DNA of 64,000 nt from an uncultured Gammaproteobacteria bacterium (GTDB lineage Bacteria; Patescibacteriota; Patescibacteriia; Magasanikbacterales; UBA922). The stretch lies in the NCBI GenBank assembly GCA_964394405.1, contig CAYMVY010000003.1, forward strand, positions 29,224 through 93,223, given 5' to 3'. Both the position numbers and the translations under genes were made by a program. Numbering within the stretch: the stretch's first letter is position 1; each line of letters begins with the position of its first letter. Below are positions 1 to 64,000 of the stretch, in pieces. The notes under the pieces are model-generated. The model ran no database searches. It was not told the DNA's origin and saw only the letters and a list, made by a program, of their open reading frames with translations.

Positions 1-2672
1 CAGAGCGTATCAATATTCAAATCCCGCTTAATGTGTGGCATTTTGCGCCTATTGAAGTGCCTGATGGAAAAACTCCCGATGAATTTTTGCGAGAAGAGGC
101 ATATCGATATGTAGGGAATTTTTATAATCCAGTGACTGAAGAGATTAATACACGTATTGAATATGAATTGGATATTATCAAAACCAAAGGATATTCACGA
201 TATTTTTTGTGTGTAGCTGATTTTGTCCGGTATGCAAAAGAAAAAGGTATTGTAGAATCTACTCGTGGTTCAGCTGCTGGATCTCTCGTTTCCTATATAC
301 TTGGAATTACAACGGTTGATCCGATTCGATTCAAACTGCCGTTTGAGCGTTTTCTCAACCCATTCCGACCGAGCGCTCCTGATATTGATACTGACTTTGC
401 CGACGATCGTCGTGAAGAGATGATTGAATATGTGACGAAGAAGTATGGTGCCGATCGGGTGGCTCAGATTATTACCTTTGGAACCATGGCTGCGCGTGCG
501 AGCGTGCGCGATGTAGGTCGTGCGCTTGGGTATTCGTATAGTTTTTGTGATCAGGTGGCAAAACTTATTCCACAGGGAGCTCAAGGGTTTCCGATGACTA
601 TTGAACGCGCTCTCAAAGAAGAGCCGGATTTGAAGAAAATTTATGATACGAATCCGCTCGTGAAGCGTCTACTTGATCTTGCACGAAAAGTGGAAGGTTG
701 TGCCAGACATACTTCTATTCATGCTGCGGGTGTGGTTATTTCTCCCACACCACTTACTGATTTTACTCCCATTCAACGTGAAACAGGGGGAGATAAGATT
801 ACTACCCAGTATGAAATGAAGTCAGTTGAAGCAGCAGGAGTTCTCAAGAATGATTTTTTGGGAATTAGAAATTTGGCAATACTCGGAAACGCTGTCGTGA
901 TTGTAGAAAAAACTACTGGAGAGAAAGTTGATATCTATAATCTTCCGCTTGATGATACGAAGACTTTTGAAATGCTTGCACGTGGAGAGACGATGGGAAC
1001 ATTTCAGCTGGGAGGATCGGGAATGACGCGGTGGGTTAAAGAACTCAAACCAAACCGTATTGAAGATATTATGGCCATGGTTGCGCTGTATCGTCCGGGT
1101 CCTATGGAGTCTATTCCCGAGTACATTCGTCGCAAGTATAATCCTGAATTAGTGACGTATCCAGATCCACGGCTTGAAAAAATTCTTGGAGCTTCCTACG
1201 GTCTTTTGGTATATCAGGATGATGTCATGCTTACGGCAATCGAGCTTGCAGGATATGATTGGATGGAAGCGGATAAATTCCGCAAAGCCATGGGTAAAAA
1301 AATTCCTGAGGAAATGGCGCAGCAAAAAGTGAAATTTTATGCAGGGTGTAAGGAATATGGAAAATTGAAACAAGAAAAGATCGATGAATTGTGGAGAGCG
1401 ATCGAACCATTTGCTGCATATGGATTCAACAAAGCGCATGCAGCAAGCTATGGAATTGTTGCATATCAAACAGCGTATATGAAGGCGCATTATCCAGTGC
1501 AGTATATGACTGCCGTACTTCAAGCTGAATCAGGAGATAATGATAAGATCGCCCAGATTGTCGGTGAATGTCGACGTATTGGAATTGAAGTACTTCCTCC
1601 TGATGTGAATGAAAGTTTTCGATCATTTGCTATGGTATCAAAGCCGGGGGAGAAAGGACGTATCCGTTTTGGTTTGACTGCAATTAAGAATGTGGGAGAA
1701 CATATCTGTGAGGTAATTTATCGAGAACGAAAAGAACATGGGCAATACACTAGCCTTGAGAATTTTCTTGAGCGGATTGATGATAAAGATTTGAATAAAA
1801 AATCACTTGAGAGTTTGGCCCAGGCTGGTGCGCTTGATGGATTTGGTCATGATCGGGGATTATTGATTTCTAATAGTGAACATATTTTAGGATTTTTACG
1901 CCAACATCGTGAGCGAAAGACAACGAACCAGAATTCACTTTTTTCAGGCACTGATATTGCACTTGATGCAAAAGTTGTATTAAAAGAAGCTCCTGATGCA
2001 ACACTTGATCAAAAATTAAAATGGGAAAAGGATTTACTTGGAATTTATTTGTCTTCACATCCTTTTGCATATTACGAAAGCCTCATGAACGGGAAATTGG
2101 TAACTCTGGCAGAAATTGATGGGTATACACGCGATACCTGGGTGGTAGTCGGGGGAGTGGTTGCTGCGCTCAAGAAAAAGATTACCAAAAAAGGATCAAT
2201 TATGATGTTTGCGACAATTGAAGATACGACTGGTCTCATGGAGCTTTTGGTTTTTCCAAAGACCTATGAGACTACCAAAGATTTATGGGTAGAGGGGAAT
2301 ATTCTTTGTGTAGTTGGTAAAACTCCCAAGGAAGATGGGGACAATAAAATATTTGTGGAGAAGGCGTATGGTCTCACGAAAGAAAATGCGCAAGAAGTCA
2401 TGAGGTTTCTCTCCCTTGCTTCCGGACAGAGTCCAAGTCATGAGCCAGCAAAACGCGTTCCCCATCTTTTGATTACGACTGAAAAAGAATATATAAAACA
2501 ACATGCCGATACATTGAAAGAATTGTTATCGGCATATCCTGGATCACATGAAGTGTTTATCCATCTCGAAGGTGGAAATATCAAAACTCAATTTTTAGTT
2601 GAACCAAGTGAAGAGATGCTTATAAAAGTTCGAGAAGTGTTTGGATCTGAAGCAGTTGAAATTAGACAATAA
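1..2672 (+). CDS. dnaE: DNA polymerase III alpha subunit DnaE, C-terminal ~880 aa. The 5' end is truncated by the window edge (frame open to nt 1).
   Basis: Translation carries classic DnaE motifs (GSAAGSLVSYILGIT..DP, PDIDTDF, OB-fold region). Frame 3 has no stop back to position 3. Confidence 0.9.
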   Translation, partial: ERINIQIPLNVWHFAPIEVPDGKTPDEFLREEAYRYVGNFYNPVTEEINTRIEYELDIIKTKGYSRYFLCVADFVRYAKEKGIVESTRGSAAGSLVSYILGITTVDPIRFKLPFERFLNPFRPSAPDIDTDFADDRREEMIEYVTKKYGADRVAQIITFGTMAARASVRDVGRALGYSYSFCDQVAKLIPQGAQGFPMTIERALKEEPDLKKIYDTNPLVKRLLDLARKVEGCARHTSIHAAGVVISPTPLTDFTPIQRETGGDKITTQYEMKSVEAAGVLKNDFLGIRNLAILGNAVVIVEKTTGEKVDIYNLPLDDTKTFEMLARGETMGTFQLGGSGMTRWVKELKPNRIEDIMAMVALYRPGPMESIPEYIRRKYNPELVTYPDPRLEKILGASYGLLVYQDDVMLTAIELAGYDWMEADKFRKAMGKKIPEEMAQQKVKFYAGCKEYGKLKQEKIDELWRAIEPFAAYGFNKAHAASYGIVAYQTAYMKAHYPVQYMTAVLQAESGDNDKIAQIVGECRRIGIEVLPPDVNESFRSFAMVSKPGEKGRIRFGLTAIKNVGEHICEVIYRERKEHGQYTSLENFLERIDDKDLNKKSLESLAQAGALDGFGHDRGLLISNSEHILGFLRQHRERKTTNQNSLFSGTDIALDAKVVLKEAPDATLDQKLKWEKDLLGIYLSSHPFAYYESLMNGKLVTLAEIDGYTRDTWVVVGGVVAALKKKITKKGSIMMFATIEDTTGLMELLVFPKTYETTKDLWVEGNILCVVGKTPKEDGDNKIFVEKAYGLTKENAQEVMRFLSLASGQSPSHEPAKRVPHLLITTEKEYIKQHADTLKELLSAYPGSHEVFIHLEGGNIKTQFLVEPSEEMLIKVREVFGSEAVEIRQ

Positions 2673-2681
2673 GCAGGTGTA

Positions 2682-3056
2682 TTATCTGACAATCGTGTGC
2701 TTGAATAGTTTCTCTCTGTAATCGACTGCTGCCTCAATTTGTTCGTCTGTGAGTATCGTGCCTTCAGGAACTACAATAAGTTTATCATCATCGTCTTCAA
2801 GTCGATGAATGATTGCAATACACTCTCCTGTAGCTTCTGTCAGAGGTACTTTTTCTCCCAAATAATATCCATCTATTCCTGATCCATCCGGTGCGAGGGT
2901 ATTGGGAACATACCCATAGTTTTCTTTGTACAGCGTTTCTCTATAAGTCGTGCCGTAAGGTTGATCAATTACCAGTGTGACTGTTTTTCCTAGATATTTT
3001 TTACACATTTCTAATGTGATTGATTTGCCATTGATGAGCGGGATTTTAGGTTCCAT
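2682..3056 (-). CDS. Short (124 aa) family-I inorganic-pyrophosphatase-like protein, N-terminally truncated relative to canonical Ppa. Possibly a pseudoenzyme.
   Basis: NYGYVPNTL..DGSGIDG..EDDDDKLIVVP aligns to E. coli Ppa NYGYINHTLSLDGDPVDVL..DEAGEDAKLVAVP. The N-terminal ~55 residues of Ppa are absent and one of the DxDxxD aspartates is replaced (D->S). Confidence 0.5.
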   Translation of the reverse strand: MEPKIPLINGKSITLEMCKKYLGKTVTLVIDQPYGTTYRETLYKENYGYVPNTLAPDGSGIDGYYLGEKVPLTEATGECIAIIHRLEDDDDKLIVVPEGTILTDEQIEAAVDYREKLFKHTIVR

Positions 3057-3068
3057 AGTGTGTGATAG

Positions 3069-4121
3069 TTAGTATGTGTATAATGTCGATTGCGGGTCTG
3101 CAGTGATATCTTTCCAGCCCATGGTTTTTTTTGCTTGAAAACGGTGATATCCAGCGACTGCAATCATCGCAGCGTTATCAGTCGTGTAGGCGAGTTCAGG
3201 AAGACGAAATGCAATATGTAATTTTTTTGTAAGCGCTTCGAGTTCGCCTCGAAGTTTTTTGTTTGCAGAAACTCCACCTGCGAGGATAAGCGTGTTTGGT
3301 TTGTGTGCTTTGATCGCAGTCGTTGTTTTTGAAATTAGTACGTCAGTGATTGCAGTTTCTACGCTGGCACACACATCCTCGATGGTAAATTCACCTTCTT
3401 CGTTTGTAAACTTTGTTTTTTCAACAGTAATAGGATGATTTTTTAGCCAGTATAATACTGAGGTTTTTAATCCTGAAAAACTCATATCAAGATCATGTGA
3501 ACCATGCATAGGACGGGGGAATGATATTTTTGTATCATCTCCATTTTCAGCTAGCTTAGAGATTTTTGGTCCACCAGGATAGGGGATACCGAGAAGCTTT
3601 GCGACTTTATCAAAACATTCACCCACCGCATCATCTCTTGTGCCCCCGATTTTTTCATATACCCCTTCTTTTGGTGACCATGCGAGTTCAGTGTGTCCAC
3701 CACTCACGATTAATGCAAGAGCTGGGTATTGAATTTCATTTCGTTCTTTTTCTGTCTTTGAAATTTCTGGAGAATAAAAATGTCCTTCGATATGGTTGAC
3801 TGGAATAAGCGGGATGTTCCAGACATATGATAATGTTTTTGCAGCTTCAACTCCGACTAGAAGTCCGGTGATAAGACCGGGGCCGAATGTCACGGCAATG
3901 GCGTCTGGTTTTTCTTGATTTTTTAATACTTCTTCAATAACCGGAGTAATGTATTCTGCATGCAATCTTCCTGCAACTTCTGGGATAACCCCACCAAATT
4001 TTGCATGTATATCAATCTGGCTTGCAGTTTTTTCTGCAAGCACGGTTAGGTTTTTTTCGTCTATTTCTATGAGTGCGACTGAGGTGTCGTCACATGATGA
4101 TTCGATGCCGAGTATTCGCAT
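3069..4121 (-). CDS. tsaD: tRNA N6-adenosine threonylcarbamoyltransferase TsaD (Kae1/YgjD family)
   Basis: N-terminus MRILGIESSCDDTSVALIE and ASKH-fold motifs. 350 aa is typical. Lies 12 nt upstream of the Ppa-like ORF on the same strand (operon). Confidence 0.9.
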   Translation of the reverse strand: MRILGIESSCDDTSVALIEIDEKNLTVLAEKTASQIDIHAKFGGVIPEVAGRLHAEYITPVIEEVLKNQEKPDAIAVTFGPGLITGLLVGVEAAKTLSYVWNIPLIPVNHIEGHFYSPEISKTEKERNEIQYPALALIVSGGHTELAWSPKEGVYEKIGGTRDDAVGECFDKVAKLLGIPYPGGPKISKLAENGDDTKISFPRPMHGSHDLDMSFSGLKTSVLYWLKNHPITVEKTKFTNEEGEFTIEDVCASVETAITDVLISKTTTAIKAHKPNTLILAGGVSANKKLRGELEALTKKLHIAFRLPELAYTTDNAAMIAVAGYHRFQAKKTMGWKDITADPQSTLYTY

Positions 4122-4169
4122 ATGGAGCTTATACTAACAGAGTACAGGCAGTATGGCAATCTATCTGTA

Positions 4170-4198
4170 TTGACAATCTATACTTTTTTTACTATACT
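4170..4198 (+). promoter_or_regulatory. Sigma70-like promoter TTGACA-17-TATACT upstream of tRNA-Glu
   Basis: ttgacaatctatacttttttactatact read directly. Spacing is 17. Confidence 0.4.
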
Positions 4199-4224
4199 TT
4201 TCGCTACTAACACTTGAAATTAAT

Positions 4225-4297
4225 GGCGTCATCGTCTAGTGGTTAGGACACCAGGTTTTCATCCTGGGAACCGGGGTCCGATTCCCCGTGGCGCTAC
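4225..4297 (+). tRNA. tRNA-Glu (anticodon UUC)
   Basis: Cloverleaf folded by hand: acceptor GGCGUCA/UGGCGCU (two G-U pairs), D-arm GUCU..GGAC, anticodon stem CCAGG/CCUGG with loop UUUUCAU, T-arm CGGGG-UCCGAUU-CCCCG. No encoded CCA. Confidence 0.75.
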
Positions 4298-4303
4298 AAC
4301 TAC

Positions 4304-4334
4304 AAACCCAACTCACTTGAGTTGGGTTTTGTTT
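4304..4334 (+). terminator. Rho-independent terminator after tRNA-Glu
   Basis: Hairpin aaacccaactc-actt-gagttgggttt followed by a T-run. Confidence 0.55.
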
Positions 4335-4342
4335 GTATGCCT

Positions 4343-4379
4343 GTAAAATTGAAAGACCCCGCATCCGAAGATGCGGGGC
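4343..4379 (-). terminator. GC-rich hairpin terminator for the minus-strand island gene
   Basis: ccccgcatc-cgaa-gatgcgggg. On the minus strand it is followed by tctttcaatttt. Confidence 0.5.
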
Positions 4380-4409
4380 TTGTCTCCTTTGCAAGAGACT
4401 GTCGGACGA

Positions 4410-5177
4410 TCAGTGGTCGAGAGCCATCCGCTGGATGGCGCTCTCGATCCGCTGACGCTCGTCCGTGTGTGTCGGGAAGAGACTGCGCCAGTGAAGGACG
4501 ATCTTGTCCATCGCCTCCTGCTCGCGCGCCTCCTTGCTCGGTTGGTGGTAGTTGGCACCCACGATCAGCGGCACTCGCAGGTCGAGCATGGTGTAGCTGT
4601 ACTCACTCAGTGCGAGCATGCCGAGGAGGAAGTCGATGTCCTCCATGCCGCCGATCGCGTCACACCTGGCGTCGAACCCACCCATGAGCGGACCGAACGC
4701 CTCGATCCGGACCAGCATCCCAGTGTTACGCGGGTGCCGGTACGATCGTCCCAGGGAGACGATGTTCCCATCCTGTCGCCCCTCGAACGAGGTGCCGACC
4801 ACGCCGACCTTGGGGTCATTGATCGCGGCGTCGAGCATGGCCTCGAGGTGCTGTCTCGTGAACTGCGCCTCGACGCTGATGTTCATGACGAAGCGGAAAC
4901 GATTCCGCTCCCGTACGTTCGCCATGAACACGGCTTTGAAACCGATGTTCAGGGCGTTCGCCCACGAGTAGCCCTCGTGCATCTCGATGAGTTGCACGTG
5001 GCCGGCTTCGATGAACCCTCCGAGGAAGCCTCGGGTAGCGCCTCTGTCCTTGGTGGCGTCCGTAACGACGATGATCTTACCGATCCCCGCGTTACACAGG
5101 CTTGAGACCTGTTTTTGGACGAATTTGTTGTTGTAGGACCGCAGAATCGCGGCCGTCTGGTCCAGTCTGTCACGCAT
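4410..5177 (-). CDS. GT-A fold (family-2-like) glycosyltransferase, encoded in a strongly GC-rich island
   Basis: GT2-like motif order IIVVTDATKD .. GYSWANALNIG .. GGFDARCDAIGGMEDIDFLLG (compare GGFDE..EDxD). The region is visibly GC-rich, with long ORFs on both strands. The antisense ORF 4371..5105 looks like low-complexity junk. Confidence 0.5.
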   Translation of the reverse strand: MRDRLDQTAAILRSYNNKFVQKQVSSLCNAGIGKIIVVTDATKDRGATRGFLGGFIEAGHVQLIEMHEGYSWANALNIGFKAVFMANVRERNRFRFVMNISVEAQFTRQHLEAMLDAAINDPKVGVVGTSFEGRQDGNIVSLGRSYRHPRNTGMLVRIEAFGPLMGGFDARCDAIGGMEDIDFLLGMLALSEYSYTMLDLRVPLIVGANYHQPSKEAREQEAMDKIVLHWRSLFPTHTDERQRIESAIQRMALDH

Positions 5178-5347
5178 GATGTTTAGCGTGTTCCTTTGCC
5201 CCTCTCAAGGGCTTTTGGAAGTAAGATTCCGCGTCCTGTGGTACCCATTTGAGGTATGTTGGGACGATCCACCACACTATGATGGACGTCGAATAATATC
5301 ATATTTTAGCCATTTTGTCAAGTATACTCTTCGATATACGCTGTCTA

Positions 5348-5376
5348 TTGACATATTTCTCAGGCTTTGATATTAT
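5348..5376 (+). promoter_or_regulatory. Sigma70-like promoter TTGACA-17-TATTAT for rplJL
   Basis: ttgacatatttctcaggctttgatattat read directly. Confidence 0.5.
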
Positions 5377-5382
5377 CTCTTC

Positions 5383-5535
5383 ACCATAGACAGTAGCTTC
5401 CCGACAAAGTCGTGGATTAAATACGCTACCGAGGTAAACCAGTTCATCGTCAAGATGGACATCCCGACTAAGTCGGGATAAAGGTCGATATACCGTGTAC
5501 GTCTGTGGTTCAAAAAACCACATTTTTTATTTGTT
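5383..5535 (+). promoter_or_regulatory. Ribosomal protein L10 leader (autoregulatory leader with attenuator hairpin abutting the start codon)
   Basis: ~150-nt structured 5' UTR with hairpins aucccgac-uaa-gucgggau and ugugguu-caaaa-aaccaca followed by UUUUUUAUUUGUU immediately before the rplJ ATG. Position and architecture match the Firmicutes-type L10 leader. Confidence 0.45.
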
Positions 5536-6057
5536 ATGCCAAAAACTAGAGCGCAAAAAGAAGAAGCAATGCAGATTTTGGTCAATACCTTGAAACAGTC
5601 CAAGTCAGTCGTATTTGCGAACTTTCAAGGACTCAAGGTTTCTGAATCAGAAGAACTTCGACGATTGTGCCGAAAAGAAGGTGTTGAGTATGTTGCTGCC
5701 AAGAAAACTCTGGTAGCAAAAGCTCTCAAAGACGCTGGAATTGAAGCAAATCCAAAAAGTTTTGAAGGCGCAGTATCAGTGGTGTTTGGAATTCAGGATG
5801 AAGTTGCTCCTGCACAGATTCTTGCAAAATTCGCGAAAACGCATGAAGCAGTAAAACTTTTCGGCGGAATTCTCGAAGGTGCATTTATCGATGGCAAGAA
5901 AGTAACCGAACTCTCAAAACTTCCAAGCAAACAACAGCTTCTTGGTCAATTGGTGGGAACACTCAACGCTCCGGTATCCGGATTCGTGAATGTACTCGCT
6001 GGAAATCTCCGAGGACTGGTAACCGTACTTGGTGCGATCAAAGATGCAAAAGTTTAA
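5536..6057 (+). CDS. rplJ: 50S ribosomal protein L10
   Basis: MPKTRAQKEEAMQILVNTLKQSKSVVFANFQGLKV.. is typical of L10. 173 aa. Confidence 0.95.
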   Translation: MPKTRAQKEEAMQILVNTLKQSKSVVFANFQGLKVSESEELRRLCRKEGVEYVAAKKTLVAKALKDAGIEANPKSFEGAVSVVFGIQDEVAPAQILAKFAKTHEAVKLFGGILEGAFIDGKKVTELSKLPSKQQLLGQLVGTLNAPVSGFVNVLAGNLRGLVTVLGAIKDAKV

Positions 6058-6081
6058 TACTAGTTATTAATTAATGTATAT

Positions 6082-6489
6082 ATGTCAGAAGAAAAAACAG
6101 TTGTAGAAGTACCAGCAAAATTCCAGTCTCTCGTGAGTGAGATTGAAAAAATGTCTGTACTCGATCTCGCTGAACTTGTAAAAGTTCTCGAAGAAAAATT
6201 TGGTGTGAGCGCAGCAGCACCAGCAATGATGATGGCTCCGACGTCCGTCGGAGCAGGTGGAGCAGCTACTGAAGAGAAGACTGATTTCACTGTAGAGCTT
6301 ACTGAAGCAGGTGGAAACAAGATTGCAGTGATTAAAGTGGTAAAAGAAATTACTGGTCTTGGTCTCGCTGAAGCAAAAGGACTCGTTGATGGAGCTCCAA
6401 AAGCAATCAAAGAGAAAGTTGCTAAAGCAGAAGCTGAAGAAATGAAAAAGAAAATCGAAGAAGCTGGTGGAAAAGTTACTTTGAAGTAA
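6082..6489 (+). CDS. rplL: 50S ribosomal protein L7/L12
   Basis: N-terminal dimerisation helix, Ala/Pro hinge, and C-terminal [28 protein letters not shown] motif. Confidence 0.95.
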
Positions 6490-6502
6490 TTTATCCTTAG
6501 TC

Positions 6503-6535
6503 AAAAAACTCCCCGTTTAAAGCGGGGAGTTTTTG
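6503..6535 (+). terminator. Rho-independent terminator after rplL
   Basis: actccccg-tttaaag-cggggagt followed by TTTTTG. Confidence 0.7.
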
Positions 6536-6634
6536 TATATTGGAATCAATCTTTGTACTTCTATTTATTTTGACATTTATTGTATATTGAGAGTACTATA
6601 AAAATACTTTGTGTTATTAATTATTTATCTTTGT

Positions 6635-7636
6635 ATGAGTACTATTGAACAAATTGCCCGAGAATTGGTTTCTTCTGGGAAAGGAATTTTGGCGGCAGAC
6701 GAAAGTGTGGGTACGATGGGTAAACGACTTGCTTCAATTAATGTTGAATCAACTTTGCATAATCGTTCTTTATGGAGAGAGATCATGCTTACCTCAGAAG
6801 GTGTTGAACGCTATATCAGTGGTGTTATTTTGTTTGATGAAACGTTGCGAGAACCGACTCCGGGCGGGCATCGTATTTCTGAGCTCCTTTCAAAAAAAGG
6901 AATTCATTCAGGAGTCAAAGTTGATACAGGCGTTGTCGACATACCACAATTTTCTGGAGATACCTACACTCAGGGACTAGATAATTTAGCAAAGCGTTTT
7001 CTCGAATATCGTGAAATGGGCGCGACGTTTGCCAAGTGGCGCGCGGTGTATTCGGTCGGTGATACTAATCCCTCAGAGGCTGCTCTTGTGGCAAATGCTG
7101 TGGGATTGGCGCAGTATGCGTCGCTTGCACAGCAGGCCGGGTTAGTGCCAATTGTTGAGCCGGAAATACTGGTGTTGGAAGGATCACATTCAATCGAAAA
7201 AAGCAGGGAAGTAACTAAGAACGTTTTGCATACGGTGTTTACACAATTGCGTAATTTTAAGATTAATCTCAAGGGAATATTACTCAAACCAAACATGGTT
7301 CTTCCAGGAAAAGAATCTATAACACAAGCAAGTGCTGACGAAATTGCCAAAGCGACTGTCGAGACACTGCTTGAAGAAGTACCATCAGAAGTTCCTGGGA
7401 TTGTATTTCTTTCAGGGGGGCTTTCACCTGATGACTCAACCATATATCTTGCTACCATGAACAGTGTCTATATGGGAAAGTTGCCGTGGGAGTTGAGTTA
7501 TTCTTATGGACGAGCGCTACAGCAAGAAGCATTGAAGTTATGGTCTGGAAAATCAGAAAATGTTGGCGCATCTCAGAAAGTATTTTTGGAAAGAGCTGAA
7601 AAAGTTTCCCAAGCTCGTTTTGGAAAAATTAGTTAA
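6635..7636 (+). CDS. fba: Fructose-bisphosphate aldolase, class I
   Basis: GKGILAADESVGTMGKRL, ..LLKPNMV..: class I (Schiff-base) FBA signature. The ATG at 6635 lies inside a longer GTG-initiated ORF (6611). Confidence 0.85.
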   Translation: MSTIEQIARELVSSGKGILAADESVGTMGKRLASINVESTLHNRSLWREIMLTSEGVERYISGVILFDETLREPTPGGHRISELLSKKGIHSGVKVDTGVVDIPQFSGDTYTQGLDNLAKRFLEYREMGATFAKWRAVYSVGDTNPSEAALVANAVGLAQYASLAQQAGLVPIVEPEILVLEGSHSIEKSREVTKNVLHTVFTQLRNFKINLKGILLKPNMVLPGKESITQASADEIAKATVETLLEEVPSEVPGIVFLSGGLSPDDSTIYLATMNSVYMGKLPWELSYSYGRALQQEALKLWSGKSENVGASQKVFLERAEKVSQARFGKIS

Positions 7637-7641
7637 TCAAT

Positions 7642-8598
7642 ATGTTTCAAAAAGTCACTACGCTTACTGAGTTTATTATTGAAGAGCAGCGGAAGTTCCC
7701 TCAGGCACAGGGCAATTTCACGCTTCTCATGACTCAGATAGAAAATGCTACAAAAATTATTGCAAGTCATGTCAAAAAAACAGGCCTGGTCGACATTATT
7801 GGCGCAACAGGCGAGACCAATGTTCATAAAGAACAGGTACAAAAGCTAGATATATTCAGTAATGAACTTTTGGTTGATACTCTGGTTCAGAGTGGGGAAG
7901 TTTGTATGATCGCTTCAGAGGAGATGGAACATGAAATACACGTTGAGAAAAATTCTGGTGAGTATACTGTATTTTTTGATCCTTTGGATGGTTCTTCAAA
8001 TATCGATGTCAATGTCAGTATCGGAACTATCTTTTCTATTTACAGAAAGAGTGAGCATATATTACAAAAAGGAAGGGAACAGGTGGCGGCTGGATATATC
8101 GTATATGGTCCAAGTGTCATGTTTGTCTATACCTCGGGGCATGGAGTGAACGGGTTCACTCTTGATCCTTCAATAGGTAGTTTTTTACTTTCTCATCCAA
8201 ACATACAGATTCCTGAGACCGGTGAATTCTATTCGATTAATGAGGCGTATTATGATTTATTTGATTCGCGGCTACAGACATATCTCAGGGCTATCAAAGT
8301 GGGTGAAAAACCACGTGCATTGCGCTATGTAGGCTCTATGGTCGCAGATGTTCATAGAACTCTCCTCAAAGGAGGTATATTTGCTAATCCTGCAAATATC
8401 AAAAAACCGAATGGCAAACTCCGGCTTATGTACGAGGTGAATCCACTTTCATTTATTATCGAACAGGCGGGCGGTATGTCCTATAGCCGAAGCTCAAGCC
8501 CACTCGACATTGCGCCAAGTAGTCTACACGAGACTGTACCAATTGTATTGGGGAGCAGGAGAGATGTGGAAGAATATGTACGCCAAACACTTCAGTGA
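7642..8598 (+). CDS. fbp: Fructose-1,6-bisphosphatase class 1
   Basis: TEFIIEEQRKFPQAQGNFTLLM, FDPLDGSSNIDVNVSIGTIFSIY, GEFYSINE motifs of FBPase I. Confidence 0.85.
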   Translation: MFQKVTTLTEFIIEEQRKFPQAQGNFTLLMTQIENATKIIASHVKKTGLVDIIGATGETNVHKEQVQKLDIFSNELLVDTLVQSGEVCMIASEEMEHEIHVEKNSGEYTVFFDPLDGSSNIDVNVSIGTIFSIYRKSEHILQKGREQVAAGYIVYGPSVMFVYTSGHGVNGFTLDPSIGSFLLSHPNIQIPETGEFYSINEAYYDLFDSRLQTYLRAIKVGEKPRALRYVGSMVADVHRTLLKGGIFANPANIKKPNGKLRLMYEVNPLSFIIEQAGGMSYSRSSSPLDIAPSSLHETVPIVLGSRRDVEEYVRQTLQ

Positions 8599-8632
8599 AG
8601 GGTTTTTGCTGGTTTTATCCGTCTCTGGCTTT

Positions 8633-10909
8633 TTATAGTTTGAATCGGTAAATTATTGTTCCATCGAGCACGTATGCTTCTTTTTCATCAGCGCTAATTA
8701 TTAGTCCCACGGGATTGGTCCATTCATCAGCTGTAAATTGTTTTTTGAAATTACCGTCTTTATCTACGACAACAATTCGTTTTCGGGAAGGTTCCAGGAT
8801 GTAGAGATTATTAAATTCACTACTGGTCTCAATAATGGTAGGAGAGTCAAGTGCTGGGTCAAGTCCTTTTACTTCAAAAGGCTGTTCATCACCCGCCATT
8901 AGTTTTACGATCTTTCCTTTCGCGGTTAATACATAGAGGTCGCCATCGATTCCAAAGGAGATTGCATCTTTTAGTATGTTTGGGTCTGAGAGAGTTTTGG
9001 TCCATATACTCCCATTATCATATCCAATTTGTGTAGGATTGTGGCGATAGATTACCCCATGCGTTGCGTCAAGCGCGTACAGACGAGCATTGTAGAGTGC
9101 TATATCAGTGAGCAATACATCTTGGTTTGGATATCCAATAGTTTTTGACACCATGCTAGCTGATGTAGTGTCGTATGCTACGATTGAGTTTCTTCCTGAT
9201 ATAAACGCAACTTGCAGACCATCTTTCGCAGTGTATCCATCTGCGAGTTCGCGTGCTGTTTCTACACTTTTTCTTTCTACTGTTCCGGTGAGTGTTGAAA
9301 TAAGGTATAGAGAGGTGTCATTTTTTCCTGTTGCAATAATTTTGTCTCCTACAACCACTAGTGAGTCAGGAGTTGCCTCAGCGTGAGTGTCTTGTATATT
9401 CGTAATTTTTTCGGGAATAATTTTGGTAATTTTTTGTACTTTAAGCAGGAGTTGATCTAGCTCTGACTGTAGATCGTTTGCATGGGTTTGTTTCTCTGGA
9501 GTATTGTGAGCTAGGGAAATCAAGAGATTTTCAGCTTCACGTACTGCGGTGAGTGCTTTGATATTCTCTCCATATAGGACATATTTTTCAGCATCTTTTA
9601 GTTTTTCATCAACTTTTTTGATTTCTGTCTGATACGCCGCCTCAATAGCTGCTTCTTTGGCTTTTTCTTTGGTGTATATAATGCTTCCGCTGAGAATTGC
9701 GATACCCGCAATTATAATAATTAACAGTATTTTTCCAAAAATTCCCAGACTGGAAATCCTTTCTATTATTCGATTAATTGAAGACTTGTATTGTTCTATT
9801 AATACTTTTCGATTGCCATTGTAATTAGTGGTAAGTGACCAGATGACTGCAATCAATTTTCCTAATCCAATTAGGATATTCTTAACGACATAGAATAATG
9901 CCTTTGAAATCCACACTAGTGTTTTACCTAAAATAATGAGTAGTGAATTAGCACTCGCATCATCTGCGTATTCAGGTTTTTTTCTTTTTCTATATTTTCC
10001 AGGACTTGTCTCTCTAATTTTTGACTGTATTTTTACGTCGTCTGCATCATCCATTGTTTCATTTTTTCTTTTCATGGTTCCTGTAAGTGATCGGGCTAAT
10101 TGCGAAAATACTTTGGGAGAAAGAGTGTCTTCGGTAGATCTGGTAGTATCAATTAATTTGTCCATTGATGCCTCTGAGCCAACCATGGGTCTATATACTG
10201 GTTTCTCACGTTTTACAGTCTCAATTACCTCTGTACCAGTTACCACCAGTCCACCAAATGAGTATTCAGAGGAAATTCCTTCCAATGTTTTTTGAATTTG
10301 ATGTGCTGAGTTTTTCGCAGGCTTACCCACAATCATTTTTGCAATTCGATCTGAGGAGAAATATTTTATTATGTGTGGGGTTGATAAATATACTGCTTCA
10401 TCAAGCGCAAAATTTCCTTCAATGACTGATGAGAAGAACATGGAAGTCGGGTAGGATACTTCATCAACGATCGGAGTAAACGATGGGCCTTCCGAGCTTG
10501 TATATGCGAGTAGTGCTAATATGTCACCGCGATACGCAAATGATAGTTTGTTTCCACTGATAACACCTACTGCAATATGCATTTTTTGGCTGTGTACGTC
10601 TTCGAGTAATATCTTTGCTCTTCGATTGAGTTTTTCAATTACCGATCCAAAATGCGCTGCTTCAGGATCATCTGTTTCCCTGGTCTCTCCATCATATCCG
10701 CCATAGTAGAGAGTCTCGCCGTCCTTTATTAATTCTTCAATTATTGAGAGTATTTTTGTCTCTGGGTGATCAAGTTCTGCGAGAACAAAAAAATATCCCT
10801 GATTCTCTCCCTCAGGTTTTCCTGGTGAGGCAATGTGGAGAAGCACGTGGGATAGGTGGGGATTTTTGCCTTCAACAAAGAATTCGTACACTTCGCTTTT
10901 GATTTCCAT
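8633..10909 (-). CDS. 758-aa membrane protein. It has an N-terminal cytoplasmic domain (weakly PP2C-like), 2-3 TM helices, a coiled coil and a C-terminal beta-propeller-like repeat domain.
   Basis: Hydrophobic segments LLIILGKTLVWISKALFYVV.. and ILLIIIIAGIAILSGSIIY. C-terminal repeats (..YALDATHGVIYRH, ..DLYVLTAKGKIVKL, ..NLYILEPSRKRIVVVD, ..EAYVLDGTIIYRFKL). Confidence 0.6.
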   Translation of the reverse strand: MEIKSEVYEFFVEGKNPHLSHVLLHIASPGKPEGENQGYFFVLAELDHPETKILSIIEELIKDGETLYYGGYDGETRETDDPEAAHFGSVIEKLNRRAKILLEDVHSQKMHIAVGVISGNKLSFAYRGDILALLAYTSSEGPSFTPIVDEVSYPTSMFFSSVIEGNFALDEAVYLSTPHIIKYFSSDRIAKMIVGKPAKNSAHQIQKTLEGISSEYSFGGLVVTGTEVIETVKREKPVYRPMVGSEASMDKLIDTTRSTEDTLSPKVFSQLARSLTGTMKRKNETMDDADDVKIQSKIRETSPGKYRKRKKPEYADDASANSLLIILGKTLVWISKALFYVVKNILIGLGKLIAVIWSLTTNYNGNRKVLIEQYKSSINRIIERISSLGIFGKILLIIIIAGIAILSGSIIYTKEKAKEAAIEAAYQTEIKKVDEKLKDAEKYVLYGENIKALTAVREAENLLISLAHNTPEKQTHANDLQSELDQLLLKVQKITKIIPEKITNIQDTHAEATPDSLVVVGDKIIATGKNDTSLYLISTLTGTVERKSVETARELADGYTAKDGLQVAFISGRNSIVAYDTTSASMVSKTIGYPNQDVLLTDIALYNARLYALDATHGVIYRHNPTQIGYDNGSIWTKTLSDPNILKDAISFGIDGDLYVLTAKGKIVKLMAGDEQPFEVKGLDPALDSPTIIETSSEFNNLYILEPSRKRIVVVDKDGNFKKQFTADEWTNPVGLIISADEKEAYVLDGTIIYRFKL

Positions 10910-10914
10910 ACGCT

Positions 10915-10944
10915 TTTGACACTAGGGCATATAGGATAGTATAC
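10915..10944 (+). promoter_or_regulatory. Promoter TTGACA-18-TATACT for the wHTH regulator gene (divergent region)
   Basis: ttgacactagggcatataggatagtatact. Confidence 0.4.
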
Positions 10945-11002
10945 TATACCTACATACTGACCCGCAATGCCGGTCTATATCCCTTAATTGTGTAGTGTAT
11001 CT

Positions 11003-11602
11003 ATGCTCGAACACCTATTTGGCTCAAAGACTAGAGTAAAGGTTCTTAAATTATTGTACCGAAGACCAGATCGGGCTTTTTTTGTTCGGGAGTTATCTCG
11101 AGAAATCGGGGTACAAATTAATGCAGTACGAAGAGAACTGGATCTGTTGCGAGAGCTTGGAATTATTAATGAGAAGGTAGATGCCAAACCAACTGATGTT
11201 GAAAAGGCAGGGGTTACTCTTCGAAAATATTATCAACTTAACCCTGAGTCATTATTGTATTCAGAATTACAAGCTCTATTGACCAAAGAGACTATTATTG
11301 AACAAAAACAGTTCATTAATGATCTTTCTACCAAAATTGGAGACATTACATTGTTAATTTTGACTGGAGCTTTTACTCATGATGTTAAAGTGGAGACTGA
11401 TTTGCTTATCGTTGGGGCGGTAAAACTTCGTGCGCTTACCAAACTGCTTGATCAATACCAAAAGGAGTTGGGTTTTGATATTCGCTATACACTCATGTCT
11501 GAAGATGAATTTAGTGATCGGCGATATGTCATGGACAAGTTTTTATTTTCTATTTTTGAAGCTGAACATATCAAAGTTATCGATCATCTCAGTCAGTCGT
11601 GA
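11003..11602 (+). CDS. Winged-helix (ArsR/MarR-like) DNA-binding protein with a C-terminal domain of unknown function
   Basis: N-terminal LFGSKTRVKVLKLLYRRPDRAFFVRELSREIGVQINAVRRELDLLRELGII is wHTH-like. The ATG at 11003 lies inside a TTG-initiated ORF. Confidence 0.5.
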   Translation: MLEHLFGSKTRVKVLKLLYRRPDRAFFVRELSREIGVQINAVRRELDLLRELGIINEKVDAKPTDVEKAGVTLRKYYQLNPESLLYSELQALLTKETIIEQKQFINDLSTKIGDITLLILTGAFTHDVKVETDLLIVGAVKLRALTKLLDQYQKELGFDIRYTLMSEDEFSDRRYVMDKFLFSIFEAEHIKVIDHLSQS

Positions 11603-11617
11603 TTGTGTGTATTCTCT

Positions 11618-12001
11618 ATGTACCTCTTTATCGATCCTTCTCACCACGACTCTATACGTCTAGTTGTGCTGTATTCTACTCACGAGAAAGAATATCAGGT
11701 TGTTGGAAAAAATAGGGAATTGCTGATACATATCATGAGCACCCTAGATCAGGAACAATTGTCTTTATCTGATGTCGAGGGGGTGGCAATACGTATGGGG
11801 GTGGGCGGTTTTTCGAGTACGCGCATTGCCAGCGTGGTTGGCAATTCTCTTTCTTTTGCCTTACATATTCCTGTTGTTGGAGTCAATTTAGACCACCCCT
11901 CTTTTGGGGCTCTGACCACTCTTTTTTCCTCCGCAAAACTCGGAGTCTATCTTAGTCCGACGTATAGTAGCGAGCCTACAATAGGTACGAATACTTCTTA
12001 A
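11618..12001 (+). CDS. tsaB: TsaB-like (inactive Kae1/YeaZ homologue), short form
   Basis: MYLFIDPSHHDSIRLVVL.. and GVAIRMGVGGFSSTRIASVVGNSLSFALHIPVVGVN match the TsaB N-terminal ASKHA core. The gene overlaps the upstream stop. Confidence 0.5.
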   Translation: MYLFIDPSHHDSIRLVVLYSTHEKEYQVVGKNRELLIHIMSTLDQEQLSLSDVEGVAIRMGVGGFSSTRIASVVGNSLSFALHIPVVGVNLDHPSFGALTTLFSSAKLGVYLSPTYSSEPTIGTNTS

Positions 12002-12006
12002 ACTTT

Positions 12007-13491
12007 ATGCTCTCTGATTATCATCGGTATCGTCTCTATGAAATACTCCCTGGCCTCACTGTTTGGGGTACTTTGATATTGGCAATTGTACTTTCGTTTT
12101 TTTATCCTCTACCCATGATTTATTTCATTATTATTTTTGACATATATTGGGTACTCAAAGTTTTTAATTTTGCATTTTATTTGATTTTGTCGTGGAGTCG
12201 ATTTAGAAGGGCTCAGAGAATTGATTGGAGAGACGCATTACGGCATGATTTACCGCAAGCTTCAGGTAAGCACCATGTAGTTTTTTTGACGATTTTAAAT
12301 GAAACGTGGGACGTGGTTGAGGGGGCGGTCGCAAGTGTTGCGCGTGCGGTCTATAATCAACACAATTTTACTATTGTCATTGCTGGCGAACAACGTCAAG
12401 AGAAGCATTGCCGTGATATTTTTGAAAAGATACAAGAAAAATTTTCAGACAATTTTGATAATATCCTGTTCACGCTCCATCCGAGTTCTCTACCTCATGA
12501 GATTCCAGGTAAGGGTTCAAATTTGCATTATGCAGAGAGGGAAGTAAAAAAATATATCGATGTAAAGGGTTGGAATTATGATGATGTGATTGTGACCGTG
12601 TTTGATATCGATACAGTGTGTCATTCTCAGTATTTTGCCTATTTAACTTATGTGTACTGTACCCATCCAAATCCAACGAGGAGTTCCTATCAACCAATTG
12701 CTCTCTATAATAACAACATGTGGGAGTCGCCCGCAGTTCTCCGTATTATGGCGTTTGGTACCACATTTTGGATGATGATGTCTCTAGCTCGCCAGGATTC
12801 TCTGGTGACTTTCTCCTCACATTCTATGAGTTTTCGCGCATTGGTTGATGCTGGGTATCACGATAAGCGTATTGTAAGTGAAGATTCACGCATCTTTTAC
12901 CAGTGTCTGCTTGCCTACAATGGTAAGTATGAGGTGACCCCTCTGTATATCCCTGTGTCCATGGATACTGTGCGCGATGATTCGTGGTTGCAGAGTATTA
13001 AAAATTTGTATCGTCAACAGCGCAGATGGGCGTGGGGAGTTGAACATGTACCCTATCTTTTGTGGGAATTTCGGAAGAAGGGAAAATTAATACCCTGGTT
13101 TACTAAATTTAAATGGGTTTTTATTGAGTGGGAGGGGAAATGGTCGTGGTGCCTTGCCGCTATTATCATTACCATTCTTGGACGATTTCCTTTGTGGGTT
13201 GCTAGTCCGAGTATTCGCCAGAGCGCACTTTATTTTAACGCACCACATCTTCTGGAAATTCTTATGACATTTGCTATGGGAGGTTTAATTCTTTCTGCAA
13301 TACTTAGTTTTCCATTATTACCACCTCGTCCGCATTCTCGTCCCAAACATCAATATTTTTTTATGTTGCTACAGTGGATTCTGTTGCCTATTTCTATGAT
13401 TTTTGTTGCAGCAATTCCTGGTATTGATGCGGTGACCCATCTTATGAGAGGAAAATATCTGGGATTTAATATTTCTCAAAAAAAACGTTAA
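12007..13491 (+). CDS. Membrane-embedded processive family-2 glycosyltransferase (cellulose/hyaluronan-synthase-like)
   Basis: D..DxD (VFDIDT), ED (SEDSRIF) and QxxRW (QQRRWAWG) motifs in order. Multiple TM helices at both ends. Confidence 0.75.
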   Translation: MLSDYHRYRLYEILPGLTVWGTLILAIVLSFFYPLPMIYFIIIFDIYWVLKVFNFAFYLILSWSRFRRAQRIDWRDALRHDLPQASGKHHVVFLTILNETWDVVEGAVASVARAVYNQHNFTIVIAGEQRQEKHCRDIFEKIQEKFSDNFDNILFTLHPSSLPHEIPGKGSNLHYAEREVKKYIDVKGWNYDDVIVTVFDIDTVCHSQYFAYLTYVYCTHPNPTRSSYQPIALYNNNMWESPAVLRIMAFGTTFWMMMSLARQDSLVTFSSHSMSFRALVDAGYHDKRIVSEDSRIFYQCLLAYNGKYEVTPLYIPVSMDTVRDDSWLQSIKNLYRQQRRWAWGVEHVPYLLWEFRKKGKLIPWFTKFKWVFIEWEGKWSWCLAAIIITILGRFPLWVASPSIRQSALYFNAPHLLEILMTFAMGGLILSAILSFPLLPPRPHSRPKHQYFFMLLQWILLPISMIFVAAIPGIDAVTHLMRGKYLGFNISQKKR

Positions 13492-13495
13492 CTGT

Positions 13496-14989
13496 ATGCA
13501 TATTCAGCCGTCGCATCTCATAAAAAAAAGAAGGAAGTGGCCGTACATAGTACTCGGGATCGTATTAATTTTTGTGTTATTTGTGGGGGGTGCATATTAT
13601 GCATTGCGTCATATTGGTATTGAAGGAATATTGTCTTCGCGTTTTTTACAAAATCAGATTACTGAACGGGTAGGGGAAATTGAGGGTGATATCTTTTCGC
13701 TTTTGCCAGCAGCATTGGGTTTTCAGGAACCACAGACTTATTTAGTATTATTTTTGAATAATACTGAGCTACGTCCGGGGGGTGGTTTTATCGGTGTGTA
13801 TGCAACTGTGCGACTTGACCGAGGGAATGTTGAAGTTCTTGCCGTAGAGGGTACCGAGCTCTTGGATAATCGATCTTCCAAAGATGCTATCCCTACCCCT
13901 CCAACACCGTTGTCTACCTATTTGAAGGTTGATGGATGGTATTTTCGTGATAGTAATTGGTCACCTGATTTTGGCGAGAGCGCAAAACGTTCGCTTGAGC
14001 TCTATCGCAGAGAAGCGGGTATTGCAGCCGATGATATTGATGCGGTGATTGGTATTACTCCGACTGTACTAGAAAGGCTTATGGAACGTACCGGCCCGCT
14101 TGTGGTAGATGGGATAACTTTTACCCCAGAAAATGTAGTTGAAGAATTGGAGCATGAGGTTGAGTATAATTTTTATCATCGAGGAATCGCGCGGGCTGAT
14201 CGTAAAGATATCATTGAATCTTTTATGCATATTATTCTTGATGAACTCAAAAGTGATATTTTTTTGCATCCAACCCAGTATAAAACTCTTGCTGAAACAC
14301 TGGTAAAAGAAAAACATATTATTGCATATGCCCTTGATTCTCAGGTTCAAGATACATTACGCGCGCATTTTGCAGATGGTGCAGTTCGTGAAACCATGGG
14401 TGATTATTTGATGTGGGTTGATGCAAATTTGGGTGCACTTAAAACTGATCATGCGATTGATCGGACTATATCTTATCAGATTCGACCTCGTGTTGATGGG
14501 GTAGGAAAAAAGTATTATGAGGCTACGGTTACTACAGAATATGCACATACACATAATTTTGATTGGAGGACATCTCGTTATTTGACGTACGCTCGTCTCT
14601 ACGTTCCTCGAGGAAGTGTCTTTGTTTCTGGTGTTTCACAAGTTGGTGATGTTCGAAAAGACATTGGTGCAATTGATCGTGGTAATGAGCTCGGAAAAGA
14701 ATGGTATGGAACTTTTATTTCTGTTGAACCACTTACTACTAAAAAAGTTTCATTAGTGTATATGCTCCCTGATTCTGTTACCGCACAGATTGATGCAGGG
14801 CTATATACTCTATTGGTTCAAAAACAACTTGGTTTGGTGGGTGCACGATTGACGCTTGACCTTGATTTTGATACAACTATTCAATCAGCTTCACCTTCGG
14901 AATTAGAGAGTGACTGGGGAAATGATACCTACACGATTAAAATGCCGTTTGAGAGTGATCACACATTTGAAGTAACTATAGGTAAGTAA
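13496..14989 (+). CDS. DUF4012-family membrane-anchored protein (cell-surface polymer associated)
   Basis: N-terminal TM followed by the YLVLFLNNTELRPGGGFIGVYATV block characteristic of DUF4012. Confidence 0.55.
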   Translation: MHIQPSHLIKKRRKWPYIVLGIVLIFVLFVGGAYYALRHIGIEGILSSRFLQNQITERVGEIEGDIFSLLPAALGFQEPQTYLVLFLNNTELRPGGGFIGVYATVRLDRGNVEVLAVEGTELLDNRSSKDAIPTPPTPLSTYLKVDGWYFRDSNWSPDFGESAKRSLELYRREAGIAADDIDAVIGITPTVLERLMERTGPLVVDGITFTPENVVEELEHEVEYNFYHRGIARADRKDIIESFMHIILDELKSDIFLHPTQYKTLAETLVKEKHIIAYALDSQVQDTLRAHFADGAVRETMGDYLMWVDANLGALKTDHAIDRTISYQIRPRVDGVGKKYYEATVTTEYAHTHNFDWRTSRYLTYARLYVPRGSVFVSGVSQVGDVRKDIGAIDRGNELGKEWYGTFISVEPLTTKKVSLVYMLPDSVTAQIDAGLYTLLVQKQLGLVGARLTLDLDFDTTIQSASPSELESDWGNDTYTIKMPFESDHTFEVTIGK

Positions 14990-15000
14990 GAAATTATTGT

Positions 15001-16002
15001 ATGAGAAAAGTCGGAATCGACCTCGGAACAACGAATATACTTGTCTATATCCCCAAACGGGGGATTGTGGTTAATGAACCATCTGTTGTTGCTATTTCAA
15101 AAGAAGATAAGAAAGTTCTTGCAGTGGGTATCGAAGCAAAAGAAATGATTGGGAGAACTCCTGATACAATTATTGCCGAGCGTCCTCTCAAAGATGGGGT
15201 TATTGCGAGTTATAAAACGACTGAAGCAATGCTTCGATATTTTATCAACAAAGCTCTTGGAGGAGTGCGTTTGTTTCGTCCTGAAGTCATGGTTGCTGTT
15301 CCTGCAGGTATTACTTCTACTGAGCGTCGAGCGGTAATTGACGCAGCTATGGCAGCTGGCGCAAAAGCAGCTTATATTATCAAAGAACCGATTGTGGCAG
15401 CGATTGGAGCAGATATACCGATTGGCTCAGCTTCGGGGCATATGATTGTAGATATTGGGGGAGGAACTGCAGAAATTGCAGTTATTTCTCTTGGAGGAAT
15501 TGTGTCTGTTGGATCAGTCCGTATCGGAGGAAATCGTTTTGATCAGTCAATTGCTGAATTTATTCGAAGGAAATATGGGCTCGCTATTGGAGAACAGAGT
15601 GCTGAAGAGGTAAAAATTCAGATTGGCAGCGCTATGTTTATGGATTCTCCTCTTACGATGGATGTCAAAGGTCGCGATATGGTGACTGGACTACCACGTA
15701 CGGTTACGGTTACCTCAGATGATACCACTGAAGCTTTGCAACATGACCTGGAGGGTTTGATTGAGTCGATTAAGGAGGTATTAAACCGCACACCTCCTGA
15801 GCTTTCTGCTGATGTTATGAATAAGGGTATTATTATGTCCGGAGGATCAAGTTTACTTCGGAATCTTGATGAGCTTATTGCTCAGGCAATTGGGGTTGCT
15901 GCGTATGTAGCTGAAGAGCCATTACTTTGTGTTGCAAAGGGAACGGGAATTGCACTTGAGAATTTGGATAATTATAAGAGATCTATAGTTTCAACAAGAT
16001 AA
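15001..16002 (+). CDS. mreB: Rod shape-determining protein MreB
   Basis: MRKVGIDLGTTNILVYI..NEPSVVAI..DIGGGTAEIAVISLGG: actin-like ATPase motifs. Confidence 0.9.
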   Translation: MRKVGIDLGTTNILVYIPKRGIVVNEPSVVAISKEDKKVLAVGIEAKEMIGRTPDTIIAERPLKDGVIASYKTTEAMLRYFINKALGGVRLFRPEVMVAVPAGITSTERRAVIDAAMAAGAKAAYIIKEPIVAAIGADIPIGSASGHMIVDIGGGTAEIAVISLGGIVSVGSVRIGGNRFDQSIAEFIRRKYGLAIGEQSAEEVKIQIGSAMFMDSPLTMDVKGRDMVTGLPRTVTVTSDDTTEALQHDLEGLIESIKEVLNRTPPELSADVMNKGIIMSGGSSLLRNLDELIAQAIGVAAYVAEEPLLCVAKGTGIALENLDNYKRSIVSTR

Positions 16003-16010
16003 GTACGTAA

Positions 16011-16106
16011 AATTATTCTAATTATACTAATTAGCCTAATTACTCTAAAAAATTAAATTCATTATTATTTAGGTTAATTATAATAATTAGAGTACTTAGA
16101 ATAATT
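16011..16106. repeat. Intergenic AT-rich element with ~22-bp terminal inverted repeats (family A, copy 1)
   Basis: aattattctaattatactaatt ... aattagagtacttagaataatt. Ends are reverse complements. The same element recurs at 31488-31598. Confidence 0.6.
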
Positions 16107-16112
16107 TTTATT

Positions 16113-17261
16113 ATGATTATTGGAATTGATGCATCATTAGCTTGTAGAGAGGAGCGTACGGGTGTTGAATCGTATGCTTTTTATATTATTTCACATCTTG
16201 CATCAGTTATTCCACCAGATGTTGAGGTGCGATTATACAGCGATCGGGCATTTCCTCAAGATTTTATACAACATATTCCGCAACATTGGAAACAAATTAT
16301 TTTATCATGGCCACCTCGATTTTTGTGGACACAGGTACGACTTAGTTTTGAATTATTATTACATCCCCCAGATATTTTTTTTACCCCCGGGCATGTAGAG
16401 CCTATCCTACATCCGGAGTGTACGGTAATGATGGTACATGATGTGGCTGCTTGGCGTATTCCTCGAGCATATTCGTGGTTTAATCGCGTCTATACTCTTC
16501 AGAAAACGCTTAATGCATATGCGACCAATCCAATCATGCTGGTTCCAACTGTTTTTACTAAAGAAGAATTAGAAAAATTAGCTCAAGAAAGAAATGTACA
16601 TAAAAAAACAGAAGTTGTGGTAGTACCTCACGGCTTTATTCCTTTTGCTGACAGTACTAGAGAATATTCAGACATTCTCAAAAAATTTTCTTTGAGTCCA
16701 TCTCAACACTATATACTTTCTATTGGTCGGGTAGAGTACAAAAAAAATATTGATACAATTATCCGTGCGTTTGAGCAATTAAAAAATTCCAGCCCTGCAT
16801 TTGGAAAATTGAAATTGGTTTTGGCAGGAAAACCGGGATATGGGTATGAACCTATTCAGAAAATGATTGAAAATAGTAGGTACAAGGATTACATTATACA
16901 AACAGGCTGGGTAACAGAAGTTGAGCGGTTTGCATTGCTCAAACATGCCCAATCACTTATATTTGTGAGTCGTTATGAAGGATTTGGTTTTCCTGTGCTC
17001 GAAGCTCTCTCTCTTGGGATTCCAGTGATTGCATCAAAAGGGTTGGGTTTGGAGGAAGTTGGTGGGGGACTCTGTACTTTTGTATCATCTGACGATGAAG
17101 GAGAGATTATGAATGCAATAGGGGCGTGTGCACACATGGATACTGCTGCTCGTGAGGTCCTGCAAAAAGAGGGACAACATCATGTCCATATGTTTTCTTG
17201 GTCTACAAGCGCTACATTAACCTACAACGCTCTGGTGAGAGCATATCAAAAATTGCAGTAA
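16113..17261 (+). CDS. Glycosyltransferase family 4 (GT-B fold)
   Basis: C-terminal VSRYEGFGFPVLEALSLGIPVIASK is the GT4 EX7E-type motif. Confidence 0.8.
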   Translation: MIIGIDASLACREERTGVESYAFYIISHLASVIPPDVEVRLYSDRAFPQDFIQHIPQHWKQIILSWPPRFLWTQVRLSFELLLHPPDIFFTPGHVEPILHPECTVMMVHDVAAWRIPRAYSWFNRVYTLQKTLNAYATNPIMLVPTVFTKEELEKLAQERNVHKKTEVVVVPHGFIPFADSTREYSDILKKFSLSPSQHYILSIGRVEYKKNIDTIIRAFEQLKNSSPAFGKLKLVLAGKPGYGYEPIQKMIENSRYKDYIIQTGWVTEVERFALLKHAQSLIFVSRYEGFGFPVLEALSLGIPVIASKGLGLEEVGGGLCTFVSSDDEGEIMNAIGACAHMDTAAREVLQKEGQHHVHMFSWSTSATLTYNALVRAYQKLQ

Positions 17262-17291
17262 AAGGAGGGGGTATGATATGATTGGTGCCAT

Positions 17292-18206
17292 ATGGTACCA
17301 AGCTTTGGTCATGAGCCGATAATTTCTTTTTTTGAGCGCTGTATTGAGAATAGGACATTGCATCACGCGTATGCTTTTTTTGGCCCTACTCATGTAGGGA
17401 AGCGGACAGTTGCTGAGGAAATCTCACGCACACTTCTTCGTATTCCTATGGCTGGTGCTTTAGTCCATCCAGATTTAATTGTGATTGAGCGGGAAATTGA
17501 TGAAAAAACAGGGTTACGAAAAAAAGATATTAGCGTGACACAGATTCGAGATTTGATCCATCGACTACATCAAAGTTCATTTGAAAAAGATGGTTATACT
17601 ATTGCAATTATTGACGGGGCAGAGTATCTCAATCCTGCAGGCGCGAATGCACTTCTTAAAACTCTTGAGGAGCCACGTTCTCGAACAGTTATATTTCTTA
17701 TTACTCAAGATGAGTCACTACTTCTCCCGACTATTCGTTCGCGTGTGCAGTCACTATATTTTTCTCTTGTTTCTCAAGAAAAAATTTTACTGCATTTAGA
17801 GAAGTGTGGTGTAGATAGTGCGCAAGCACAGATATTTTCGAAAGAATCGCATGGGTTACCTGGGTATGCGTGTACTTGGGCAATGCAACCCGGGCTTTAT
17901 GATATCTATCGTTCTGAAAAAGAGAGGTGTCTTTCTCTTACTAATTTTCAATTTCACGAGAAAATACAACGCATTGAAGATTTATTTGAGGACACTGATG
18001 ATCATGTTGAGGTCCGTACAAAAATTATCGAAACTTTGAGAGTGTGGACCATCGCATTACGTGATAGTATGATTGAATCTGAAAATCTCAGAACTCGCAT
18101 TTTTCCAGTATTGGATAGCATTCGCGAAGCTGAGAGAGAACTTAAACGAAATGTACACCCCCGATTAATCCTCGAGCATATTATGCTCGCTTTACCACAT
18201 ATTTAA
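17292..18206 (+). CDS. holB: DNA polymerase III delta' subunit
   Basis: FFGPTHVGKRTVA (P-loop-like), ..IIDGAEYLNPAGANALLKTLEEP.., SRVQSL (SRC motif). Confidence 0.8.
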   Translation: MVPSFGHEPIISFFERCIENRTLHHAYAFFGPTHVGKRTVAEEISRTLLRIPMAGALVHPDLIVIEREIDEKTGLRKKDISVTQIRDLIHRLHQSSFEKDGYTIAIIDGAEYLNPAGANALLKTLEEPRSRTVIFLITQDESLLLPTIRSRVQSLYFSLVSQEKILLHLEKCGVDSAQAQIFSKESHGLPGYACTWAMQPGLYDIYRSEKERCLSLTNFQFHEKIQRIEDLFEDTDDHVEVRTKIIETLRVWTIALRDSMIESENLRTRIFPVLDSIREAERELKRNVHPRLILEHIMLALPHI

Positions 18207-18215
18207 TTTATCTGT

Positions 18216-19304
18216 ATGAGACGTTCGCTTTCAATTTTTGTAATCCTATTTTCAGTGCTTGTGTTAACCGGACAAGCTTGTGTTACTTTTGGCGGGAACA
18301 AAAAAAATACTGCACTTGGGCCATCGGGCGTGTGGGTTACTACCAAGAATGGTGAGTCCTGGACGCAGATTGTCTCCGTTCCTGGTGCTAAAGGGGTAGA
18401 ACAGCTCTCTGGTGCGGAGGTGTACAAATTGATTGATGATCCGCAGGATCCTCATGCACTCTACTGGGCATCCCGAGAGAATGGATTACTCTATAGTTAT
18501 GACGATGGTAGAACATGGGCACGAGCTGCAAGCCCACTTGATACTGGATTTGTCTACAGTGTTGCCATACATCCAAAGGAAAAATGCACGATATACGCGA
18601 CAAACGGTAGACAGATATTCAGATCCTTTGATTGTGCTCGATCGTGGAATGAAACGTATCGCGAAAATCGTACCAAATATGTCGTTACCTCGGTTGCGAT
18701 TAACCCATTTAATCCTTACCAGGTATATGCGGCGACTAGTGCTGGAGATGTGTATGTGAGTGCAGACGGGGGAAGCTCATGGCAGGTAAATATTCGCATC
18801 AATCGTGCGGATATTCGTGAGGTGGTGTTTGATCAACATGCTGAGGGAATTATATATCTTGCAACTCGTGAGAGCGGATTGTACCGATCTAAAGATGGGG
18901 GAGTTTCATGGGAGAATCTCAAATCTAAGTTTGCTGAGTATGCAGGATCTTTACAGTACCGTAGATTTGTGGTATATCCCTCAAAAGCAGAGACTATTTT
19001 CTGGATTTCAAAGTATGGAATCCTTACGTCGAGAAATTCTGGTGAAGACTGGGAACCAATTGCACTCGTCACCCCGCCAGGGAGTGTTGATATCTATGGC
19101 TTTGCGCTCAATCCTTCGAACGACAAAGAAATGTACTACACCGGAAGTATTGATGACAAATCCACATTCTATCGGAGTGTTGATGGGGGGACTACATGGG
19201 AAACACGTAAGCTTCCTACTAGACAGACTCCTACGGCGCTTCGGGTGCATCCAATAGAAAGTGGTTGGGTGTATCTGGGATTTACTACAATTGTAAAAAA
19301 ATAA
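18216..19304 (+). CDS. Secreted BNR/Asp-box repeat beta-propeller protein
   Basis: Signal peptide MRRSLSIFVILFSVLVLTGQAC. At least six SxDxGxTW-type boxes (SYDDGRTW, SFDCARSW, SADGGSSW, SKDGGVSW, SRNSGEDW, SVDGGTTW). Confidence 0.65.
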   Translation: MRRSLSIFVILFSVLVLTGQACVTFGGNKKNTALGPSGVWVTTKNGESWTQIVSVPGAKGVEQLSGAEVYKLIDDPQDPHALYWASRENGLLYSYDDGRTWARAASPLDTGFVYSVAIHPKEKCTIYATNGRQIFRSFDCARSWNETYRENRTKYVVTSVAINPFNPYQVYAATSAGDVYVSADGGSSWQVNIRINRADIREVVFDQHAEGIIYLATRESGLYRSKDGGVSWENLKSKFAEYAGSLQYRRFVVYPSKAETIFWISKYGILTSRNSGEDWEPIALVTPPGSVDIYGFALNPSNDKEMYYTGSIDDKSTFYRSVDGGTTWETRKLPTRQTPTALRVHPIESGWVYLGFTTIVKK

Positions 19305-19407
19305 ACATTGATTGCGCAGATTGACATGGATTTTGACTGAAAGATTTCAGTTTATCACTTCCACGATCTGTTTCAATCAATATTTAATCAGTTTAAATCA
19401 ATGTTAT

Positions 19408-19953
19408 ATGACTTTAGGATACAAAGAACAAATACACAAATCAATTGAGCATCTCAAGCAGGATATTTCGAGTCTGCGTACTGGGCGAGCAACGAGTGCC
19501 TTGGTTGAAGATATTATGATTGAGGCATATGGTATGAAACAACCACTCAAAGCACTTGCCTCTATCTCAGTTCTTGATGCAAAAACCCTTGCCATTGAGC
19601 CGTGGGATAAGAGTATTGTTTCTGCAGTAGACACTGGATTACGCATGTCTGATCTAGGTATCAACCCGGTAAATGATGGAAAAATGATTCGCTTGCCCTT
19701 GCCTGAGCTTAGTCAAGAAAGACGGCAAGAACTTATCAAAGTGCTTCACACCAAATTGGAATCTGGGAGAATTGTGATTCGGAAAATTCGAGAAGAAGCT
19801 CGAGAAGATGTAGATCTGCAAGAGGAACATGGGTCTATCAGCGAGGATCAGAAATACAAGATCCACGAAGAAATTGAGAAGGTAGTCAAAGAGGCTAATG
19901 AAAAAATTAAGGAGATTGGGGAAGAGAAGGAAAAAGAGATTTTGAAGGTGTAA
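19408..19953 (+). CDS. frr: Ribosome recycling factor
   Basis: MTLGYKEQIHKSIEHLKQDISSLRTGRATSALVEDI.. is typical of RRF. 181 aa. The ATG lies inside a longer TTG-initiated ORF (19312). Confidence 0.9.
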   Translation: MTLGYKEQIHKSIEHLKQDISSLRTGRATSALVEDIMIEAYGMKQPLKALASISVLDAKTLAIEPWDKSIVSAVDTGLRMSDLGINPVNDGKMIRLPLPELSQERRQELIKVLHTKLESGRIVIRKIREEAREDVDLQEEHGSISEDQKYKIHEEIEKVVKEANEKIKEIGEEKEKEILKV

Positions 19954-19979
19954 TTATCCAAATAGATCATATAAATCGT

Positions 19980-20816
19980 ATGAGTGTAGAGGGGTTTAGT
20001 CCATCTCCAGTTGAGGTTAATCCTGAAAAGAGGGAGGATCACCAATTTGATGATTTGACGATTTTTACTACGACTTTTTATGGGAGTGATCCTGTTTCTC
20101 AAACTCGGCAGAAATTAGCTGAACAGTTTTTATCCAACGCTAATAATCTTGGGGTACGAACTGTTGTTGTGGATGGAGGATCAAATCCTGAATTTTTGGA
20201 ATCATTGAAACAGTTTAAAAACGTACACGTTATTGTCGAGAGTAAATTGTCAATGGGGGAGAGTCGTCGGCGTGCGCTTCATGAGGCGCGTCAGATATAC
20301 AAAACTCCATTTTATTTGTGGGCAGAGCCAGAAAAGTCTGGTCTTATTACTCCTGAATCACTACAAGTCATGATCAGTGGGCTACGAGGAGAAACGACTG
20401 ATATTATTGTCCCTGCACGTAAAAATTTTGAATCATTGCCGAAGTTTCAAAAATTCATGGAGAAGCGAGCGAATCAGCGGGTGCGGGATAAACTTATGCC
20501 TGACACAGAAGTACTTGATTTGTGGTTTGGTCCTAAAATGTTTAACAATGAAGGTGCTGAATATTTTGAAAATTATAAGGGTACCCTCGATAAATGGGAT
20601 TCAATTATTAAACCAGTGCTCGAGGCACATCAGGCGGGTAAACGGGTTTCCACCGTAGAAGTTGACTATGAATACGACCCAACACAAAAAAATTCTGAAG
20701 AAGGTGATCGGGAGATGAAAAGGAAAAGATTTGAGCAATATATTCAGATTTTAGCTGAATTGGGTGATTCTTTTTGGAAAGAACAGCTTGATCAGAGAGA
20801 ACGTCGTAAAAAATAA
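19980..20816 (+). CDS. Hypothetical protein, possibly a GT-A-like nucleotide-sugar transferase
   Basis: Weak TVVVDGGSNPEFLESL (DxD-like) segment only. Basic C-terminal tail. Confidence 0.35.
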   Translation: MSVEGFSPSPVEVNPEKREDHQFDDLTIFTTTFYGSDPVSQTRQKLAEQFLSNANNLGVRTVVVDGGSNPEFLESLKQFKNVHVIVESKLSMGESRRRALHEARQIYKTPFYLWAEPEKSGLITPESLQVMISGLRGETTDIIVPARKNFESLPKFQKFMEKRANQRVRDKLMPDTEVLDLWFGPKMFNNEGAEYFENYKGTLDKWDSIIKPVLEAHQAGKRVSTVEVDYEYDPTQKNSEEGDREMKRKRFEQYIQILAELGDSFWKEQLDQRERRKK

Positions 20817-21077
20817 TAAGAGTGTTTTTTGATCTAATAAAAAGTCACGTGCCCTACGTGGTTTTTTGTTTTTTGATTATCCTACTTTTTGCTATAAATA
20901 CTAATTATCTTCCTGGATGTAATTGCTGGTTTAAGGGTTTTTCCCACTTTTTTATGTGGTTTTTGTCTATTGTGGATATTTCTTCTATTTTTAGCTGTTT
21001 TTATATATGAAGAACATTCAAAAAATGATATACTAGTTGCGTATCTTGGCCATCTTTTTTAGGACCAAATTTTTCGT

Positions 21078-22442
21078 ATGTCATTGATCAAAATTACCAA
21101 TTTATCAGTAATTTATTTTCTTGGTAAGAGCAACGAGGTCAATGCCTTGACTGACGTTAGTCTGGAAATTAACGCTGGAGAGCTAATAATTTTTTTTGGA
21201 GCATCGGGCTGTGGTAAGTCTACGTTGCTCTATACCATTGCAGGACTTGAGTCTCCTACTCGAGGCGAGGTGATTGTTGATGGTATTGATTTGGCACATA
21301 TGAAAACTCATGAGCTTGAGTCCTATCGTCAGAAGACAATTGGAATGGTATTCCAGGCATTCCATCTTATTCCGTCTCTTTCAGTCATGAAGAATGTCAT
21401 GTTACCCAAAATTGCGGTAGGTGCATCATCGGCTGATAGGCGCGATGAGGCGATACGATTGATGAAATATTTTGGTGTCTATGAGCAACGTAATAAATTG
21501 CCTACTGAGTTGTCTGGTGGACAGCAACAGCGTGTTGCTATCTCTCGTTCATTGATCAATGATCCAGATATTATTTTTGCTGATGAACCGGTCGGTAATC
21601 TTGATTCAAAATCAGCTCAAGATGTGTTGGGATTGATTCAAGAGCTTAATGTGAAGGATAAGAAAACTGTTATCCTGGTTACTCACGATCCATCGCACCT
21701 TGATATTGCTGATCGAGTATTTTTTATGAAAGATGGTCGCATTACTGATACGAAGGTTAATACGACTACTCGAAAGATTATTCCAGGAACTGCAAAGGCT
21801 TCAGAAACCCAAAAGACTAACCTTGAATTGGTATCTGAGACACTTACCAAGTCTGGAGATTCTGGTATTAGTGGAATGCTCCTCGAATATAAAGCAAAAG
21901 AAATTGTATCTGAAGCATTGACTGGCTTTACTGTTGAAGAAACTTCTCATATTGAGAATTATGTGAAGCAACTCTTGCGTAGTTCACTCAGTGATTACAC
22001 GGGTTTGCAACAATATCTGGACGCTGATCAGAGCAGTGGCGGACTTGATTTGGATAAGCGATCGGCGCATCGTCTCGTAGAGGTTATCAAGCGCACGGTT
22101 GAAGATATGAAAATTTTGAGCACCACTACTCCTACTACGTACAAGAAGCATGTGGGCTATATAGAACAGTTGCGATGCCATCTACTCGACATGTTTGATG
22201 TTTCTATATCAAGTACTGATTCAATTGATGCGATTGAATCAGTGATTGTTGATCGGATAGAGGGAATTACTGATCGTGTTGGAGTTCAGGTAAAGCTTGA
22301 TATGCCCCTCATTGAAGGTGGTGCGGGACTGGATCGTCGGACTGCAAAAAAAATGGCAAAACATTTGGAATTAATTATGCTTGGGCGCTATCAACCTGGA
22401 TTTATGAAACCGGGAACTACTATTGATCGATCGGCTACATAA
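21078..22442 (+). CDS. MacB/LolD-type ABC transporter ATP-binding protein with a ~230-aa C-terminal extension of unknown function
   Basis: Walker [11 protein letters not shown]-loop, signature [13 protein letters not shown], Walker B IIFADEP, H-loop VTHD. Residues ~225-454 have no recognisable motif. Confidence 0.85.
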
Positions 22443-22443
22443 T

Positions 22444-23697
22444 ATGGAACAAAAACCACATACCCAAAAATTGGATTTTAAAAGCATGGTTTTGAAAGAT
22501 TTATTTTCTCTCTCTACTCGTACTTTTAAGACTCGTCTTTTGCGAACTTCTCTAACTATTTTGGGTATGAGTGTGGGTATTGGCGCGGTATTATTTTTGG
22601 TATCACTCGGATACGGTTTGCAAGAGACAGTGCTCAATCGTATTACTACTGCTGATGCGCTATTAAGTCTTGATGTTTCAGCAGGACAATCAGAACTTTT
22701 TAAACTTGATGCTGCAAGTATTGAAAAAATTGCTAGTCTGCCACATGTGGCAGAGGTGAGTCCGGTACGCGCTATCTCTTCTCAGATCGCCCTGAATGAC
22801 GTAACTGGTATTGTGACACTTTACTCAGTCAGGCCATCATATTTTGGATTGAGTGGGGTTGTTCTTTCGCAGGGTAGCTTTTTTACTTCGAATTCAGGTG
22901 ATCAGGCAGCGCGTGAACTCGTGGTTTCTTCTGCTATGACTACGCTTTTTAATATTACTCCAGAGGCGATTATTGGTAAGGAAGTTATGATGAGTGTGTT
23001 TGTTCCTACCAAGACTGAAGAGGGTGTTGAAGATGTGATGACCGTGGATTTTCCCACGCCATTTAAGGTGGTCGGCGTGGTACAGGATGATCGAGAAAGT
23101 TTTATGTACGCTCCAGCTGAGACACTAGTAGAGATACCGGTCGATACGTATATTGGGGTAAAAGTAAAAGTCACACAAGCTGAGTTTATGACATCTCTTC
23201 GTGATCAGATAATTGATATGGGTTTTTTCGTCTCAGTACTTCAGGATACTATTGATCAGGTAAAAAAGATTTTTTCTGTTATTCAAATCGTGCTTGGTTT
23301 ATTTGGACTTATTGCGTTAATCGTGTCTGCGATTGGAATGTTTAACACTATGACCGTCCTTCTTCTTGAACGTACTAATGAGATTGGGATTATGCGCTCA
23401 ATTGGTGTCACTCGCGCTGATGTTGGAAAATTATTTATTTTTGAATCCATGATTATGGGCTTCTTGGGTGGTCTGGGAGGAGTAATTCTCGGATATCTTG
23501 GGGGGACTGTATTCAATCTAGGTATCAATATTTTGGCAAATCAGTTTGGTGGTCAGTCGATTAGTTTGTTTTCTCGTCCTGTGTGGTTTATTGCATTGAT
23601 CATCATATTTTCTACGGTTATTGGTTTTTGTACGGGAATATTTCCTGCACGTCGCGCTGCACGCATCAAACCGCTCGACGCATTGCGGTATAAATAA
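22444..23697 (+). CDS. FtsX/MacB-type ABC transporter permease (4 TM with large extracytoplasmic loop)
   Basis: TM1 near N-terminus, ~230-aa loop, three C-terminal TMs, C-terminal ..RAARIKPLDALRYK as in MacB/FtsX. The ATG immediately follows the upstream TAA. Confidence 0.8.
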   Translation: MEQKPHTQKLDFKSMVLKDLFSLSTRTFKTRLLRTSLTILGMSVGIGAVLFLVSLGYGLQETVLNRITTADALLSLDVSAGQSELFKLDAASIEKIASLPHVAEVSPVRAISSQIALNDVTGIVTLYSVRPSYFGLSGVVLSQGSFFTSNSGDQAARELVVSSAMTTLFNITPEAIIGKEVMMSVFVPTKTEEGVEDVMTVDFPTPFKVVGVVQDDRESFMYAPAETLVEIPVDTYIGVKVKVTQAEFMTSLRDQIIDMGFFVSVLQDTIDQVKKIFSVIQIVLGLFGLIALIVSAIGMFNTMTVLLLERTNEIGIMRSIGVTRADVGKLFIFESMIMGFLGGLGGVILGYLGGTVFNLGINILANQFGGQSISLFSRPVWFIALIIIFSTVIGFCTGIFPARRAARIKPLDALRYK

Positions 23698-23720
23698 TTT
23701 GTCTACGCTGTTTCAATCGT

Positions 23721-26700
23721 ATGCCTGGTAAAAGACGAACTGTACAAGCAACACGCAATCCATCTCCTTCTCGAGGTGGTCGTCTTCGTGCCTGGCATAA
23801 GTATGTTGCGTGGCAGGAATTACTCAATTCATATCAGCTTTCTAAGAAGACGCAAAAGAATTCTGACACTCATACTGATCGTTTTTATCTAGAAAAACAA
23901 ATTGTTTGGCATTATTTCAAAAATTTCTTTTTATTTCCTGTATGGTTTTTCAAATTATTAACCCCGTCATATTTTAAGGGTCCGGTAAACGTATGGACAA
24001 ATCTTCATACGATTTTACGAAGTCATGAGTTTCGTCCACTCCGGATGGCAGTTGTGTCTCAGGCTCTTTTTCTATTTATTATTATTAAATTGGGAATTTT
24101 TGTATTCTATTATCAATCAACCCCTGCCTACACCGCAACCTACGGATGGATCCAGACTAACTGGATAGGGGGTGTTTCTACGACTGCTGCAGCAACACAC
24201 ACCAGTGATCGAACAGGTTGGACACAGTATACGAGCTCAACTCTGGTGAGTGTCTATGCTTCTCCTGGTAATGTGGTTATTGCAACATCGAGTTACACGA
24301 CGACTGATGATGCAACACTTACTACTGATGGGCTAGCGAGTGGGGGAGGATTTGGAAATGGTGCCACCTCGACTGTAGAGGTTAGTGGTGGGGATGTGAC
24401 TCTTAGTGTTGCATCAGCTGGAGGAGAAGTGCTTGATTGGGATTCAGCCCCCCTCACTCTTCCCGCTACTATTTCGGGCACTGATGATGGGAATGGGGTC
24501 ATGGTGACCGATGGTGATGATGCTTTTTATATTCTTCGAGGAGGTGGAACTACTGGTTTTTATAAATTTGTACCTTCCACTGCGACCACGAGCACACTTA
24601 CTTCAGTTCCGAGTGCAATTCCACCTAATGGAGGAGGTGGTTCGTTAGTACTTTCTGGTAATTATATCTACGTATATTCTGGCGGTAATAGTGGTCCAAA
24701 ATTTTATGCGTACTCAATTGCAGATGATTCATGGACCACTCTCACGAATCCACCCAGCGCTCCCTATGGGGATGGTATTGGTAGTAGTATGGCTGCAGAT
24801 GCTAGTGGTAATATTTATTTGGCAGCTGGAGGTGCTACTACTAATTTTTATAAATACACTGTGTCGACTGCTCCAAGTGGTTCGTGGAGCAGTGCATATA
24901 CTTTTGGGAGTAGTGTGCGAAGAGGTTCTCGTGCAATTTATGATAGCGTGAATAATGATATTTTGGTGCTTTCTGGTAATAATGGTCACAGTGTATTTAA
25001 ATTTGACATAGATTCTTCGACAGTCACCTCGTATGCTGGTGCTAACAATGATCCTGGCTTTACGACTGGTGCGACGATGGCTGTTGATACTACGAATAAT
25101 AGAGTCTATGCACTCAGTGGGCAGAGTTATGGGTACATGGAAATTCTCAATCTTTCGAATGGTACATGGAATTCTCGTCAATCTTCATCTACTCCTGTAG
25201 GGTCAGATGCAGGTGCCTATATGATTAAGAAAGAGGGTGAGAAGCGAATTTATACCTCATTTGGGGGAACTAGTTTTTACTACTTTAGTACTGATGGTGC
25301 TGGTTCGTGGCAGATGACCTCTAATACTAGCCCTGTCCCTGCTTCGATGGGGCAGGGTGCAACCCTGATTCGACATGGTAATGACGAGATCTATGCCTTG
25401 CTTGGTGGTGGAAGCTCGGCAATTTATCGTTTTGCGATTAATTCAGGCACGCAATATAACACGTCTGGAAATTTGATTTCAGCAACTATTGATCTCAAAT
25501 TTGCGTCTTCAACCTATATCTCTTGGTCAGCCACTACGCCTGCAAACACTGGTTCAAATGCAGTGAAATTTCAGGTTGCTGCGAATACTGATAACTCGAC
25601 GTGGAATTATGTAGGTCCTGATGGTACAGCGAGCACGTATTTTACCACTTCAAATACGGCATTACCTGATTCGCTGAATGGAAAGCGCTATTATAGGTAC
25701 AAAGCGTACCTCACAACCTCTAATTCTTCTTATACGCCTACATTGCATAGTGTTACTTTCACGTATGATAGTTATCGTACTTCTGGTGGAATAGCTTCTT
25801 CACCATTTAATACTCTTGATGGTACCAATGTTCCTGCATCTATTGCGTGGACACAAACTGTCCCAACGGGTACGAGTATTAAATTTCAAGTTCGTACTAG
25901 TGCTGATAATAATACGTGGACTTCGTGGATGGGTCCTGATGGGACTGAGGGTACCTATTTTACTGACAATACTGGGGCGCAGGATATGCCTGCGGCACTG
26001 AGCGATGGGACAAATGATAATTGGATTCAGTATCAGGCATATTTTGTGAGTGATGGTACGGCGACACCAGTACTCGCTGACGCTACCTTCACCTATGTAG
26101 TGAATGCTCCTCCTGAAATTTCTATCACAAGTTCTACTCTTTCGGTTGCTTCTGATGGGGTCTTGACTGTAGATTATACTGTTCGAGATATTGACACAGA
26201 CACTGGAGCTACGACCGGATATGTTGCAGTATCACTTCAGTATTGCACTGCAAATTGTTCGAGTTCTGGATCAGAAACCTGGGCAACTGCTGCTGCAGGA
26301 AGTTTGACTGGTAATTTTGGTTCGAGTGTTACGGTAAACGCCCTCTCACCAACCGAATATACGAGTCATTCTCTTACCTGGACGCCAACTAGTTCTTATA
26401 ATAATCAGTATAATGGAAGTACTTTTAAGATCCGTCTTGTTGCTGATGATTCTGAAGCTGCAAATAATACGGGGAATGATGAATCAAACGTTTTTGTTCT
26501 TGATACTACTGACCCTGTGGTTTCGTTAGTAATTGATGGAAGAACGTCTACTACTACATTGACCTTTAGTGTCACTGAAGATACTCAGCTAGGAATGCAG
26601 ATGAAGCTATCAAATAATAGTAGTCTTGCTTCTGATGGATTGAATGCTGATTCGGGAACTTGGATTCCCTATGCCTCCACCTCGACATGGAATTTGGGAA

Positions 26701-29700
26701 GTGGGGGAACTACGGTGTATTACCAAATCAAGGATAGGTACGGTAATGTCTCTGCAGGTAATGCTATTTCTTCGGGTCAGACTCCTCAAATTCCAGGAAA
26801 TTTATTTTTCAAAGATATTTCCAATGCAGAGACGAGTGAATGGCGAGAATTTATTGCTTGGCAAATTATTGACGAGCCGACTCCTGGATTTTCGAAATAT
26901 ACTATTTACCGCTCAACTGATGGTAGTACCTATGAGGAACTTGCAACTCAGGTATCACGTGTCATTAATTATTATCTTGATACTGATATTGATACTGGTA
27001 CTACGTATTACTATAAAGTCACTTCACATGATACTAGTGGAAATGTTTCGAGTTACTCGACGGTGGTGTCTGATGATCCCAATGGTACGGGAGGTACTGA
27101 TGTGGCGTCTCCTAGTATTACTAATGTTGCAACCAGTACGATTACACCTGATTCTGTGACTATTACCTGGGATACAGATGAGGTTTCTGATTCGTATGTG
27201 GATTATATTACGGTAGCAGGTGGTGATTTTAGTGGAGCTAATACGGTCGGTATTACTACCATGCGAGATACTGAAGATGGGCTCGGAGAGCACAGTGTAG
27301 TACTTACTGACCTGACCCCTGAAACTACATATTATTTCCGTGTACGGTCAATAGACCCGGATGGAAATCAAGGTACAGGTACTCAGGAGCCGAATGGGTA
27401 CTCGTTTACTACGTTGTCTGGACCCACTATTTCAAATGTGATAACCTCGGAGATTCTTAATACTGAGGCAACAATTACTTGGACTACCAATCAAGAGAGT
27501 GATTCATATGTTGTTTTTTCGACTTCTTCGAGTTTCACTGCATCTACTACGGTCGGCTCACCTACCAGTGTGACATCACATTCGGTCACCTTACCATCAC
27601 TCACTCAAAATACAACTTATTTTTATTATGTGGTATCTGGAATTTCGGTTGATAAAAATACTGTTGAGGGTCAACATGAGTATTATAGTTTTACCACTAC
27701 TGCAGACTTGACTGCTCCAACTATTACTTTTGACGTAGATGATGACGTCACTGTTTCTGACACCTCAATCATCGTCACTTTTGTGACCAATGAGCCTGCG
27801 ACTTCGAGTCTTCAGTATGGTACGAGCGGTGCTTATGGATCTTCCCAGATAAATAATAATTTGAATACCGATCATCGATACTCGCTTACAGACCTACTCC
27901 CGGGCACGCTCTATTATTTCAGTCTACAGGTCTCAGATGAAGATGAAAATGTATCAAGTGCTACCCAGTTTAATGCCACCACTACGAATAGTGCTGATGT
28001 GACTGCGCCGACTATATCATCAGTTACGACTACTGTTGTGACCGATGACCAGGCTCTTATTGAGTGGTCGACTGATGAAGGTGCAACAGGAAGAGTTTGG
28101 TATGGAACTACTTCAGGAATATATGGATCGTCCAGTAATCTATCTTCGTCATACAATCGGAGTCATGCAATAACATTATCAAGTTTGACTACTTCGACTG
28201 CATATTATTATATCGTTGCTTCGGTTGATTCCAGTGGAAATTCTGCAACTTCAAGTGAATATGGATTTACTACTCTTGAGACGCTTACTCCTGAAAGTGA
28301 AGTAATTTTGCGTGAAGAAGAAGCGCGGGCTGAAGGAGAGGATGAGGGAAGGGCAGCTGCTTCTTCGGGTGGTGGCGGTGGTGGCGGAGGCTCTTCCTCT
28401 GACAAGACGGCCCCGATTATTTCGGGAGCCACTGTTACTGATATTACGAGTCAGTCTGCCACCTTTACTTGGAATACTGATGAGGCAGGGGATAGTGTGG
28501 TTGAATTTGGAGAAACCAATGCTTATGGAAGAGGTGGATTGATTTTTGAGAATACAAAAAATCATAAAATAGTTCTTACTGACTTAGATCCTCTCACTAA
28601 GTATTTTTATCGATTGAGTTCTGCAGATGCAGCGGGTAATCGTAGTACTTTCTTTGAAAGTTCGTTTAGCACTCTTTCGCTTTTAGAAGACGCAAATACT
28701 ATTGCAAGTACTACTGCATCTGATGATCTGGAAACAGAGGAGGTACAGGAATCATTCCTTGCTTCTCTTGAAAAAGTGACTGATTTTATACGTACCATGG
28801 CGACTCGAGTAAGTGTTGGAGTTCTTGAGTCATCACTATTGAAACAGTCTGATCTAGTACTCGAACTTTCTTCGCTTCTCCCTCTTCCTGCTATTGGTGG
28901 ACAGCCAGTGGTTGAAACAGGTTCTACCTATGCTACGGTTTCTTGGACTACTGATAAGGAATCTAATTCATTGGTTTCTTTTGCTTCTGATGCGGACTAC
29001 CTTCTTTCCAAGCAGTACACACAGACTGTTGGTGATTCTGAATTGATGACCACACAGCATTCAGTTGAAATTAGGGGATTACAGCCATCGACTCTGTATC
29101 ACTATCGTGTGATTTCGCGAACTCAGACTGGTGCTGAGACGAGATCTCAGGATTTTGTGTTCCAGACCAAGGCTGAGAGTACAGAAATCGAGACGCATAA
29201 GATTGATATTATATCTTCTGAAGAGGCTGTATTTTCATGGAATACAACTATCCCGACTGAATCTATTGTATCGTATATTCCGTATCGCAATGGTGTCCTT
29301 GATATTGACGCAAAACAGTTTGTAAAAGATAAAAGTCTTACTACAAAACATTCGTTGCATGTCAAAAACCTCGAAGCAGGTGTACTCTATGATATTGAAA
29401 TTTCTGGTATTGATTCAGGCGGTAATACAGTCAGTAAGACAATCAAAGGTTTTTCAACTAATGATGAGGATCTTCCTCCAATTATTTCTCAGGTCACCAC
29501 TGATTCAGCGATTCTTCCTGGAGGAAATGATAAAATTCAGGTAATCATTTCTTGGATTACCAATGAATTTTCTACAACCAAAGTGTATTACCTTAAAGGA
29601 TTCTCGGGTGAGAATACTGAGTTCAAAGATAGTACCCCGCTTGATTCTAATTACACGAAAAAACATATTGCAGTTATTGCTAATTTTGAGCCTGGTTTTG

Positions 29701-29858
29701 TGTATCAGTTTCAAGTCGAGAGCACTGATTCTTCTGGTAATACCACTCGTTCAAAGACATACACTCTTTTGACCCCACGAAAAGAAGAATCAGTCTTCCA
29801 GATTATTACAGGTAATTTTGAAAGTATCTTCTCATGGGTAGGAAAACTGAGGAGTTAG
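23721..29858 (+). CDS. Giant (2045 aa) single-pass surface protein with an N-terminal cytoplasmic basic segment and TM helix. The extracellular part has Kelch/beta-propeller-like repeats and at least eight fibronectin-III-like modules.
   Basis: TM AVVSQALFLFIIIKLGIFVFYY. Repeated GG..FYKF/YRF blades. Fn3-like modules each start (T/S)ITW(D/T)T(D/N).. and end ..YY(F/Y)(R/Y)V.S.D..GN (for example VTITWDTDEVSDSYVDY..TTYYFRVRSIDPDGNQG). Gly8 linker at aa ~1545. Confidence 0.8.
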   Translation: MPGKRRTVQATRNPSPSRGGRLRAWHKYVAWQELLNSYQLSKKTQKNSDTHTDRFYLEKQIVWHYFKNFFLFPVWFFKLLTPSYFKGPVNVWTNLHTILRSHEFRPLRMAVVSQALFLFIIIKLGIFVFYYQSTPAYTATYGWIQTNWIGGVSTTAAATHTSDRTGWTQYTSSTLVSVYASPGNVVIATSSYTTTDDATLTTDGLASGGGFGNGATSTVEVSGGDVTLSVASAGGEVLDWDSAPLTLPATISGTDDGNGVMVTDGDDAFYILRGGGTTGFYKFVPSTATTSTLTSVPSAIPPNGGGGSLVLSGNYIYVYSGGNSGPKFYAYSIADDSWTTLTNPPSAPYGDGIGSSMAADASGNIYLAAGGATTNFYKYTVSTAPSGSWSSAYTFGSSVRRGSRAIYDSVNNDILVLSGNNGHSVFKFDIDSSTVTSYAGANNDPGFTTGATMAVDTTNNRVYALSGQSYGYMEILNLSNGTWNSRQSSSTPVGSDAGAYMIKKEGEKRIYTSFGGTSFYYFSTDGAGSWQMTSNTSPVPASMGQGATLIRHGNDEIYALLGGGSSAIYRFAINSGTQYNTSGNLISATIDLKFASSTYISWSATTPANTGSNAVKFQVAANTDNSTWNYVGPDGTASTYFTTSNTALPDSLNGKRYYRYKAYLTTSNSSYTPTLHSVTFTYDSYRTSGGIASSPFNTLDGTNVPASIAWTQTVPTGTSIKFQVRTSADNNTWTSWMGPDGTEGTYFTDNTGAQDMPAALSDGTNDNWIQYQAYFVSDGTATPVLADATFTYVVNAPPEISITSSTLSVASDGVLTVDYTVRDIDTDTGATTGYVAVSLQYCTANCSSSGSETWATAAAGSLTGNFGSSVTVNALSPTEYTSHSLTWTPTSSYNNQYNGSTFKIRLVADDSEAANNTGNDESNVFVLDTTDPVVSLVIDGRTSTTTLTFSVTEDTQLGMQMKLSNNSSLASDGLNADSGTWIPYASTSTWNLGSGGTTVYYQIKDRYGNVSAGNAISSGQTPQIPGNLFFKDISNAETSEWREFIAWQIIDEPTPGFSKYTIYRSTDGSTYEELATQVSRVINYYLDTDIDTGTTYYYKVTSHDTSGNVSSYSTVVSDDPNGTGGTDVASPSITNVATSTITPDSVTITWDTDEVSDSYVDYITVAGGDFSGANTVGITTMRDTEDGLGEHSVVLTDLTPETTYYFRVRSIDPDGNQGTGTQEPNGYSFTTLSGPTISNVITSEILNTEATITWTTNQESDSYVVFSTSSSFTASTTVGSPTSVTSHSVTLPSLTQNTTYFYYVVSGISVDKNTVEGQHEYYSFTTTADLTAPTITFDVDDDVTVSDTSIIVTFVTNEPATSSLQYGTSGAYGSSQINNNLNTDHRYSLTDLLPGTLYYFSLQVSDEDENVSSATQFNATTTNSADVTAPTISSVTTTVVTDDQALIEWSTDEGATGRVWYGTTSGIYGSSSNLSSSYNRSHAITLSSLTTSTAYYYIVASVDSSGNSATSSEYGFTTLETLTPESEVILREEEARAEGEDEGRAAASSGGGGGGGGSSSDKTAPIISGATVTDITSQSATFTWNTDEAGDSVVEFGETNAYGRGGLIFENTKNHKIVLTDLDPLTKYFYRLSSADAAGNRSTFFESSFSTLSLLEDANTIASTTASDDLETEEVQESFLASLEKVTDFIRTMATRVSVGVLESSLLKQSDLVLELSSLLPLPAIGGQPVVETGSTYATVSWTTDKESNSLVSFASDADYLLSKQYTQTVGDSELMTTQHSVEIRGLQPSTLYHYRVISRTQTGAETRSQDFVFQTKAESTEIETHKIDIISSEEAVFSWNTTIPTESIVSYIPYRNGVLDIDAKQFVKDKSLTTKHSLHVKNLEAGVLYDIEISGIDSGGNTVSKTIKGFSTNDEDLPPIISQVTTDSAILPGGNDKIQVIISWITNEFSTTKVYYLKGFSGENTEFKDSTPLDSNYTKKHIAVIANFEPGFVYQFQVESTDSSGNTTRSKTYTLLTPRKEESVFQIITGNFESIFSWVGKLRS

Positions 29859-29917
29859 TATAGGATTTCTTTATACTGAAGACGTTATTTTTTGTGATAG
29901 AAGGGTTTGTTTTTTAT

Positions 29918-29946
29918 TTGACAAAACTCTTATTTTCACCTATAGT
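29918..29946 (+). promoter_or_regulatory. Promoter TTGACA-17-TATAGT for the glyQS leader
   Basis: ttgacaaaactcttattttcacctatagt. Confidence 0.45.
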
Positions 29947-29952
29947 TTTGTA

Positions 29953-30125
29953 TAGATTATTGCCGTACTTGAGCACTGCATTGACGAGGGTTGGCCCCCC
30001 TCTGAGCAGGTTTGTGTATAGGCAAAAAGTGTCTCCCGACTCAGTCGGGAGGAACTTGGGTGGAACCCCCCCCGACGTACGTCGGGAGGCCCAAGACCAT
30101 TACTGTGGTCTTTTTTTATTCAAAA
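29953..30125 (+). promoter_or_regulatory. Candidate T-box leader (glycine-type) upstream of glyQS
   Basis: T-box-like aacuuGGGUGGAACC (UGGA variant expected for discriminator-U tRNAGly). Competing hairpins ucucccgac-uca-gucgggagg / ccccgacg-ua-cgucgggagg. Terminal hairpin aagacca-uuacug-uggucuu followed by UUUUUUU. Confidence 0.45.
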
Positions 30126-30140
30126 TTAGTCTTCGATCGT

Positions 30141-31457
30141 ATGTCTCAGTCTCAAGATAAAATGGAATCACTAATTTCGCTTGCAAAACGCAGAGGATTT
30201 ATTTTTCCTGGAAGTGACATCTATGGTGGCCTCGCTAATGCGTGGGATTTTGGACCACTGGGAGCACAGATGAAGAAAAATATTAAAGATTTGTGGTGGA
30301 AAATGTTTGTTGAGTCTCGCCCCGACATGGTCGGGCTCGATGGAGCAATTCTTATGAATCCAAAAGTGTGGGAAGCGAGTGGACATGTGGCGACATTTAA
30401 TGATCCATTGGTTGAATGTAAAAATTGTCATGGACGTTTTCGTGCTGATCATGTAGACATTACCAAGAATTGTCCGATTTGTGGCAAGAAAGATTGGACT
30501 GAATCAAAACAATTCAATCTGATGTTCAAAACATTTGTTGGTCCTTCTGAAGAGAGTGCTAATGCTGTGTATCTCCGTCCAGAAACGGCACAGGCGATGT
30601 TTGTAAATTTTAGAAATGTTGCAATAACTACACGCAAACGACTTCCCTTTGGAATGGCACAAATTGGAAAAGCATTCCGTAATGAAATTACTCCCGGAAA
30701 TTTTATTTTTCGCACACTCGAATTTGAGCAAATGGAAATTGAATATTTTGTAGAAGAGAATAGTTGGGAAAAACTTTTTGAAAACTGGCTTAAGGATGCG
30801 TATTCTTTTGCCAACGCATTGGGAATCAAAACAGATCTTATGCACGATTTTGAAGTCCCTGACGATGAGCGTGCACATTATTCCAAGCGGACAGTCGATA
30901 TTATGTTTGAGTTTCCATTTGGGCAGAAGGAATTGTGGGGACTTGCATATCGAGGAGACTATGATTTGAAGCAACATGAAACACATTCGAAGCAATCTCT
31001 TGAGTACACTGATCCGGACGATAATAAGCGAAAAATAATTCCGCATGTGATTGAACCATCATTTGGAGTTGAACGAACACTCCTTGCTACTTTGGTTTCT
31101 GCATATGAGGAGCAGGTAGTAAAAGAAGGGGACACGCGGATTGTATTACACCTGAAGCCAGCAATCGCGCCCTATCATATTGCGGTATTACCACTTATGA
31201 AAAAAGATGGTCTTGCTGAAAAGGCACATGAATTGTATACAGAATTACTGAAACATTTCAGAGTGGATTATGATGAGTCAGGGAGTGTGGGTAAACGCTA
31301 TCGGAGACACGATGAAATCGGAACTCCGTATTGTGTGACTGTTGATTATGAATCAAAAGATGATAATTGTGTGACGGTTCGTGACCGTGATACAATGACA
31401 CAGGAGAGGGTGAAGATGGGCGAGTTGAATGAGTATTTGCGAGGGAAGATGGTGTAA
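30141..31457 (+). CDS. glyQS: Glycine--tRNA ligase (alpha2 homodimeric GlyQS type)
   Basis: FIFPGSDIYGGLANAWDFGPLG, class II motifs and anticodon-binding C-terminus. ATG at 30141 inside a longer ORF. Confidence 0.9.
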   Translation: MSQSQDKMESLISLAKRRGFIFPGSDIYGGLANAWDFGPLGAQMKKNIKDLWWKMFVESRPDMVGLDGAILMNPKVWEASGHVATFNDPLVECKNCHGRFRADHVDITKNCPICGKKDWTESKQFNLMFKTFVGPSEESANAVYLRPETAQAMFVNFRNVAITTRKRLPFGMAQIGKAFRNEITPGNFIFRTLEFEQMEIEYFVEENSWEKLFENWLKDAYSFANALGIKTDLMHDFEVPDDERAHYSKRTVDIMFEFPFGQKELWGLAYRGDYDLKQHETHSKQSLEYTDPDDNKRKIIPHVIEPSFGVERTLLATLVSAYEEQVVKEGDTRIVLHLKPAIAPYHIAVLPLMKKDGLAEKAHELYTELLKHFRVDYDESGSVGKRYRRHDEIGTPYCVTVDYESKDDNCVTVRDRDTMTQERVKMGELNEYLRGKMV

Positions 31458-31487
31458 ATCACAGATGAATTGCAATAGTTAAGATTC

Positions 31488-31598
31488 AATTATTCTAATT
31501 ATACTAATTGACCTAATTATTCTAAAAATTTAGCAGTAAATTAATAGAATGTGTAGGTGTTTAGGTTAATTAGAATAATTAGAGTAATTAGAATAATT
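31488..31598. repeat. Intergenic TIR element, family A copy 2
   Basis: aattattctaattatactaattgacctaattattctaaaaa ... ttaggttaattagaataattagagtaattagaataatt. Ends match copy 1 nearly exactly and the interior diverges. Confidence 0.6.
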
Positions 31599-31606
31599 TG
31601 TTGTCT

Positions 31607-32866
31607 ATGTTTGAACGATATAATTTGAAAAATGGAGCTGAGGTTTGTCTGGTCCCTCTGAAAGATGCACAGTCAGTGACGGTGCTCATTATGTTTCCCG
31701 TTGGTTCGCGCTATGAGACGTCTACGTTAAATGGTGCTTCACATTTTATTGAACATTTATTTTTTAAGGGTACGAAGAAACGTCCAAACACTCTCAAGCT
31801 TACGAGTGAAATCGATCGGCTAGGTGCTGAGTATAATGCGTTTACTAGCAAAGAATATACGGGATACTATATCAAGAGCGCTGCGAAATATCTTGAGACC
31901 AGTCTTGATATTCTTTCTGATATGCTTTTTAATTCTCTTTTTGATCCTAAAGAAATGGAGAGAGAGAAGAAAGTGGTTGCAGAAGAGCTAAAGATGTATA
32001 AAGATAACCCACTCATGAATATTGAGACTGTATTTGAAAATACTCTCTATAAAGGGAGTCCGTTGGGGTGGGATATCGGGGGAACAGTGAAGCATGTGCT
32101 TAATTATAAGAGAGAGGATGTACTTACATTTCGAGATACACACTACCTTCCTTCCCAGATGCGAATTGTGATTGCAGGAGCGATTGATACACAGACCACA
32201 CAAATGGTTGAGCAATATTTTGGACATCAGCGATCAAATAAAAAACCGAATCATACGTATAAGCCCGCAGTTTTTGGGTCAACTAAACAAAGTGAGCGTA
32301 TGGTCATCGAACATAAAACAACTGATCAAGTTCAAATGATGGTCGGTTTTCCTGGATTTTCGCATACTGATCCCCGAGTCCATGCTGAAACTGTTATGAA
32401 TACTATTCTCGGAGGATCGATGAGTTCTCGATTATTTATACAAATTCGTGAACGACGCGGACTTGCGTATGTCGTACGCTCAGGGGCGGATCAATTTCGT
32501 GATACGGGATATGCGTTTGTTCGGGCTGGGCTTGAAGCCAAGAATATTAATAAGGCTCTCTCGGTTATTAAAGAACAGATTGAAAAAATAGTAGCAAAAG
32601 GTGTAACCAAAAAAGAACTTGAAGACGCTAAAACCCATATTCGTGGATCATTCACTCTATCTCTTGAGGACTCAAGTGTGCAGGCAAATTATTATGCTCG
32701 ACAACTTCTATTCCATCCAACGATTGAAACACCTGATGAAGTGCTTGCAAAGATTGATCGTGTAACCCATGCTGAGGTACAAAATGTGGCACATAAACTG
32801 TTTAATTGGAAACAGGCGCGACTAGCTATTATCGGCAATGTTGATCGGGAGAAGATTAAGTTTTAA
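31607..32866 (+). CDS. M16-family zinc peptidase (insulinase-like)
   Basis: Inverted zincin HxxEH motif (HFIEHLFFKGT) plus downstream E. 420 aa. Confidence 0.8.
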   Translation: MFERYNLKNGAEVCLVPLKDAQSVTVLIMFPVGSRYETSTLNGASHFIEHLFFKGTKKRPNTLKLTSEIDRLGAEYNAFTSKEYTGYYIKSAAKYLETSLDILSDMLFNSLFDPKEMEREKKVVAEELKMYKDNPLMNIETVFENTLYKGSPLGWDIGGTVKHVLNYKREDVLTFRDTHYLPSQMRIVIAGAIDTQTTQMVEQYFGHQRSNKKPNHTYKPAVFGSTKQSERMVIEHKTTDQVQMMVGFPGFSHTDPRVHAETVMNTILGGSMSSRLFIQIRERRGLAYVVRSGADQFRDTGYAFVRAGLEAKNINKALSVIKEQIEKIVAKGVTKKELEDAKTHIRGSFTLSLEDSSVQANYYARQLLFHPTIETPDEVLAKIDRVTHAEVQNVAHKLFNWKQARLAIIGNVDREKIKF

Positions 32867-32960
32867 TTATCTGCGAACTACGAAAGAATATGGACGTACG
32901 AAATACGAACCAACTTACCCAGAGGGATTTCGTAGTCCGTATGCATCAATTAATTGTTAA

Positions 32961-33707
32961 TTGTTATATATGAAATACATATTTGGAAATTGGAAAATGT
33001 ATTTGGACGAAAGTGAGAGTATTGCCACTGCACAAAATCTTGCGCAGTTATTTCAGGAACAAAGTCAAATCTCATGTGCTGTTTTTCCAAATACACTTGC
33101 GTTTGCACAAGTTCGGGATATTTTGAAGCATACCGCTCTTGCTGTAGGGGCGCAGAATGTATCCTGGGTTCCTAAGGGCGCGTATACTGGCGCTACTTCA
33201 GCAGAATTGTTCCGTCTCTCCGGCGCGTCACACGCGTTGGTAGGGCATTCGGAGCGTCGATATATTTTTGGTGAAACCGATGATGACGTGAGAAAAAAAA
33301 TAGATGCTTGTGTTGATGCTAGTCTGGTGCCGGTCGTGTGCATCGGAGAAACAAAGAGTGATCGAGAGGAACTCAAAGCAGCGTACCGAGTGAAGAAGCA
33401 AATTATGAAATTATTTGAAGGATTGCGTGATAGTGAGACACAGATCCTGGTTGCCTATGAGCCAGTGTGGGCTATTGGGACCGGGGATGCGTGTGACCCT
33501 GATGAAGCTCTGCGAATGATCTCTCTTATCAAAGAAGAAATTGCCCGATATTATTCAGCAACTGTTCCGGTATTATATGGCGGAAGTGTTGATGAAAAAA
33601 ATGTAGATTCATATCTCTCCCATGGGAATATTGATGGGGTGTTGGTAGGGTCTGCTTCAGCTGATGCTACCAGGTTTTTGAATATTATTAAGCATTCAGT
33701 TTTCTAA
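32961..33707 (+). CDS. tpiA: Triosephosphate isomerase
   Basis: IFGNWKMY, ALVGHSERR, AYEPVWAIGTG, YGGSV motifs. Confidence 0.9.
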   Translation: MLYMKYIFGNWKMYLDESESIATAQNLAQLFQEQSQISCAVFPNTLAFAQVRDILKHTALAVGAQNVSWVPKGAYTGATSAELFRLSGASHALVGHSERRYIFGETDDDVRKKIDACVDASLVPVVCIGETKSDREELKAAYRVKKQIMKLFEGLRDSETQILVAYEPVWAIGTGDACDPDEALRMISLIKEEIARYYSATVPVLYGGSVDEKNVDSYLSHGNIDGVLVGSASADATRFLNIIKHSVF

Positions 33708-33709
33708 GT

Positions 33710-34612
33710 ATGTTGTTTGTTATTTCAATTATACTTGCAATTATTTCCCTCATTACTATTTTAGTGATTATTTGGCGTCACTATAAACAGATTACTCTTC
33801 TCAATGTAGAATCACTTCCTTATATGCGGGAAGAAAAAAAGAAGGATGAATTTATACGAAAAAAAGCTGCACAGAAGAGTTCACAGGTACATGCTCGGGC
33901 ATATGCAGCTTTCGTTATACCTATTATTAATACGGCCACTTCAATTCAACAGCGTTTTAGACGGTTTGTGGGTATGGTTGAGCGGCGCGCCATGATGCAT
34001 GATTCTAAAAAGAGAAAATTTGAGACACCGGAGGAGGAGACTCGACGTGAACTTACGCTCCAGCAGCTGATGCTTGAGGCTGGACGAGATGTAGCGCAGG
34101 AAGACTATGAGACTGCTGAGAAGAGGTATTTGGCAGTGCTCCGACAAGACCCGAAAAATATTGAAGCGTACAAAGGTCTTGCACAGGTCTATCAGAAACA
34201 AGGTCAGTTAATTGAAGCAAAGGAGACATACCAATTCATACTTCATGTAGATCCGTCTGATGAACAGACATTGATTAAATTGGGTGACATATATGAAGAA
34301 GAGGGGAGGCTCGAAAAAGCTGTGGAATATTACGAAGCAGCTGTACTTATTAATCCGCATAATCCGCTTCGTTTTGCGAAATTGTATGACCTATTGTTTG
34401 AATTGAAACAGTATGAAACTGCGCTTGAGGCAATTCAGCAGGCCCTTGAGATTGAGCCTCAAAATCCAAAATACCTTGACAATTTCACTGAAGTAGCTAT
34501 ACTATTGAAGCAAAAAGCATTGGCTGAGAAGGGTTATCATGATCTTCGAATGATCAATCCAGAGAATCAAAAACTTCAATTATTTCGTCAAAGAATTGAC
34601 GAACTCTCGTAG
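33710..34612 (+). CDS. TM-anchored TPR-repeat protein
   Basis: N-terminal TM ISIILAIISLITILVIIW. At least 4 TPR-like units (..AEKRYLAVLRQDPKNIEAYKGLAQVYQKQGQLIEA..). Confidence 0.6.
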   Translation: MLFVISIILAIISLITILVIIWRHYKQITLLNVESLPYMREEKKKDEFIRKKAAQKSSQVHARAYAAFVIPIINTATSIQQRFRRFVGMVERRAMMHDSKKRKFETPEEETRRELTLQQLMLEAGRDVAQEDYETAEKRYLAVLRQDPKNIEAYKGLAQVYQKQGQLIEAKETYQFILHVDPSDEQTLIKLGDIYEEEGRLEKAVEYYEAAVLINPHNPLRFAKLYDLLFELKQYETALEAIQQALEIEPQNPKYLDNFTEVAILLKQKALAEKGYHDLRMINPENQKLQLFRQRIDELS

Positions 34613-34638
34613 TGGTTTTCACTTATATTTATCGTTAG

Positions 34639-34730
34639 CGAGCCGTCTCCCGCCTCCGTCCTCCGATTTGGAGGACTACGGCGGGCAGGTAGCTCAGCTC
34701 CAGTGTCTGAGCAATAGTTTTGTAGTCAGC
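34639..34730 (+). pseudogene. Degenerate 5' half-copy of tRNA-Thr(UGU) interrupted by a 36-nt GC-rich hairpin
   Basis: agcgagccgucuc repeats the flank plus acceptor 5' strand of the intact gene. Then the hairpin cccgcc..ggaggac..ggcggg. Then uagcucagcu..gagcaa..uuuugua, a mutated D-arm/anticodon loop. No 3' half. Confidence 0.4.
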
Positions 34731-34733
34731 GAG

Positions 34734-34806
34734 CCGTCTTAGCTCAGCTGGTAGAGCAACGGTTTTGTAAACCGTCGGTCCGGGGTTCGAATCCCCGAGA
34801 CGGCTC
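34734..34806 (+). tRNA. tRNA-Thr (anticodon UGU)
   Basis: Acceptor GCCGUCU/AGACGGC perfect, D GCUC/GAGC, anticodon stem ACGGU/ACCGU with loop UUUGUAA, T-arm CGGGG-UUCGAAU-CCCCG. No CCA encoded. Confidence 0.85.
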
Positions 34807-34872
34807 GCTGACTATAATCAAGATAGTTAAACGGTTTTGCTTGTCCCGATGAGCGAAAGCGATATCGGGATA

Positions 34873-34911
34873 AACCGTCGGTCCGGGGTTCGAATCCCCG
34901 AGACGGCTCGT
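34873..34911 (+). repeat. Direct duplicate of the 3' half of tRNA-Thr(UGU), from anticodon-stem 3' strand through the acceptor 3' strand
   Basis: aaaccgtcggtccggggttcgaatccccgagacggctcg is identical to positions 34771-34808. The anticodon 5' part aaacggttttg lies at ~34830, separated by a 31-nt hairpin cttgtcccgatgagcgaaagcgatatcggga. Confidence 0.55.
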
Positions 34912-34940
34912 TGATGATAAATTGTTTTCTGTACTATTAT

Positions 34941-35025
34941 GGGTCGATTCCCGAGCGGTCAAAGGGGGCAGACTGTAAATCTGCTGGCTCAGCCTTCGTA
35001 GGTTCGAATCCTACTCGGCCCACCA
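34941..35025 (+). tRNA. tRNA-Tyr (anticodon GUA), long variable arm, CCA encoded
   Basis: Acceptor GGGUCGA/UCGGCCC, anticodon stem GCAGA/UCUGC with loop CUGUAAA, extra arm, T-arm GUAGG-UUCGAAU-CCUAC, ACCA 3' end. Confidence 0.8.
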
Positions 35026-35031
35026 AATTAG

Positions 35032-35057
35032 AAAATCGCTTAATTAAGCGATTTTTG
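35032..35057 (+). terminator. Rho-independent terminator after the tRNA cluster
   Basis: aaaatcgctt-aatt-aagcgatttttg. Confidence 0.6.
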
Positions 35058-35110
35058 TATTAATGTAAGTTTTTGTCTTTTGATACGTCTTATAGTATAG
35101 TCAGGTAGTT

Positions 35111-35617
35111 ATGAGTGAAGACAACCGGCAGAAATTTCTTCAATACTACGATAGCCATGCTGATGCGATATTCCGTCATTGTTTTTTTCGAGTGTATGAT
35201 CGTGAACATGCGAAAGATTTGGTTCAGGAAGTATTTTCGAGAGTATGGGTATCAATGATTGAAGGGGTTCATATTGAGAATGTCTCGGCTTTTCTCTATC
35301 GTATTGCCAATAATTTGATTATTGACCATTCGAGAAAGAAGCATGCATTTTCACTTGACCATCTTATGGAAGAAGGATTTAGCCTCCGTGATAATAGCCA
35401 TATAACACTTGAACGTACGATTGATGCGCAGCAGGTATATACTTTTCTCCGTTCGCTCGATAATAAGTATCAACCAATTGTAGTTATGAGATTTATTGAC
35501 GGGATGAGTCCAAAAGAAATCGCTACAGTACTTGGTTTGAGCGAGAATGTGGTATCAGTCAGGCTTAATCGGGGGATTAAAAAACTACGTACGATCGCAG
35601 AGCAGGCAAATAATTAA
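35111..35617 (+). CDS. ECF-type sigma-70 family RNA polymerase sigma factor
   Basis: Region 2 (..AKDLVQEVFSRVW..YRIANNLIIDH..) and region 4 HTH (MSPKEIATVLGLSENVVSVRLNRGIKKLR). Confidence 0.8.
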   Translation: MSEDNRQKFLQYYDSHADAIFRHCFFRVYDREHAKDLVQEVFSRVWVSMIEGVHIENVSAFLYRIANNLIIDHSRKKHAFSLDHLMEEGFSLRDNSHITLERTIDAQQVYTFLRSLDNKYQPIVVMRFIDGMSPKEIATVLGLSENVVSVRLNRGIKKLRTIAEQANN

Positions 35618-35623
35618 TTTTGT

Positions 35624-36817
35624 ATGAAAGATATTTTTGCACAATTTGAGGAGCAGGCAAAAAAAGTTTCGCTTTCTTCTGAAGAAAAACAAAAAATACG
35701 AGGTCGGTTAATTGTGTTTACAGAGACTAATCAGGCGACAAATCAAGTTACTAAGCTCTCTTCACGAGAGGCAGGGAAAATTTCCAAGTCGAGGATATTT
35801 TTTCAACATTTATTTATTTTAAAATTACGTCCTATGTTTATCGCATTAGTTATCGCATTAGTTTTAGGTGGTAGTACTGTCGCTGCTGCTGAAAATACGT
35901 TGCCCGGAGATACATTGTATCCAATCAAAATTCATGTTAATGAGCAGGTTCGGGATGCTATTGAAATATCCGCAGAAAAACAGGCAGAGTGGGATTTGAA
36001 AAAAGCAGAGCGTCGTCTACTTGAAGCACAAAAATTGGCTCAGCAAGGTAAATTAAACGCTGCAGTTCGTTCTGATATTGAGTCTCGGATTACAGAAAAT
36101 ATTGATCGAGCTAATAAAGCAAAAGGTGATGCGGAGAATAAACAAATTCTTGCTACCACTCTCGGATCATTGTTACGTGCTCATAGCGATATTTTGGATT
36201 CAATTGTGTCATCTACTAGCGGTAAAAATGGTTCACGAGCGGAACTTCAACTCATACTCAATACACTCAGGCAACATACTACAACGACTGTAAGCACCAG
36301 TACACGACCAGGTGCGACTACAAGCACTAGTGTTTTTGCTGAACAGGCTGCTCGGGGTAAATTACAAGCTGCAGAGCATAAATTGGCTGAAGTGGAACGC
36401 TTTATTTCAAAAAAATGGAGTGGATTCACTAGTACGACATCTTTGAGCACTACTACAGTATCACTTGAGACAAAAGTGAAGGCAAAATTATACGCATCTC
36501 GAGACTTGATCGCTCAAGGAAAAATAAAACTTACCGCAGGATTATATCGCGAAGCATTTTACCTGTTTCAAGATTCCATGAATATGGCTCAGGAAGCCAA
36601 GATATTGGTCGCCACTGCTCATGAATTGAAGATTAATCGCAGGGGTGATGACCGTAGAGATGATCGAAATACTACTTCTACAGATTCTCGTAGACAAAAC
36701 GATGATGCTGACAAAAAAGAAGATAAGGATGATGATCGCGAAAAGGAAGATGATTCACGTGGCAGATCAGATAGTCAGCGTAACAATGGTGAGTCGAGAG
36801 GTCGAGGACGAAACTAG
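35624..36817 (+). CDS. Probable anti-sigma factor (single TM, extracytoplasmic helical domain, acidic/basic low-complexity tail)
   Basis: Immediately downstream of the ECF sigma gene. TM FIALVIALVLGGSTVAAA. DUF5667-like helical region. C-terminal R/D/E-rich tail. Confidence 0.5.
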   Translation: MKDIFAQFEEQAKKVSLSSEEKQKIRGRLIVFTETNQATNQVTKLSSREAGKISKSRIFFQHLFILKLRPMFIALVIALVLGGSTVAAAENTLPGDTLYPIKIHVNEQVRDAIEISAEKQAEWDLKKAERRLLEAQKLAQQGKLNAAVRSDIESRITENIDRANKAKGDAENKQILATTLGSLLRAHSDILDSIVSSTSGKNGSRAELQLILNTLRQHTTTTVSTSTRPGATTSTSVFAEQAARGKLQAAEHKLAEVERFISKKWSGFTSTTSLSTTTVSLETKVKAKLYASRDLIAQGKIKLTAGLYREAFYLFQDSMNMAQEAKILVATAHELKINRRGDDRRDDRNTTSTDSRRQNDDADKKEDKDDDREKEDDSRGRSDSQRNNGESRGRGRN

Positions 36818-36836
36818 TTTAGCCCTTAGGTATCTT

Positions 36837-36860
36837 AAAAGCCACCCACGGGTGGCTTTT
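36837..36860 (+). terminator. Rho-independent terminator
   Basis: aaaagccaccc-acg-ggtggctttt. Confidence 0.6.
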
Positions 36861-36929
36861 GCTTATATTATTGGGTTGCAGTATACTTTTGTTGACTATT
36901 CTATCACCTATGCTCCATACCCACCGTAC

Positions 36930-37044
36930 AATTACGTGGTCCGGCTTTACACAAACCGCACACTCTTTTTTCTGAAAGGGCGAGTTATGTGTAACCATTT
37001 TCGCCCTGTTGGGGCGTTTTTTATTTACCTATTAAAACTATATT
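36930..37044 (+). promoter_or_regulatory. Structured leader with terminator/antiterminator alternative before the YhhQ-family transporter. Candidate riboswitch (preQ1 class suspected from gene context only).
   Basis: gggcg(a)..cgccc..ggggcg followed by UUUUUUAUU: the middle segment can pair with either neighbour. Followed by an A-rich tail ..uuaaaacuauauu before the ATG. Confidence 0.3.
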
Positions 37045-37692
37045 ATGATTCAACTTACTGAAAATTCTCTTAAAAAACTTATAATCGCTCTCGCGATCTA
37101 TCTCACTTCATTATTTGCCGCAAATACATTGGGACTGAAACTGATGCCCTTTATCTTTGGCACCAATCTATCGGTTGGGGTGTTTTCTTTTCCCATAGTA
37201 TTTCTTATGACTGATGTAATTGGGGAAGTATATGGCAAAAAAATCGCACAATTATTTGTGCTTGCCGGGTTTGTGAGTACAGCACTCTTTATTCTCTATT
37301 CATTGGTTTCGCTTGCAATGCCCTGGTCTGATAGTGGAATGTGGGTCAAGGAAGGATATAACCAAGTATTTGGTGTTTCAGTCAGGATTGCGGTTGCGTC
37401 TCTGGTTGCGTTTATTATTGCTGAATATCAGGATGTATTTTCGTTTTTCTTTTTTCGAGAAAAATGGGGAACACGATTATTCTGGCTTCGATCAATACTT
37501 TCTAATCTTTGGTCACAGTTGCTTGATACCGCGATTTTTATGGTTGTTGCATTTGCCGGAGTATATTCAATCGGGACACTTATCAGTATCATTATTTCAT
37601 GGTGGCTGTATAAAGTCGCAATGGGAAGTCTATACGTGCCACTTTCATATATTGTTTTGCGGTGGTTGAGAGGAAAGGAGTTTAGTGTTTGA
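37045..37692 (+). CDS. Queuosine-precursor transporter family (YhhQ/DUF165, VUT family) membrane protein
   Basis: 6-TM protein with the FPIVFLMTDVIGEVYGKK motif typical of YhhQ. Confidence 0.65.
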   Translation: MIQLTENSLKKLIIALAIYLTSLFAANTLGLKLMPFIFGTNLSVGVFSFPIVFLMTDVIGEVYGKKIAQLFVLAGFVSTALFILYSLVSLAMPWSDSGMWVKEGYNQVFGVSVRIAVASLVAFIIAEYQDVFSFFFFREKWGTRLFWLRSILSNLWSQLLDTAIFMVVAFAGVYSIGTLISIIISWWLYKVAMGSLYVPLSYIVLRWLRGKEFSV

Positions 37693-38152
37693 GAGTTTCT
37701 ACATCTTTCACCACCTCGTCTACATGAGTTTCTGGTTTTACGTTTTCGTAATGTTTGATGATGATTCCTTCTGGGTTAATCAAAAATGATTCCCGTACAA
37801 TTCCCATATACTTTTTCCCAAAGTTTTCTTTTTCTCGCCAGACTCCGTAGGATTCGATGATTTTTTTGTCAGTATCTGCAAGCAGGGGGAAATTAAGCTG
37901 ATATTTCTCAGCAAATTTTTTGTGTGATGCAGTATCATCTGCGCTTACGCCCAGTACTTGCACGTTTTTTTCTTTGAGTTCATTTAATCGGTCACGAAAA
38001 CTACAAGCCTCAATCGTACACCCCTCAGTATCATCTTTGGGGTAGAAGTAGAGGAGTATATAGTTTCCTGCATATTCTGCGAGACTGTGCGTCGCACCGA
38101 ATTGATCTGGGAGTGTAAAATCGGGTGCTTGCGAATTGAGTGGGGGAGTCAT
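37682..38152 (-). CDS. bcp: Peroxiredoxin (Bcp/PrxQ type thiol peroxidase)
   Basis: APDFTLPDQ..ILLYFYPKDDTEGCTIEACSFRD.. carries the catalytic Cys in the TxxC motif. Confidence 0.85.
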   Translation of the reverse strand: MTPPLNSQAPDFTLPDQFGATHSLAEYAGNYILLYFYPKDDTEGCTIEACSFRDRLNELKEKNVQVLGVSADDTASHKKFAEKYQLNFPLLADTDKKIIESYGVWREKENFGKKYMGIVRESFLINPEGIIIKHYENVKPETHVDEVVKDVETLKH

Positions 38153-38263
38153 AGGGGCAAAGTCGAAAGTTAAAAGTAAAAAGGCAAAAGAGAGATGTGC
38201 CTGTATAGTTTAAGTATAACATCACTTGCGTATCTGTACAGTCTTGTGTTAGCGTATGGCTGT

Positions 38264-38827
38264 ATGAATAATGATATATATACACAAATTTGTGTAGAAT
38301 TAGAAAAACTTCGGATTGCGGAAAATCCGTATTGGAATGCAGGTCCTCAGACTGTTGATTTTCTTATTTCGCAGATACAACATATTCCCCATTGTCGTAT
38401 GCTTGAGATTGGTACGTCAAATGGGTATACCGCACTTCGACTTGTTCCTGCGCTTAGGGAGGTTGGCGGAACTCTCACCACTGTTGAGTCGCATAAAGAA
38501 AGAGGTGAATTAGCCAAACATCATTTTCGTTCTGCTGAAGTAGAGGATATTATTACTCCAGTGCATGGGCATGCGCCAGAAATATGTGATTCACTTACGG
38601 GGAAATTTGATCTCATATTTCTCGATGCTACAAAGTATGAGCATGTCTCCTATGTACAGGAACTCCTTCCGTTTATGAGTGAACATTGCATTATCATTGC
38701 TGATAATATTCATTCACACGAAGAATCTATGAAGCCCTTTGTTGAGTACCTATATTCTGTGCCTGGTTTTGCGATTGAAATATTCCCTATTGAGACTGGA
38801 ATTCTTGTTGCTAGGAAAGAGTTATAG
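38264..38827 (+). CDS. Class I SAM-dependent O-methyltransferase (family 3, CCoAOMT/YrrM-like)
   Basis: MLEIGTSNGYTALRL (motif I), DLIFLDATK, ..IIADNI.. The ATG at 38264 is preferred over the longer ORF start at 38195. Confidence 0.6.
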   Translation: MNNDIYTQICVELEKLRIAENPYWNAGPQTVDFLISQIQHIPHCRMLEIGTSNGYTALRLVPALREVGGTLTTVESHKERGELAKHHFRSAEVEDIITPVHGHAPEICDSLTGKFDLIFLDATKYEHVSYVQELLPFMSEHCIIIADNIHSHEESMKPFVEYLYSVPGFAIEIFPIETGILVARKEL

Positions 38828-38843
38828 GTCTTAATATTTCCTG

Positions 38844-38872
38844 TTGACAGGATAGATTAATTTGAGTATACT
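38844..38872 (+). promoter_or_regulatory. Promoter TTGACA-17-TATACT for the tRNA-Val/tRNA-Thr pair
   Basis: ttgacaggatagattaatttgagtatact. Confidence 0.45.
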
Positions 38873-38905
38873 GCTCTCCGCATATTAACTACCTTTTACA
38901 ACCAT

Positions 38906-38982
38906 GCGCGCCTAGCTCAGTTGGTTAGAGCATCTCGTTTACACCGAGAGGGTCAGGGGTTCGAATCCCTTGGCGCGCACCA
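38906..38982 (+). tRNA. tRNA-Val (anticodon UAC), CCA encoded
   Basis: Acceptor GCGCGCC/GGCGCGC, anticodon stem UCUCG/CGAGA with loop UUUACAC, T-arm AGGGG-UUCGAAU-CCCUU, ACCA. Confidence 0.85.
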
Positions 38983-39018
38983 GTATAGAGACGCTTTCTA
39001 AAGCGTTTTTACATTCAC

Positions 39019-39091
39019 GCCGTCATAGCTCAGTTGGTAGAGCGCGTCCATGGTAAGGACGAGGTCTCCAGTTCAATCCTGGATGACGGCT
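39019..39091 (+). tRNA. tRNA-Thr (anticodon GGU)
   Basis: Acceptor GCCGUCA/UGACGGC, anticodon stem CGUCC/GGACG with loop AUGGUAA, T-arm UCCAG-UUCAAUC-CUGGA. Confidence 0.85.
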
Positions 39092-39103
39092 CAAAAAAAT
39101 AAT

Positions 39104-39135
39104 CTGCCCGTAAGGGCGGGTTATTTTTTTGTTCG
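39104..39135 (+). terminator. Weak terminator hairpin with U-run after tRNA-Thr(GGU)
   Basis: ctgcccg-taag-ggcggg followed by ttattttttt. Confidence 0.45.
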
Positions 39136-39264
39136 TGAACAGTAGGATTGAACTGAGGGAAGGGTGAAACCGTAAGGTTTCACTGGGCTGAGGAAGAGTA
39201 TTGAGAAACCCGAAGGTTTCTCAAAGCGCACCCCGCCCTTCGCGAAGAGCGGGGGAGCAGTGAA

Positions 39265-39290
39265 ATCCCTGGATGACGGCTCAAAAAAAT
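39265..39290 (+). repeat. Direct repeat of the 3' end of tRNA-Thr(GGU) plus A-run, ~190 bp downstream of the gene
   Basis: aatccctggatgacggctcaaaaaaat versus the original aatcctggatgacggctcaaaaaaat at 39074-39100. It is followed by a second taag-loop terminator, tctccc-taagtt-gggaga followed by attttta. Confidence 0.5.
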
Positions 39291-39380
39291 TCTCCCTAAG
39301 TTGGGAGAATTTTTATTTGCCTAAATTTTATTTATAGGATATTGTGAGTGTAGTGTATTACATTTTTAACCTGAAGTATT

Positions 39381-40388
39381 ATGAAGCTTAATTCAAAAGT
39401 TTTATATGTGATTGGTGTTTTATTATTTGTAGGCACTTCTTTGATTCCACGTTTTTCGAATGCTGAATCTTGTCCTTTGGCGGTAAACAAACCGTATAAG
39501 ATTAAAAATAGTCCGTCAGTTTTTTATGTTTCTCCTGACTGCACTAAGCGTCCAATTAGAGACCCTGAAACATATTTTTCATATTTTTCCTCATGGGCTG
39601 AAGTGAGGGTTGTCACAGAGTCCCAGTTGTCATCTATTAGAAATGATGTGCTTGGTTTTTTACCATGGGGACCAAAAAAGGTATTTCAAGAAGGTTCTAT
39701 AATTAAGTCACCTACAGAGGATAAAGTTTTTATTGTTCTCAATCAAAAATTGCATGCATTTGAAACTGAACAGGATTTTCTTGCCAGTGGCTACAAATGG
39801 GAATGGGTAGAAGATGTTACTCCTGAGGTTATTCGCAACTATTCTCGTGGAAATGATTTTAGCACGATTAGTATTCCAGATGGCTTGGTTTTCAAGTTTG
39901 AACATTCTCCAAGTGTGTATTACGTGCGCGAGGTTGATGGTGGTATTGATCTAAAATATATTAGATCAATGACTGAATTGAAAGGCCTGTGGTACCGCTC
40001 TGATCGAATTGCGACATTTTCGGACAATCGTTATCTTTTGGAGGGAGCTGCTCGGGATGCAAAGCGTCTGTCTGACATTAAACAGATTCAGATTGCTCTT
40101 GAACTCTATTATACTGATCATAATATGTATCCAGTCATGTCAGTTCAGCTTGGTAGCAATGATGCGCGATGTCTGAATGGTGATGGATTCAAGCGTGAGC
40201 CGTATGGGGAGGATTGTAGAAATCCGTATATGGGTTGGATACCCAAAGGACCATTAACGAATGAATATTATTATTACACGAGTAGCCTTCCTGGCTCCAC
40301 CTATACGATTTCTGTAGTTCTTGAAAATGGTTCAGAGGGGCTTGCGGCAGGAACTATTATTGCAAGTCCATCAGGGATTACGCAGTAG
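39381..40388 (+). CDS. Secreted protein with a C-terminal type-IV-pilin/pseudopilin-like (GspG-like) globular domain
   Basis: Signal peptide MKLNSKVLYVIGVLLFVGTSLIPRFSNA. Internal duplicated SPSV(F/Y)YV module. C-terminal ..DIKQIQIALELYYTDHNMYPV.. resembles the pseudopilin G core. Confidence 0.5.
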   Translation: MKLNSKVLYVIGVLLFVGTSLIPRFSNAESCPLAVNKPYKIKNSPSVFYVSPDCTKRPIRDPETYFSYFSSWAEVRVVTESQLSSIRNDVLGFLPWGPKKVFQEGSIIKSPTEDKVFIVLNQKLHAFETEQDFLASGYKWEWVEDVTPEVIRNYSRGNDFSTISIPDGLVFKFEHSPSVYYVREVDGGIDLKYIRSMTELKGLWYRSDRIATFSDNRYLLEGAARDAKRLSDIKQIQIALELYYTDHNMYPVMSVQLGSNDARCLNGDGFKREPYGEDCRNPYMGWIPKGPLTNEYYYYTSSLPGSTYTISVVLENGSEGLAAGTIIASPSGITQ

Positions 40389-40432
40389 AATGGCGGTATT
40401 AAGTATTAAAATTATCTTAGCAAAAACAGCCT

Positions 40433-40969
40433 TTAGGGCTGTTTTTCTTGAGTGGTTGTATGATTCCCATTTTTTTTCTTGAGGTTTTGCAATTCTTTCA
40501 TAATTTCCTGCATTTGTAATTCTACTTTTCCGATAATTCGCGCAGCGCGTTTGACCTCATCTTCTTGTTTATCATCATCATCCTGGATCTCATCAATATC
40601 TTTGGAAATATCTTTGACGTTTCCCTCAATATCCTCGACATCTTCCTGGATCTCATCAATATCTTTGGAAATATCTTTGACGTTTCCTTCGATGTCTTCG
40701 ATATCTTCTTGAAGTTCGTCGACGTCTTTTCCGACTTCTTCGATACTGGCACTGGTTTTGTTTATACTCATCTGGATGAAGATAGAGAGATAAATAGCTT
40801 CAAGAGACACTGCGGTGGTAAGTATGATAAGAATTTCTTCGGTTGATAATCCGAATAGTGACAAAAAGAAAACCCCTATAAATAAAATAGTATGCACAAT
40901 AATCGAACTTGGTGTACCAATCCATTGTGTGAATTTGTGAGCAACGGTGGTGGTGACCTTTTTTGACAT
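40433..40969 (-). CDS. DUF1003-family two-TM membrane protein with a duplicated acidic repeat
   Basis: Two TM helices near the N-terminus. QEDIEDIEGNVKDISKDIDEI duplicated. Confidence 0.55.
   Translation of the reverse strand: MSKKVTTTVAHKFTQWIGTPSSIIVHTILFIGVFFLSLFGLSTEEILIILTTAVSLEAIYLSIFIQMSINKTSASIEEVGKDVDELQEDIEDIEGNVKDISKDIDEIQEDVEDIEGNVKDISKDIDEIQDDDDKQEDEVKRAARIIGKVELQMQEIMKELQNLKKKNGNHTTTQEKQP
40581..40706. repeat. Perfect-to-near-perfect 2 x 63-bp tandem direct repeat inside the DUF1003 gene
   Basis: tcctggatctcatcaatatctttggaaatatctttgacgtttcc.. repeated twice, with 5 mismatches in the last 20 nt. Confidence 0.8.
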
Positions 40970-41072
40970 ACTATGATGATAAGAATACGGACACTAGTAT
41001 AGCATCTTTTTTCTTTATTTACAATCCTATAAGCCATGTTATACTAAGTATATATTTTTTAACTTAGTTTGT

Positions 41073-41486
41073 ATGTTTTATTATATATTACCGATTCTTG
41101 CTTCAGTACTATTTGCACAAATAGTTGGGATGTTGTGGTATTCACGGTTTTTGTTTGGTAAGGTGTGGATGAAGGCAGCGGGTATAACCCAGGAAAAAAT
41201 GGAAGTAGGTAAGAAAAACATGGGGGTATATATGGCCGGGGCTGCGCTGGGGACAGTGATTACAGCGATGGTACTACTTCTTACTATTCGAATGTTCGGG
41301 GAACCTAGTATGGCGCTTGGGATCAAAGTTGGCGCATTGGTTTGGCTCGGATATGTTATGGTTACCCAGTTTGATACCGTGCTCTGGGATGGGAAGTCTT
41401 TTACCTATTTTGCCATCAATACCCTACATTCATTGGTGCGTTTTGTGGGTATGGCTGCTATTCTTGGCGCATGGGCTGCATCCTAG
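41073..41486 (+). CDS. DUF1761-family small membrane protein
   Basis: VGMLWYSRFLFGKVWM motif and 4 predicted TM segments. Confidence 0.5.
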   Translation: MFYYILPILASVLFAQIVGMLWYSRFLFGKVWMKAAGITQEKMEVGKKNMGVYMAGAALGTVITAMVLLLTIRMFGEPSMALGIKVGALVWLGYVMVTQFDTVLWDGKSFTYFAINTLHSLVRFVGMAAILGAWAAS

Positions 41487-41496
41487 AGGGTTAAAC

Positions 41497-41525
41497 TTGA
41501 CAAATTTCGTTTATCCCTGTACTAT
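41497..41525 (+). promoter_or_regulatory. Promoter TTGACA-17-TACTAT for rpmG
   Basis: ttgacaaatttcgtttatccctgtactat. Confidence 0.45.
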
Positions 41526-41553
41526 TTGGGTACTTCATTTTTAGTTGAGTATT

Positions 41554-41721
41554 ATGGCATCCAAGTCAAAAGAACGACAAAATAAAATCAAACTTTCATG
41601 TACGGAGTGTAAAACAGTGACTTATTTTAAGAATAAGAATAAAGTTCTTAAAATACGACTCGAACTTTCAAAGTTTTGTAAGCACTGTAAAAAGCATACT
41701 CCACACAAAGAAACCAAATAA
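41554..41721 (+). CDS. rpmG: 50S ribosomal protein L33 (55 aa). Absent from the supplied ORF track because it is under 60 aa.
   Basis: [55 protein letters not shown]: two CxxC pairs and the L33 pattern. A hairpin-U terminator follows. Confidence 0.8.
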
Positions 41722-41786
41722 GATTTTAAGATTTTTAAAACAGCACCATGAACGGAGCTGTTTTAAAATAATATATCCTTTTAATT

Positions 41787-42644
41787 ATGAAATATTATTT
41801 TACCGCATTGTATAAAAGTTTGACTTCACCTAGTTGGCTTGCGTCGCAATCCAAGGCTACGACCAGAGCAGGAAAATTTTTTGTCATGGTGATGCTCGTA
41901 TTATCGCTCGGAGTCGGTGCTCATATTATCTATCGACAGATTCCGTCGATTGTACCCATTGTTGAACAGGGGATTACTGAACATGTGCCAGACTTCACTG
42001 CGAAGCTCACTGACGGAGAGCTCGTAGTGTCTGACCTTACTCAGCCGTATATTAATTATTTTACAGATGAGCAGAATAAAGAGTTTGTGATCGTGATTGA
42101 CACAGTGAGTACGGGTACTCTTGCGTTACCATCATTTTTTGTTTCTTCTACTGAAGGTGGGGTACTCATCACTCGAGATCGTATTGTTTCTCAAAATCTA
42201 GATGGTCAGGCAGATATTAATGAGGCATTTGATCAGGTTCCGAACCTTACCTTTTCACGCGCGCAGATTATTCAGACTTTGGAGGATATTGGGGGCAGAT
42301 ATCGACCTGCAATATTTGCTGTATTTGTGGCACTTTCATTTGCATTTTGGGGATTAGGGTTGTTGGTATTTATACTTTTGTTTTCAACTATTGCATTTGC
42401 TATTTATTCAGCTATTAGCAAGCAAGATAAGAAAGTGAGATATTCTTGGAAAGAAATATTTACTATGTCTCTCTTTGCATTCGGACTTCCCAAATTGATT
42501 GTTACTCTGGTGATGTTTGGATTTTATACCCCACTTCACTATGTGGTCACAGGAACAATGACCCTTGTCCTTATACGTACACTCAGTATTCCAAAGCAAG
42601 GTTCTGAACAGCAGAATGGTTCAGAACCACCGTTTACGGCTTAG
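41787..42644 (+). CDS. Hypothetical polytopic membrane protein (DUF1189-like, tentative)
   Basis: N-terminal TM, soluble ~120-aa segment, then 3-4 TM helices. No catalytic motif recognised. Confidence 0.4.
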   Translation: MKYYFTALYKSLTSPSWLASQSKATTRAGKFFVMVMLVLSLGVGAHIIYRQIPSIVPIVEQGITEHVPDFTAKLTDGELVVSDLTQPYINYFTDEQNKEFVIVIDTVSTGTLALPSFFVSSTEGGVLITRDRIVSQNLDGQADINEAFDQVPNLTFSRAQIIQTLEDIGGRYRPAIFAVFVALSFAFWGLGLLVFILLFSTIAFAIYSAISKQDKKVRYSWKEIFTMSLFAFGLPKLIVTLVMFGFYTPLHYVVTGTMTLVLIRTLSIPKQGSEQQNGSEPPFTA

Positions 42645-42747
42645 TTTTCCACACTTGAAGAGATAGTGCGTTTCGGTTATACTCTTTATTGGATTTTATA
42701 AAGAGCATGTTTAGTGCTCTTTGATCTATTTTGACCACTTACGAAGT

Positions 42748-43353
42748 ATGCTTACACTGTATGGATCTGCGAATTCAAGCGCTGGGAGATGTATCTGGTT
42801 GCTCGAAGAATTGAATGTGCCTTACGAACAAAAAGAGGTTGATATGAAAGCCAAGGAGCATAAGTCTCCCTGGTTTTTGAAACTTAATCCAAACGGAAAA
42901 GTTCCGGTGTTGGTTGATGATGATTTTGTCTTGTGGGAATCCTACGCGATCAATGAATATCTTGCTGCTAAGTATAAACCAGGATTGCTGGGACGAACTC
43001 CAGAAGAGAAAGCAAAAATTTCACAATGGAGCTGGTGGAGCGCGCTTCATGTACAAAAATATTTTGATGTGATTTTGTTGTTTGTGTTGTATAACGTTGG
43101 GACCAAAGAAGAAGCAATCGCTGCAGGAGAGGGTGTAAAGAAATACCTTGCGATTTTTGAAGCGTATATTCTCGATAAGGATTATGTGGTAGGAAAAGAG
43201 TTTACACTTGCTGATTTGAATCTTGGCTCAGTCATTAATATTGGGGTTGGACTCAATTATGATTTTACTCCATATCCTGCGATTATGTCATGGCTTGGAA
43301 GAATGAAAACAAGACCCGCGATGATTTCACTTCTTGCGAAATTAGGACGATAA
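42748..43353 (+). CDS. Glutathione S-transferase-fold protein
   Basis: N-terminal thioredoxin-like GST domain (LTLYGSANSSAGRCIWLLEELNVPYE..VPVLVDDDFVLWESYAINEYL) and alpha-helical C-domain. Confidence 0.7.
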   Translation: MLTLYGSANSSAGRCIWLLEELNVPYEQKEVDMKAKEHKSPWFLKLNPNGKVPVLVDDDFVLWESYAINEYLAAKYKPGLLGRTPEEKAKISQWSWWSALHVQKYFDVILLFVLYNVGTKEEAIAAGEGVKKYLAIFEAYILDKDYVVGKEFTLADLNLGSVINIGVGLNYDFTPYPAIMSWLGRMKTRPAMISLLAKLGR

Positions 43354-43524
43354 TGTTAATACAATTACGTTAGGTACTTTTTGCAACCAAAAAGTACCAA
43401 AAACTTTCGGGGGCGACAAAACTCGCCCCTTTAAGTTTATATAGTTATTTTGCATTTTTAGCTCGAACAGTTGTCGCCCCCGAACCCCCTTGGTAGGCTT
43501 TGTAGCCTGAGTAACCCTTTTTAC

Positions 43525-43553
43525 TTGACATTCTTATAATTTTCTTGTATATT
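43525..43553 (+). promoter_or_regulatory. Promoter TTGACA-17-TATATT for typA
   Basis: ttgacattcttataattttcttgtatatt. Confidence 0.5.
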
Positions 43554-43605
43554 ATCGACATATTTCCGCCTTGAGCGTAACAGCTCGGGGCGTTTTAAAT
43601 AAACT

Positions 43606-45393
43606 ATGGAAATTAGAAATATTGCAATTATCGCCCACGTAGACCACGGCAAGACCACCTTGACCGATGCTTTGCTTCGCGAATGTGGGATGATTACTGA
43701 AGAGGGACAGACTATGGACTCAAACACGCTTGAAAAAGAGCGTGGTATTACGATTTATGCAAAAAACACTTCTTTGTTCTATAAGGGAACCAAAGTGAAT
43801 ATCGTCGACACTCCAGGTCACGCGGACTTCGGATCTGAAGTAGAACGCGTACTTCGCTCGATTGATTCAGTGTTATTGGTTGTTGATGCGCAGGAAGGTC
43901 CTATGCCTCAGACCAAATTTGTATTGAAAAAATCTCTTGAGATTGGACTCAAGCCAATTGTGGTATTGAATAAAATCGATAAGCCGGCTGCTAGACCTCA
44001 GGAAGCGCATGATATGGTACTTGAATTATTCATGGATCTTGGAGCAAATGATGAACAGCTCAATTTTACGACCGTATATGCAATCGGCAAACTTGGCGTT
44101 GCAAAAAAGAATTTGACTGATGAATCAAAAAATCTCGAACCATTACTCGATACTATTTTGGAAAAAGTTCCAGCTGCTCCGCATGATATTGAAAAACCAC
44201 TTCGCATGCAACCATTCAATCTTGCATACGATAATTATTTGGGACGTCTTGCAGTAGGGCGTATTTATGAAGGAGTAGTGAAACAGGGTGATAAGGTATT
44301 TATTAAAAATCAGGACGGAACGACTCGAACAGGAAATATTACCAAAATTCAAAATTTTAAAGGCTTTGCTCGTGAAGAAGTTCAAACTGCTGAAGCAGGG
44401 GATATTGTGATGATTGCAGGAATTCCAGATATTTATATTGGTGAAACTATTTGTGCTAGCGCAGATCAGGAAGCATTGCCTGCGATCAAGGTTGACGATC
44501 CGACTATTTCTATGGATTTTTTGGTCAACAATTCTCCGTTTGCAGGAAAAGAAGGAACCTATGTTACGAGTAGACAGATTCGTGAGAGACTTGAAAAAGA
44601 ACTTGAAGTAAACGTAGGTCTTCATGTTGATTTTACCAATTCAGATCGATTCACTGTCTATGGTCGTGGAGAAATGCATATTGCAATTTTACTTGAAAAC
44701 ATGCGCCGTGAAGGATTCGAACTCCAGGTGTCTCAGCCAAAAGTAATTATCAAAGAAGAAAATGGAGAAAAAGTAGAACCATTTGAAGAAGTCACGATTG
44801 ATGTACCTGATGTGTACGTTGGAACGATTATTGAAAAAATGAGTAAACGAAAAGGAACGATGACGAATATGATGCCTGAGGGTGGACATACTCGTATTAT
44901 TTTTGAAATTCCGACTCGCGGACTTCTTGGTTATCGTGGAGAATTTGTGATGGATACTCGTGGAGAGGGAATCATGGCATCACGAGTGACGGGATTCCGA
45001 CCTCATGTGGGTGTGATTGAAAAGCGAGAAGTGGGAAGTATGGTTTCTATGCTTACTGGAAAAGCACTTGGGTATGCTCTCTGGAATCTCCAGGATCGAG
45101 GTACACTCTATATCGGACCAAATATTGAAATCTACGAAGGAATGGTTATTGGAAATGTTTCCAAAGGTCAAGATATGGCAGTAAATGCAATCAAAGGAAA
45201 GAAACTTACGAACATGCGCGCAAGCGGAAGTGACGATGCGATTATCCTCACCCCTCCATTTGAAATAACCCTTGAGCGTGGTATGGAAATGATGAATGAT
45301 GATGAATATCTCGAAATTACTCCACAAAGTATTAGACTTCGTAAGAAATATTTGACTGAGGTTGAGCGGAATAAGGCGAAAAGATCTAGCTGA
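43606..45393 (+). CDS. typA: Translational GTPase TypA/BipA
   Basis: IRNIAIIAHVDHGKTTL, DTPGHADF, NKIDK G-motifs. 595 aa with the BipA-specific C-terminal domain. Confidence 0.95.
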   Translation: MEIRNIAIIAHVDHGKTTLTDALLRECGMITEEGQTMDSNTLEKERGITIYAKNTSLFYKGTKVNIVDTPGHADFGSEVERVLRSIDSVLLVVDAQEGPMPQTKFVLKKSLEIGLKPIVVLNKIDKPAARPQEAHDMVLELFMDLGANDEQLNFTTVYAIGKLGVAKKNLTDESKNLEPLLDTILEKVPAAPHDIEKPLRMQPFNLAYDNYLGRLAVGRIYEGVVKQGDKVFIKNQDGTTRTGNITKIQNFKGFAREEVQTAEAGDIVMIAGIPDIYIGETICASADQEALPAIKVDDPTISMDFLVNNSPFAGKEGTYVTSRQIRERLEKELEVNVGLHVDFTNSDRFTVYGRGEMHIAILLENMRREGFELQVSQPKVIIKEENGEKVEPFEEVTIDVPDVYVGTIIEKMSKRKGTMTNMMPEGGHTRIIFEIPTRGLLGYRGEFVMDTRGEGIMASRVTGFRPHVGVIEKREVGSMVSMLTGKALGYALWNLQDRGTLYIGPNIEIYEGMVIGNVSKGQDMAVNAIKGKKLTNMRASGSDDAIILTPPFEITLERGMEMMNDDEYLEITPQSIRLRKKYLTEVERNKAKRSS

Positions 45394-45420
45394 TTAGTTT
45401 ACTGGTTTTCTAATCGGTTA

Positions 45421-45530
45421 AACTTAAAACTCAAATGTCAAAACGAAAAACTATAACTTAAATCTCAAAAATTTTGAGTTTTTAGTTCCAGTTTGAAGCT
45501 TTGAGTTTTACGTTTTGAGCTTATTTGAAT
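45421..45530. repeat. AT-rich palindromic intergenic element, family B copy 1 ('aaaactcaaa / tttgagtttt' units)
   Basis: ..aaaactcaaatgtcaaaacgaaaaactataacttaaatctcaaaaattttgagttttt... Its reverse complement matches 58713-58785. Confidence 0.5.
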
Positions 45531-45567
45531 ATCTCTAACTATTGGGCTATACTGTTCTTTATTCTAT

Positions 45568-45638
45568 GGGCGCGTGGTGAAATGGTGAGACTTTGGTCTC
45601 CAACCCCACCCTTCGCGAAGGGTGGGGCGATTCCCACT
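45568..45638 (+). pseudogene. Degenerate copy of tRNA-Trp: the first 19 nt are identical to the intact gene and the rest is decayed. It carries a GC palindromic hairpin.
   Basis: gggcgcgtggtgaaatggt is identical to 45917-45935. The anticodon loop CUCCAAC (still CCA) is retained but the stems are broken. The ccccaccctt-cgcg-aagggtgggg hairpin replaces the variable/T region. The 3' strand cannot pair with the acceptor. Confidence 0.5.
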
Positions 45639-45663
45639 ATACACTTGTTGATTAAGGGGGGGT

Positions 45664-45912
45664 ATGTATTATGTTTATCTGTTGAAAAGTTTCAAAGATA
45701 ATGGATTGTATATAGGATATACCCATGATTTACGTCGGAGATTTCAAGAACATACTGAAGGCGAGGTTGATTCTACAATGCATCGAAGGCCGTTAATACT
45801 TCTCTATTACGAAGCTTATGAGATATGTGAACGAGCACAAGAAAGAGAAAGAAAGTTGAAAAAATTTGGTTCCGCGTATACTGCACTTTTAAAACGTTTG
45901 AAAATTAAGTAA
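45664..45912 (+). CDS. Standalone GIY-YIG nuclease superfamily protein (UPF0213/YhbQ-like, 82 aa)
   Basis: YVYLLKSFKDNGLYIGYTHDLRRRFQEH..G...T.....P..LLYYE matches the GIY..YIG..R..H..E core. AT-rich (host-like) composition. The stop lies 5 nt before tRNA-Trp. Confidence 0.75.
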   Translation: MYYVYLLKSFKDNGLYIGYTHDLRRRFQEHTEGEVDSTMHRRPLILLYYEAYEICERAQERERKLKKFGSAYTALLKRLKIK

Positions 45913-45916
45913 ACAT

Positions 45917-45987
45917 GGGCGCGTGGTGAAATGGTATCACTAAGGTCTCCAAAACCTTCGTCGTAGGTTCGATTCCTACCGCGCCTG
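45917..45987 (+). tRNA. tRNA-Trp (anticodon CCA)
   Basis: Acceptor GGGCGCG/CGCGCCU (G1-U72), D GUGA/UCAC, anticodon stem AAGGU/ACCUU with loop CUCCAAA, T-arm GUAGG-UUCGAUU-CCUAC. Confidence 0.85.
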
Positions 45988-45994
45988 CTAAAAC

Positions 45995-46025
45995 AAAAAA
46001 TCACCATATACTGGTGATTTTTTGT
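45995..46025 (+). terminator. Rho-independent terminator after tRNA-Trp
   Basis: aaaaaatcacca-tatac-tggtgattttttg. Confidence 0.6.
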
Positions 46026-46115
46026 TGCTCGCCGACGGGTGTCCTGCGAGCAGGATGCTATTTCGTCGGCGGTGGTCTAGCGCGTGTTCCCACGGCTTCT
46101 CCTTGTGTTGTTGTC

Positions 46116-46439
46116 TCAGAAGTCGATGACCTCGACGTACTCCGGGATCCCGTTCTTCCAGCGGGGATTGAATTCTGGCTGGTTGAAGGTCGAGCGGTAG
46201 AGCCTGCTCAGTTCCCCTGATCCGTCGAAGCGCATCTGGTCCGGTGTCACGACGACGAGGTTGTCCTTGTTGCCGAAGCCGATCTTCAATGCGGCAGTGT
46301 ACGCCTCGTCCATCGTCAGCGGCCAGTTGGCGCGGACGTACTCCTCCATCGTGGTTGCCTTGTAGCCTTCGCTACCCGCTACGATTTTCATCTTGACTTC
46401 TCCGCCCTTGCGGACGGTGATGAGGCCTTGGGTTGCCAT
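46116..46439 (-). CDS. Hypothetical 107-aa protein in GC-rich island 2, with a strong AGGAGG Shine-Dalgarno
   Basis: MATQGLITVRKGGEVKMKIVAGSEGYKATTMEEYVRANWPLTMDEAYTAALKIGFGNKDNLVVVTPDQMRFDGSGELSRLYRSTFNQPEFNPRWKNGIPEYVEVIDF has no family I can name. caggaggaaagcATG on the minus strand. Confidence 0.5.
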   Translation of the reverse strand: MATQGLITVRKGGEVKMKIVAGSEGYKATTMEEYVRANWPLTMDEAYTAALKIGFGNKDNLVVVTPDQMRFDGSGELSRLYRSTFNQPEFNPRWKNGIPEYVEVIDF

Positions 46440-46488
46440 GCTTTCCTCCTGTTGCATTTGGCCGGATACATATACTAAAATTTAAAGA

Positions 46489-46511
46489 GTTTGTCAATAG
46501 TATTGACAAAC
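46489..46511. promoter_or_regulatory. Perfect 11-bp-arm palindrome overlapping the -35 of the helicase promoter (candidate operator)
   Basis: gtttgtcaata-g-tattgacaaac. A promoter TTGACA(46503)-17-TATACT is embedded in it. Confidence 0.4.
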
Positions 46512-46634
46512 CACCCTCTTTCTGCTATACTCGCATTTCATTCATTGGACGGTCATTTGACCGCCCTTCGACTCGAATCTTCTTGTTCCATAGTTATAGT
46601 GGCCCAGTAGACATCGGGTCACTATATTTATTTT

Positions 46635-48005
46635 ATGGAACACACCACAAAGGTGGGCTTTGAAAGTCTGCCTATTGCTCCAAAACTCTTAGAGATTTTG
46701 GCGCAGCACAAGTATACTCATCCGACTCCAATCCAATTGAAGTCTATTCCTGTTGCCCTCGAGGGTAAGGATATGGTGGGTATTGCACAGACTGGAACAG
46801 GGAAGACGCTTGCGTTTGGAATCCCCATGATTCAGCGTCTTGCAAAATTAAAAGCGCAAGGACTTGTAGTCGTGCCTACACGTGAGCTGGCGCTTCAAGT
46901 GGAAGAAACACTTCGAAAGATAGGGCATTCATTGGGACTCAAAACAGCTGTGATTATTGGGGGAGCCTCGATGTACACCCAGATTAATGAGCTTCGTCGC
47001 AATCCACATATTATTGTTGCGACTCCAGGACGGTTGGTAGATCATCTCGAACAAAAGACGGTGACGCTTGATCGTATACAGGTGGTAGTTCTTGATGAAG
47101 CTGATCGTATGTTTGATATTGGATTTGCGCCACAAATCAAGCGAATTTTATCGCTCACCCCAAAAGATCGTCAGACGCTTCTTTTTTCTGCGACCATGCC
47201 TGCTGAAATTGCAAAAATGGCATCACAGCATATGAAGTTGCCACTTCGGATCGAAGTTGCACCTCAAGGAACGAGTTCTGCAAATGTGGAACAGGAAATT
47301 TTTATTATCAGCAAAGAACAAAAATTACAATTACTTCAGAAATTACTTGATGACAACAAAGGAACAGTACTCGTATTTTCTCGAACCAAATTTGGCGCAA
47401 AGCGAATTGCAGCTTCACTTCGTCACATGAATCATACGGCTGTTGAAATTCACTCGAATCGAACGCTTGCGCAGAGAAAAGCAGCGCTTGCTGGATTCAA
47501 ATCAGGACAGTATCGAATTCTCGTCGCAACTGACATCGCTGCACGTGGAATCGATGTGACGGGAATTTCTCTCGTTATCAATTACGACCTTCCAGATAAT
47601 TCTGAAGATTACGTGCATCGAATTGGACGTACTGGTCGCGCTGGACTTACCGGGAAAGCAGTGTCATTTGCAACTCACCAAGAGCGAGCACAGATCAAAC
47701 AGATTGAACGATTGATCAAAAAAACTTTGCCAATTATTGGTCTTCCGACACTTCCTCCGAGAATTGAAGTACCTCGTGATTCAGGTCGCGAAGAACGATT
47801 TGAGGGAGGCTCTCGACGTAATTTTCGAGGAAATGATTCTCGAGAGCAACGAAATTTTGGTAGCGGTGGACAGCGACGTAGCCGGACGCATCGATATGGA
47901 AATAATCGTCCACGTCCTGAAGGGCAGAGCGACAATCAAGCACAGAAACCATCATTTCAGCGAACATTTCGCAGACCATCTCGACCTTCGTCCAATCAGT
48001 CATAA
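46635..48005 (+). CDS. DEAD-box ATP-dependent RNA helicase with an RG/RS-rich C-terminal tail
   Basis: Q-motif, AQTGTGKT, PTRELA, DEAD, SAT, HRIGRTGRAG motifs. Tail ..GGSRRNFRGNDSREQRNFGSGGQRRSR.. Confidence 0.9.
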   Translation: MEHTTKVGFESLPIAPKLLEILAQHKYTHPTPIQLKSIPVALEGKDMVGIAQTGTGKTLAFGIPMIQRLAKLKAQGLVVVPTRELALQVEETLRKIGHSLGLKTAVIIGGASMYTQINELRRNPHIIVATPGRLVDHLEQKTVTLDRIQVVVLDEADRMFDIGFAPQIKRILSLTPKDRQTLLFSATMPAEIAKMASQHMKLPLRIEVAPQGTSSANVEQEIFIISKEQKLQLLQKLLDDNKGTVLVFSRTKFGAKRIAASLRHMNHTAVEIHSNRTLAQRKAALAGFKSGQYRILVATDIAARGIDVTGISLVINYDLPDNSEDYVHRIGRTGRAGLTGKAVSFATHQERAQIKQIERLIKKTLPIIGLPTLPPRIEVPRDSGREERFEGGSRRNFRGNDSREQRNFGSGGQRRSRTHRYGNNRPRPEGQSDNQAQKPSFQRTFRRPSRPSSNQS

Positions 48006-48151
48006 TTAAGAGATTTTCATCTTGACTTTTAAGATACCGTACGGTACTCTGAGTCGTACTTTTTGTTGATTCTATTCTTTTGGGTTTACCTGAACTCAGA
48101 GGAGCTGGATCAAGAGATGATCGTAGCACAACTCAAAAGGAGAGCCCCCTC

Positions 48152-48622
48152 ATGCTGAATTCGATTCCTCTTTTCCTGATTCTGTTCATGACCTTCAACT
48201 GCTCCTCGATCCCTCGCAGTGAGTCGGACGGATGGGAGAATTACCTCGAACTCGTCCAGCGGGTCAAGTATCTCGAGTACGAGCACTACTTCACCACTCT
48301 CGGTCCCATGGCCGAGAAATACTTCCGTGATCCCAACTTTGGTTCTGGCATTTATGCCTACAAGGATGGTGAACTCCTCAAGCTCGGACCGAGTGATGAT
48401 CCCAATGAGATCGTGACGATCGCTGGACATCCGATCAATGGCTGGACGTACTGCGTCTATCGCAGTTTCTATTGGCGTAGAGCGATTGATGGGAGCTTCA
48501 AGCTGATCTCCCAAGAGATCATCGAAGAGGGGATGCCCGAGACGGGCACGTGCAATCCTGCGAACAGGTTTCGCAATCGGGACGACCGACGGTCCACCCC
48601 GAAGATCCGGATCCTGGATTAG
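48152..48622 (+). CDS. Hypothetical secreted/lipoprotein (156 aa) in GC-rich island 3, with an AAAGGAGAG Shine-Dalgarno
   Basis: Signal MLNSIPLFLILFMTFNCSS (Cys after a hydrophobic core). Mature part has no recognised domain. GC-rich, with ORFs open on both strands. Confidence 0.5.
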   Translation: MLNSIPLFLILFMTFNCSSIPRSESDGWENYLELVQRVKYLEYEHYFTTLGPMAEKYFRDPNFGSGIYAYKDGELLKLGPSDDPNEIVTIAGHPINGWTYCVYRSFYWRRAIDGSFKLISQEIIEEGMPETGTCNPANRFRNRDDRRSTPKIRILD

Positions 48623-48692
48623 TAGGACAATACACAACCCCGACGCCTCGTATCGACTGGTCCACGATGCGAATCGCGTCGGGAACAGTCTA

Positions 48693-48722
48693 CCCCGTCT
48701 TTCGCGAAAGACGGGGTTTTTG
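48693..48722 (+). terminator. GC-rich perfect palindromic terminator hairpin at the island 3 boundary
   Basis: ccccgtcttt-cgcg-aaagacgggg followed by ttttt. Confidence 0.6.
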
Positions 48723-48731
48723 TTCGAAGAA

Positions 48732-49706
48732 TTAATTTTTTTGACTAAACCAATTTTTAAAAATGTCAGAGATTTTTTTTCGTGGAGGTTGCTGTGGTCG
48801 AGTGATTTCGATTGTTTCAGGAGGCATCTTTTCTAAATCCAGTGCAGGTTTTGAAGGTATGCGGAGTAGTCCTGGGATTTGCTCTCTTCGTTCTTGGTAC
48901 ACTTGAGTAATTGTTGTTCTAATTATTGGCAGAACGTGTAATTTTAGGGATGTAAGTATGATTTTTTCGAATCCCGATTGTTGAAATTCCCATTCATTCT
49001 CAATATTTTTTTTGATGCTAGAATCCATGTTTTTTATTTCCGTATCTAATTCTATTTTTTTATGCTCTATAATTTGTTTATACAATTTTTCGTAATTGAT
49101 AAAGAATTTATCAAATGCGTTTGTATTTACCAGATTAAATTCAGGATTTTCTTCGACCAGTAGTCCATCTGTCCGTTGTTCCAATTTTACTTTTGCAGCA
49201 GTATATTCATATAGAGTTTCTGAAACTGCCTCATTTATCAGAAGCATTGTGGGGCTTCCTACATCTGTAATTTCTTTCATTCTTTTTTCATTCTCGTATT
49301 GCATTTCATTAAAAAAAGAGTTTATTTCTTTTTTTAAACCTACTGCTTTTTCGTATTGTTCATCATGCTTGATTTCTTGCGTATTCTTTCTCCTCCCACT
49401 TCTGCTTTTTCTTTTCAATATTTCAGCCGTAATTTCGTCGTTGATCGTGCCTATACTATCTACTAGTTCATCGCTCAGGAGTTTAAGAATAGCATCTTTT
49501 TCATTTTCAAAATCCGATTCATATCTTCCGTGAAACGCATCATTCCGATTTGTTATTATTTTATCGATTTCTGTTTTGTAGCGTTTTTGTATTTCTGGAT
49601 CAAGTTGCTCAGAACCTTGCAATAATGATACCCGTATTTGTTCTAGGCCATGTTTTTTTTGCATTTTTCTATCCATGCGATATACCTCCATTGTATTTTC
49701 ATTCAT
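48732..49706 (-). CDS. Hypothetical 324-aa charged/coiled-coil protein
   Basis: Long K/E-rich helical sequence without recognisable enzymatic motifs. AT-rich host-like composition. Confidence 0.5.
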   Translation of the reverse strand: MNENTMEVYRMDRKMQKKHGLEQIRVSLLQGSEQLDPEIQKRYKTEIDKIITNRNDAFHGRYESDFENEKDAILKLLSDELVDSIGTINDEITAEILKRKSRSGRRKNTQEIKHDEQYEKAVGLKKEINSFFNEMQYENEKRMKEITDVGSPTMLLINEAVSETLYEYTAAKVKLEQRTDGLLVEENPEFNLVNTNAFDKFFINYEKLYKQIIEHKKIELDTEIKNMDSSIKKNIENEWEFQQSGFEKIILTSLKLHVLPIIRTTITQVYQERREQIPGLLRIPSKPALDLEKMPPETIEITRPQQPPRKKISDIFKNWFSQKN

Positions 49707-49780
49707 AGGTAGGGAGATTTTTTTATCCTGTATTATTATACGCTCTTATTTATGATATACTATATCTCAATCAATTTCTT

Positions 49781-51142
49781 ATGGCAACCAAACAAAAAAT
49801 ATACAAAGAAGCGTATATTGTGACTGTCGATATGGGGTATGGACATCAGCGTGCACTGTATCCACTTCGCGATATTGCTGCGTCCCCGGTAGGGTGGCAG
49901 GATGCCTCTATTATTACTGCAAATAACTATGGCGGGATTCCCAAGAGCGATCGGATTAAGTGGGAGGGGAGTCGTAAATTGTATGAATGGATATCTCGAC
50001 TCAAGAAAGTACCCCTTATTGGTACCTTGTCTTTCTCTATCATGGATTATATTCAGCGTATTGATCCATTTTATCCCAAACGCGATTTGTCTAAACCCAC
50101 GCTTCAGGTCAAAGAAATGTATCGAATGATTGGTGAAGGGTGGGGCAAACATCTGATTGATGTCCTTAATCAAAAACCTTTGCCGTTATTAACTTCTTTT
50201 TTTGCAGTTGCTTTTTTTGCCGAGGAACATGGATATCGGGGCGACATCTATTGCCTATGTACTGATACTGATATTAGTCGTGCATGGGCACCATTGGATC
50301 CAAAGAATAGTAGAATCAACTACTGTGCCCCGAATAAGCGGGTCAAACAGCGTCTCCTGCACTACGGTGTTTCTGAACAGAATATTTTTGTGACGGGGTT
50401 TCCACTACCAAAAGAAAATACAGGAGCCAAAAATTTGAATGTACTGAAACAGTCGCTTGGATGCAGGATTACGAATCTTGATCCGAACCTGCGGTATCAG
50501 CGGAAGTATGAGCCAACCATTCGATCATATCTGGGGTCAAGATATTGCACTATTAATCACAAACATCCATTGACTATTACTTTTGCTGTAGGCGGAGCTG
50601 GAGCTCAGCGTGATATTGGAATTACAATACTTGAGAGCCTTCATGAGCATATTGATGCGGGGAAAATAAAATTGAATTTGGTTGCTGGCTCTCGCAATGA
50701 TGTGTATGTGTATTATGAAAATAAGGTAAAAGAATTACATCTCAATGAAAAACACTCTGGGATGATTAGTATCATCTATGATGCGGATAAAATGGAATAT
50801 TTTGAGAAATTTAATGAAGCACTTCTTACTACTGACATACTTTGGACCAAGCCAAGTGAATTGTCTTTTTATGCAGGGCTAGGGATTCCCATTATCATTG
50901 CACCTTCAATTGGTTCTCAAGAAGACTATAATCGAGCATGGCTTCATTCAATTGGGGCAGGATTTGAGCAGGAAGATCCTCGATACACGCACCAGTGGCT
51001 TTTTGACTGGCTGGAGTCTGGATGGCTTGCAGAAGCTGCAGTAAGCGGATTTCTCCATGCGCCAAAAAGTGGCGCATACCATATTGAAGAAGTTGTATTG
51101 CGGGGGAAGCGAAGTGAAATTGAAGATGTCCATCTATTATAA
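49781..51142 (+). CDS. GT-B glycosyltransferase, GT28-like (MGDG/diglycosyl-diacylglycerol synthase or MurG-like)
   Basis: N-terminal VTVDMGYGHQRAL (G-x-GH motif of the MGDG-synthase/UgtP family). C-terminal GLGIPIIIAPSIGSQEDYNRAWL (nucleotide-sugar binding loop). Confidence 0.6.
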   Translation: MATKQKIYKEAYIVTVDMGYGHQRALYPLRDIAASPVGWQDASIITANNYGGIPKSDRIKWEGSRKLYEWISRLKKVPLIGTLSFSIMDYIQRIDPFYPKRDLSKPTLQVKEMYRMIGEGWGKHLIDVLNQKPLPLLTSFFAVAFFAEEHGYRGDIYCLCTDTDISRAWAPLDPKNSRINYCAPNKRVKQRLLHYGVSEQNIFVTGFPLPKENTGAKNLNVLKQSLGCRITNLDPNLRYQRKYEPTIRSYLGSRYCTINHKHPLTITFAVGGAGAQRDIGITILESLHEHIDAGKIKLNLVAGSRNDVYVYYENKVKELHLNEKHSGMISIIYDADKMEYFEKFNEALLTTDILWTKPSELSFYAGLGIPIIIAPSIGSQEDYNRAWLHSIGAGFEQEDPRYTHQWLFDWLESGWLAEAAVSGFLHAPKSGAYHIEEVVLRGKRSEIEDVHLL

Positions 51143-51147
51143 ATAAT

Positions 51148-52080
51148 ATGCTTTGGATAGTTATCGCAATTATCGGATACCTGTTTCTCGCTGCAACATT
51201 TATTCTCGATAAATATATTTTGTCGAAGACAAAGGTGGCACAGCCAACAGTCTATGCATTTTATTCCACTATTATTATGTGGGGGGCGCTTGCTATCCTT
51301 CCTTTTTCTTCTGAGTCGTGGAGCATACTCCATATTGTAATTGGATTGCTATCAGGTCTTGCTTTTGGATTTGGTCTCTACACCTTGTATATTGGAGTTA
51401 AGGGTGGTGAAGCTTCACATATCAATCCCATTAGTGGAGCTGTAGTCACTCTTGTTACTTATACATTGTCCCATACCTTTTTGTATGAGGCATTATTACC
51501 GATTCAGCTGATAGGTATGGGATTACTTATCCTTGCTTCTATTTTTTTGTCATATGCCGAAACAAGGAAACAAAAAGGGTTTCATACCGGATATGCGTGG
51601 GCGATTCTCTCCGGTATTTTTTTTGCAGCTTCTCATGTAAGCGCAAAATATCTGTATGATATCCATGAATTTCTTCCTGCTCTAGCATGGACACGGGCTG
51701 GGGCTGGCATACTCGGTATTATATTGTTTTTCACCCCCTCTGTTCGTCGAGAGTTTGCACTTCGGTTTGCCAAGAAGTCGAAAAAAAAGAAAACGCCGAA
51801 GCCTGCTTCACTTGCACTGGTATGGATTGCAAAAATTGTCGGAGTGGTGGCAGTCGTTCTCCTTCAGTATGCTTCGGCGCTCGGTTCGGTCACGGTGGTG
51901 CAGGCAATGAGTGGGTTGCAATATGCACTCATGTTTCTTGCTATTTTTATTTTCAGTAAATGGTTTCCTCGCACCTTTAAGGAATATTTTTCTCGTCGTG
52001 AGTTGGCGCTTCAAACTACGGGTACTCTGCTTGTGCTTGTAGGATCGGTATTTATTGTTATTCCCTGTCTATGCGTATAG
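51148..52080 (+). CDS. EamA/DMT-superfamily 10-TM transporter
   Basis: Two duplicated 5-TM halves and a positively charged central loop (RKQKGFH.., KKSKKKKTPKP). Confidence 0.7.
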   Translation: MLWIVIAIIGYLFLAATFILDKYILSKTKVAQPTVYAFYSTIIMWGALAILPFSSESWSILHIVIGLLSGLAFGFGLYTLYIGVKGGEASHINPISGAVVTLVTYTLSHTFLYEALLPIQLIGMGLLILASIFLSYAETRKQKGFHTGYAWAILSGIFFAASHVSAKYLYDIHEFLPALAWTRAGAGILGIILFFTPSVRREFALRFAKKSKKKKTPKPASLALVWIAKIVGVVAVVLLQYASALGSVTVVQAMSGLQYALMFLAIFIFSKWFPRTFKEYFSRRELALQTTGTLLVLVGSVFIVIPCLCV

Positions 52081-53063
52081 GTTTTTTTGGGTTATTGATT
52101 GGATTTATCGCACTTGTCTATGGTGGATTGTGGTGGTATGGACGAGCCTCACATCCTTTGGTATATGGAGTGAGTTTTAGTTCGCAACATGCTGCGTGGC
52201 TTCATCTTGACTGGAAGTCGATATATCGAGAAATGCTTAGTGAGTTACAACCTACATACCTACGTCTTTCAGCCGATTGGAATGAAGTGGAAAAGATAGA
52301 AGGTACCTATGATTTTTCTTCTGTTGATTTTATGATGACTGAAGCTGGTAAGCGGGGGAGTAAGGTAGTTCTCGCTATTGGACAAAAAACTCCGCGATGG
52401 CCTGAATGTCATACACCAGGCTGGGTGACGAAAAAAACGGATGAGGAGTATCTGGAAAAATTATATACATATATTGAGACAACTGTGTTGCGATATAAGA
52501 ATCATGATGCCCTTGAATATTGGCAAGTGGAGAACGAGCCATATATCATGTTTGATTTTGGCAATTGTCCTATGTTCCAACCAGATGCAGTAGAGAAGGA
52601 GTTTGATATTGTGCGAACTCATGATACCGCGCATTCGATTGTTGTTACTGACAGTGGTGAGCTGTCAGTCTGGTACCCTGCAGCAAAGAGAGGTGATATA
52701 TTCGGAAGTACGATGTATCGAGTGGTGACTACTGAAAAGGGCACTCCACTCACCTATGACTGGCTTCCACTCGGTTGGTATCGGGCACGCGCCCGAATAC
52801 TTGGGTTGACTGCTGATAGATTTTTTATTTCTGAATTACAAGCTGAACCGTGGATTGGCTCGGGGAATGTTACTTCGACTCCGATTGATGAGCAGTTTAA
52901 AACTATGGGAATTGATCGTATGAAAAAAAATCTTGAAGATGCTAAGCATACGGGCGCTTCTCGAGCATATTTGTGGGGAGTGGAGTGGTGGTATTGGATG
53001 AAGCATGAGAAGGGGGATAATTCTTTTGTCAATGTGGCAAAGGAGTATATAAAGGGGAAATAA
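52071..53063 (+). CDS. TM-anchored glycoside hydrolase, clan GH-A TIM-barrel (GH5/GH113-like)
   Basis: N-terminal TM. WQVENEP (acid/base NEP motif of clan A) and a downstream ..SELQAEPW.. candidate nucleophile Glu. Confidence 0.55.
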   Translation: MRIGFFGLLIGFIALVYGGLWWYGRASHPLVYGVSFSSQHAAWLHLDWKSIYREMLSELQPTYLRLSADWNEVEKIEGTYDFSSVDFMMTEAGKRGSKVVLAIGQKTPRWPECHTPGWVTKKTDEEYLEKLYTYIETTVLRYKNHDALEYWQVENEPYIMFDFGNCPMFQPDAVEKEFDIVRTHDTAHSIVVTDSGELSVWYPAAKRGDIFGSTMYRVVTTEKGTPLTYDWLPLGWYRARARILGLTADRFFISELQAEPWIGSGNVTSTPIDEQFKTMGIDRMKKNLEDAKHTGASRAYLWGVEWWYWMKHEKGDNSFVNVAKEYIKGK

Positions 53064-53119
53064 AAGTCATCTAGTTTGCTGGTTATCTAGTTTTGAAGTG
53101 TGCTAAGTTATGTAAGTGT

Positions 53120-54301
53120 ATGTTGAATAAAAATAAAATTTCAGAAGAATTGGTAAGCTTTCGTGGGATTTTTCAGCGACGTCTTACCTTATTACAAGGA
53201 ACCGCCCTCATTGTGAGTGGTACGATTGGTGCAGGTATCCTGAGTTTGCCATACGCAATTTCTCAGTCAGGTGCATTGATTGGTTTTCTCTACATCGCTA
53301 TTCTCGGTTTTCTCATGATTGTCCTCAATCTTATGTTGGGTCAGGTGGTATCTGTTCAGCCTACACCAGTACAGCTCCCAGGTTTGGCTCGGAAGTATCT
53401 AGGCAAATGGGGCGGGTATGCAATGAATATGATCCTCTATACTATGTTGACCGGTGTATTGGTCGTATATCTTATTGGGGAAGGAGAAACTCTCGCGGTT
53501 TTGTTTGGTGGAGAGCCTTTTTATTGGACTCTTGTGTTTTATCTTATTGCGGTAGTGCTTATTGCAGGTGGTATGCGAACTATCAAACGTATCGAATCGG
53601 TTTTGGTAGTAGGGGTTCTTTTGGTGGTATGTATGATTATTCTTGCAGGTGCCCCGCATGCGAATATCGATAATTTGCTTAATCATAATCTTGCCAATCT
53701 TTTATTCCCATACGGCGTTATCTTATTTGCCTTCCATGGAACGACTTCGATACCTGAAGTGTATTCCATTATGAAACATCGGAATGGTACGTTCAAACAC
53801 GCAATTATGAATGCTGGGACAATTGCGATTGTGGTATATGCTGGTTTTGCACTCATGGCTGTCGCAGTCATGGGAAATAATACGCCTGAAATAGCAACTG
53901 TAGGACTTGAGAGATATGTAGGATCGACCGCGTTTATATTCGGTAATATTTTTGCCCTTCTTGCGATGGGGATGAGTTTTTTGATTACCTCACTCTCGCT
54001 GCGGGATTCTCTTGTCTGGGATCATAAAATCAAAGACTGGATCGCCACTATTTTGGTTGTGGTTGTACCTTTTCTTCTTTTTTATTTTGGTCTCCGGAAT
54101 TTTGTTGCAGTGATCGATATTATTGGTGGGGTGCTTGTAAGTCTTGAGTTGTTTTTTATTATTGCTATTTATTGGAGAGCATACCGTAAAGGCGATTTAC
54201 AACAGCATACGTATCCACTCCATCGAATTATTATTTTTGTGATACCTCTTATCCTTGCATTGGGGGTTGGGGCAGTGTATAGTGTGGGGAAATTGTTTTA
54301 A
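53120..54301 (+). CDS. Amino-acid permease of the aromatic amino acid (HAAAP/Trp-Tyr) transporter type
   Basis: 11 TM helices. N-terminal GTALIVSGTIGAGILSLPYAISQSG motif typical of TnaB/Mtr/TyrP-like permeases. Confidence 0.6.
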   Translation: MLNKNKISEELVSFRGIFQRRLTLLQGTALIVSGTIGAGILSLPYAISQSGALIGFLYIAILGFLMIVLNLMLGQVVSVQPTPVQLPGLARKYLGKWGGYAMNMILYTMLTGVLVVYLIGEGETLAVLFGGEPFYWTLVFYLIAVVLIAGGMRTIKRIESVLVVGVLLVVCMIILAGAPHANIDNLLNHNLANLLFPYGVILFAFHGTTSIPEVYSIMKHRNGTFKHAIMNAGTIAIVVYAGFALMAVAVMGNNTPEIATVGLERYVGSTAFIFGNIFALLAMGMSFLITSLSLRDSLVWDHKIKDWIATILVVVVPFLLFYFGLRNFVAVIDIIGGVLVSLELFFIIAIYWRAYRKGDLQQHTYPLHRIIIFVIPLILALGVGAVYSVGKLF

Positions 54302-54385
54302 GTAAGTCGAAAGTCGTAAAGTCCATACAGTTATGTGTATTTTACTTTAAACTTTATAGACTTTCTGACTTTTTACTTATTTTAT
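54302..54385. repeat. AT-rich palindromic intergenic element, family C copy 1 (GAAAGTC/GACTTT units)
   Basis: taagtaagtcgaaagtcgtaaagtcc ... ggactttctgactttttacttat. It shares the 16-mer gaaagtcgtaaagtcc with 62027-62146. Confidence 0.45.
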
Positions 54386-55186
54386 ATGACTATATTTCAA
54401 GCTATTGTTCTTGGTGTGGTTCAGGGGCTTTCGGAATTTCTACCCATTTCTTCTTCAGGGCATCTTATTTTGGTTCCTGAGTTGCTTCACTGGGATGTGC
54501 AGGATCGCGCATTTGATGTGATGGTCCATCTAGGAACTTTGCTTGCCGTTATTGTGTATTTTCGAAAAAAGCTCTATGCCATGGTTCGTTCATTGTTTGT
54601 AAGAACAGATACTACAGGTGATCGTCGATTATTGTGGCTTATCTGTATCAGTATTATCCCGGCAGGAATTGTCGGATTATTTTTTGGCGATACATTAAAT
54701 TATTGGTTTCGATCTTCGGCAGTTGTTGCATATAATTTGATTTTTTGGGGAATTATACTTTTTATAGCTGATTGGTATAGTAAAACTAGGGTTACAAAAC
54801 CATTTGATCTCACTAATCTTAGTGCGAAGCACGCCATCATTATTGGAGTCGCACAGGCTGTAGCTTTGATTCCAGGAACAAGCAGGTCGGGGATTACTAT
54901 GACTGCAGGTCTATTTCAAAAATTTTCAAAATCAGCTGCAGCAGAATTTTCGTTTCTTATGAGTATTCCGATTACTGCTCTTGCAGGAATGTCGCTCTTT
55001 CGGGAATTGGCGGGTACCGGTATTGGCACTCTTGCGGTACCTGCTCTCATATGGGGTGGTATCGCTGCGTTTGTGAGCGGTCTATGCGCCATCTGGATTG
55101 TATTTGCGGTTATCAAAAAAATTAGCTTTACGCCATTTGTGGTCTATCGAATTCTCGTAGGTATTATTATTCTTTTTTTGGTGTAG
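54386..55186 (+). CDS. uppP: Undecaprenyl-diphosphate phosphatase
   Basis: MTIFQAIVLGVVQGLSEFLPISSSGHL and ..PGTSRSG.T.. BacA motifs. I read the 54335 ORF start one nucleotide later than the track, so the coordinate is ±1. Confidence 0.85.
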   Translation: MTIFQAIVLGVVQGLSEFLPISSSGHLILVPELLHWDVQDRAFDVMVHLGTLLAVIVYFRKKLYAMVRSLFVRTDTTGDRRLLWLICISIIPAGIVGLFFGDTLNYWFRSSAVVAYNLIFWGIILFIADWYSKTRVTKPFDLTNLSAKHAIIIGVAQAVALIPGTSRSGITMTAGLFQKFSKSAAAEFSFLMSIPITALAGMSLFRELAGTGIGTLAVPALIWGGIAAFVSGLCAIWIVFAVIKKISFTPFVVYRILVGIIILFLV

Positions 55187-55253
55187 CATGCTTGACCGGA
55201 GCGCATCGATGTGCTAGTATGATAAGTATGATTTTCATACTTATTATCACTCT

Positions 55254-55478
55254 ATGAAATCCACTAAACCTGATATGGGGACCTGCCATGGTACTACATC
55301 GCTCGGTGAGCGTGGCCAGATTGTCATACCCAAAAAAGCCCGGACAAAATTAGGACTCACCAAGGGAGATAATCTTCTTGTTATTGAAAAAGGTCCAGTG
55401 ATTGTCCTTATTCCTGTTACGGTTGCTGAGAAGATGATCACTGATTTTACCCGAGGACTTAAAAAAATACGAACATAA
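55254..55478 (+). CDS. AbrB/MazE/SpoVT-family small DNA-binding protein
   Basis: GERGQIVIPKKARTKLGLTKGDNLLVI matches the swapped-hairpin AbrB-N signature. Confidence 0.5.
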   Translation: MKSTKPDMGTCHGTTSLGERGQIVIPKKARTKLGLTKGDNLLVIEKGPVIVLIPVTVAEKMITDFTRGLKKIRT

Positions 55479-55503
55479 ATTACTTACTATTTACCTACTA
55501 TAT

Positions 55504-57156
55504 ATGTCAACATCAATATCAACTCCAGGAGTAAAAAAATGGTATAAGAAAAAATGGGTATACATTGTTTCAGGTGGTGCACTTCTTATTGGGGGAATCG
55601 TTTTTTCAAGTTTGGGAAATAATACCGATGAATCGATCTATGATACTGCTCTAGTCGAGAAGGGTACTCTGGTTCAGACTGTTGATGCTTCGGGCAATGT
55701 TGAGTCTGCCGATGAACTCGATCTGCGATTTGAATCAAGTGGTAGAATTGCGAAAATTTATACCCAAGTCAATCGCCAAGTAAAAAAAGGTGCTGTTCTC
55801 GCTGATCTTAATTTGGGGGAGTTGAATGCGAATATTAGTCAGTCGAGCGCTTCTTTGGCTCAGGCACAGGCGAATCTTTTGCAAATCAAGGCTTCTGCTA
55901 ATGATGCCATTGCTAATGCCGAGGCAGTACTGCAGAAAGCTGAGCTTAATCTCAAGCTGGCAGAAGGTGGATCGGACAGCCAAATTATACGTGATACCTA
56001 TAATGATGCTGTTGCGCTTGCGTTTACGACGCAGGCATCCATCTCTGAAGCACTGACAGAAGCAGATAATATTATCGGCGTTGAAAATCCGCTTGCGAAT
56101 GATGAGTATGAGAGCGTATTGTCTGTGCAAAATCCTTCACTTCTCGAGTCTGCTCGAAGTCAATACAGACGATCTTCGGCGAATTTTGACATTCTTAATA
56201 CAAAAATAAATATAATTTCTGTCTCTTCTCCACAATCAGATATTGATGCAACATTGGATTTGATTGAGCAGAGTCTCAATTCTCTCAAAGAATTGTTGTT
56301 CACTGTGTCTGAGGTTCTTAATGCGACTTCTCCCATTGGTAATTTGAGTGTTTCTGAGCTTAGTACGCTTAAGTCTGGTTTATCAACGGAACGGGCTTCG
56401 ATTAATACTGCGTACGCGTCATTGATTACTCAAAAGCAGGAGATTCAAAGTGCAAAAAATAGTTATGCCACGTATTCTGTTGCTTTTGCTCAGGCACAGA
56501 AGAATCTTGAAAATGCTAAAAATAAAGCAGCAGCCGATATCGCTGCATACGAAGCATCAATTCGACAATCACAAGCTTCACTCTCTGCTTCTGCTGCGAA
56601 TAGAAATAAATCTCGCATTGTTGCTCCTATTGCTGGAAAAGTCGCAAAGATTGCTTTTAAACCTGGAGAATTTGTGACCTCTCAGGATGTTATTGTAAAA
56701 TTAGTCAGCCCCCGTTTTGAAGTAAAAGTGGATATTCCTGAAACTGATATTGTAAAGATTCAAACAGGTGTTTCAACTACGGTTACCCTAGATGCATATG
56801 GGAGTGATGTTGAATTTAGCGGGTTTGTGACAGAAATTGATAGTGGTGAGACGGTGATTCAAGATGTAGTGTATTATAAAGTTACCGTTATTTTGGAGGA
56901 AAAGCCGGGCTTTCAAATTTTGAATGGCATGACTGCTGATGTTGTCTTTTATACTGAACAAAGGGAAAATACCTTATTTATTCCTCAGCGCGCGCTCAGA
57001 ACTGATGGTGAAACTAGAATCGTTCGTGTGCTCGAAAATGGTCAGCCACGAGAGGTTGAGGTCGTTACCGGCCTTCGGGGTGATGATGGGCTGATTGAGA
57101 TTGTTTCTGGACTTGAAGAGGGGCAGGAAGTGATCATACGGGAACGTGCTGAGTAG
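55504..57156 (+). CDS. Efflux periplasmic adaptor / membrane-fusion protein (HlyD/MacA family)
   Basis: N-terminal TM, long coiled-coil (..AQAQANLLQIKASAND..), beta-barrel and lipoyl-like C-terminal segments. Confidence 0.7.
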   Translation: MSTSISTPGVKKWYKKKWVYIVSGGALLIGGIVFSSLGNNTDESIYDTALVEKGTLVQTVDASGNVESADELDLRFESSGRIAKIYTQVNRQVKKGAVLADLNLGELNANISQSSASLAQAQANLLQIKASANDAIANAEAVLQKAELNLKLAEGGSDSQIIRDTYNDAVALAFTTQASISEALTEADNIIGVENPLANDEYESVLSVQNPSLLESARSQYRRSSANFDILNTKINIISVSSPQSDIDATLDLIEQSLNSLKELLFTVSEVLNATSPIGNLSVSELSTLKSGLSTERASINTAYASLITQKQEIQSAKNSYATYSVAFAQAQKNLENAKNKAAADIAAYEASIRQSQASLSASAANRNKSRIVAPIAGKVAKIAFKPGEFVTSQDVIVKLVSPRFEVKVDIPETDIVKIQTGVSTTVTLDAYGSDVEFSGFVTEIDSGETVIQDVVYYKVTVILEEKPGFQILNGMTADVVFYTEQRENTLFIPQRALRTDGETRIVRVLENGQPREVEVVTGLRGDDGLIEIVSGLEEGQEVIIRERAE

Positions 57157-57224
57157 AAATTCACAAGTAATCTACCGACAGGCAGGAAACTAAAAACGCA
57201 AAAGAAATACGAAAATTCAAATGT

Positions 57225-58712
57225 ATGGTCGATTTGAGTAAAATTTACGCTACTATCGGTGCTCTTGCAGAAGAGAAGAAAATCCCTGCGTATGCTGTCG
57301 GGGGATTTGTGCGTGACATACTCATGCATCGAGAATCAACCAAAGATTTGGATGTGGTTGTTGAGGGTAGTGGTATTGAATTTGCCAGGGCATTTGATGA
57401 GAGGGTAACACAAGAGGGGAGTCTGATTGAGTTTCCTGACTTTGATACTGCCCGATATGTGTATACCGAGGAAGACGAAGCTGGAAGAAAAATTCATTTG
57501 TTTGAACTTGAATTTGCGGGAGCGCGAAGTGAAGCGTATGATCCTAATTCTCGAAAGCCAAAAGTACAGTCAACCACACTCATCGAAGATTTGAGACGAC
57601 GTGATTTTACTGTTAATGCTCTTGCATTGCCGATTACTCCTCTTGGGCTGAGCAATGAGGTCATCGATCCATTTGATGGCGCAATTGATATTGAGAAAAA
57701 AATTCTTCGTACCCCACTGGATCCTGATGTTACCTTTTCTGAAGATCCGCTTCGAATGCTTCGTGCGGCGCGTTTTGCATCCCAACTTGGTTTTACGATT
57801 GAAGAGGGAACGTATGATGCAATTGCGCGTAATCGTGAACGATTGAAAATCGTATCAAAAGAGCGAGTGTGTGAAGAATTTTTTAAACTTCTCGCTACTC
57901 CAACTCCCTCTGTTGGGTTGTGGATTTTGTATCAAACAGGACTTATTAATGAATTTTTACCAGAAGTAAGTGAGTTGAACGGTGTTGAAGAATTGTACGG
58001 TCATCAACATAAAAATAATCTCGTACATACCTTTAAAGTAGTCGATAATATTGCGGAGCGTACTGATAATGTACTTCTTCGGTTTGCAGCACTTATGCAT
58101 GATATTGGAAAACCAGGGACCAAATCGTTTATCGCTGGACGTGGCTGGGCATTCGATATGCATGAACATTTGGGTAAAAAAATTGTGCGGGACGTAGGGC
58201 GTAGACTCAGGATGAGTAAGGGAGATATTGAATACGTGGCGCTTTTGGTCCGCTGGCACCAGCAGCCTATTTCACTTATGGACGAGGGGGTCACTGATAG
58301 TCCTGTACGACGTTTGATTGTGAATCTCAAAGACAATCTTTCTGACCTACTCACGTTGTGCCGGAGTGACATCACAACTGGAAATCCATATAAGCTCAAG
58401 AAACGATTGAAGAATTATGATTTTCTTGAAAAACGTATTTTCGAAGTAATGGAAAAAGATAAACTCCGGGCATTCCAATCACCAGTTCGTGGGGAGGAAA
58501 TTATGGAGCTTTCAGGGTTGAAGGCCGGACCAACTGTTGGAAAAATTAAGAAGCGAATTGAAAATGCGATTCTTGATGGTGAGATTCCGAATGAATATGA
58601 TGCGGCGAGAGTATATTTTGAGAAGATTAAAGACGAATTTATTAGTCAGGCTGAGGAATGGGAAAAAATAAACTCAAAGCTAAAAACTCAAAAGTCAAAA
58701 CTTTCAACTTAA
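57225..58712 (+). CDS. cca: CCA-adding tRNA nucleotidyltransferase with HD phosphohydrolase domain
   Basis: GGFVRDILM..DLDVVV head domain, RRDFTVNAL, and HD motif (HDIGKPGT). Confidence 0.85.
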   Translation: MVDLSKIYATIGALAEEKKIPAYAVGGFVRDILMHRESTKDLDVVVEGSGIEFARAFDERVTQEGSLIEFPDFDTARYVYTEEDEAGRKIHLFELEFAGARSEAYDPNSRKPKVQSTTLIEDLRRRDFTVNALALPITPLGLSNEVIDPFDGAIDIEKKILRTPLDPDVTFSEDPLRMLRAARFASQLGFTIEEGTYDAIARNRERLKIVSKERVCEEFFKLLATPTPSVGLWILYQTGLINEFLPEVSELNGVEELYGHQHKNNLVHTFKVVDNIAERTDNVLLRFAALMHDIGKPGTKSFIAGRGWAFDMHEHLGKKIVRDVGRRLRMSKGDIEYVALLVRWHQQPISLMDEGVTDSPVRRLIVNLKDNLSDLLTLCRSDITTGNPYKLKKRLKNYDFLEKRIFEVMEKDKLRAFQSPVRGEEIMELSGLKAGPTVGKIKKRIENAILDGEIPNEYDAARVYFEKIKDEFISQAEEWEKINSKLKTQKSKLST

Positions 58713-58785
58713 AACTCAAAAGTTTTAAGATTTGAGTTATAGTTTTTCGTTTTTAATTTTGAGCTTTTAACTTATTTGTATGTCC
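58713..58785. repeat. Family B palindromic element copy 2, opposite orientation to copy 1
   Basis: aaaactcaaaagttttaagatttgagttatagtttttcgttttt is the reverse complement of ..aacgaaaaactataacttaaatctcaaaaattttgagtttt.. at 45440-45490. Confidence 0.5.
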
Positions 58786-59505
58786 AAACTTATTGAAGTC
58801 AAGAATTTGAAAAAACAATACGAAAATGAGGAAGTAGTTACCAAAATTTTACATGGGGTGACTTTTGATATTGATAAAGGTGAATTTGTGTCGATCATGG
58901 GACCTTCCGGATCTGGGAAGTCGACACTCATGCACATCTTGGGCTTTCTTGATACCTTGTCTGAAGGAACATTCTTTTTTGAAGGGCAGGATGTAAGTAC
59001 GCTTTCTGATGATCAGCTTGCCGCGATGCGTAGTAAAAAGATTGGATTTGTATTTCAAGCATTTAATCTACTCAATCGTTCGACGACACTTGAGAATGTC
59101 ATGCTTCCTTTACTCTATACTGATGTACCAAAAAAAGAACGGATCACACGTGCGACTGAATTGTTGAATCAGGTAGGGTTGGGGCATCGTCTTGAATATT
59201 CTCCAAACAAATTATCTGGTGGTGAGAAACAACGTGTTGCTATTGCCCGCGCACTCGTGAATAATCCTGAAGTTATTTTTGCAGATGAGCCTACGGGAAA
59301 TTTGGATTCAAAATCAGGGTTGCAAGTTATGAAGATTCTTCAGGATTTGAATGAAAAGGGACATAGTATTATTCTGGTTACTCATGAAAAATATACTGCT
59401 GAGCATGCGAAACGCATTATTCGTCTCAAAGATGGTCTGATTGAGTATGATAAGGAAGTGGAACAGCGACAACTTGCGGGAGAGAATGGTGTACTCATAA
59501 AATAA
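58780..59505 (+). CDS. MacB/LolD-type ABC transporter ATP-binding protein
   Basis: [39 protein letters not shown]. Confidence 0.9.
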
Positions 59506-59526
59506 TATTGTCTTGGATAATACGTA

Positions 59527-60774
59527 TTGGTATCTATGGATTTTTTGGAAAGCACTGGTAATGCATTGAAAATAATTACTCGAAGTAAAGCTCGGTCTTT
59601 TTTGACCATGCTTGGTATTGTGATTGGTGTTATGGCAGTGATTATTGTGATGTCGGTTGGAGCTGGTGCGCAAAGTCTTATTCTCAACCAAGTAAAAGGA
59701 CTCGGTTCAAATCTGGTTGCAGTGTTACCAGGTGCCTCAGAGGAAGACGGTCCTCCTGCCTCTGCCTTGGGGATTGTGGTCACCACCCTCACCTATGAAG
59801 ATGGAGAAGCAGTACTTCAGGATGCATGCCCTTGTATCGAAGATCTTGCTGTATATGTCACCGGGAATGATATTATCACTGCGGGGGATTATATTACTCG
59901 GGGTAATTATACCGGTACGAGTGCTTCGTATATTCGTGTTGAAGATACAGAAGTCCAGATTGGTAGATTTTTTTCTACTGATGAAGAGAAGAATTTTGCA
60001 CGTGTTGCAGTACTCGGATCTGGGACTAAGGATGAATTGTTTGGTAGTGAAGATGCTATTGGTAAACGGATCAGAATTGGTAAGGTAAATTTTACTGTGA
60101 TTGGTGTTATGAAACAGCGTGGGGTTTCTGGGTTCCAAAATCAGGATAATCAGTTATTTATTCCTGTGAGTTCCGCTCAAAAGTTATTACTAGGTATTTC
60201 TCATGTGAATTATATAAGAATGAAAGTTGACACTTCGGAGAATGTAGCGAGAGCTATGGAGGATGTACGTGTGGTATTGCGTGATCGACATGATATTGGG
60301 CCTGATGAAGATTCTGATTTTTCAGTACGTTCAATGGCTGATGGACTAAGCGCGCTTACTAATATCACTAATGCATTAAAATTTTTTCTTGTTGCGATTG
60401 CGAGTATTGCATTAGTTGTCGGGGGATTCGGTATTATGAATATCATGCTTGCAACCGTGCAAGAGCGCACTCGAGAGATTGGTCTTCGTAAGGCAGTAGG
60501 TGCAACTTCACAACAAATCACTCTTCAGTTTTTGATAGAATCAGTAGTTATCACCTTTGTGGGTGGTACGATTGGGATCATACTCGGGGTACTTATTTCT
60601 GTGACTGTTGCACAGGTTGCCCAAGGATTGGGATATTCATGGGATCTAGTTATTACCCCTGGATCAATTGTGCTAGGGTGGGGTGTGTCTGTTGGAATTG
60701 GTCTGTTGTTTGGTATTTTACCTGCACGGCGGGCGAGCAGATTGAATGCTATTGAAGCATTACGATACGAATAA
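59527..60774 (+). CDS. FtsX/MacB-type ABC permease (4 TM with large loop), first of two
   Basis: TM1, ~240-aa extracytoplasmic domain, 3 C-terminal TMs, ..RRASRLNAIEALRYE. Confidence 0.8.
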   Translation: MVSMDFLESTGNALKIITRSKARSFLTMLGIVIGVMAVIIVMSVGAGAQSLILNQVKGLGSNLVAVLPGASEEDGPPASALGIVVTTLTYEDGEAVLQDACPCIEDLAVYVTGNDIITAGDYITRGNYTGTSASYIRVEDTEVQIGRFFSTDEEKNFARVAVLGSGTKDELFGSEDAIGKRIRIGKVNFTVIGVMKQRGVSGFQNQDNQLFIPVSSAQKLLLGISHVNYIRMKVDTSENVARAMEDVRVVLRDRHDIGPDEDSDFSVRSMADGLSALTNITNALKFFLVAIASIALVVGGFGIMNIMLATVQERTREIGLRKAVGATSQQITLQFLIESVVITFVGGTIGIILGVLISVTVAQVAQGLGYSWDLVITPGSIVLGWGVSVGIGLLFGILPARRASRLNAIEALRYE

Positions 60775-60784
60775 TTGTTATAGT

Positions 60785-62026
60785 ATGATTCTCAAAGATT
60801 TATTTACTATTGCGTCTGGTGCATTGCTTAGACAAAAAATGCGCACTATTTTAACCATGATTGCTCTTGGTATTGGCATTGCATCGGTCGTCATTATTGT
60901 TTCTGCAGGGAAAGGTCTGGAGTCGATGGTGCTTGGTGAATTGGATATATATAGCCCGAATACAATGAATGTGGAAGTGCGCGTGCCAGGTAAGGGAAAT
61001 GGGGGAAGCGCAACCAGTATGGCAAGCGGAGTGACTATCACGACTCTCAAGAATTCGGACATGGAAGCGATCATGAAGCACCCGAATATTTCTGTTGCCT
61101 ATGGATATGTCACTAGTCAGCAGGTTATTAAATATCGTGAACAGAATAAGACTGTCACCGTATTTGGGTACGGCGCATATGCGGCTGAGGTAGATAATTT
61201 GAAAATTGCAGAAGGAAAATTTTATACACCTGACGAAGAGAGTTCGCTAGCACAGGTGGTATTTATTGGATCGAAAGTAAAAGAAGATTTTTTTGGAGAT
61301 GATACTGCAGTTGGCAAGACTATTTTTATTAAAGGAAAATCATTTCGAGTGGTTGGAGTTCAGGAACCCATGGGTGCTTCATTCGGCTTTGATATGGACA
61401 ATATTGTGTATATACCGACTGAAACACTTCAGAAACGGTTTTTGGGGACTGACTATGTGATGGGGATTAATGCGCATGTGATTGATATGAGTCAGCTTGA
61501 AACCACCAAAGAAGACGTAGAGATGTTGTTGCGTGAACGACACGATATTACTGATCCTGATAAAGATGATTTTGAAGTGGCGACGATGGATGAGATTAGA
61601 GATACACTTGAGACAGTGGTTGGGGGTATCACCTTGTTGCTTATCGCTCTTGTATGTATTTCACTCATTGTGGGAGGAGTGGGAATTACCAATATTATGT
61701 ATGTGACAGTTGCTGAACGTACTTTTGAGATAGGTCTCCGCAAATCACTTGGCGCACGGTCAAAAGATATTTTGTTGCAATTTTTAATTGAAGCAATGCT
61801 TCTCACCTCCCTTGGAGGTGTGATTGGGGTGATTTTTGGAGTACTCATATCATATCTCGTCTATGTAGTGGCGACCAGTGTCGGTTTAAATTGGATTTTC
61901 TCGGTTCCTCTATATGCCGTTGTCTTGGCACTCGGCTTTTCTACTGCTGTTGGACTTTTCTTTGGGCTTTACCCAGCAAAGAAAGCTGCAAAATTGAACC
62001 CGATCGAAGCTTTGCGGAAAGAGTAG
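60785..62026 (+). CDS. FtsX/MacB-type ABC permease, second paralogue
   Basis: Same architecture. C-terminal ..KKAAKLNPIEALRKE. The ATG follows the upstream stop. Confidence 0.8.
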   Translation: MILKDLFTIASGALLRQKMRTILTMIALGIGIASVVIIVSAGKGLESMVLGELDIYSPNTMNVEVRVPGKGNGGSATSMASGVTITTLKNSDMEAIMKHPNISVAYGYVTSQQVIKYREQNKTVTVFGYGAYAAEVDNLKIAEGKFYTPDEESSLAQVVFIGSKVKEDFFGDDTAVGKTIFIKGKSFRVVGVQEPMGASFGFDMDNIVYIPTETLQKRFLGTDYVMGINAHVIDMSQLETTKEDVEMLLRERHDITDPDKDDFEVATMDEIRDTLETVVGGITLLLIALVCISLIVGGVGITNIMYVTVAERTFEIGLRKSLGARSKDILLQFLIEAMLLTSLGGVIGVIFGVLISYLVYVVATSVGLNWIFSVPLYAVVLALGFSTAVGLFFGLYPAKKAAKLNPIEALRKE

Positions 62027-62146
62027 TCTGGAAGTTGAAAGTCGTAAAGTCCGAAAGTCAGATCAACATTGCTTGTATCTTTGTATCTACTTTCGACTTT
62101 TAGACTTTTGACTTATAGCCTGTATTCAGGCTATACTGTAGCCACT
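62027..62146. repeat. Family C palindromic element copy 2. Contains TATACT 10 nt before the yidC ATG.
   Basis: gaagttgaaagtcgtaaagtccgaaagtcag ... ctactttcgacttttagacttttgactta. Confidence 0.45.
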
Positions 62147-62866
62147 ATGTTCGCATTTATCTGGAACGAAATACTCTATCAGCCACTGTTCAATGTCCTT
62201 ATTTGGCTGTATAACGATGTTACTAACCATAACCTTGGCTGGGCAGTCATTCTGCTTACACTTGCGCTTCGCGTCCTCCTCTTGCCGTTGTCGGTCATTG
62301 CTGAGTATAATCGGGTGAGAAATCAGGAGTTGTCTCAGGATATTGAAAAGATGAATCAGGATTTCAAATTTGATTCGATTCTTCGGAAAGAACAGATTCG
62401 AAAGCTTATTAAAACAAGGAAAGTACATCCTTGGGCAAAGACCCTTGGATTGGCACTCCAACTCTTGGTCTTGGTATTACTCTATCAGGTATTCTGGCGT
62501 GGGATCACTGGTGAGAAACTTATCACCTACCTCTACGATTGGGTTGATTTTCCGGGTACGATCAATATCATGTTTTATGGTTTTAATTTGTCAGCCAGTC
62601 ATGATATAGTATGGGCAGGGATTGTAGGGCTTCTTATGCTCGTAGAGATTTACCTTGAAGTACGTAGGGCTAAGCAGGCTCCTACCAAATCTGATCTTTT
62701 TTACTTCATTTTGTTTCCTCTGGTGACTTTCTACGTGCTCTGGATGCTCCCTATGGTAAAATCCCTCTTTGTATTGACCTCTATCGTTTTTTCTGCTATA
62801 GTGAATCCTTTATTGCATCGTGCAATGAAGAAGAAGCCTGCAGAAGCAAAAGATAGTCATCATTAA
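62147..62866 (+). CDS. yidC: YidC/Oxa1-family membrane protein insertase (short form)
   Basis: ..FIWNEILYQPLFNVLIWLY.. NLGWAVILLTLALRVLLLPLS.. and conserved 5-TM core, ~240 aa. Confidence 0.75.
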   Translation: MFAFIWNEILYQPLFNVLIWLYNDVTNHNLGWAVILLTLALRVLLLPLSVIAEYNRVRNQELSQDIEKMNQDFKFDSILRKEQIRKLIKTRKVHPWAKTLGLALQLLVLVLLYQVFWRGITGEKLITYLYDWVDFPGTINIMFYGFNLSASHDIVWAGIVGLLMLVEIYLEVRRAKQAPTKSDLFYFILFPLVTFYVLWMLPMVKSLFVLTSIVFSAIVNPLLHRAMKKKPAEAKDSHH

Positions 62867-62874
62867 TAATTACT

Positions 62875-63495
62875 ATGTCTGACTCTTCACTCGATAAGCT
62901 CATGTATTCATTCGTGATGGAGGATGTCCTCAAAGGACTCTTTATTTATGTACCACCTGGATACGTAGCTTGTGTCTATGATCTTGGCCGTGGAGTGCTC
63001 AAAAAAGTACTGACTCCTGGACTTCATTTTAAAATTCCGTTTTGGCAGAAAGCAAAATTGTTTAATACCCAGACACTTGAATACGGTATCTCTCGTCAGT
63101 TTAATTCTGGAAATCAGAAGGCAATGGGGGATGTACCTATTGCTGCGGTAACTCATGATAACAAGCGGATTGCGGTTGAAGGTACTATTCTGCTTCGCCT
63201 TGATATTCACCAGATTCCGATGATTTGGCAGACGATTGGTGAGGATTTTGTAGAAAAAATTATTCGTCCTACGATTCGAAGTCGTATGCGTATGGTTGTC
63301 ACTCGGTTTAGCTACGAGGATTTGGTAGGAGCAAAACGCGATGCAGTTGAAACTGAAGTAAAAAATGAACTTGAACGTATCTTCTATCCGCGTGGAATTT
63401 ATGTAGAAAATATTCTTCTCTCTGAGATTTCTCAGGTGTCTGCTCAGAGTGGCAAGGAAGAATCGTCAAAAAAAGAAGATCATGGGCATCATTAA
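62875..63495 (+). CDS. SPFH/band-7 (stomatin/prohibitin-like) domain protein
   Basis: ..VPPGYVACVYDLGRGVLKKVLTPGLHFKIPFWQKAKLFNTQTLEY.. matches the SPFH core. Confidence 0.7.
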   Translation: MSDSSLDKLMYSFVMEDVLKGLFIYVPPGYVACVYDLGRGVLKKVLTPGLHFKIPFWQKAKLFNTQTLEYGISRQFNSGNQKAMGDVPIAAVTHDNKRIAVEGTILLRLDIHQIPMIWQTIGEDFVEKIIRPTIRSRMRMVVTRFSYEDLVGAKRDAVETEVKNELERIFYPRGIYVENILLSEISQVSAQSGKEESSKKEDHGHH

Positions 63496-63519
63496 TGTTA
63501 CGAAGGTTCCCCTTTTATT

Positions 63520-64000
63520 ATGAGAGAATTCGGACCTGAATTTCGTTTTAACACACATACACCTGAGGATCCTCCTGTACCTCCTGAGCAGAATAGAGAA
63601 CATATTTTGCGTTTTGATAATCCAGTGACTGAGCATGTTCGTAATCTTCAGAAGACTAATCCTGAGATTGCCGCAACTATCGAGAGTACTTTGCGAACAC
63701 AAACTGTTGAATTCCAGTCTCGTGAAACGAGTCTTCTCGCTGATTTATCAAAAGTACTTTCTCGATTTAAGAAGAAGGTGTTGACTACACTTGCTACGGC
63801 TTCTGTAGTGTGGTCTGCTGGAGCGTGTAGGACAGAATATCGGGGTGAGTCTATCCCCGTTGCTCCTGCATCAACTGATAATGATCGAGAAGCGGGTAAT
63901 GTAGGTGTTTCTGAGATAAAGACACCTACCCATCCTCAATTACGTGCTGATGTTGGGGATATTGTGGTTGATGGTGTGTACAAGATTGGTGAAGTTATCA
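63520..64000 (+). CDS. Hypothetical protein, 5' part only (ORF runs off the window end)
   Basis: ATG at 63520 with no stop through 64000. One hydrophobic segment VLTTLATASVVWSAGA. Confidence 0.35.
   Translation, partial: MREFGPEFRFNTHTPEDPPVPPEQNREHILRFDNPVTEHVRNLQKTNPEIAATIESTLRTQTVEFQSRETSLLADLSKVLSRFKKKVLTTLATASVVWSAGACRTEYRGESIPVAPASTDNDREAGNVGVSEIKTPTHPQLRADVGDIVVDGVYKIGEVI

What the first reader, a model, noticed from the sequence alone, without database searches (positions are those of the whole stretch)
4225..5300. GC-rich single-gene island (GT2-like glycosyltransferase) inserted next to tRNA-Glu
Directly after tRNA-Glu and its terminator, about 900 bp is far more GC-rich than the flanking AT-rich DNA, with long stop-free ORFs on both strands. 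The minus-strand ORF has GT-A/GT2 motif order (..VVTDAT.., ..ALN.., GGFDAR..EDID). It ends in a GC-rich hairpin terminator (ccccgcatc-cgaa-gatgcgggg) unlike host terminators. A tRNA-adjacent compositional island implies horizontal acquisition from a high-GC donor. Here it displaces the usual rplKA genes that precede rplJ.
Basis: partly seen in the sequence, partly recalled or inferred. Interest (0 to 1): 0.6.

Follow-up and report, generated by a model that had tools for sequence, protein, structure and literature searches.

The report
GC-rich glycosyltransferase gene kept GC-rich
A single GC-rich glycosyltransferase gene in an AT-rich candidate-phyla-radiation (CPR) genome is an old resident whose GC-rich, strongly folded mRNA and new two-hairpin leader are conserved across the CPR, not a recent tRNA-targeted insertion.

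Summary
Window 4340-5290 is about 61% GC (third-codon-position GC, GC3, 0.83) in a 41% GC genome, next to tRNA-Glu. The minus-strand 255-aa ORF has a GT-A/GT2-like glycosyltransferase fold.

There is no integrase, no att repeat, no phage or plasmid relative, and no evidence that rplKA was displaced.

The gene occupies the same site (tsaD, tRNA-Glu, GT, rplJL) in Ca. Magasanikbacteria UBA922 and a second MAG. Flanking genes there are saturated at synonymous sites, yet the GT keeps GC3 0.84-0.93. Its 4-fold sites turn over mainly G<->C, and recent GC-to-AT and AT-to-GC changes are balanced. The composition is stationary, not ameliorating.

The gene is GC3-richer than its neighbours in 29 of 30 non-redundant Patescibacteria loci, and the excess stops at the transcription-unit borders. 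The nearest outside relatives sit in 61-65% GC Uhrbacteria-like genomes, a plausible ancient donor.

GT coding sequences fold more stably than dinucleotide-preserving synonymous shuffles (mean z -3.1 against -0.2 in controls). This suggests selection for a structured mRNA.

The unit also carries a conserved promoter and a covariation-supported tandem-hairpin 5' leader with no Rfam match. In one locus that leader also precedes a SemiSWEET gene.

The parts
4225..4297 (+). tRNA-Glu(UUC). A neighbour, not part of the unit.
   Evidence: ARAGORN. Rfam tRNA, 58.6 bits. It has its own promoter at 4170-4198 and terminator at 4304-4329.
4346..4379 (-). Intrinsic terminator of the GT gene: a 10-bp GC-rich stem with a UUCG loop, followed by a T-rich tail.
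   Evidence: Terminator scan. A comparable GC-rich hairpin with a T-rich tail follows the gene in L005 and L026, and the tails align.
4410..5177 (-). 255-aa GT-A fold (GT2-like) glycosyltransferase gene. GC 0.61, GC3 0.83.
   Evidence: - ORF.
- Pfam PF00535, E 2.8e-4, 21.3 bits, below the gathering score of 23.3.
- 78 homologs, almost all unnamed; every name given is a Patescibacteria group or simply 'bacterium'.
- AF2 pLDDT 94.4 and pTM 0.90.
- Foldseek PDB hits to GT-A enzymes.
- dN/dS about 0.2 against L005.
4371..5105 (+). Antisense 244-aa ORF. Judged a composition artefact, not a gene.
   Evidence: No Pfam hit. The codon-aligned antisense frame is interrupted by 8-15 stops in lower-GC family members.
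5178..5286 (-). 5' leader of about 109 nt carrying the tandem-hairpin RNA motif. The covariance-model match spans 5183-5273.
   Evidence: - Conserved upstream of family members in non-syntenic genomes.
- Covariation test.
- RNAalifold predicts the same two hairpins.
- Covariance-model hit, 57.3 bits.
- No Rfam match at E<=1.
5232..5266 (-). Leader hairpin 1: outer helix CGUCC/GGACG, symmetric internal loop, inner helix ACC/GGU, loop UCAAAUG.
   Evidence: MFE fold. Inner helix is 93% paired, with 3 covarying pairs across 18 sequences.
5198..5212 (-). Leader hairpin 2: GCCCU-UGAGA-GGGGC. It is flanked by UUCC (5217-5220) upstream and the Shine-Dalgarno GGAA (5191-5194) downstream.
   Evidence: - Inner helix is 98.9% paired, with 3 covarying pairs.
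- A second alignment of 30 sequences supports it.
- An anti-SD:SD outer helix is predicted in L033, and partially in L067. This part is inferred, not shown.
5293..5321 (-). Sigma-70-type promoter of the GT unit: TTGACA, 17 nt, TG-n-TATTAT. It lies in AT-rich DNA.
   Evidence: Promoter scan, 11 of 12 positions with an extended -10. The same TTGACAAAA.GGC...TATGCTATAAT-like promoter is seen in L005, L007, L006, L008, L030, L058 and L059.
5348..5538 (+). Divergent rplJ promoter (5348-5376) and L10 leader (5366-5538). A neighbour, not part of the unit.
   Evidence: Promoter scan. Rfam RF00557, 40.6 bits against a gathering score of 44, E 1e-4. L10 and L7/L12 confirmed by Pfam.

Best explanation
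The GC-rich segment is one complete transcription unit: promoter, tandem-hairpin 5' leader of about 109 nt, 255-aa GT-A fold glycosyltransferase, and intrinsic terminator. It belongs to a protein family seen here almost only in Patescibacteria (CPR) genomes.

**History.** In this Magasanikbacteria-like lineage the unit has sat between tRNA-Glu and rplJ since before the split from Ca. Magasanikbacteria UBA922. It probably entered that ancestor from a high-GC Uhrbacteria-like CPR lineage. This step is inferred.

**Composition.** The GC-richness is not a decaying trace of that transfer. It is at compositional equilibrium and is actively maintained, here and across the whole family. This is shown.

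**Most likely cause.** Selection on synonymous sites for an unusually strongly folded mRNA is the best candidate (inferred, about 45%). The GC excess is confined to the transcribed region. The coding sequences fold far more stably than synonymous shuffles that keep protein, codon boxes and dinucleotides.

**Function and regulation.** The enzyme probably transfers a sugar from a nucleotide-sugar in cell-surface glycan synthesis. This is inferred from the fold and from the recurrent epimerase/dehydratase and Bac_transf neighbours. Expression is probably controlled at translation initiation by the leader, whose second hairpin abuts the Shine-Dalgarno sequence. This is also inferred.
For: **1. Same site in diverged relatives**
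- The window is co-linear with L005 (UBA922): dnaE, tsaD, tRNA-Glu, GT, rplJ, rplL and onward. With L007 it is co-linear from the GT through rplJ-rplL and the 758-aa gene.
- Promoter, leader and terminator tail all align.

**2. Flanking genes are saturated, the GT is not ameliorating**
- Flank pS is 0.65-0.78, dS 1.5 to above 2.3, GC3 0.28-0.38.
- The GT has pN 0.16, like its neighbours, but GC3 is 0.84, 0.89 and 0.93 in the window, L005 and L007.

**3. Composition is stationary**
- At 4-fold sites between the window and L005: 44 identical, 31 G<->C, 2 A<->T, 12 S<->W.
- Between the window and its 97% relative, polarised changes are 10 GC-to-AT against 7 AT-to-GC. The probability is 4e-4 under the roughly 10:1 ratio expected for neutral decay.

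**4. Family-wide pattern**
- GT GC3 exceeds the mean of its neighbours in 29 of 30 non-redundant loci. The median excess is +0.16, Wilcoxon p 1.3e-8.
- It exceeds every neighbour in 18 loci. It is uncorrelated with host GC3 (rho 0.14).
- Independent syntenic replicates exist: L010/L012 and L008/L030.

**5. Excess bounded by the transcription unit**
- A meta-profile of 13 loci shows the excess stopping at the unit borders. The promoter region is AT-rich.

**6. mRNA folding**
- Twelve GT genes give z of -0.6 to -4.9 (mean -3.1) against dinucleotide-preserving synonymous shuffles.
- Fourteen control genes give a mean of -0.2. Mann-Whitney p 1.4e-4.
- The sense strand is more extreme than the antisense strand in 6 of 6 cases.

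**7. Phylogeny**
- The window/L026 plus L005/L007 clade is sister to L006/L066/L067. Those sit in 61-65% GC genomes with their own conserved synteny.
- GroEL places these hosts nearest to Uhrbacteria.

**8. Fold**. **Leader**.
Against: - **No conserved mRNA structure.** RNAalifold on 10 coding sequences gives no net covariation (covariation term +3.5 kcal/mol). The folding excess may be lineage-specific, or a by-product of another constraint.
- **Exceptions.** Two of the 12 GT genes tested (L023, L003) show no folding excess. With the plain codon shuffle, L006 and L067 were also within the control range. A few family members have near-host GC (L055, L016, L046).
- **Small shuffle sets.** Only 24-28 shuffles were run per gene.
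- **Saturation.** dS estimates at saturation are only lower bounds, and the amelioration expectation rests on a simple two-state model.
- **Unsampled donors.** Allelic replacement by unsampled GC-rich alleles cannot be strictly excluded.
- **Other GC-rich genes.** Other GC-rich single genes in the same genome (46116-46439) also stay GC-rich in relatives without a clear folding excess (z -1.45). A more general cause may exist.
- **Origin rests on weak grounds.** The HGT origin rests on the tree plus a rate argument. No shared housekeeping gene could be compared directly.
Confidence: 0.6

Rival explanations
1. Recent horizontal insertion of a single-gene island at tRNA-Glu from a high-GC donor. 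The GC-richness would simply be un-ameliorated donor composition.
For: - A 20-point GC jump next to a tRNA.
- The closest outside relatives sit in 61-65% GC genomes, where the gene matches the genome.
- HGT among Patescibacteria is reported to be common and mostly within the phylum (PMC12455944).
Against: - The gene is at the same site in L005 and L007, whose flanks are synonymously saturated.
- The syntenic copies form a clade.
- There is no integrase and no att repeat.
- In L005 the tRNA is 1.2 kb and two genes away.
- Composition is stationary.
Confidence: 0.05
2. Ancient transfer followed by neutral but very slow amelioration, or repeated allelic replacement from a GC-rich gene pool, with no selection on composition. 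The family-wide GC excess would reflect frequent lateral spread from high-GC CPR lineages.
For: - GC excess varies widely among loci and is near zero in a few. This looks like different stages of amelioration.
- The window clade is only slightly closer within itself (73-74%) than to the high-GC clade (68-71%).
- Other genes in these genomes are also GC-rich islets.
Against: - 4-fold sites are close to saturation, with G<->C dominating.
- Recent changes are balanced.
- GT GC3 is uncorrelated with host GC3.
- Three independent syntenic pairs keep high GC3 beside saturated AT-rich neighbours.
- At roughly 71% nucleotide identity to the high-GC clade, homologous replacement is unlikely. This last point rests on general knowledge.
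- It does not explain the folding excess.
Confidence: 0.17
3. GC-biased gene conversion at a local recombination hotspot keeps the gene GC-rich. No function attaches to the composition.
For: - Maintenance of G/C at silent sites with balanced S<->W flux is the signature expected of gBGC.
- The family is widely shared among co-occurring CPR lineages, which gives opportunity for recombination.
Against: - The excess is bounded sharply by the transcription start and terminator in 13 loci. A DNA-level conversion tract would not respect those borders.
- The size of the effect (GC3 0.9 against 0.33) is far beyond reported bacterial gBGC. This rests on general knowledge.
- Sense-strand folding exceeds antisense folding, which points to RNA.
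Confidence: 0.08
4. A second, overlapping gene on the plus strand (4371-5105) constrains silent sites of the GT gene (dual coding).
For: - Long antisense ORFs cover the gene in the window, L005, L003, L006, L008 and L035.
- Antisense-stop codons TTA, CTA and TCA are somewhat fewer than a crude expectation: 147 against 229.
Against: - The antisense frame carries 8-15 stops in L013, L037, L038, L046 and L055.
- There is no Pfam hit.
- Antisense identity is lower than sense identity: 56% against 73%.
- Such ORFs are the expected by-product of GC3 above 0.8.
Confidence: 0.04

Closest known systems
GT-A fold, family-2-type glycosyltransferases: Pfam PF00535; structures SpsA 1h7q/1qg8, TarP 6h2n, K4CP 2z86, Leptospira GT 6p61
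   Same: - Same fold. Foldseek E 2e-10 to 1e-8, probability 1.0, TM 0.6-0.78.
- Same motif order. N-terminal 'RSYNN' strand; 'VVTD..D.GAT' nucleotide-binding loop; 'YSWSNALN'; and C-terminal 'GG(F)D..CD..GGMEDIDF' carrying the ED pair where GT2 enzymes have their catalytic base.
- Sugar-nucleotide epimerase/dehydratase and Bac_transf neighbours.
   Different: - The sequence falls below the Pfam gathering score: 21.3 against 23.3 bits. Only 1 of 78 homologs carries a precomputed PF00535 hit.
- The position where DxD is expected reads S101-V102-E103, with only S101 and E103 invariant.
- Soluble, 255 aa, no membrane or acceptor domain.
- No NCBIfam family and no sequence match in the PDB.
- Donor and acceptor are unknown.
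tRNA-associated genomic islands acquired by site-specific integration, followed by amelioration (Lawrence and Ochman 1997 model)
   Same: Atypical base composition, a single accessory-type gene, adjacency to a tRNA in this window, and closest outside relatives in genomes of matching composition.
   Different: - No integrase, no att repeat, and no conserved tRNA adjacency.
- Shared by diverged relatives at one site.
- Composition does not ameliorate.
Tandem-hairpin translational riboswitches such as guanidine-II (mini-ykkC). Recalled from general knowledge.
   Same: - Two similar small hairpins in tandem in a 5' UTR.
- Conserved loop nucleotides with GC-rich covarying stems.
- The second hairpin lies next to the Shine-Dalgarno sequence.
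   Different: - Loops are 7 nt (U-Y-R-A-A-U-G between C-C and G-G-G), not ACGR tetraloops.
- Each hairpin has an outer helix and an internal loop.
- The associated genes are a glycosyltransferase and a SemiSWEET, not guanidine carboxylases or transporters.
- No Rfam family matches at E<=1.
- Ligand binding is untested. A protein-binding site or an RNA thermometer is equally possible.
Selection for mRNA secondary structure in bacterial coding regions (Katz and Burge 2003). Recalled from general knowledge.
   Same: Native coding sequences fold better than synonymous, dinucleotide-preserving shuffles.
   Different: The effect here (z -2.4 to -4.9 in 10 of 12 orthologs) is much larger than in 14 control genes (mean -0.2). 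It is coupled to a 20-point GC excess over the host genome.

Membership tests
Glycosyltransferase family 2 (Pfam PF00535 / GT-A fold) | Sequence match above the Pfam gathering threshold | tested here: not met
   21.3 bits against the gathering score of 23.3, E 2.8e-4. Only P0058 of 78 homologs carries a precomputed PF00535 hit.
Glycosyltransferase family 2 (Pfam PF00535 / GT-A fold) | GT-A Rossmann-like alpha/beta/alpha fold | tested here: met
   AF2 model pLDDT 94.4, pTM 0.90. 276 PDB chains match at E<=1e-3. The top matches are GT-A enzymes: 6p61, TarP, BcsA, SpsA, K4CP.
Glycosyltransferase family 2 (Pfam PF00535 / GT-A fold) | DxD (Asp-x-Asp) metal and nucleotide-sugar binding motif after beta-4 | tested here: inconclusive
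   The residues after predicted strand 96-100 are S101-V102-E103. S101 and E103 are invariant and V102 nearly so. No canonical DxD is present. No residue-level structural superposition was available to confirm the equivalence.
Glycosyltransferase family 2 (Pfam PF00535 / GT-A fold) | Acidic catalytic-base region (ED/D) in the C-terminal half | tested here: met
   G176-G177-M178-E179-D180 are invariant or nearly so across 35 sequences. The assignment as catalytic base is by analogy only.
Glycosyltransferase family 2 (Pfam PF00535 / GT-A fold) | Glycosyl transfer from a nucleotide-sugar donor | not testable with these tools
   Needs an enzyme assay. The context is suggestive only: epimerase/dehydratase, Bac_transf and SemiSWEET neighbours.
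tRNA-targeted integrative genomic island | Integrase or recombinase gene in or beside the island | tested here: not met
   The island holds one ORF with a GT fold. Its flanks are tsaD, tRNA-Glu and rplJ.
tRNA-targeted integrative genomic island | Direct repeat of the tRNA 3' end (att) at the distal border | tested here: not met
   An 18-nt tRNA-Glu 3' pattern, allowing up to 3 mismatches, occurs only once in the window. The repeat scan of 4300-5330 found no flanking direct repeats.
tRNA-targeted integrative genomic island | Presence/absence polymorphism among close relatives | tested here: not met
   The gene is present at the same site in every relative recovered: L026-L029, L005 and L007.
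tRNA-targeted integrative genomic island | Atypical base composition | tested here: met
   GC 0.61 against 0.41, GC3 z of about 5.
Cis-regulatory structured 5' leader (riboswitch-like RNA) | Conserved secondary structure supported by covariation | tested here: met
   - Across 18 sequences, 96.1% of cells are paired, against 84.4 +/- 1.3 in shuffles (0 of 500 shuffles reach it).
- 22 double-change cells, against 5.4 expected.
- Slid controls reach at most 56% paired.
- RNAalifold finds the same helices.
Cis-regulatory structured 5' leader (riboswitch-like RNA) | Recurrent position upstream of functionally related genes | tested here: met
   Covariance model R1 hits lie almost only immediately upstream of GT orthologs; two weak hits (E>0.02) fall on the opposite strand in the same places. 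One further hit, in L040, lies upstream of a SemiSWEET gene (PF03083, E 1e-8) that itself precedes a second leader copy and the GT.
Cis-regulatory structured 5' leader (riboswitch-like RNA) | Membership of a described Rfam family | tested here: not met
   No Rfam 15 match at E<=1 in the window's leader or in 10 other loci.
Cis-regulatory structured 5' leader (riboswitch-like RNA) | Direct ligand or protein binding that changes expression | not testable with these tools
   Needs in-line probing or reporter assays.

The most novel reading that the evidence does not exclude
The unit represents two undescribed things at once.

1. **A new class of tandem-hairpin cis-regulatory RNA.** It may be a riboswitch for a sugar or nucleotide-sugar. 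It would control a CPR-specific glycosyltransferase and a SemiSWEET transporter.
2. **A protein-coding gene under long-term selection for GC-rich, heavily base-paired mRNA.** Its silent sites would have been held that way across an entire bacterial superphylum. The composition, which mimics a fresh horizontal transfer, would then be a functional trait. The mRNA's structure could serve a regulatory, stabilising or second non-coding role.
Probability: 0.35. Interest if true: 0.8.

Novelty: new variant of a known kind. Interest (0 to 1): 0.6.

Why it matters
- **Island detection can mislead.** Compositional islands are routinely read as recent horizontal transfers. Here a textbook-looking GC island next to a tRNA turns out to be an old, syntenic resident whose foreign composition is stably maintained. 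This is a concrete counter-example to amelioration-based dating and to GC-based island callers, in a group (CPR/Patescibacteria) where such callers are in use (PMC12455944).
- **Selection on synonymous sites.** If the cause is selection for mRNA structure, this gene family is an unusually clean natural system for studying it. There are dozens of orthologs in hosts from 29% to 65% GC.
- **Regulation in CPR bacteria.** The tandem-hairpin leader is a candidate new regulatory RNA. It ties a conserved but unannotated glycosyltransferase to sugar transport in organisms whose surface biology and regulation are almost unknown.

Tried and rejected
- **Antisense ORF as a real gene.** Rejected: stops occur in the lower-GC homologs and there is no domain match.
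- **Assembly chimera.** Rejected: four independent assemblies are co-linear through the segment, and the longest spans both GC transitions; two diverged MAGs show the same arrangement.
- **Phage, plasmid or viral carriage.** No homolog in INPHARED phages, PLSDB plasmids or IMG/VR contigs.
- **att site or flanking repeats.** None found.
- **Displacement of rplKA.** No rplK, rplA or nusG in the window or in L005, so this could not be evaluated further.
- **Conserved helices within the ORF.** RNAalifold gave a consensus with no net covariation. A 10-nt perfect leader-to-ORF complement (5260-5269 with 4744-4753) is within chance expectation and was not pursued.
- **Loop-loop (kissing) complementarity between the two leader hairpins.** Seen in some sequences (UCAA with UUGA) but not consistently. 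Left open.
- **Direct comparison of host divergence between the window and the high-GC clade.** No shared housekeeping genes in the DNA held.
- **Exact-sequence lookup of the window protein.** Not on record.
- **NCBIfam and PDB sequence searches.** Nothing useful.
- **First folding script.** Timed out and was rerun in parallel.
Full report
**What is in the sequence.**
- tRNA-Glu(UUC) lies at 4225-4297. It has its own promoter (4170-4198) and terminator hairpin (4304-4329).
- Immediately after it, GC climbs from about 0.40 to 0.60-0.64 and falls back at about 5290. This is the strongest GC spike in the window.
- The segment holds one convincing gene, the minus-strand ORF 4410-5177 (255 aa). Its GC is 0.61, with GC1/2/3 of 0.61, 0.40 and 0.83. 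The 52 other ORFs average GC3 0.36, so z is about 5.
- The unit is complete in itself. It has a near-consensus promoter with an extended -10 element, in AT-rich DNA at 5321-5293. An untranslated leader of about 109 nt follows, then the ORF. A GC-rich hairpin with a T-tail closes it at 4379-4346.
- The long plus-strand ORF (4371-5105) lies in the codon-aligned antisense frame. Stops there arise only from sense TTA, CTA or TCA codons. It has no domain match and is broken by 8-15 stops in lower-GC homologs. I treat it as a by-product of high GC3.

**What the protein is.**
- Pfam gives only a sub-threshold GT2 match: 21.3 bits against a gathering score of 23.3. NCBIfam and PDB sequence searches give nothing.
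- A database search finds 78 homologs of 230-400 aa. Almost all are unnamed. Every name that is given is a Patescibacteria group (Liptonbacteria, Moraniibacteriota) or simply 'bacterium'.
- Genome loci add Magasanikbacteria, Paceibacteria, Doudnabacteria, Falkowbacteria, Uhrbacteria and Saccharibacteria.
- The 'uncultured Gammaproteobacteria' labels on several binchicken MAGs are unreliable. One such MAG (L007) is syntenic with Magasanikbacteria UBA922. The GroEL of another is closest to Uhrbacteria and other Patescibacteria.
- An AlphaFold model built from the family alignment is confident: pLDDT 94.4, pTM 0.90. It matches GT-A glycosyltransferases in the PDB, including 6p61, TarP, SpsA, K4CP and BcsA, with E down to 2e-10.
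- Motif order is GT2-like. The place of the DxD motif reads S101-V102-E103, and the invariant GGMED(I)D provides the usual acidic pair.
- Neighbours recur: NAD-dependent sugar-nucleotide epimerase/dehydratases (L001, L003, L010, L012, L066, L067) and a Bac_transf sugar-phosphate transferase (L008, L030).
Formal family membership and the DxD feature are not.

**Not a recent tRNA-targeted island.**
- The window is co-linear with L005 (Ca. Magasanikbacteria UBA922), and over a shorter stretch (GT to the 758-aa gene) with L007. The shared order is dnaE, tsaD, tRNA-Glu, GT, rplJ, rplL, a 758-aa protein, and onward, at 66-81% nucleotide identity.
- The GT promoter, the leader and the T-rich tail of the terminator all align.
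- In L005, two ordinary AT-rich genes separate the tRNA from the GT. In L007, about 700 bp separates the GT promoter from the rplJ leader. The exact neighbours vary but the position does not.
- No integrase is present, and no repeat of the tRNA 3' end.
- The protein has no relative in phage, plasmid or IMG/VR collections.
- Only 2 of about 23 loci scanned have a tRNA directly beside the gene.
- Four independent assemblies at 96-97.5% identity are co-linear with the window through the GC-rich segment. The longest spans both GC transitions, and the diverged MAGs show the same arrangement. This excludes a chimeric join.
- No rplK, rplA or nusG is found in the window or in L005. rplJ has its own promoter and L10 leader. 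The 'displaced rplKA' idea has no support.

**The composition is maintained, not decaying.**
- Between the window and L005, flanking genes have pS 0.65-0.78 (dS 1.5 to above 2.3, i.e. saturated) and GC3 0.28-0.38.
- The GT at the same site has pN 0.16, typical of its neighbours. It keeps GC3 0.84 in the window, 0.89 in L005 and 0.93 in L007.
- A two-state decay model gives an expectation. Assume equilibrium GC3 of about 0.33 and at least 0.75 substitutions per silent site per lineage. A gene that entered at GC3 of about 0.9 should then now be near 0.4-0.5. This is my calculation, an inference.
- The 4-fold sites show heavy turnover within G/C instead: 44 identical, 31 G<->C, 2 A<->T and 12 S<->W.
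- Between the window and its 97% relative, polarised changes are 10 GC-to-AT against 7 AT-to-GC. The probability is 4e-4 under the roughly 10:1 ratio expected for neutral decay.
- The same holds in other syntenic pairs. L010/L012 have GT GC3 0.79 in both copies, beside an epimerase with GC3 0.41-0.43 and pS 0.79. L008/L030 behave likewise.

**A family-wide property.**
- In 30 non-redundant loci with at least three neighbouring ORFs, the GT has higher GC3 than the neighbour mean in 29. The median excess is +0.16 and Wilcoxon p is 1.3e-8.
- It is higher than every neighbour in 18 loci. Its GC3 is uncorrelated with host GC3 (rho 0.14).
- Extremes include L059, with the gene at 0.59 GC in a 0.36 GC context at only 30% protein identity to the query, and L041 with GC3 0.96.
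- A meta-profile over 13 loci shows the excess starting in the leader and ORF and ending about 50 nt after the stop codon. The promoter region is more AT-rich than the background.

**Where it may have come from.**
- In a neighbour-joining tree, the syntenic AT-rich-host copies (window/L026 and L005/L007) form a clade. That clade is sister to L006/L066/L067.
- Those three sit in 61-65% GC genomes with their own conserved synteny (Sua5, epimerase, GT, RF1). There the GT has the genome's composition.
- By GroEL these hosts are closest to Uhrbacteria, including the 58-60% GC bins.
- Identity within the window clade (73-74% between the window and L005/L007) is barely higher than to the high-GC clade (68-71%).
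- Other Magasanikbacteria and Uhrbacteria carry a much more distant version, at 43-46% identity (L023, L018).
- This pattern fits an ancient transfer from a high-GC Uhrbacteria-like lineage into the ancestor of the window/UBA922 clade. It is an inference. No shared housekeeping gene could be compared directly.
- It agrees with the report that most detected transfers in Patescibacteria are within the phylum (PMC12455944).

**A likely reason for the GC-richness.**
- I compared minimum free energies of native coding sequences with shuffles. The shuffles permute third bases only among codons sharing the amino acid, the first two bases and the following base. Protein, codon boxes and all dinucleotides are therefore preserved.
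- Twelve GT orthologs give z of -4.9, -3.7, -4.4, -3.0, -2.6, -2.4, -4.5, -3.9, -0.6, -2.6, -3.9 and -0.8.
- Ten window genes give z from -1.3 to +0.8. Four genes of a 62% GC genome give -2.8 to +2.9. Mann-Whitney p is 1.4e-4.
- The sense strand is more extreme than the antisense strand in 6 of 6 cases.
- Taken with the transcript-bounded GC excess, this points to selection on silent sites for a strongly base-paired mRNA.
- It is not proof. RNAalifold finds no net covariation across 10 orthologs. Two of the 12 orthologs show no excess. Shuffle numbers are small.
- GC-biased gene conversion, or slow or refreshed amelioration, remain as rivals. Both fit the borders and the folding data less well.

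**A conserved tandem-hairpin leader.**
- Upstream of the GT, in syntenic and non-syntenic genomes alike, lies a conserved promoter. The high-GC clade has it too. After it come two similar hairpins of the form NNCC-U-YRAAU-G-GGNN.
- In the window these hairpins are at 5266-5232 and 5212-5198.
- On an 18-sequence alignment the two inner helices are 96.1% paired, against 84.4 +/- 1.3 in shuffles (0 of 500 reach it). They have 22 double-change cells against 5.4 expected. Slid controls reach at most 56%.
- RNAalifold predicts the same helices independently. A 30-sequence alignment of hairpin 2 agrees.
- Hairpin 2 is followed within 0-5 nt by the Shine-Dalgarno sequence. It is preceded by a conserved UUCC/CUCC that can pair with that sequence. 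This outer helix is predicted in L033, and partially in L067, but not in the window's own MFE fold.
- A covariance model finds the element only upstream of GT orthologs, with one exception.
- The exception is L040. There a first copy precedes an 89-aa SemiSWEET (PF03083, E 1e-8) and a second copy precedes the GT.
- No Rfam 15 family matches at E<=1 in the window or in 10 other loci. No paper in the library mentions SemiSWEET together with riboswitch.
- I read this as a candidate translational regulator: a riboswitch, a protein-binding site or a thermometer. The architecture recalls tandem-hairpin riboswitches such as guanidine-II, but the loops and the associated genes are different.

**Verdict.**
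The gene call and fold are right. A high-GC donor is plausible.
- The 'tRNA-adjacent, recently inserted island that displaced rplKA' reading is not supported.
- What is there is an old, self-contained glycosyltransferase unit. Its foreign-looking composition is a conserved trait, probably tied to an over-folded mRNA. The unit also carries an undescribed tandem-hairpin leader.

Noticed in passing
window 46020-46460 (ORF 46116-46439, minus strand): A second GC-rich single-gene islet: 107 aa, no Pfam domain, GC 0.58, GC3 0.82. It lies directly after tRNA-Trp (45917-45988) and is divergent from a DEAD-box helicase gene. Syntenic relatives (L069 at 62% identity, L073 at 75%) keep it GC-rich: GC3 0.67 against 0.22-0.39 in neighbours. 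L069 carries a further GC-rich gene at 7870-8565 (GC3 0.80). Its folding z is only -1.45.
   Followed up: partly
window 48126-48750 (ORF 48152-48622, plus strand): A third GC-rich islet: 156 aa with a hydrophobic, signal-peptide-like N-terminus and no Pfam domain. GC 0.53, GC3 0.65. It has its own GC-rich terminator at about 48695-48725.
   Followed up: no
L040 588-1053: The tandem-hairpin leader occurs twice in L040. One copy lies upstream of an 89-aa SemiSWEET (MtN3_slv) gene at 677-946. A second lies upstream of the GT. This suggests a small sugar-related regulon.
   Followed up: partly
window 6611-8598: A class I fructose-bisphosphate aldolase (PF00274, E 8e-123) and an FBPase sit between rplL and the 758-aa gene. 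Both are absent from that position in the syntenic relatives L005 and L007. Their composition is host-like (GC3 0.33-0.37), so this two-gene indel is invisible to GC scans.
   Followed up: no
window 45664-45912; L005 12036-12329: Small GIY-YIG domain genes lie immediately beside tRNA genes: tRNA-Trp in the window and tRNA-Glu in L005. More are scattered in related loci (L003, L069, L071). This may be a mobile or homing-type element family associated with tRNA loci.
   Followed up: no
window 5366-5538: The L10 leader upstream of rplJ scores 40.6 bits, just under the Rfam gathering score of 44. It is conserved in L005 and L007. The window and L005 hold no rplK, rplA or nusG.
   Followed up: partly
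L006, L007, L008, L021 (GenBank titles): MAGs titled 'uncultured Gammaproteobacteria bacterium ... binchicken' are evidently Patescibacteria. L007 is syntenic with Magasanikbacteria UBA922, and the GroEL of L006 is closest to Uhrbacteria and other Patescibacteria. The deposited taxonomy is unreliable.
   Followed up: partly
window 2682-3056: A short (124 aa) inorganic-pyrophosphatase-like ORF lies between dnaE and tsaD. It has no counterpart at that position in L005.
   Followed up: no
window 5260-5269 and 4744-4753: A perfect 10-nt complementarity links the leader (GAUCGUCCCA, the 5' side of hairpin 1) to the codons for the conserved GRS of the LGRSYRHPRNT motif, 506 nt downstream. It is within chance expectation for one sequence. 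Conservation was not tested.
   Followed up: no
window 23721-29858: A 2045-aa ORF with unusually high second-position GC (0.50) compared with other genes. Not examined.
   Followed up: no

Follow-up and report, generated by a model that had tools for sequence, protein, structure and literature searches.

We lean towards reading four similar GC-rich hairpins, found in a 64,000-nt stretch of DNA (the window), as a mixture of two kinds: ordinary Rho-independent terminators, and copies of a palindrome, PAL, that belongs to a selfish GIY-YIG module nesting in tRNA genes. PAL is best read as the hairpin module of this cassette, spreading to hairpins elsewhere as well. The source of the window is a Candidatus Magasanikbacteria (CPR) genome, and PAL is widespread in the ultra-small CPR/Patescibacteria bacteria. 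The architecture of PAL, nuclease gene and tRNA recurs across lineages, and the cassette is present in some close relatives and absent from others. The module appears to be undescribed so far. Coordinates are given in Table 1.

Table 1 Features of the window that bear on the four hairpins (strand "." for palindromes)
Feature	Position	Strand	Remarks
tRNA-Glu(UUC)	4225-4297	+	own terminator 4304-4329; GC-rich ORF directly after
Intrinsic terminator of GC-rich ORF 4410..5177	4357..4378	-	dG -22.1, z -4.0
5' partial copy of tRNA-Thr(UGU)	34642..34699	+	sequence read directly
Intact tRNA-Thr(UGU)	34733..34806	+	
3' partial copy of tRNA-Thr(UGU)	34830..34909	+	repeat D8, 94%; E 1.5e-17
Intact tRNA-Thr(GGU)	39019..39092	+	
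Insert after tRNA-Thr(GGU)	39093..39289	+	about 190 nt
PAL copy CCCCGCCCTTCGCGAAGAGCGGGG	39231..39254	.	one C/A mismatch; repeat D9
Pseudo-tRNA-Trp leader	45568..45637	+	5' partial copy, behind ancestral tRNA promoter; repeat D12
PAL copy CCCCACCCTTCGCGAAGGGTGGGG	45604..45627	.	perfect 24-nt palindrome; dG -19.5, z -3.4
82-aa stand-alone GIY-YIG nuclease gene	45664..45912	+	Pfam PF01541
Intact tRNA-Trp(CCA)	45917..45988	+	terminator after, about 45995-46025
GC-rich cassette	48010..48690	+	lipoprotein-like ORF from ATG 48152
Intrinsic terminator, PAL-type stem	48692..48722	+	common to convergent genes

The first-pass annotation had described near-identical hairpins at four places, and all four are present. 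Three of them, at 39231, 45604 and 48692, share a TTCGCGAA core and form one family in a repeat search of the window (80-100% identity); these are its PAL members, but the likeness does not extend to the hairpin at 4357, which lacks the core. The consensus, CCCCGCY-NY-TCGCGA-RN-RGCGGGG, is a 24-nt palindrome. The pattern originally proposed, CCCCN5-7CGNNAN5-7GGGG, has three matches in the window against 0.03 expected from shuffles, and shuffled sequences never contained more than one. As predicted RNA hairpins, those of the window have dG values of -17.6 to -22.1 kcal/mol and z scores of -2.1 to -4.0. At least 120 metagenome contigs carry PAL, in a sample picked by the PAL pattern itself, and the exact sequence CCCCGCCCTTCGCGAAGGGCGGGG occupies 62 of the 105 non-redundant sites among the matches listed. 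Compensatory changes keep the hairpin: among 15 variants, pairing holds in 96% of cells, double changes occur at four pairs, and none of 500 shuffles matches the score. As about 75% of the sites among the matches listed have neither a nearby tRNA nor a GIY-YIG gene, PAL is not limited to the cassette; a copy also lies within a group I intron in L148.

Two of the four hairpins, at 4357 and 48692, are ordinary terminators, because U-tracts and gene ends fit. The hairpin at 4357-4378, CCCCGCATC-CGAA-GATGCGGGG with a 9-bp stem, reads on the minus strand as CCCCGCAUC-UUCG-GAUGCGGGG followed by UCUUUCAAUUUUA, a C(UUCG)G-loop hairpin. We rejected it as a PAL member, since all it shares is a CCCCGC stem start, without the TTCGCGAA core; it is an ordinary cUUCGg-loop terminator of a minus-strand gene and has no relation to the other three. 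The ORF that it ends has a weak Glycos_transf_2 match in Pfam, and no convincing partial copy of the neighbouring tRNA-Glu was found on the far side (best local alignment score 24). At 48692-48717 stands a perfect palindrome, ACCCCGTCTTTCGCGAAAGACGGGGT, followed by TTTTTG; it separates the DEAD-box helicase/cassette from the minus-strand gene 48732..49706, which converges on them. The relative L005, which has no GC-rich cassette, carries tctACCCCGCATCAgaaaTGATGCGGGGTttttgtt at the orthologous place, and the orthologous terminators in L005 and L004 differ from that of the window in their inner stems. This hairpin is a conserved backbone terminator, and the type it shares with PAL is limited to the stem. 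It had been proposed that both hairpins end genes of foreign islands. The one at 4357 does terminate 4410..5177, but the one at 48692 is a backbone terminator also found in the island-less L005, and the supposed island beside it contains the DEAD-box helicase, a native gene kept in all relatives. The GC-rich cassette next to this helicase consists of a promoter-like TTGACT, a leader hairpin, an ORF from ATG 48152 (no Pfam match) and a 3' stem CCCCGACGC...GCGTCGGG; L004 keeps the leader and 3' stem around a different ORF.

The palindrome had also been tied to GC-rich genes, whereas the element linked to it is a small GIY-YIG nuclease cassette, seen in full at tRNA-Trp. The nuclease gene lies directly 5' of the intact tRNA, 4 nt from stop codon to tRNA, behind a pseudo-tRNA leader. 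Positions 1-19 of this leader match the real gene exactly; then come a variant hairpin, GAGAC-TTTG-GTCTC, the trinucleotide CAA, PAL in place of tRNA positions ~38-55 (AACCTTCGTCGTAGGTT), and a T-loop/T-stem remnant, CGATTCCCAC, while the 3' acceptor strand is absent. The encoded protein scores 50.9 bits against PF01541 (cut-off 22.6), and its closest solved structures are the UPF0213 proteins 1ywl and 1zg2. Its predicted catalytic residues are conserved; Y3, Y5, Y16, G18, R26, H30 and E50 are invariant in 16 homologues. The order PAL, GIY-YIG ORF, tRNA-Trp recurs with equal spacing at about 20 PAL-anchored loci among the matches listed. GIY matches number 22 per 0.79 Mb of PAL-anchored DNA, every one of those listed adjoining PAL, versus 7 per 1.15 Mb in a comparison set of TypA-anchored DNA. 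In a second sample of homologues, chosen by protein and independent of PAL, six of seven adjoin a tRNA-Trp that is accompanied by a partial tRNA copy bearing a hairpin of the PAL type.

Close relatives differ at this locus. The filled allele occurs in the window, L030, L007 and L071; L002-L005 have an empty allele, in which typA is followed by the promoter and then directly by tRNA-Trp. L030 has, upstream of its pseudo-copy, the promoter that the plain tRNA has in L003, and the 5' 40 nt of the leader do not differ among the four filled alleles. In L071, typA is 96-97% identical, yet the GIY gene is 54% identical and the hairpin sequence different; the sequence is nonetheless unchanged in the 40-nt pseudo-tRNA flank and in the intact tRNA. 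The cassette has turned over between conserved tRNA-derived flanks. Because the intact tRNA-Trp sequence is the same whether or not a genome carries the cassette, a target wholly within the tRNA would be self-destructive, and the target would therefore have to span the junction or be a structure.

PAL is about fourfold enriched near tRNA genes. Among the metagenome matches listed, 29 of 125 sites have a tRNA within 400 nt, where random positions gave 6.7 and at most 15 over 1000 trials, and 13 of 125 have one within 150 nt (random 3.2), so that the tRNA association, for which the first-pass annotation had suggested such a check, holds in an independent sample. Partial tRNA copies are found at three tRNAs of the window. 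The hairpins at 39231 and 45604 each lie inside one, flanking intact tRNA-Thr(GGU) and tRNA-Trp, and no U-tract follows them. They had rightly been placed after tRNA-Thr-GGU and in a pseudo-tRNA-Trp before the GIY-YIG gene, and rightly called rearranged junctions: both are partial tRNA duplications variably present among close relatives. The insert behind tRNA-Thr(GGU), shared with L030 only and missing in L004, L005 and L007, contains a terminator (39104-39130), two GAAACC..GGTTTC hairpins, PAL between a D-stem-like AAGCGC and a T-arm/acceptor remnant, and at its 3' end (39265-39289) a repeat of the last ~25 nt of the tRNA plus A7. At tRNA-Thr(UGU), the 5' partial copy comprises GCCGTCT, a GC-rich compound hairpin (34649-34685) with CCCGCC/GGCGGG outer arms, whose inner stem was detected in a hairpin scan at 34658-34676, and then TAGCTCAGCT. 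The 3' partial copy comprises AACGGTTTTG, a hairpin CCCGATGAGCGAAAGCGATATCGGG (34845-34869) in the anticodon loop, and 39 nucleotides identical to tRNA positions 36-74; the 103-bp unit with this copy is missing from L004, L005 and L007. No trace of a GIY-YIG ORF was found in the tRNA-Thr inserts of the window, which by analogy with L083, L200 and L194 may be cassette scars; L083 keeps a shortened GIY ORF between tRNA-Trp and a 3' partial copy with PAL. The place of PAL in the dead copy varies by lineage (D-loop, anticodon loop, or replacing positions 38-55), which makes it hard to assign PAL one fixed role.

Three other explanations deserve consideration. It is possible, though we find it rather doubtful, that PAL is a REP- or MITE-like mobile palindrome in its own right, which the GIY-YIG nuclease moves in trans into hairpin loops of DNA or RNA (tRNA loops, terminators, RNase P P3), the tRNA-Trp cassette being the "master" locus and other PAL copies its offspring. 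That would parallel the movement of REP elements by RAYT transposases; to our knowledge, no GIY-YIG enzyme transposes DNA, which speaks against such a role here. Mobility would account for the identical 24-mer in very different contexts and lineages, for the replacement of other hairpins by PAL at orthologous places (as in L006, where the window and L003 carry another terminator), for the tandem arrays in L195 and L074, and for the 25 of 105 sites, among the matches listed, at which flanks complementary over a further 4 bp or more put PAL at the tip of a longer stem (0.4 expected). It also fits the constant presence of PAL alongside the nuclease gene of tRNA modules, and the conservation of the arms and TCGCGA centre in sequence, beyond mere pairing. 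Short duplications surround PAL in some pseudo-tRNAs (TCCA in L142, L174 and L201; GTA in L204), but these are the only two independent repeats resembling target-site duplications, and at tRNA-Trp the junction type met most often is a replacement without duplication. The window, moreover, holds just three copies in 64 kb, and PAL flanks show no conserved tetranucleotide like the GTAG of REP elements.

We consider it improbable that all four hairpins are independent terminators or RNA-stability hairpins, alike only because an AT-rich genome favours stably looped, GC-rich CCCCGC stems. Textbook terminators make up two of the four, similar GC stems occur in window terminators at 6504-6534, 36837-36860 and 43410-43429, stems change freely between orthologous terminators, and the RNase P RNA of L172 uses PAL as a plain structural hairpin, its P3. 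A-runs and T-runs mark 22 of the 105 non-redundant sites, among the matches listed, as terminator positions, so the generic terminator family that the first-pass annotation named as the case against its idea is half borne out; the link to tRNA duplications is real nonetheless. The copies at 39231 and 45604, however, lie in tRNA-like sequence without a U-tract, the strong tie to partial tRNA copies and GIY-YIG genes is left aside, and a terminator loop does not need a conserved palindromic TCGCGA centre. From the pattern length we estimate that chance would yield such a pattern only about once or a few times in the collection as a whole, so the presence of the 24-mer in at least 120 contigs makes convergence implausible. 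Equally unlikely, in our judgement, is the original proposal that the hairpins are attL/attR parts of integrase-driven, tRNA-targeting islands, with GC-rich genes as surviving cargo and gene-less sites as deletion scars. What survives of it are the tRNA-duplication junctions, with 3'-end direct repeats of about 25 nt flanking the insert at tRNA-Thr(GGU) and of 39 nt at tRNA-Thr(UGU), and the locus of L030, where a ~780-bp GC-rich islet ends in a 3' partial tRNA-Trp copy that bears PAL and looks like an attR; the region downstream of tRNA-Trp, different in every relative, is accordingly a hot spot. On the other hand, no integrase or recombinase gene was found near any of the window sites (in the 32.9-51 kb stretch and beside tRNA-Glu), nor seen near hairpins in related loci read by eye. 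The inserts are just 100-800 bp, and at tRNA-Trp the duplicated segment is the gene's 5' part and stands upstream of it, unlike the marks of 3'-end-targeting integrases. The terminators at 4357 and 48692 are not at repeat-flanked junctions, and the 48010-48690 cassette has its own conserved ends, with the palindrome outside them.

In the nuclease-cassette reading that we prefer, a selfish module found across Patescibacteria would consist of a minimal GIY-YIG gene (about 82 aa) inside a tRNA transcription unit. Its entry into a tRNA gene, here tRNA-Trp, would duplicate part of the tRNA and leave one copy functional; the redundant copy would be retained either as a 5'-type leader or as a 3'-type trailer, PAL replacing or interrupting its middle. 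The copy at 45604-45627 would belong to a live cassette made up of the ancestral tRNA promoter, pseudo-tRNA-Trp(1-37), PAL, T-arm remnant, GIY-YIG and intact tRNA-Trp; that at 39231-39254 would belong to a gene-less 3'-type remnant, and 48692 would be an existing terminator hairpin taken over by a PAL-type stem. Co-transcription, nuclease activity and homing of the 82-aa protein are all predictions. The tRNA promoter may drive the nuclease gene, whose mRNA would be freed by tRNA 5'-end processing, and nuclease-stimulated gene conversion could spread the cassette with the tRNA-derived flanks as homology arms. Classical GIY-YIG homing endonucleases owe their specificity to a DNA-binding module, whereas the 82-aa protein is the catalytic domain alone. 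PAL, a presumably stable hairpin in either orientation, may keep the dead copy from tRNA folding or recognition, shorten the direct repeat able to delete the cassette, cap the short mRNA, and reach the tips of further hairpins by copying, among them terminators and RNase P P3. It may also remove the variable/T-arm region, a kind of site that T4 SegB recognises; SegB is a homing endonuclease of the GIY-YIG class that lies within a tRNA cluster, and its 27-bp site includes the T-psi-C stem-loop motif (PMC2330249). In CPR rRNA genes, GIY-YIG ORFs occur in non-intron insertions, and, taking all insertions together, most fall at a stem-loop's top or base (PMC11270868).

All four of the GC-rich hairpins that the first-pass annotation had taken as near-identical marks of foreign or rearranged junctions stand in the window sequence at the positions it gave (see table). 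Near-identity was an overstatement, since the hairpin at 4357 shares only its CCCCGC stem start with the others and lacks the TTCGCGAA core; those at 39231, 45604, and 48692 are placed by a repeat search of the window in one family, a 24-nt palindrome here called PAL. The search pattern derived from the annotation matched three sites in the window, against 0.03 expected from shuffles, and the predicted RNA folds of all four hairpins had free energies from -17.6 to -22.1 kcal/mol (z from -2.1 to -4.0). A GC-rich stem-loop, as in a terminator, is formed at four of four sites. A 3′ U-tract follows on the minus strand at 4357-4378 (UCUUUCAAUUUUA, after ORF 4410..5177) and on the plus strand at 48692-48717 (UUUUUG), and is absent at 39231 (next residues GAGCAGUG) and 45604 (next residues CGAUUCCC). 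Taken literally, the four-hairpin claim is only partly correct, and the practical message is that look-alike GC hairpins in an AT-rich genome are not to be pooled, as two of the four are ordinary terminators.

Positions and defining details of hairpins, tRNA-derived fragments and neighbouring features in the window and in comparison loci (L-numbers: contigs from relatives or metagenomes)
Locus	Feature	Position	Detail
Window	Terminator of tRNA-Glu	4304-4329	separate from the hairpin at 4357
Window	Terminator hairpin	4357-4378	9-bp perfect stem, loop CGAA
Window	AATTAnnCT arrays	16002-16120; 31488-31599	AT-rich, 9-nt spacing
Window	tRNA-Thr(UGU) 5′ fragment	34642-34699	GC hairpin after position 7, not PAL
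Window	tRNA-Thr(UGU) 3′ fragment	34830-34909	GC hairpin in anticodon loop, not PAL
Window	tRNA-Thr(GGU)	39019-39092	
Window	Inverted tRNA fragment	39146-39157	AGGATTGAACTG
Window	PAL after tRNA-Thr(GGU)	39231-39254	single C/A mismatch
Window	tRNA-Thr(GGU) 3′-end repeat	39265-39289	last ~25 nt + A7
Window	Tandem duplication	40576-40701	63 nt, 92% identical
Window	Hairpin 5′ of typA	43567-43592	CGCCTTGAGCGTAACAGCTCGGGGCG + TTTTAAATAA
Window	Pseudo-tRNA-Trp, start	45568	copy of tRNA positions 1-37
Window	PAL in pseudo-tRNA-Trp	45604-45627	perfect 24-nt palindrome
Window	GIY-YIG ORF	45664..45912	82 aa
Window	tRNA-Trp, intact	45917-45988	
Window	Variable slot after helicase	48010-48690	ORF MLNSIPLFLILFMTFNCSS..
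Window	Terminator hairpin	48692-48717	perfect 26-nt palindrome
L004	Variable slot after helicase	14120-14830	ORF MIKFILVLFACILASCGS..
L004	Inverted tRNA fragment	12068-12098	
L030	Inverted tRNA fragment	9085-9115	
L057	More distant GIY-YIG ORF	3205-3640	
L148	Group I intron with exact PAL	3403-3603	
L172	RNase P RNA, exact PAL as P3	1500-1806	
L193	Hairpin, anticodon loop to T-loop		CCCCGCCCTTCGCGAAGGGCGGGA
L194	Hairpin, anticodon loop to T-loop		TCCCGCCTCTCGCGAGAGGCGGGG
L195	Hairpin, anticodon loop to T-loop		CCCCGCCGCTCGCGAGCGGCGGGG
L195	Tandem array after tRNA-Trp	1812-2150	at least 5 units
L197/L198	GIY-YIG ORF between inverted repeats	1270-1900	CCCCTCACAACTT...AAGTTGTGGGGGG
L200	Hairpin, anticodon loop to T-loop		CCCCGCTCTTCGCGAAGGGCGGGG
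L201	Hairpin, anticodon loop of dead copy		TCCA either side
L204	Hairpin, D-loop of dead copy		GTA either side

The window has a GC content of ~40%, and its genes include tsaD, rplJ/L, typA, a DEAD-box helicase, and six tRNAs. A typA-anchored scan, with one genome per species, supplied the comparators, which are Candidatus Magasanikbacteria MAGs and more distant Patescibacteria. Amino-acid identity of TypA to that of the window is 99% in L030, 97% in L002 and L003, 96-97% in L009/L071, 95% in L004, 94% in L005, 92% in L006, and 91% in L007. Nucleotide synteny with relatives is good over 30-56 kb, and each site could therefore be compared with its orthologous position. The sole public contig with an identical typA, the 4.8-kb Logan contig L001 (window 40658-45455), ends 60 nt past typA, just before the pseudo-tRNA/PAL region, which would fit a break of the assembly at the tRNA duplication.

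The hairpin at 4357 is an ordinary terminator. Its minus-strand reading, CCCCGCAUC-UUCG-GAUGCGGGG followed by the U-tract, is that of a C(UUCG)G tetraloop terminator. The GC-rich ORF 4410..5177, weakly matched to glycosyltransferase-2, stops on the same strand 31 nt before it; the tRNA-Glu upstream has a terminator of its own. For the protein of island 1, the GC-rich stretch ending near 4357, an exact protein look-up returned no record. An attR-like partial tRNA-Glu copy bounding this island was sought and rejected, the best match being weak (11 of 12 nt at ~5499-5510, score 24). The hairpin at 48692 can be compared with that in relatives. In L005, the helicase stop is directly followed by tctACCCCGCATCAgaaaTGATGCGGGGTttttgtt and then by a convergent minus-strand gene, with no GC-rich ORF between, and in the window and L004 a GC-rich cassette lies between the DEAD-box helicase and the terminator, which in L004 reads CCTACACTAgaaaTAGTGTGGGGttttt at the orthologous position. 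Because these terminators occupy the same place, the 48692 hairpin is a conserved backbone terminator; its flanks (tct-ACCCCG...CGGGGT-ttttgtt) are constant, and the inner stem differs in each of the three genomes, that of the window being of the TTCGCGAA type. Island 3, the GC-rich stretch ending near 48692, had been presented as one foreign block, a description that we do not retain since the DEAD-box helicase is conserved in all relatives. The slot after the helicase is itself variable and is empty in L005. Common to the window and L004 are a TTGACT promoter-like leader, a hairpin, the string ..agaggagctggatcaa, and a 3′ stem CCCCGACGC...GCGTCGGGAACAGT; the ORFs in the slot are GC-rich, lipoprotein-like, and unrelated.

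The two hairpins followed by no U-tract, at 39231 and 45604, both lie inside partial tRNA copies. The 3′ end of tRNA-Thr(GGU) is repeated downstream of the gene, and PAL stands 10 nt upstream of this repeat; the ~190-nt insert is common to the window and L030 only, where the palindrome reads CCCCGCCCTTCGCGCAGGGCGGGG, and is missing in L004, L005, and L007. Upstream of tRNA-Trp, the copy of the first 37 tRNA positions continues into PAL, which replaces positions ~38-55 and is followed by a T-loop/T-stem remnant, CGATTCCCAC. Direct repeats of a tRNA 3′ end bounding an insert were found at tRNA-Thr(GGU) (~25 nt) and also at tRNA-Thr(UGU) (39 nt), and at tRNA-Trp the 5′ part is repeated instead. 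A six-frame profile search for GIY-YIG remnants in the gene-less inserts, covering tRNA-Thr(GGU), both flanks of tRNA-Thr(UGU), the stretches after tRNA-Glu and tRNA-Trp, and the terminator at 48.6 kb, recovered the positive control only.

Several further observations concern the same tRNA loci. tRNA-Thr(UGU) has partial copies of itself on both sides, and its 103-bp downstream unit is missing in L004, L005, and L007. Inverted tRNA 3′ fragments were seen just after tRNA-Trp or tRNA-Thr terminators in L030, L004, and the window (for example, GGAATCGAAC is the reverse complement of GTTCGATTCC, and the window fragment is that of the tRNA-Thr(GGU) T-arm). Their presence suggests that DNA had earlier inserted in the opposite orientation. 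A tmRNA or other known structured RNA in the tRNA-Thr(GGU) insert was rejected, as ARAGORN and Rfam gave nothing above chance there, and so was a group I or other intron in tRNA-Trp, where no Rfam intron matched and a complete tRNA follows the ORF. At the gathering threshold, Rfam returned tRNAs only, and at E<=1 in 34.6-49 kb it returned chance-level sub-threshold matches, with no intron or tmRNA.

The ORF between the dead and the intact tRNA-Trp, which ends 4 nt 5′ of the latter, encodes a GIY-YIG domain (PF01541, 50.9 bits vs a cut-off of 22.6), with Y3, Y5, Y16, G18, R26, H30, and E50 invariant among 16 homologues. The closest solved structures are the UPF0213 proteins 1ywl (E 5e-5) and 1zg2 (E 1e-4), and the protein consists entirely of the catalytic domain, a DNA-binding domain of the I-TevI/SegB kind being absent. 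This ORF and its PAL-bearing pseudo-tRNA leader, which we call the nuclease cassette, are present in the window, L030, L007, and L071; in L002-L005 the site is empty, with typA, promoter, and tRNA-Trp in succession and nothing between, and flank homology extends as far as the tRNA copies. The promoter before the pseudo-copy in L030 is that of the plain tRNA-Trp in L003, and the dead copy therefore sits at the ancestral tRNA position. When the four filled alleles were aligned, the first 40 nt of the pseudo-tRNA were identical, including a variant hairpin GAGAC-TTTG-GTCTC, and the intact tRNA-Trp was nearly so; the interior diverges. L071, with a TypA 96-97% identical to that of the window, has a GIY-YIG protein with no more than 54% identity and, in the same place, a hairpin of another sequence, CCCGGCCTGGCCGGG. 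The comparison shows a cassette exchanged between conserved tRNA-derived flanks. L071 and L030 also have a second hairpin-bearing copy, a 3′ partial tRNA-Trp after the intact gene, which in L030 is separated from that gene by a GC-rich islet of ~780 bp. The intact tRNA-Trp is identical in filled and empty alleles, and therefore any nuclease target must span a junction or a structure. No integrase or recombinase family was found among the ORFs at 32.9-51 kb or around tRNA-Glu.

The protein has ~400 small homologues, and all those with an organism name belong to CPR bacteria. We looked up the contigs of seven, chosen by protein and not by palindrome; six are directly beside an intact tRNA-Trp, each with a PAL-type hairpin in a partial tRNA-Trp copy, and the seventh is between inverted repeats inside an apparent T-box leader. 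In the typA set, the GIY-YIG gene of L037 abuts tRNA-Tyr, with GCCCCGCCaagGCGGGGT in the D-loop of a 5′ pseudo-half. Shortly after the L197/L198 ORF come a T-box-like GGGTGGCACCGCG motif and a gene for an Asp/Asn-tRNA synthetase, and the ORF looks as if inserted into a leader hairpin. In L194, a GIY-YIG gene lies in the spacer between tRNA-Thr(UGU) and tRNA-Tyr, the spot of the 103-bp partial duplication of the window. The units of the L195 array each consist of a spacer and a partial tRNA-Trp with a PAL variant (CACCGGCCTCCAA-CCCCGCCGCTCGCGAGCGGCGGGG-CGATTCCCTCATCCCGTGC), and similar arrays occur in L074 and L114. The more distant ORF of L057 is flanked by GTCATCC...GGGATC hairpin repeats, and the GTCATCCTGA..TCAGGATGAC motif also brackets PAL at several metagenome loci (L087, L117, L123, and L166).

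A metagenome scan for CCCCRYCYTTCGCGAARGRYGGGG found at least 120 stretches, on contigs of 24-69% GC; the 64-kb window has three PAL copies. Among the matches listed, 62 of the 105 non-redundant sites read exactly CCCCGCCCTTCGCGAAGGGCGGGG and 22 read CCCCGCCTTTCGCGAAAGGCGGGG, extra flank complementarity of at least 4 bp occurs at 25 sites (~0.4 expected), and terminator-like A/T runs occur at 22. The family consensus is CCCCGCY-NY-TCGCGA-RN-RGCGGGG. Over 15 variants, 96% of cells pair, four pairs have compensatory double changes (14 cells), and none of 500 shuffles attains the score; PAL is conserved in pairing and also in primary sequence (arms and TCGCGA centre). Mismatches inspected by eye include both G·U and C·A on the sense strand, and their strand distribution does not tell selection on the RNA from selection on the DNA. 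PAL is its own inverted repeat, and clean insertions in pseudo-tRNA loops have duplications of TCCA (L142, L174, L201) or GTA (L204); the commonest tRNA-Trp junction has no target-site duplication.

At least ~20 loci repeat the window architecture, with a GIY-YIG ORF (50-68% identical) ~45 nt after PAL and tRNA-Trp at ~+300; elsewhere, PAL lies within a 3′ partial copy that immediately follows an intact tRNA-Trp, tRNA-Cys, or tRNA-Ile, or just after an intact tRNA-Ala, tRNA-Met, or tRNA-Thr, where no partial copy was made out. Among the matches listed, 13 of 125 sites are within 150 nt of a tRNA (3.2 at random) and 29 of 125 within 400 nt (6.7 at random, maximum 15 in 1000 trials), and about three-quarters of sites have neither a tRNA nor a GIY-YIG gene nearby. 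GIY-YIG matches number 22 per 0.79 Mb of PAL loci, all beside PAL, vs 7 per 1.15 Mb of typA-anchored DNA. In L006, PAL occupies the spacer between GST and typA, a place taken in the window and L003 by a different terminator plus ~50 nt. In an Rfam analysis of 20 PAL loci, P3 of a bacterial RNase P RNA proved to be an exact PAL, and another exact copy lay inside a group I intron, which implies that PAL is able to occupy hairpin tips of functional RNAs; PAL was also found near rRNA, RNase P, and L10-leader genes.

On sequence grounds, a selfish nuclease cassette that keeps an essential tRNA by partial duplication fits these data, because the GIY-YIG gene adjoins a tRNA, a redundant partial tRNA copy with the palindrome in its middle always accompanies it, the unit is present or absent between relatives and has been exchanged between conserved flanks, and the arrangement recurs across CPR lineages. 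The nuclease gene would be expressed from the tRNA promoter, its mRNA being released by tRNA 5′ processing, and the cassette would spread through nuclease-stimulated gene conversion with the tRNA copies as homology arms. PAL could prevent tRNA-like folding and remove the variable/T-arm region, shorten the direct repeat, and cap the mRNA, and it may be copied into other hairpins. Against the selfish cassette stand the missing DNA-binding domain, an intact tRNA that is the same in filled and empty alleles, the gene-less inserts without a GIY-YIG trace in the profile search, and the majority of listed PAL sites away from any tRNA or GIY-YIG gene. The alternative that all the hairpins are generic terminators is true of 4357 and 48692 but fails at 39231 and 45604 and for the PAL family as a whole. 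tRNA-targeting islands with attL/attR repeat the tRNA 3′ end beyond the insert, as seen here at the two tRNA-Thr genes, and tRNA loci are hot spots of variable DNA. However, integrase-type att sites fail as an explanation because the ORFs at 32.9-51 kb and around tRNA-Glu include no recombinase, the inserts are very small, and 5′-part duplications occur too; moreover, the palindrome replaces the middle of the repeated segment. The proposal that the hairpins are att-like remains of integrase-driven islands is not borne out, with no recombinase near any site.

REP elements with their RAYT transposases, mitochondrial GC clusters, and double-hairpin elements are short palindromes, rich in GC and scattered between the genes of AT-rich genomes; they are often found at gene ends as terminators or stabilisers, with a dedicated nuclease gene flanked by repeats. 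PAL, carried by at least 120 metagenome contigs and present three times in the 64-kb window, resembles them as a short GC-rich intergenic palindrome, in its gene-end sites, and in its linked nuclease gene flanked by repeats. Unlike them, it is perfectly palindromic over 24 nt, has a conserved TCGCGA centre, and lacks the flanking GTAG of REP elements, and its associated gene encodes a GIY-YIG protein instead of an HUH (IS200/IS605-like) Y1 transposase. That PAL is an autonomous hairpin-loop invader mobilised by the nuclease seems unlikely to us. It is possible, if doubtful, that PAL and the minimal GIY-YIG protein form a nuclease-plus-hairpin mobile system of CPR bacteria, a REP/RAYT parallel built on the GIY-YIG fold. 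The enzyme would then recognise structure (hairpin or cloverleaf loops), not sequence, and nest beside tRNAs by partial duplication, and the palindrome would be seeded into hairpin tips of structured-RNA genes and terminators, its targets including tRNA pseudo-copies, RNase P P3, T-box leaders, and group I introns.

We class the PAL/GIY-YIG module as akin to known free-standing homing-endonuclease cassettes and REP-like palindromes. UPF0213/YhbQ-type proteins are similar in being single GIY-YIG domains of ~80-110 aa, with low similarity, and we know of no tRNA or palindrome context for them. In the C-terminal duplications of fungal mitochondrial atp6 and cob, homing-endonuclease ORFs carry a replacement gene piece, and the displaced piece is a pseudo-copy; Allomyces atp6-ORF360 is reportedly another such ORF. 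As in the selfish cassette proposed here, an essential gene is kept by partial duplication and the redundant fragment adjoins the endonuclease ORF, but our target is a tRNA gene, usually its 5′ part, and the fragment is not simply decaying, as its 5′ 40 nt are identical in four genomes and its middle is a palindrome. T4 SegB is a GIY-YIG homing endonuclease encoded in a tRNA cluster, with a 27-bp site that includes a conserved T-psi-C stem-loop motif (PMC2330249). Both its gene and the cassette lie among or beside tRNA genes and are present or absent between close relatives, and the T-psi-C region is the one removed by PAL from the dead tRNA copies. SegB, however, is a multi-domain phage protein with a defined site, whereas here an 82-aa catalytic domain alone is encoded on a bacterial chromosome, and partial tRNA duplication with a conserved palindrome is not described for SegB. 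A study of CPR rRNA genes found GIY-YIG-encoding insertions other than group I/II introns and considered them sparse and not propagated by homing; for CPR rRNA-gene insertions as a whole, it gives the top or base of a stem-loop as the place of most (PMC11270868). The GIY-YIG-encoding ones share with the cassette a CPR host, the GIY-YIG superfamily, and a structured-RNA gene as target, but that study describes no module linked to a tRNA and containing pseudo-tRNA and PAL. Full-text literature searches turned up the cited precedents only, and none of the results described a palindrome like PAL or a GIY-YIG/pseudo-tRNA module in CPR bacteria.

The genomes of CPR/Patescibacteria are ~1 Mb, highly streamlined, and known for rRNA-gene insertions. 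Our analysis suggests that their tRNA genes are colonised too, by what would be a very small selfish unit of an 82-aa nuclease, a recycled tRNA piece, and a 24-nt palindrome that leaves the essential tRNA working, which makes the module relevant to both mobile-element and CPR genomics. If confirmed, it would offer a system in which to ask whether structure or sequence guides a GIY-YIG catalytic domain to its target when no DNA-binding domain is attached, and would explain why partial duplications and small variable cassettes concentrate at the tRNA loci of these genomes. PAL beside partial tRNA copies would become an annotation signature, such elements seeming to cause assembly breaks, and a single conserved hairpin could be a terminator, an RNA helix cap, and a mobile-element end.

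Three other repeats or hairpins were observed in the window. The two AATTAnnCT arrays, 91-95% identical between loci, precede ORFs 16113.. and 31598.. and could be regulatory or promoter arrays common to both. The 63-nt tandem duplication lies within a minus-strand coiled-coil-like ORF (40433..40969). Finally, the hairpin directly 5′ of the typA start codon is kept in most close relatives and may be a leader or attenuator of typA.

Follow-up and report, generated by a model that had tools for sequence, protein, structure and literature searches.

Gene layout of the locus

The locus lies in a window of 64,000 nucleotides, which is the whole stretch of DNA that was analysed, and consists of an ATPase gene, the gene of a MacB-type permease and a very large ORF for a surface protein, here called the giant. 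The three follow each other closely, with 1 nt between the ATPase stop codon and the permease ATG (22444) and 23 nt between the permease and the giant ORF. The extent of the locus and both gaps had been given in a sequence-only reading of this DNA and were confirmed by an ORF check. The features are as follows:

20836..20870, + strand: terminator-like hairpin after the preceding gene, 16 pairs and a T-run (pattern match only)
21078-22442, + strand: ATPase gene, 454 aa (ORF)
21078..21761, + strand: nucleotide-binding domain (NBD) of the ATPase, aa 1-228, MacB/LolD/FtsE-like, catalytic motifs all intact (Pfam/NCBIfam, alignment, AlphaFold2)
21762..21860, + strand: linker of the ATPase, aa 229-261 (alignment, AlphaFold2)
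21861..22124, + strand: tail unit 1, aa 262-349, four helices (alignment, hhalign, AlphaFold2)
22125..22418, + strand: tail unit 2, aa 350-447, duplicate of unit 1 (hhalign, alignment, AlphaFold2)
22444..23697, + strand: MacB-type permease, 417 aa (Pfam, NCBIfam, hydropathy)
23721-29858, + strand: giant ORF, 2045 aa (ORF)
23721..24239, + strand: N-terminal anchor module of the giant with basic cytoplasmic tail (aa 1-105), TM segment (aa 106-134) and post-TM motif (aa 139-173) (sequence analysis)
24141..25460, + strand: putative Kelch-type beta-propeller region, aa ~141-580 (Kelch_6 profile)
25461..26798, + strand: beta-rich region, aa 581-1026 (no family match in profile scans)
26799..29759, + strand: array of nine Fn3/PAP-N-like modules, aa 1027-2013 (Pfam and iterated self-profile)
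27867..29858, + strand: conserved 'FN3c' core, aa ~1383-2045 (~660 aa), the part of the giant that is found beside tail-bearing ABC pairs elsewhere
29760..29858, + strand: amphipathic C-terminal peptide LTPRKEESVFQIITGNFESIFSWVGKLRS and stop codon (alignments)
29918..29946, + strand: sigma-70-like promoter match TTGACA-17-TATAGT (pattern match only)

The hairpin, on the 3' side of which there is an AT-rich intergenic stretch of about 200 nt, likely is the upstream boundary of the three-gene unit, and the promoter-like site, which lies just 3' of the stop codon of the giant and with 11/12 scores best in the region, likely is the start of the next unit with an aminoacyl-tRNA synthetase gene. As these two pattern matches are positioned 5' of the ATPase gene and past the stop of the giant, a three-gene operon fits. 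There is a second MacB-type system in the window, the 241-aa ATPase of which has no tail and which adjoins no Fn3-type surface protein. The exact sequence of the tail-bearing ATPase had no match in a public gene index.

The NBD has all canonical motifs within the first ~225 residues, as had been recognised from the sequence, and in a 38-sequence family alignment G41, S43, G44, G46 and K47 of the Walker A motif, Q93, S146-G-G-Q149, D169-E170 and H203 are invariant. With Walker A, Q-loop, LSGGQ signature, Walker B with the catalytic glutamate, and H-switch, the protein is an ABC ATPase of the MacB/LolD/FtsE subgroup. ABC_tran (PF00005) matches aa 24-172 (E 3.4e-34), the model of E. coli MacB aligns to aa 3-248, the NCBIfam models of the LolD/MacB/FtsE type span only aa 3-225, and the AlphaFold2 pLDDT is above 90 across aa 1-227. 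The top NCBIfam models are LolD, MacB, DevA and FtsE, and every one of them stays under its equivalog cut-off, also the best-scoring one, LolD, with 210 bits against 307.75 (FtsE: 179.6 against 264.85).

The permease is of the type VII ABC class, with TM1, an extracytoplasmic MacB_PCD domain and three FtsX-type TM helices. Pfam finds MacB_PCD at aa 35-256 (3e-22) and FtsX at aa 286-410 (1.1e-19), hydropathy gives four spans, TM1 at 35-60 and three within 272-403, and the E. coli MacB model aligns to aa 17-414, while the NCBIfam scores are 67 for lolCE (cut-off 362) and 30-35 for the FtsX models (cut-offs 225-255). One permease follows the ATPase in all related loci where that side is present, and as there is only a single permease gene, a homodimer is probable. 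No gene for a membrane-fusion adaptor (HlyD/MacA) or an outer-membrane channel was found in the operon, in the window flanks, or among the genes that recur next to the pair in 110 related loci.

The C-terminal tail of the ATPase

The NBD is followed by a linker (aa 229-261) that is poorly conserved in length and sequence, with disorder predicted at about aa 239-249, and the tail (aa ~250-447) consists of two tandem copies of a four-helix unit of ~75 aa, each of which ends with LDxPxxxGGxGLxxRTAxK. The two units match each other in hhalign with a probability of 99.4% (E 1.5e-21). In the family alignment, residue 322 of unit 1 is invariant and A330 nearly so, and in unit 2 the same applies to residue 415 and to R393, G417 and E431, respectively. 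The tail family comprises 189 clusters (50% identity) at E<=1e-3 and 80 at E<=1e-10, and all full-length members that were inspected consist of a MacB-type NBD and then the tail.

The sequence-only reading had seen no recognisable domain in this region, from which it quoted a peptide that is indeed present in the ATPase, and its view is borne out. Pfam and NCBIfam searches gave no family match for residues ~226-454 and none at all past aa ~248, profile searches of the PDB gave no match with either the complete tail or a single unit, and the AlphaFold2 model of the tail, which is confident and all-helical (pLDDT 91.2, pTM 0.83), has no structural analogue in Foldseek-PDB, with nothing at E<=1e-3 and a best E of 2.5. 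TOBE, MalK-type and NIL regulatory domains match the post-NBD region neither in sequence nor in fold (Pfam, NCBIfam, Foldseek-PDB), and a TOBE or other known regulatory domain is rejected as the identity of the tail for lack of a Pfam or NCBIfam match. An aspartate ammonia-lyase (8rj1, E 1.7e-4) was seen as a possible relative with a two-sequence profile, and as it was gone with a 25-sequence profile, this match is taken as an artefact of helical composition. The string 'GGLGLNLQTAD' of an SNF2-type chain resembles the tail motif, but the match is short, without significance, and put down to chance.

In its post-NBD position, the tail resembles the RD of MalK, the C2 domain of MetN, the TOBE domains of ModC and CysA, and the C-terminal domain of Wzt. 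Such C-terminal domains of ABC ATPases form dimers under the NBDs, where they gate the activity or recognise the substrate. Unlike these beta-rich domains, the tail is all-alpha and internally duplicated, and it has no sequence or Foldseek similarity to them. Going by family alignments and structure model, the tail is a genuine conserved domain that is undescribed so far; a literature search of incomplete coverage found no description of the tail or of the ABC/Fn3 linkage treated below. As a confidently predicted new helical domain, it adds to the short list of accessory domains of ABC ATPases.

The surface protein and its linkage to the ABC pair

The giant begins with a basic N-terminus (18 K/R versus 5 D/E in aa 1-107) and one TM helix at about aa 106-134, both of which had been noticed before, and then carries the conserved post-TM motif TYGWxQxxWxGGxST...H...GW..Y (aa 139-173). 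In other loci, this anchor module is either fused or stands as its own gene. Of the Kelch-like blades that had been proposed for the following part, one matches Kelch_6 at 34.8 bits (cut-off 25.3) when aa 141-580 are scanned alone, and the Kelch-repeat domain model reaches 36.8 bits and stays under its cut-off of 50. The Kelch-type region is lineage-specific and missing from the short homologs of 731-737 aa. With Pur_ac_phosph_N (2.1e-43, seven stretches) and fn3 (4.9e-24), Pfam identifies Fn3/PAP-N repeats in the giant, and the iterated self-profile delimits nine such modules (each E<=1e-23), in agreement with the "at least 8" that had been counted in the sequence. The array is broken by an acidic/Gly-rich linker (aa 1514-1559) and a helical insert of ~70 aa (aa 1647-1717).

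Conservation within the surface protein is highest over the C-terminal 125 aa, with 46-73% identity among 80 metagenome loci. The C-terminal peptide has the consensus ESVFQxIxxNFExxFGW and a helical hydrophobic moment of 1.52, the mean of shuffled sequences being 0.66 and the fraction that reaches the observed value 0.0065. Among the NCBIfam sorting-signal models, 0 families matched it. A role of the giant in host attachment is plausible, and a paper on a different patescibacterium suggests, in general terms, the same for its large Fn3 membrane proteins (PMC13059738).

The synteny of ABC pair and Fn3 protein is seen in many other genomes as well. In 13 of 30 species-representative loci, which were found with a six-sequence tail alignment and are therefore biased to closer relatives, an Fn3-core or giant-like gene directly adjoins the tail-bearing pair, 6 times downstream and 7 times upstream. 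From the Fn3-core side, 37 of the 80 best metagenome loci, which are the closest relatives of the query and not a random sample, lie beside a tail-bearing ATPase/permease; the tail-bearing ATPase is immediately downstream in 32 of them (gap -61 to +434 nt), and the ATPase/permease is upstream in 5. All ATPases that adjoin an Fn3-core gene bear the tail, and the negative loci lack a permease homolog as well. It is not the whole giant that is conserved beside the pair but its C-terminal ~660 aa; the putative Kelch propeller and the middle region are lineage-specific additions.

Such an adjacency could also be inherited synteny in small, gene-dense genomes, and the pair could then work by itself as a MacB-type pump for efflux or resistance, directed for example at antimicrobials of the host, the tail being a structural feature of the lineage and the surface protein not being coupled to it. 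Small molecules are common substrates of MacB-type pumps, in 17 of the 30 species representatives no Fn3-core gene adjoins the pair, and in 7 of the 80 Fn3-core metagenome loci the pair is missing although both flanks are readable. The adjacency, however, outlasts both an inversion of the gene order and a complete turnover of the outer flanks: the two orders are scattered over the ATPase tree, the members of which share only 38-64% identity with the ATPase of the window, and the outer flanking genes vary between loci. The tail-less MacB paralog of the window, moreover, has no such protein at its side, and the absence of any coupling is unlikely. The loci in which only the pair or only an Fn3-core gene is found nevertheless indicate that the pair may act alone or with an unlinked partner. 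The ORFs upstream of the pair in L010 and L016 (~1020 aa) and in L014, L015 and L023 (~650 aa) contain no Fn3 modules and no C-peptide; they resemble housekeeping genes and were rejected as diverged Fn3 proteins.

A mirror-tree analysis of 31 non-redundant triads shows that the distances of the C-peptide track those of the permease extracytoplasmic domain (partial Spearman 0.43, Mantel p 0.0005) and do not track those of the NBD, the tail (partial -0.22) or the TM domain. Without L017, L019 and L025, the partial correlation is 0.18 (p 0.07), and the specificity is lost on further pruning, so that there is a hint of a co-evolution of C-peptide and extracytoplasmic domain that is carried largely by one clade.

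Possible action of the ABC pair on the surface protein

The conserved neighbourhood suggests that the tail-bearing MacB-type pair beside an anchored Fn3 protein is an uncharacterised machine that acts on a likely host-contact protein in many of the ultra-small bacteria of the CPR/Patescibacteria. The pair had been taken for an exporter of the giant, but this is unlikely. The MacB/LolCDE/FtsEX class is not known to have a substrate channel through the membrane, its site of action being the outer face, and as the permease is of this type VII class and the giant has its own N-terminal signal-anchor, a transmembrane export of the giant is not to be expected.

The domain architectures, the duplication of the tail, the tail family with its fixed fusion context, and the conserved gene neighbourhood are established here, and it is from these that we infer a physical contact, the direction of action and a role of the tail. 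The reading that we favour, which has a good chance of being right but falls somewhat short of probable, is that of a type VII ABC mechanotransducer that acts on the surface protein outside the membrane, with the tail as a cytoplasmic dimerisation or regulatory domain. ABC motor, helical ATPase tail and Fn3-repeat surface protein would form a Patescibacteria-specific envelope module of three parts, the motor of which would consist of two permease and two ATPase copies, like in the MacB/LolCDE/FtsEX class. The surface protein would be inserted by Sec and anchored N-terminally, its conserved part being the last Fn3 modules and the amphipathic C-terminal peptide, and its variable N-terminal payload, here the putative Kelch propeller, would be the displayed part. 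ATP binding and hydrolysis in the cytoplasm would move the extracytoplasmic domain of the permease, similar to FtsEX-PcsB/EnvC or LolCDE, and this domain may hold, reposition or release the C-terminal module of the surface protein. The tail would lie beneath the NBD dimer, where it may hold the dimer together and/or gate the ATPase activity upon binding of a cytoplasmic ligand or partner. A difficulty for the mechanotransducer reading is that, with an uncleaved N-terminal TM, the C-terminus of an extended protein of 2000 aa has to fold back to the membrane.

FtsEX carries out no transmembrane transport and drives its extracytoplasmic partner by mechanotransmission. With FtsEX and its partners PcsB, EnvC, CwlO or RipC, the system shares the class of the type VII pair and, putatively, the mechanotransmission to an extracytoplasmic partner, and the giant also has helical inserts between globular modules, namely at aa 1514-1559 and 1647-1717. 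It is not an FtsEX system, however, as MacB_PCD replaces the extracellular domain of FtsX and the FtsE and FtsX models stay under their cut-offs; in addition, the partner has no hydrolase domain and FtsE has no tail. With MacB of MacAB-TolC, the pair has in common the MacB/LolD-like NBD and a permease with TM1, the MacB periplasmic core domain and three FtsX-type TM helices, but two genes encode NBD and permease, an Fn3-repeat protein is found as conserved partner, a duplicated helical tail of ~200 aa is found where the fused MacB enters its linker, and all NCBIfam equivalog scores are far under the cut-off. It is no tripartite pump, since MacA/HlyD adaptor and TolC are absent, as expected in a cell without outer membrane.

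LolCDE acts on membrane-anchored proteins at the outer face, and it likewise has a separate LolD-like ATPase and MacB_PCD permeases. The pair might therefore be a Lol-like extractor that pulls the anchor, either the N-terminal TM or an outer-leaflet C-peptide, from the membrane, whereby the protein would be shed or passed to the wall or the host. This would agree with LolD as the best NCBIfam model of the NBD, the membrane-anchored product of the neighbour gene, the strongly amphipathic C-peptide, and the small residues ahead of the TYGW motif (PALAA|TYGW in L007) that hint at a processing of the N-anchor. There is, however, no lipobox or other lipoprotein signature, no LolA/LolB-like gene in the conserved module, and one permease gene instead of the LolC/LolE pair, the organism is monoderm-like, and the NCBIfam Lol models are all far under their cut-offs. 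The pair thus is not a LolCDE system, and an extraction of this kind is quite unlikely.

As for the tail, each unit by eye ends with a helix, a Gly-x-Gly loop and a helix that starts with R-T-A-K-K, which recalls helix-hairpin-helix (HhH) motifs and anion-binding helix N-termini, and the tail could be an HhH-like module for nucleic acids or phosphate through which the transporter is attached to DNA or a nucleotide second messenger. Such a function is very unlikely, as the Pfam matches of 25 tail members include no HhH family even at E<=1, the PDB profile searches came up empty, the loop is two residues longer than the canonical HhH hairpin, and the tail of the window protein is net acidic (24 K/R versus 28 D/E).

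HlyA and LapA systems have a C-terminal signal on a giant repeat protein that is encoded beside an ABC transporter. The same classic type I layout here, together with a tail that is specific to the paralog adjoining the Fn3 protein, could mean that the tail reads the C-peptide as an uncleaved signal in the cytoplasm and that the C-terminus is exported first, the N-terminus being a retention anchor, but this is highly improbable given that the permease has the MacB/FtsX fold and not that of HlyB-type exporters, that we know of no polypeptide channel in this permease class, that no membrane-fusion-protein gene is present, that the basic tail and TM signal-anchor of the giant imply Sec/YidC insertion, and that the C-peptide distances do not follow those of the tail.

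Much of bacterial diversity belongs to the Patescibacteria, the cultivated members of which live attached to host cells, and few of the molecules that make this contact are known. A widespread and clonable module, in which an ABC motor that carries a new cytoplasmic domain is paired with a surface protein of conserved C-terminal tag and exchangeable tips, could explain how these bacteria mount or operate large surface proteins, and if the motor acts on the tag, the mechanotransmission idea of FtsEX, LolCDE and MacB would reach adhesin-like proteins. In a bolder and rather doubtful extension, the tail-bearing pair and ESVFQxIxxNFExxFGW would be a Patescibacteria-wide anchoring or actuating system, in which the motor grips the C-terminal tag on Fn3 stalks, the variable tips contact the host, and the tail is the cytoplasmic control input. 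If true, a new class would be added to the C-terminal sorting or anchoring signals, one whose cognate machine is an ABC motor. Like LPXTG, PEP-CTERM, T9SS CTD and T1SS signals, the C-peptide is short and conserved, stands at the C-terminus of variable surface proteins and has a linked membrane machine, but it forms an amphipathic helix and shows neither a TM segment nor the pattern of a basic tail, and the linked machine is an ABC motor and not an enzyme of the sortase/exosortase type.

The three genes and the ATPase tail

Three consecutive ORFs make up the module, and ORF coordinates show that the sequence-only reading had placed all of them exactly:

21078-22442, + strand: ATPase, 454 aa
22444-23697, + strand: permease, 417 aa, its ATG 1 nt past the ATPase stop
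23721-29858, + strand: giant surface protein, 2045 aa, starting 23 nt past the permease

A terminator-like hairpin ahead of the ATPase gene and the region's best promoter-like site directly past the stop of the giant, both of them consensus matches only, would fit a single transcription unit. In the ATPase, residues 24-172 match ABC_tran and residues 3-225 match NCBIfam models of the LolD/MacB/DevA/FtsE type, every one of them under the equivalog cut-off, and residues ~250-454 are covered by neither Pfam nor NCBIfam. The permease carries MacB_PCD and FtsX domains with four hydrophobic spans, and the predicted architecture of the pair is that of a MacB-type (type VII) member of the ABC superfamily.

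The C-terminal extension (tail) of the ATPase had been described as lacking a recognisable domain, and indeed no common known domain was matched in Pfam, NCBIfam, PDB sequences or the Foldseek comparison with the PDB. The tail is a real, conserved and previously undescribed domain, and it is none of the known ABC accessory domains. As a query on its own, it found just one relative in a word-indexed search (43% identity); a full HMMER search of 1.84 billion cluster representatives yielded 189 clusters at E<=1e-3, of which 80 reached E<=1e-10. All full-length members inspected have 415-510 aa and carry the tail behind a MacB-type nucleotide-binding domain (NBD), a few of them being extended by low-complexity sequence at the N- or C-terminus; seeming exceptions were fragments of this architecture, and among the members inspected the tail was found on no protein other than a MacB-type NBD. 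An alignment of 38 sequences shows one pattern in two copies, each with the C-terminal end LDxPxxxGG[AV]GLxxRTAxKxxxxLE, where G322 and G415 are invariant and A330, R393, G417 and E431 nearly so. As the two halves align in a profile-profile comparison with a probability of 99.4% (E 1.5e-21), the tail consists of a ~75-aa unit duplicated in tandem. AlphaFold2 predicted the whole ATPase from the 38-sequence alignment with a pLDDT of 88 and a disordered linker at residues ~239-249, and the tail alone as two four-helix units (pLDDT 91.2, pTM 0.83). Foldseek against the PDB, the sole fold-level comparison, gave a best match at E 2.5, and neither the whole tail nor a single unit, used as a profile, had a significant match among PDB sequences.

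A second MacB-type system in the window (58780-62026) has a 241-aa ATPase without tail, the NBD being 39% identical, followed by two MacB_PCD+FtsX permeases in a LolCDE-like layout, and it has no Fn3-type neighbour; the tail thus goes with the Fn3-linked paralog. A YidC-like insertase gene (62069-62866) lies after this second system.

The surface protein and its linkage to the ABC pair

The giant begins with a basic tail (18 K/R versus 5 D/E in aa 1-107) and continues as follows:

aa 106-134: one TM segment
aa ~141-580: Kelch-type region
aa 581-1026: stretch without assignment
between aa 1027 and 2013: nine Fn3/purple-acid-phosphatase-N-like modules
C-terminal 30 aa: amphipathic peptide (C-peptide)

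The Fn3 array is broken twice, by an acidic/Gly-rich linker and by a ~70-aa helical insert. Across genomes, the most conserved piece is formed by the last one or two Fn3 modules and the C-peptide with its consensus (L/I)(L/A)(T/A)P..(E/Q)(S/T)VFQxIxxNFExxFGW, which as a helix is strongly amphipathic (moment 1.52 versus 0.66 for shuffles, 0.65% of which reach it) and matches no catalogued sorting signal among the NCBIfam models. Homologs share aa ~1383-2045 of the window giant, and short homologs of 731-737 aa have the basic tail, the TM segment and Fn3 modules, together with the helical inserts and the C-peptide known from the giant. The N-terminal anchor module, consisting of cytoplasmic tail, TM segment and a TYGWxQxxWxGGxST motif, is fused to this Fn3 core in the window giant and several other giants, and at the related loci L007/L008, L040/L041, L033 and L102 it is encoded separately beside the core, by one gene or by several. 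The stretch from anchor to core, including the Kelch region, varies between genomes, and the layout is that of a modular surface protein whose base is constant and whose payload is exchangeable. One paper (PMC13059738) names large membrane proteins with Fn3 domains in a patescibacterium as candidates for host interaction, as a general point only.

The two closest relatives of the window (L007 2969-6573 and L008 12130-14777, with 64% ATPase identity) share one and the same split of the giant, into a gene for a 248-263-aa anchor protein with TM segment, TYGW motif and Cys-rich end, and an overlapping ORF with its own signal-peptide-like segment at the start, Fn3 repeats and a Gly-rich region. 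At L033 (1789-4868) and L102 (3-5210), two tandem anchor paralogs (TM and TYGW) that differ in their C-terminal domain adjoin the Fn3-core gene and the ABC pair, which suggests a small anchor-protein family with exchangeable heads at these loci.

A tail-profile scan with one genome per species yielded 30 loci, the taxonomy of which was taken from record titles; several generic TPA labels ('uncultured Gammaproteobacteria') were distrusted, and the informative titles name Magasanikbacteria, Falkowbacteria (within the Parcubacteria group per NCBI), Parcubacteria, Paceibacteria and 'Patescibacteria group'. A single permease follows the ATPase wherever that side is present, a giant homolog lies directly beside the ABC pair at 13 loci (on the downstream side at 6, as in the window, and on the upstream side at 7), and the genes outside the trio vary. 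In a neighbour-joining ATPase tree, the order with Fn3 upstream is spread throughout, unlinked cases are scattered, and the order with Fn3 downstream marks two clades, one including the window. With the last 125 aa of the giant as query, metagenome contigs gave at least 467 relatives.

Gene order at the best 80 of these relatives, which are nearest to the query and often truncated
32/80: Fn3 gene followed immediately by the tail-bearing ATPase
5/80: Fn3 gene preceded by ATPase and permease
7/80: neither arrangement, both flanks readable
36/80: truncated by contig ends; in 23 of them, those with only the downstream flank readable, the ABC pair is absent downstream

The synteny of ABC pair and giant noticed in the window is therefore borne out in other genomes (13/30 species loci, 37/80 metagenome loci), for the C-terminal core and not for the rest of the giant. 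It is rather unlikely that the pair is a stand-alone efflux pump that merely inherited its synteny with the Fn3 gene; the adjacency survives gene-order inversion, turnover of the flanks and divergence of the ATPase (38-64% identity to the window protein), and thus gives good support to a functional coupling.

Locus L036, on contig CAYNEL010000014.1 (62% G+C, labelled 'uncultured Bdellovibrionales'), encodes the most distant of the ATPases with a tail (38% identity). In one Magasanikbacteria lineage with several independent assemblies (L001-L006 and L009, e.g. L001 6889-7821), the ATPase gene lacks the NBD half with Walker A: it begins only at the LSGGQ signature, and in the ~380 nt before it no frame is coding. 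Tail and permease remain intact, SHMT and not an Fn3 protein is encoded next, and the system may be in decay or may have been put to another use.

Possible functions of the module

We infer function from architecture and gene neighbourhood. In type VII ABC systems, such as MacB, LolCDE and FtsEX, ATP-driven movement is passed to an extracytoplasmic domain, and no transmembrane substrate path is known. We tentatively favour a function in which the extracytoplasmic domain of the permease would engage the conserved C-terminal module of the surface protein, which would then be held, moved or released, and in which the tail might dimerise beneath the NBDs and gate activity, in the same position as accessory domains of the MalK/MetN/ModC type. 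In an exploratory mirror-tree analysis of 31 non-redundant triads, C-peptide distances correlated with those of the extracytoplasmic domain (partial Spearman 0.43, Mantel p 0.0005) and not with those of NBD, tail or TM domain; this signal rests largely on one clade, fades once that clade is removed, and may serve as a lead toward such a contact rather than as a result.

Extraction of the surface protein's anchor in a Lol-like manner is unlikely, the window pair scoring far below the LolCDE cut-offs and having a single permease gene. The pair also differs from MacAB-TolC, as it has no adaptor, and from FtsEX, with scores far below the cut-offs and MacB_PCD instead of the FtsX extracellular domain. 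That the tail is an HhH-like nucleic-acid or phosphate-binding module would concern the tail only and be compatible with any reading of the module, but is quite improbable. When 25 members were compared with Pfam at E<=1, no family recurred consistently and none of HhH type was matched. Export of the giant by the ABC pair, as implied by the earlier term exporter, is unlikely because type VII systems are not known to have a substrate path and the giant has its own signal-anchor, and a T1SS-like route in which the tail would read the C-peptide is very improbable. The searchable literature gave no description of the tail or of the ABC/Fn3 linkage; the motor class is known, and new are the tail domain and the conserved partner.

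Surroundings in the window

The neighbouring genes on the same strand have housekeeping and envelope functions (MreB, glycosyltransferases, DNA polymerase III delta', a BNR protein, ribosome recycling factor, a class II aminoacyl-tRNA synthetase and an M16 peptidase), a layout of the type found in reduced genomes. Further envelope proteins upstream, amid the glycosyltransferases and MreB, are a DUF4012 protein (13496-14989) and a BNR/sortilin-type beta-propeller protein (18216-19304), which are not conserved beside the module elsewhere. Directly upstream of the module lies a 278-aa ORF (19980-20816) without Pfam match, separated from the ATPase gene by the terminator-like hairpin and not seen as a conserved neighbour elsewhere. 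In the whole window, Rfam at gathering thresholds found only tRNAs. The G+C content, elsewhere ~0.40, is raised in two 2-kb blocks, 46001-48000 (0.47) and 4001-6000 (0.50), the latter with overlapping ORFs on opposite strands, 4371-5105 (+) and 4410-5177 (-).
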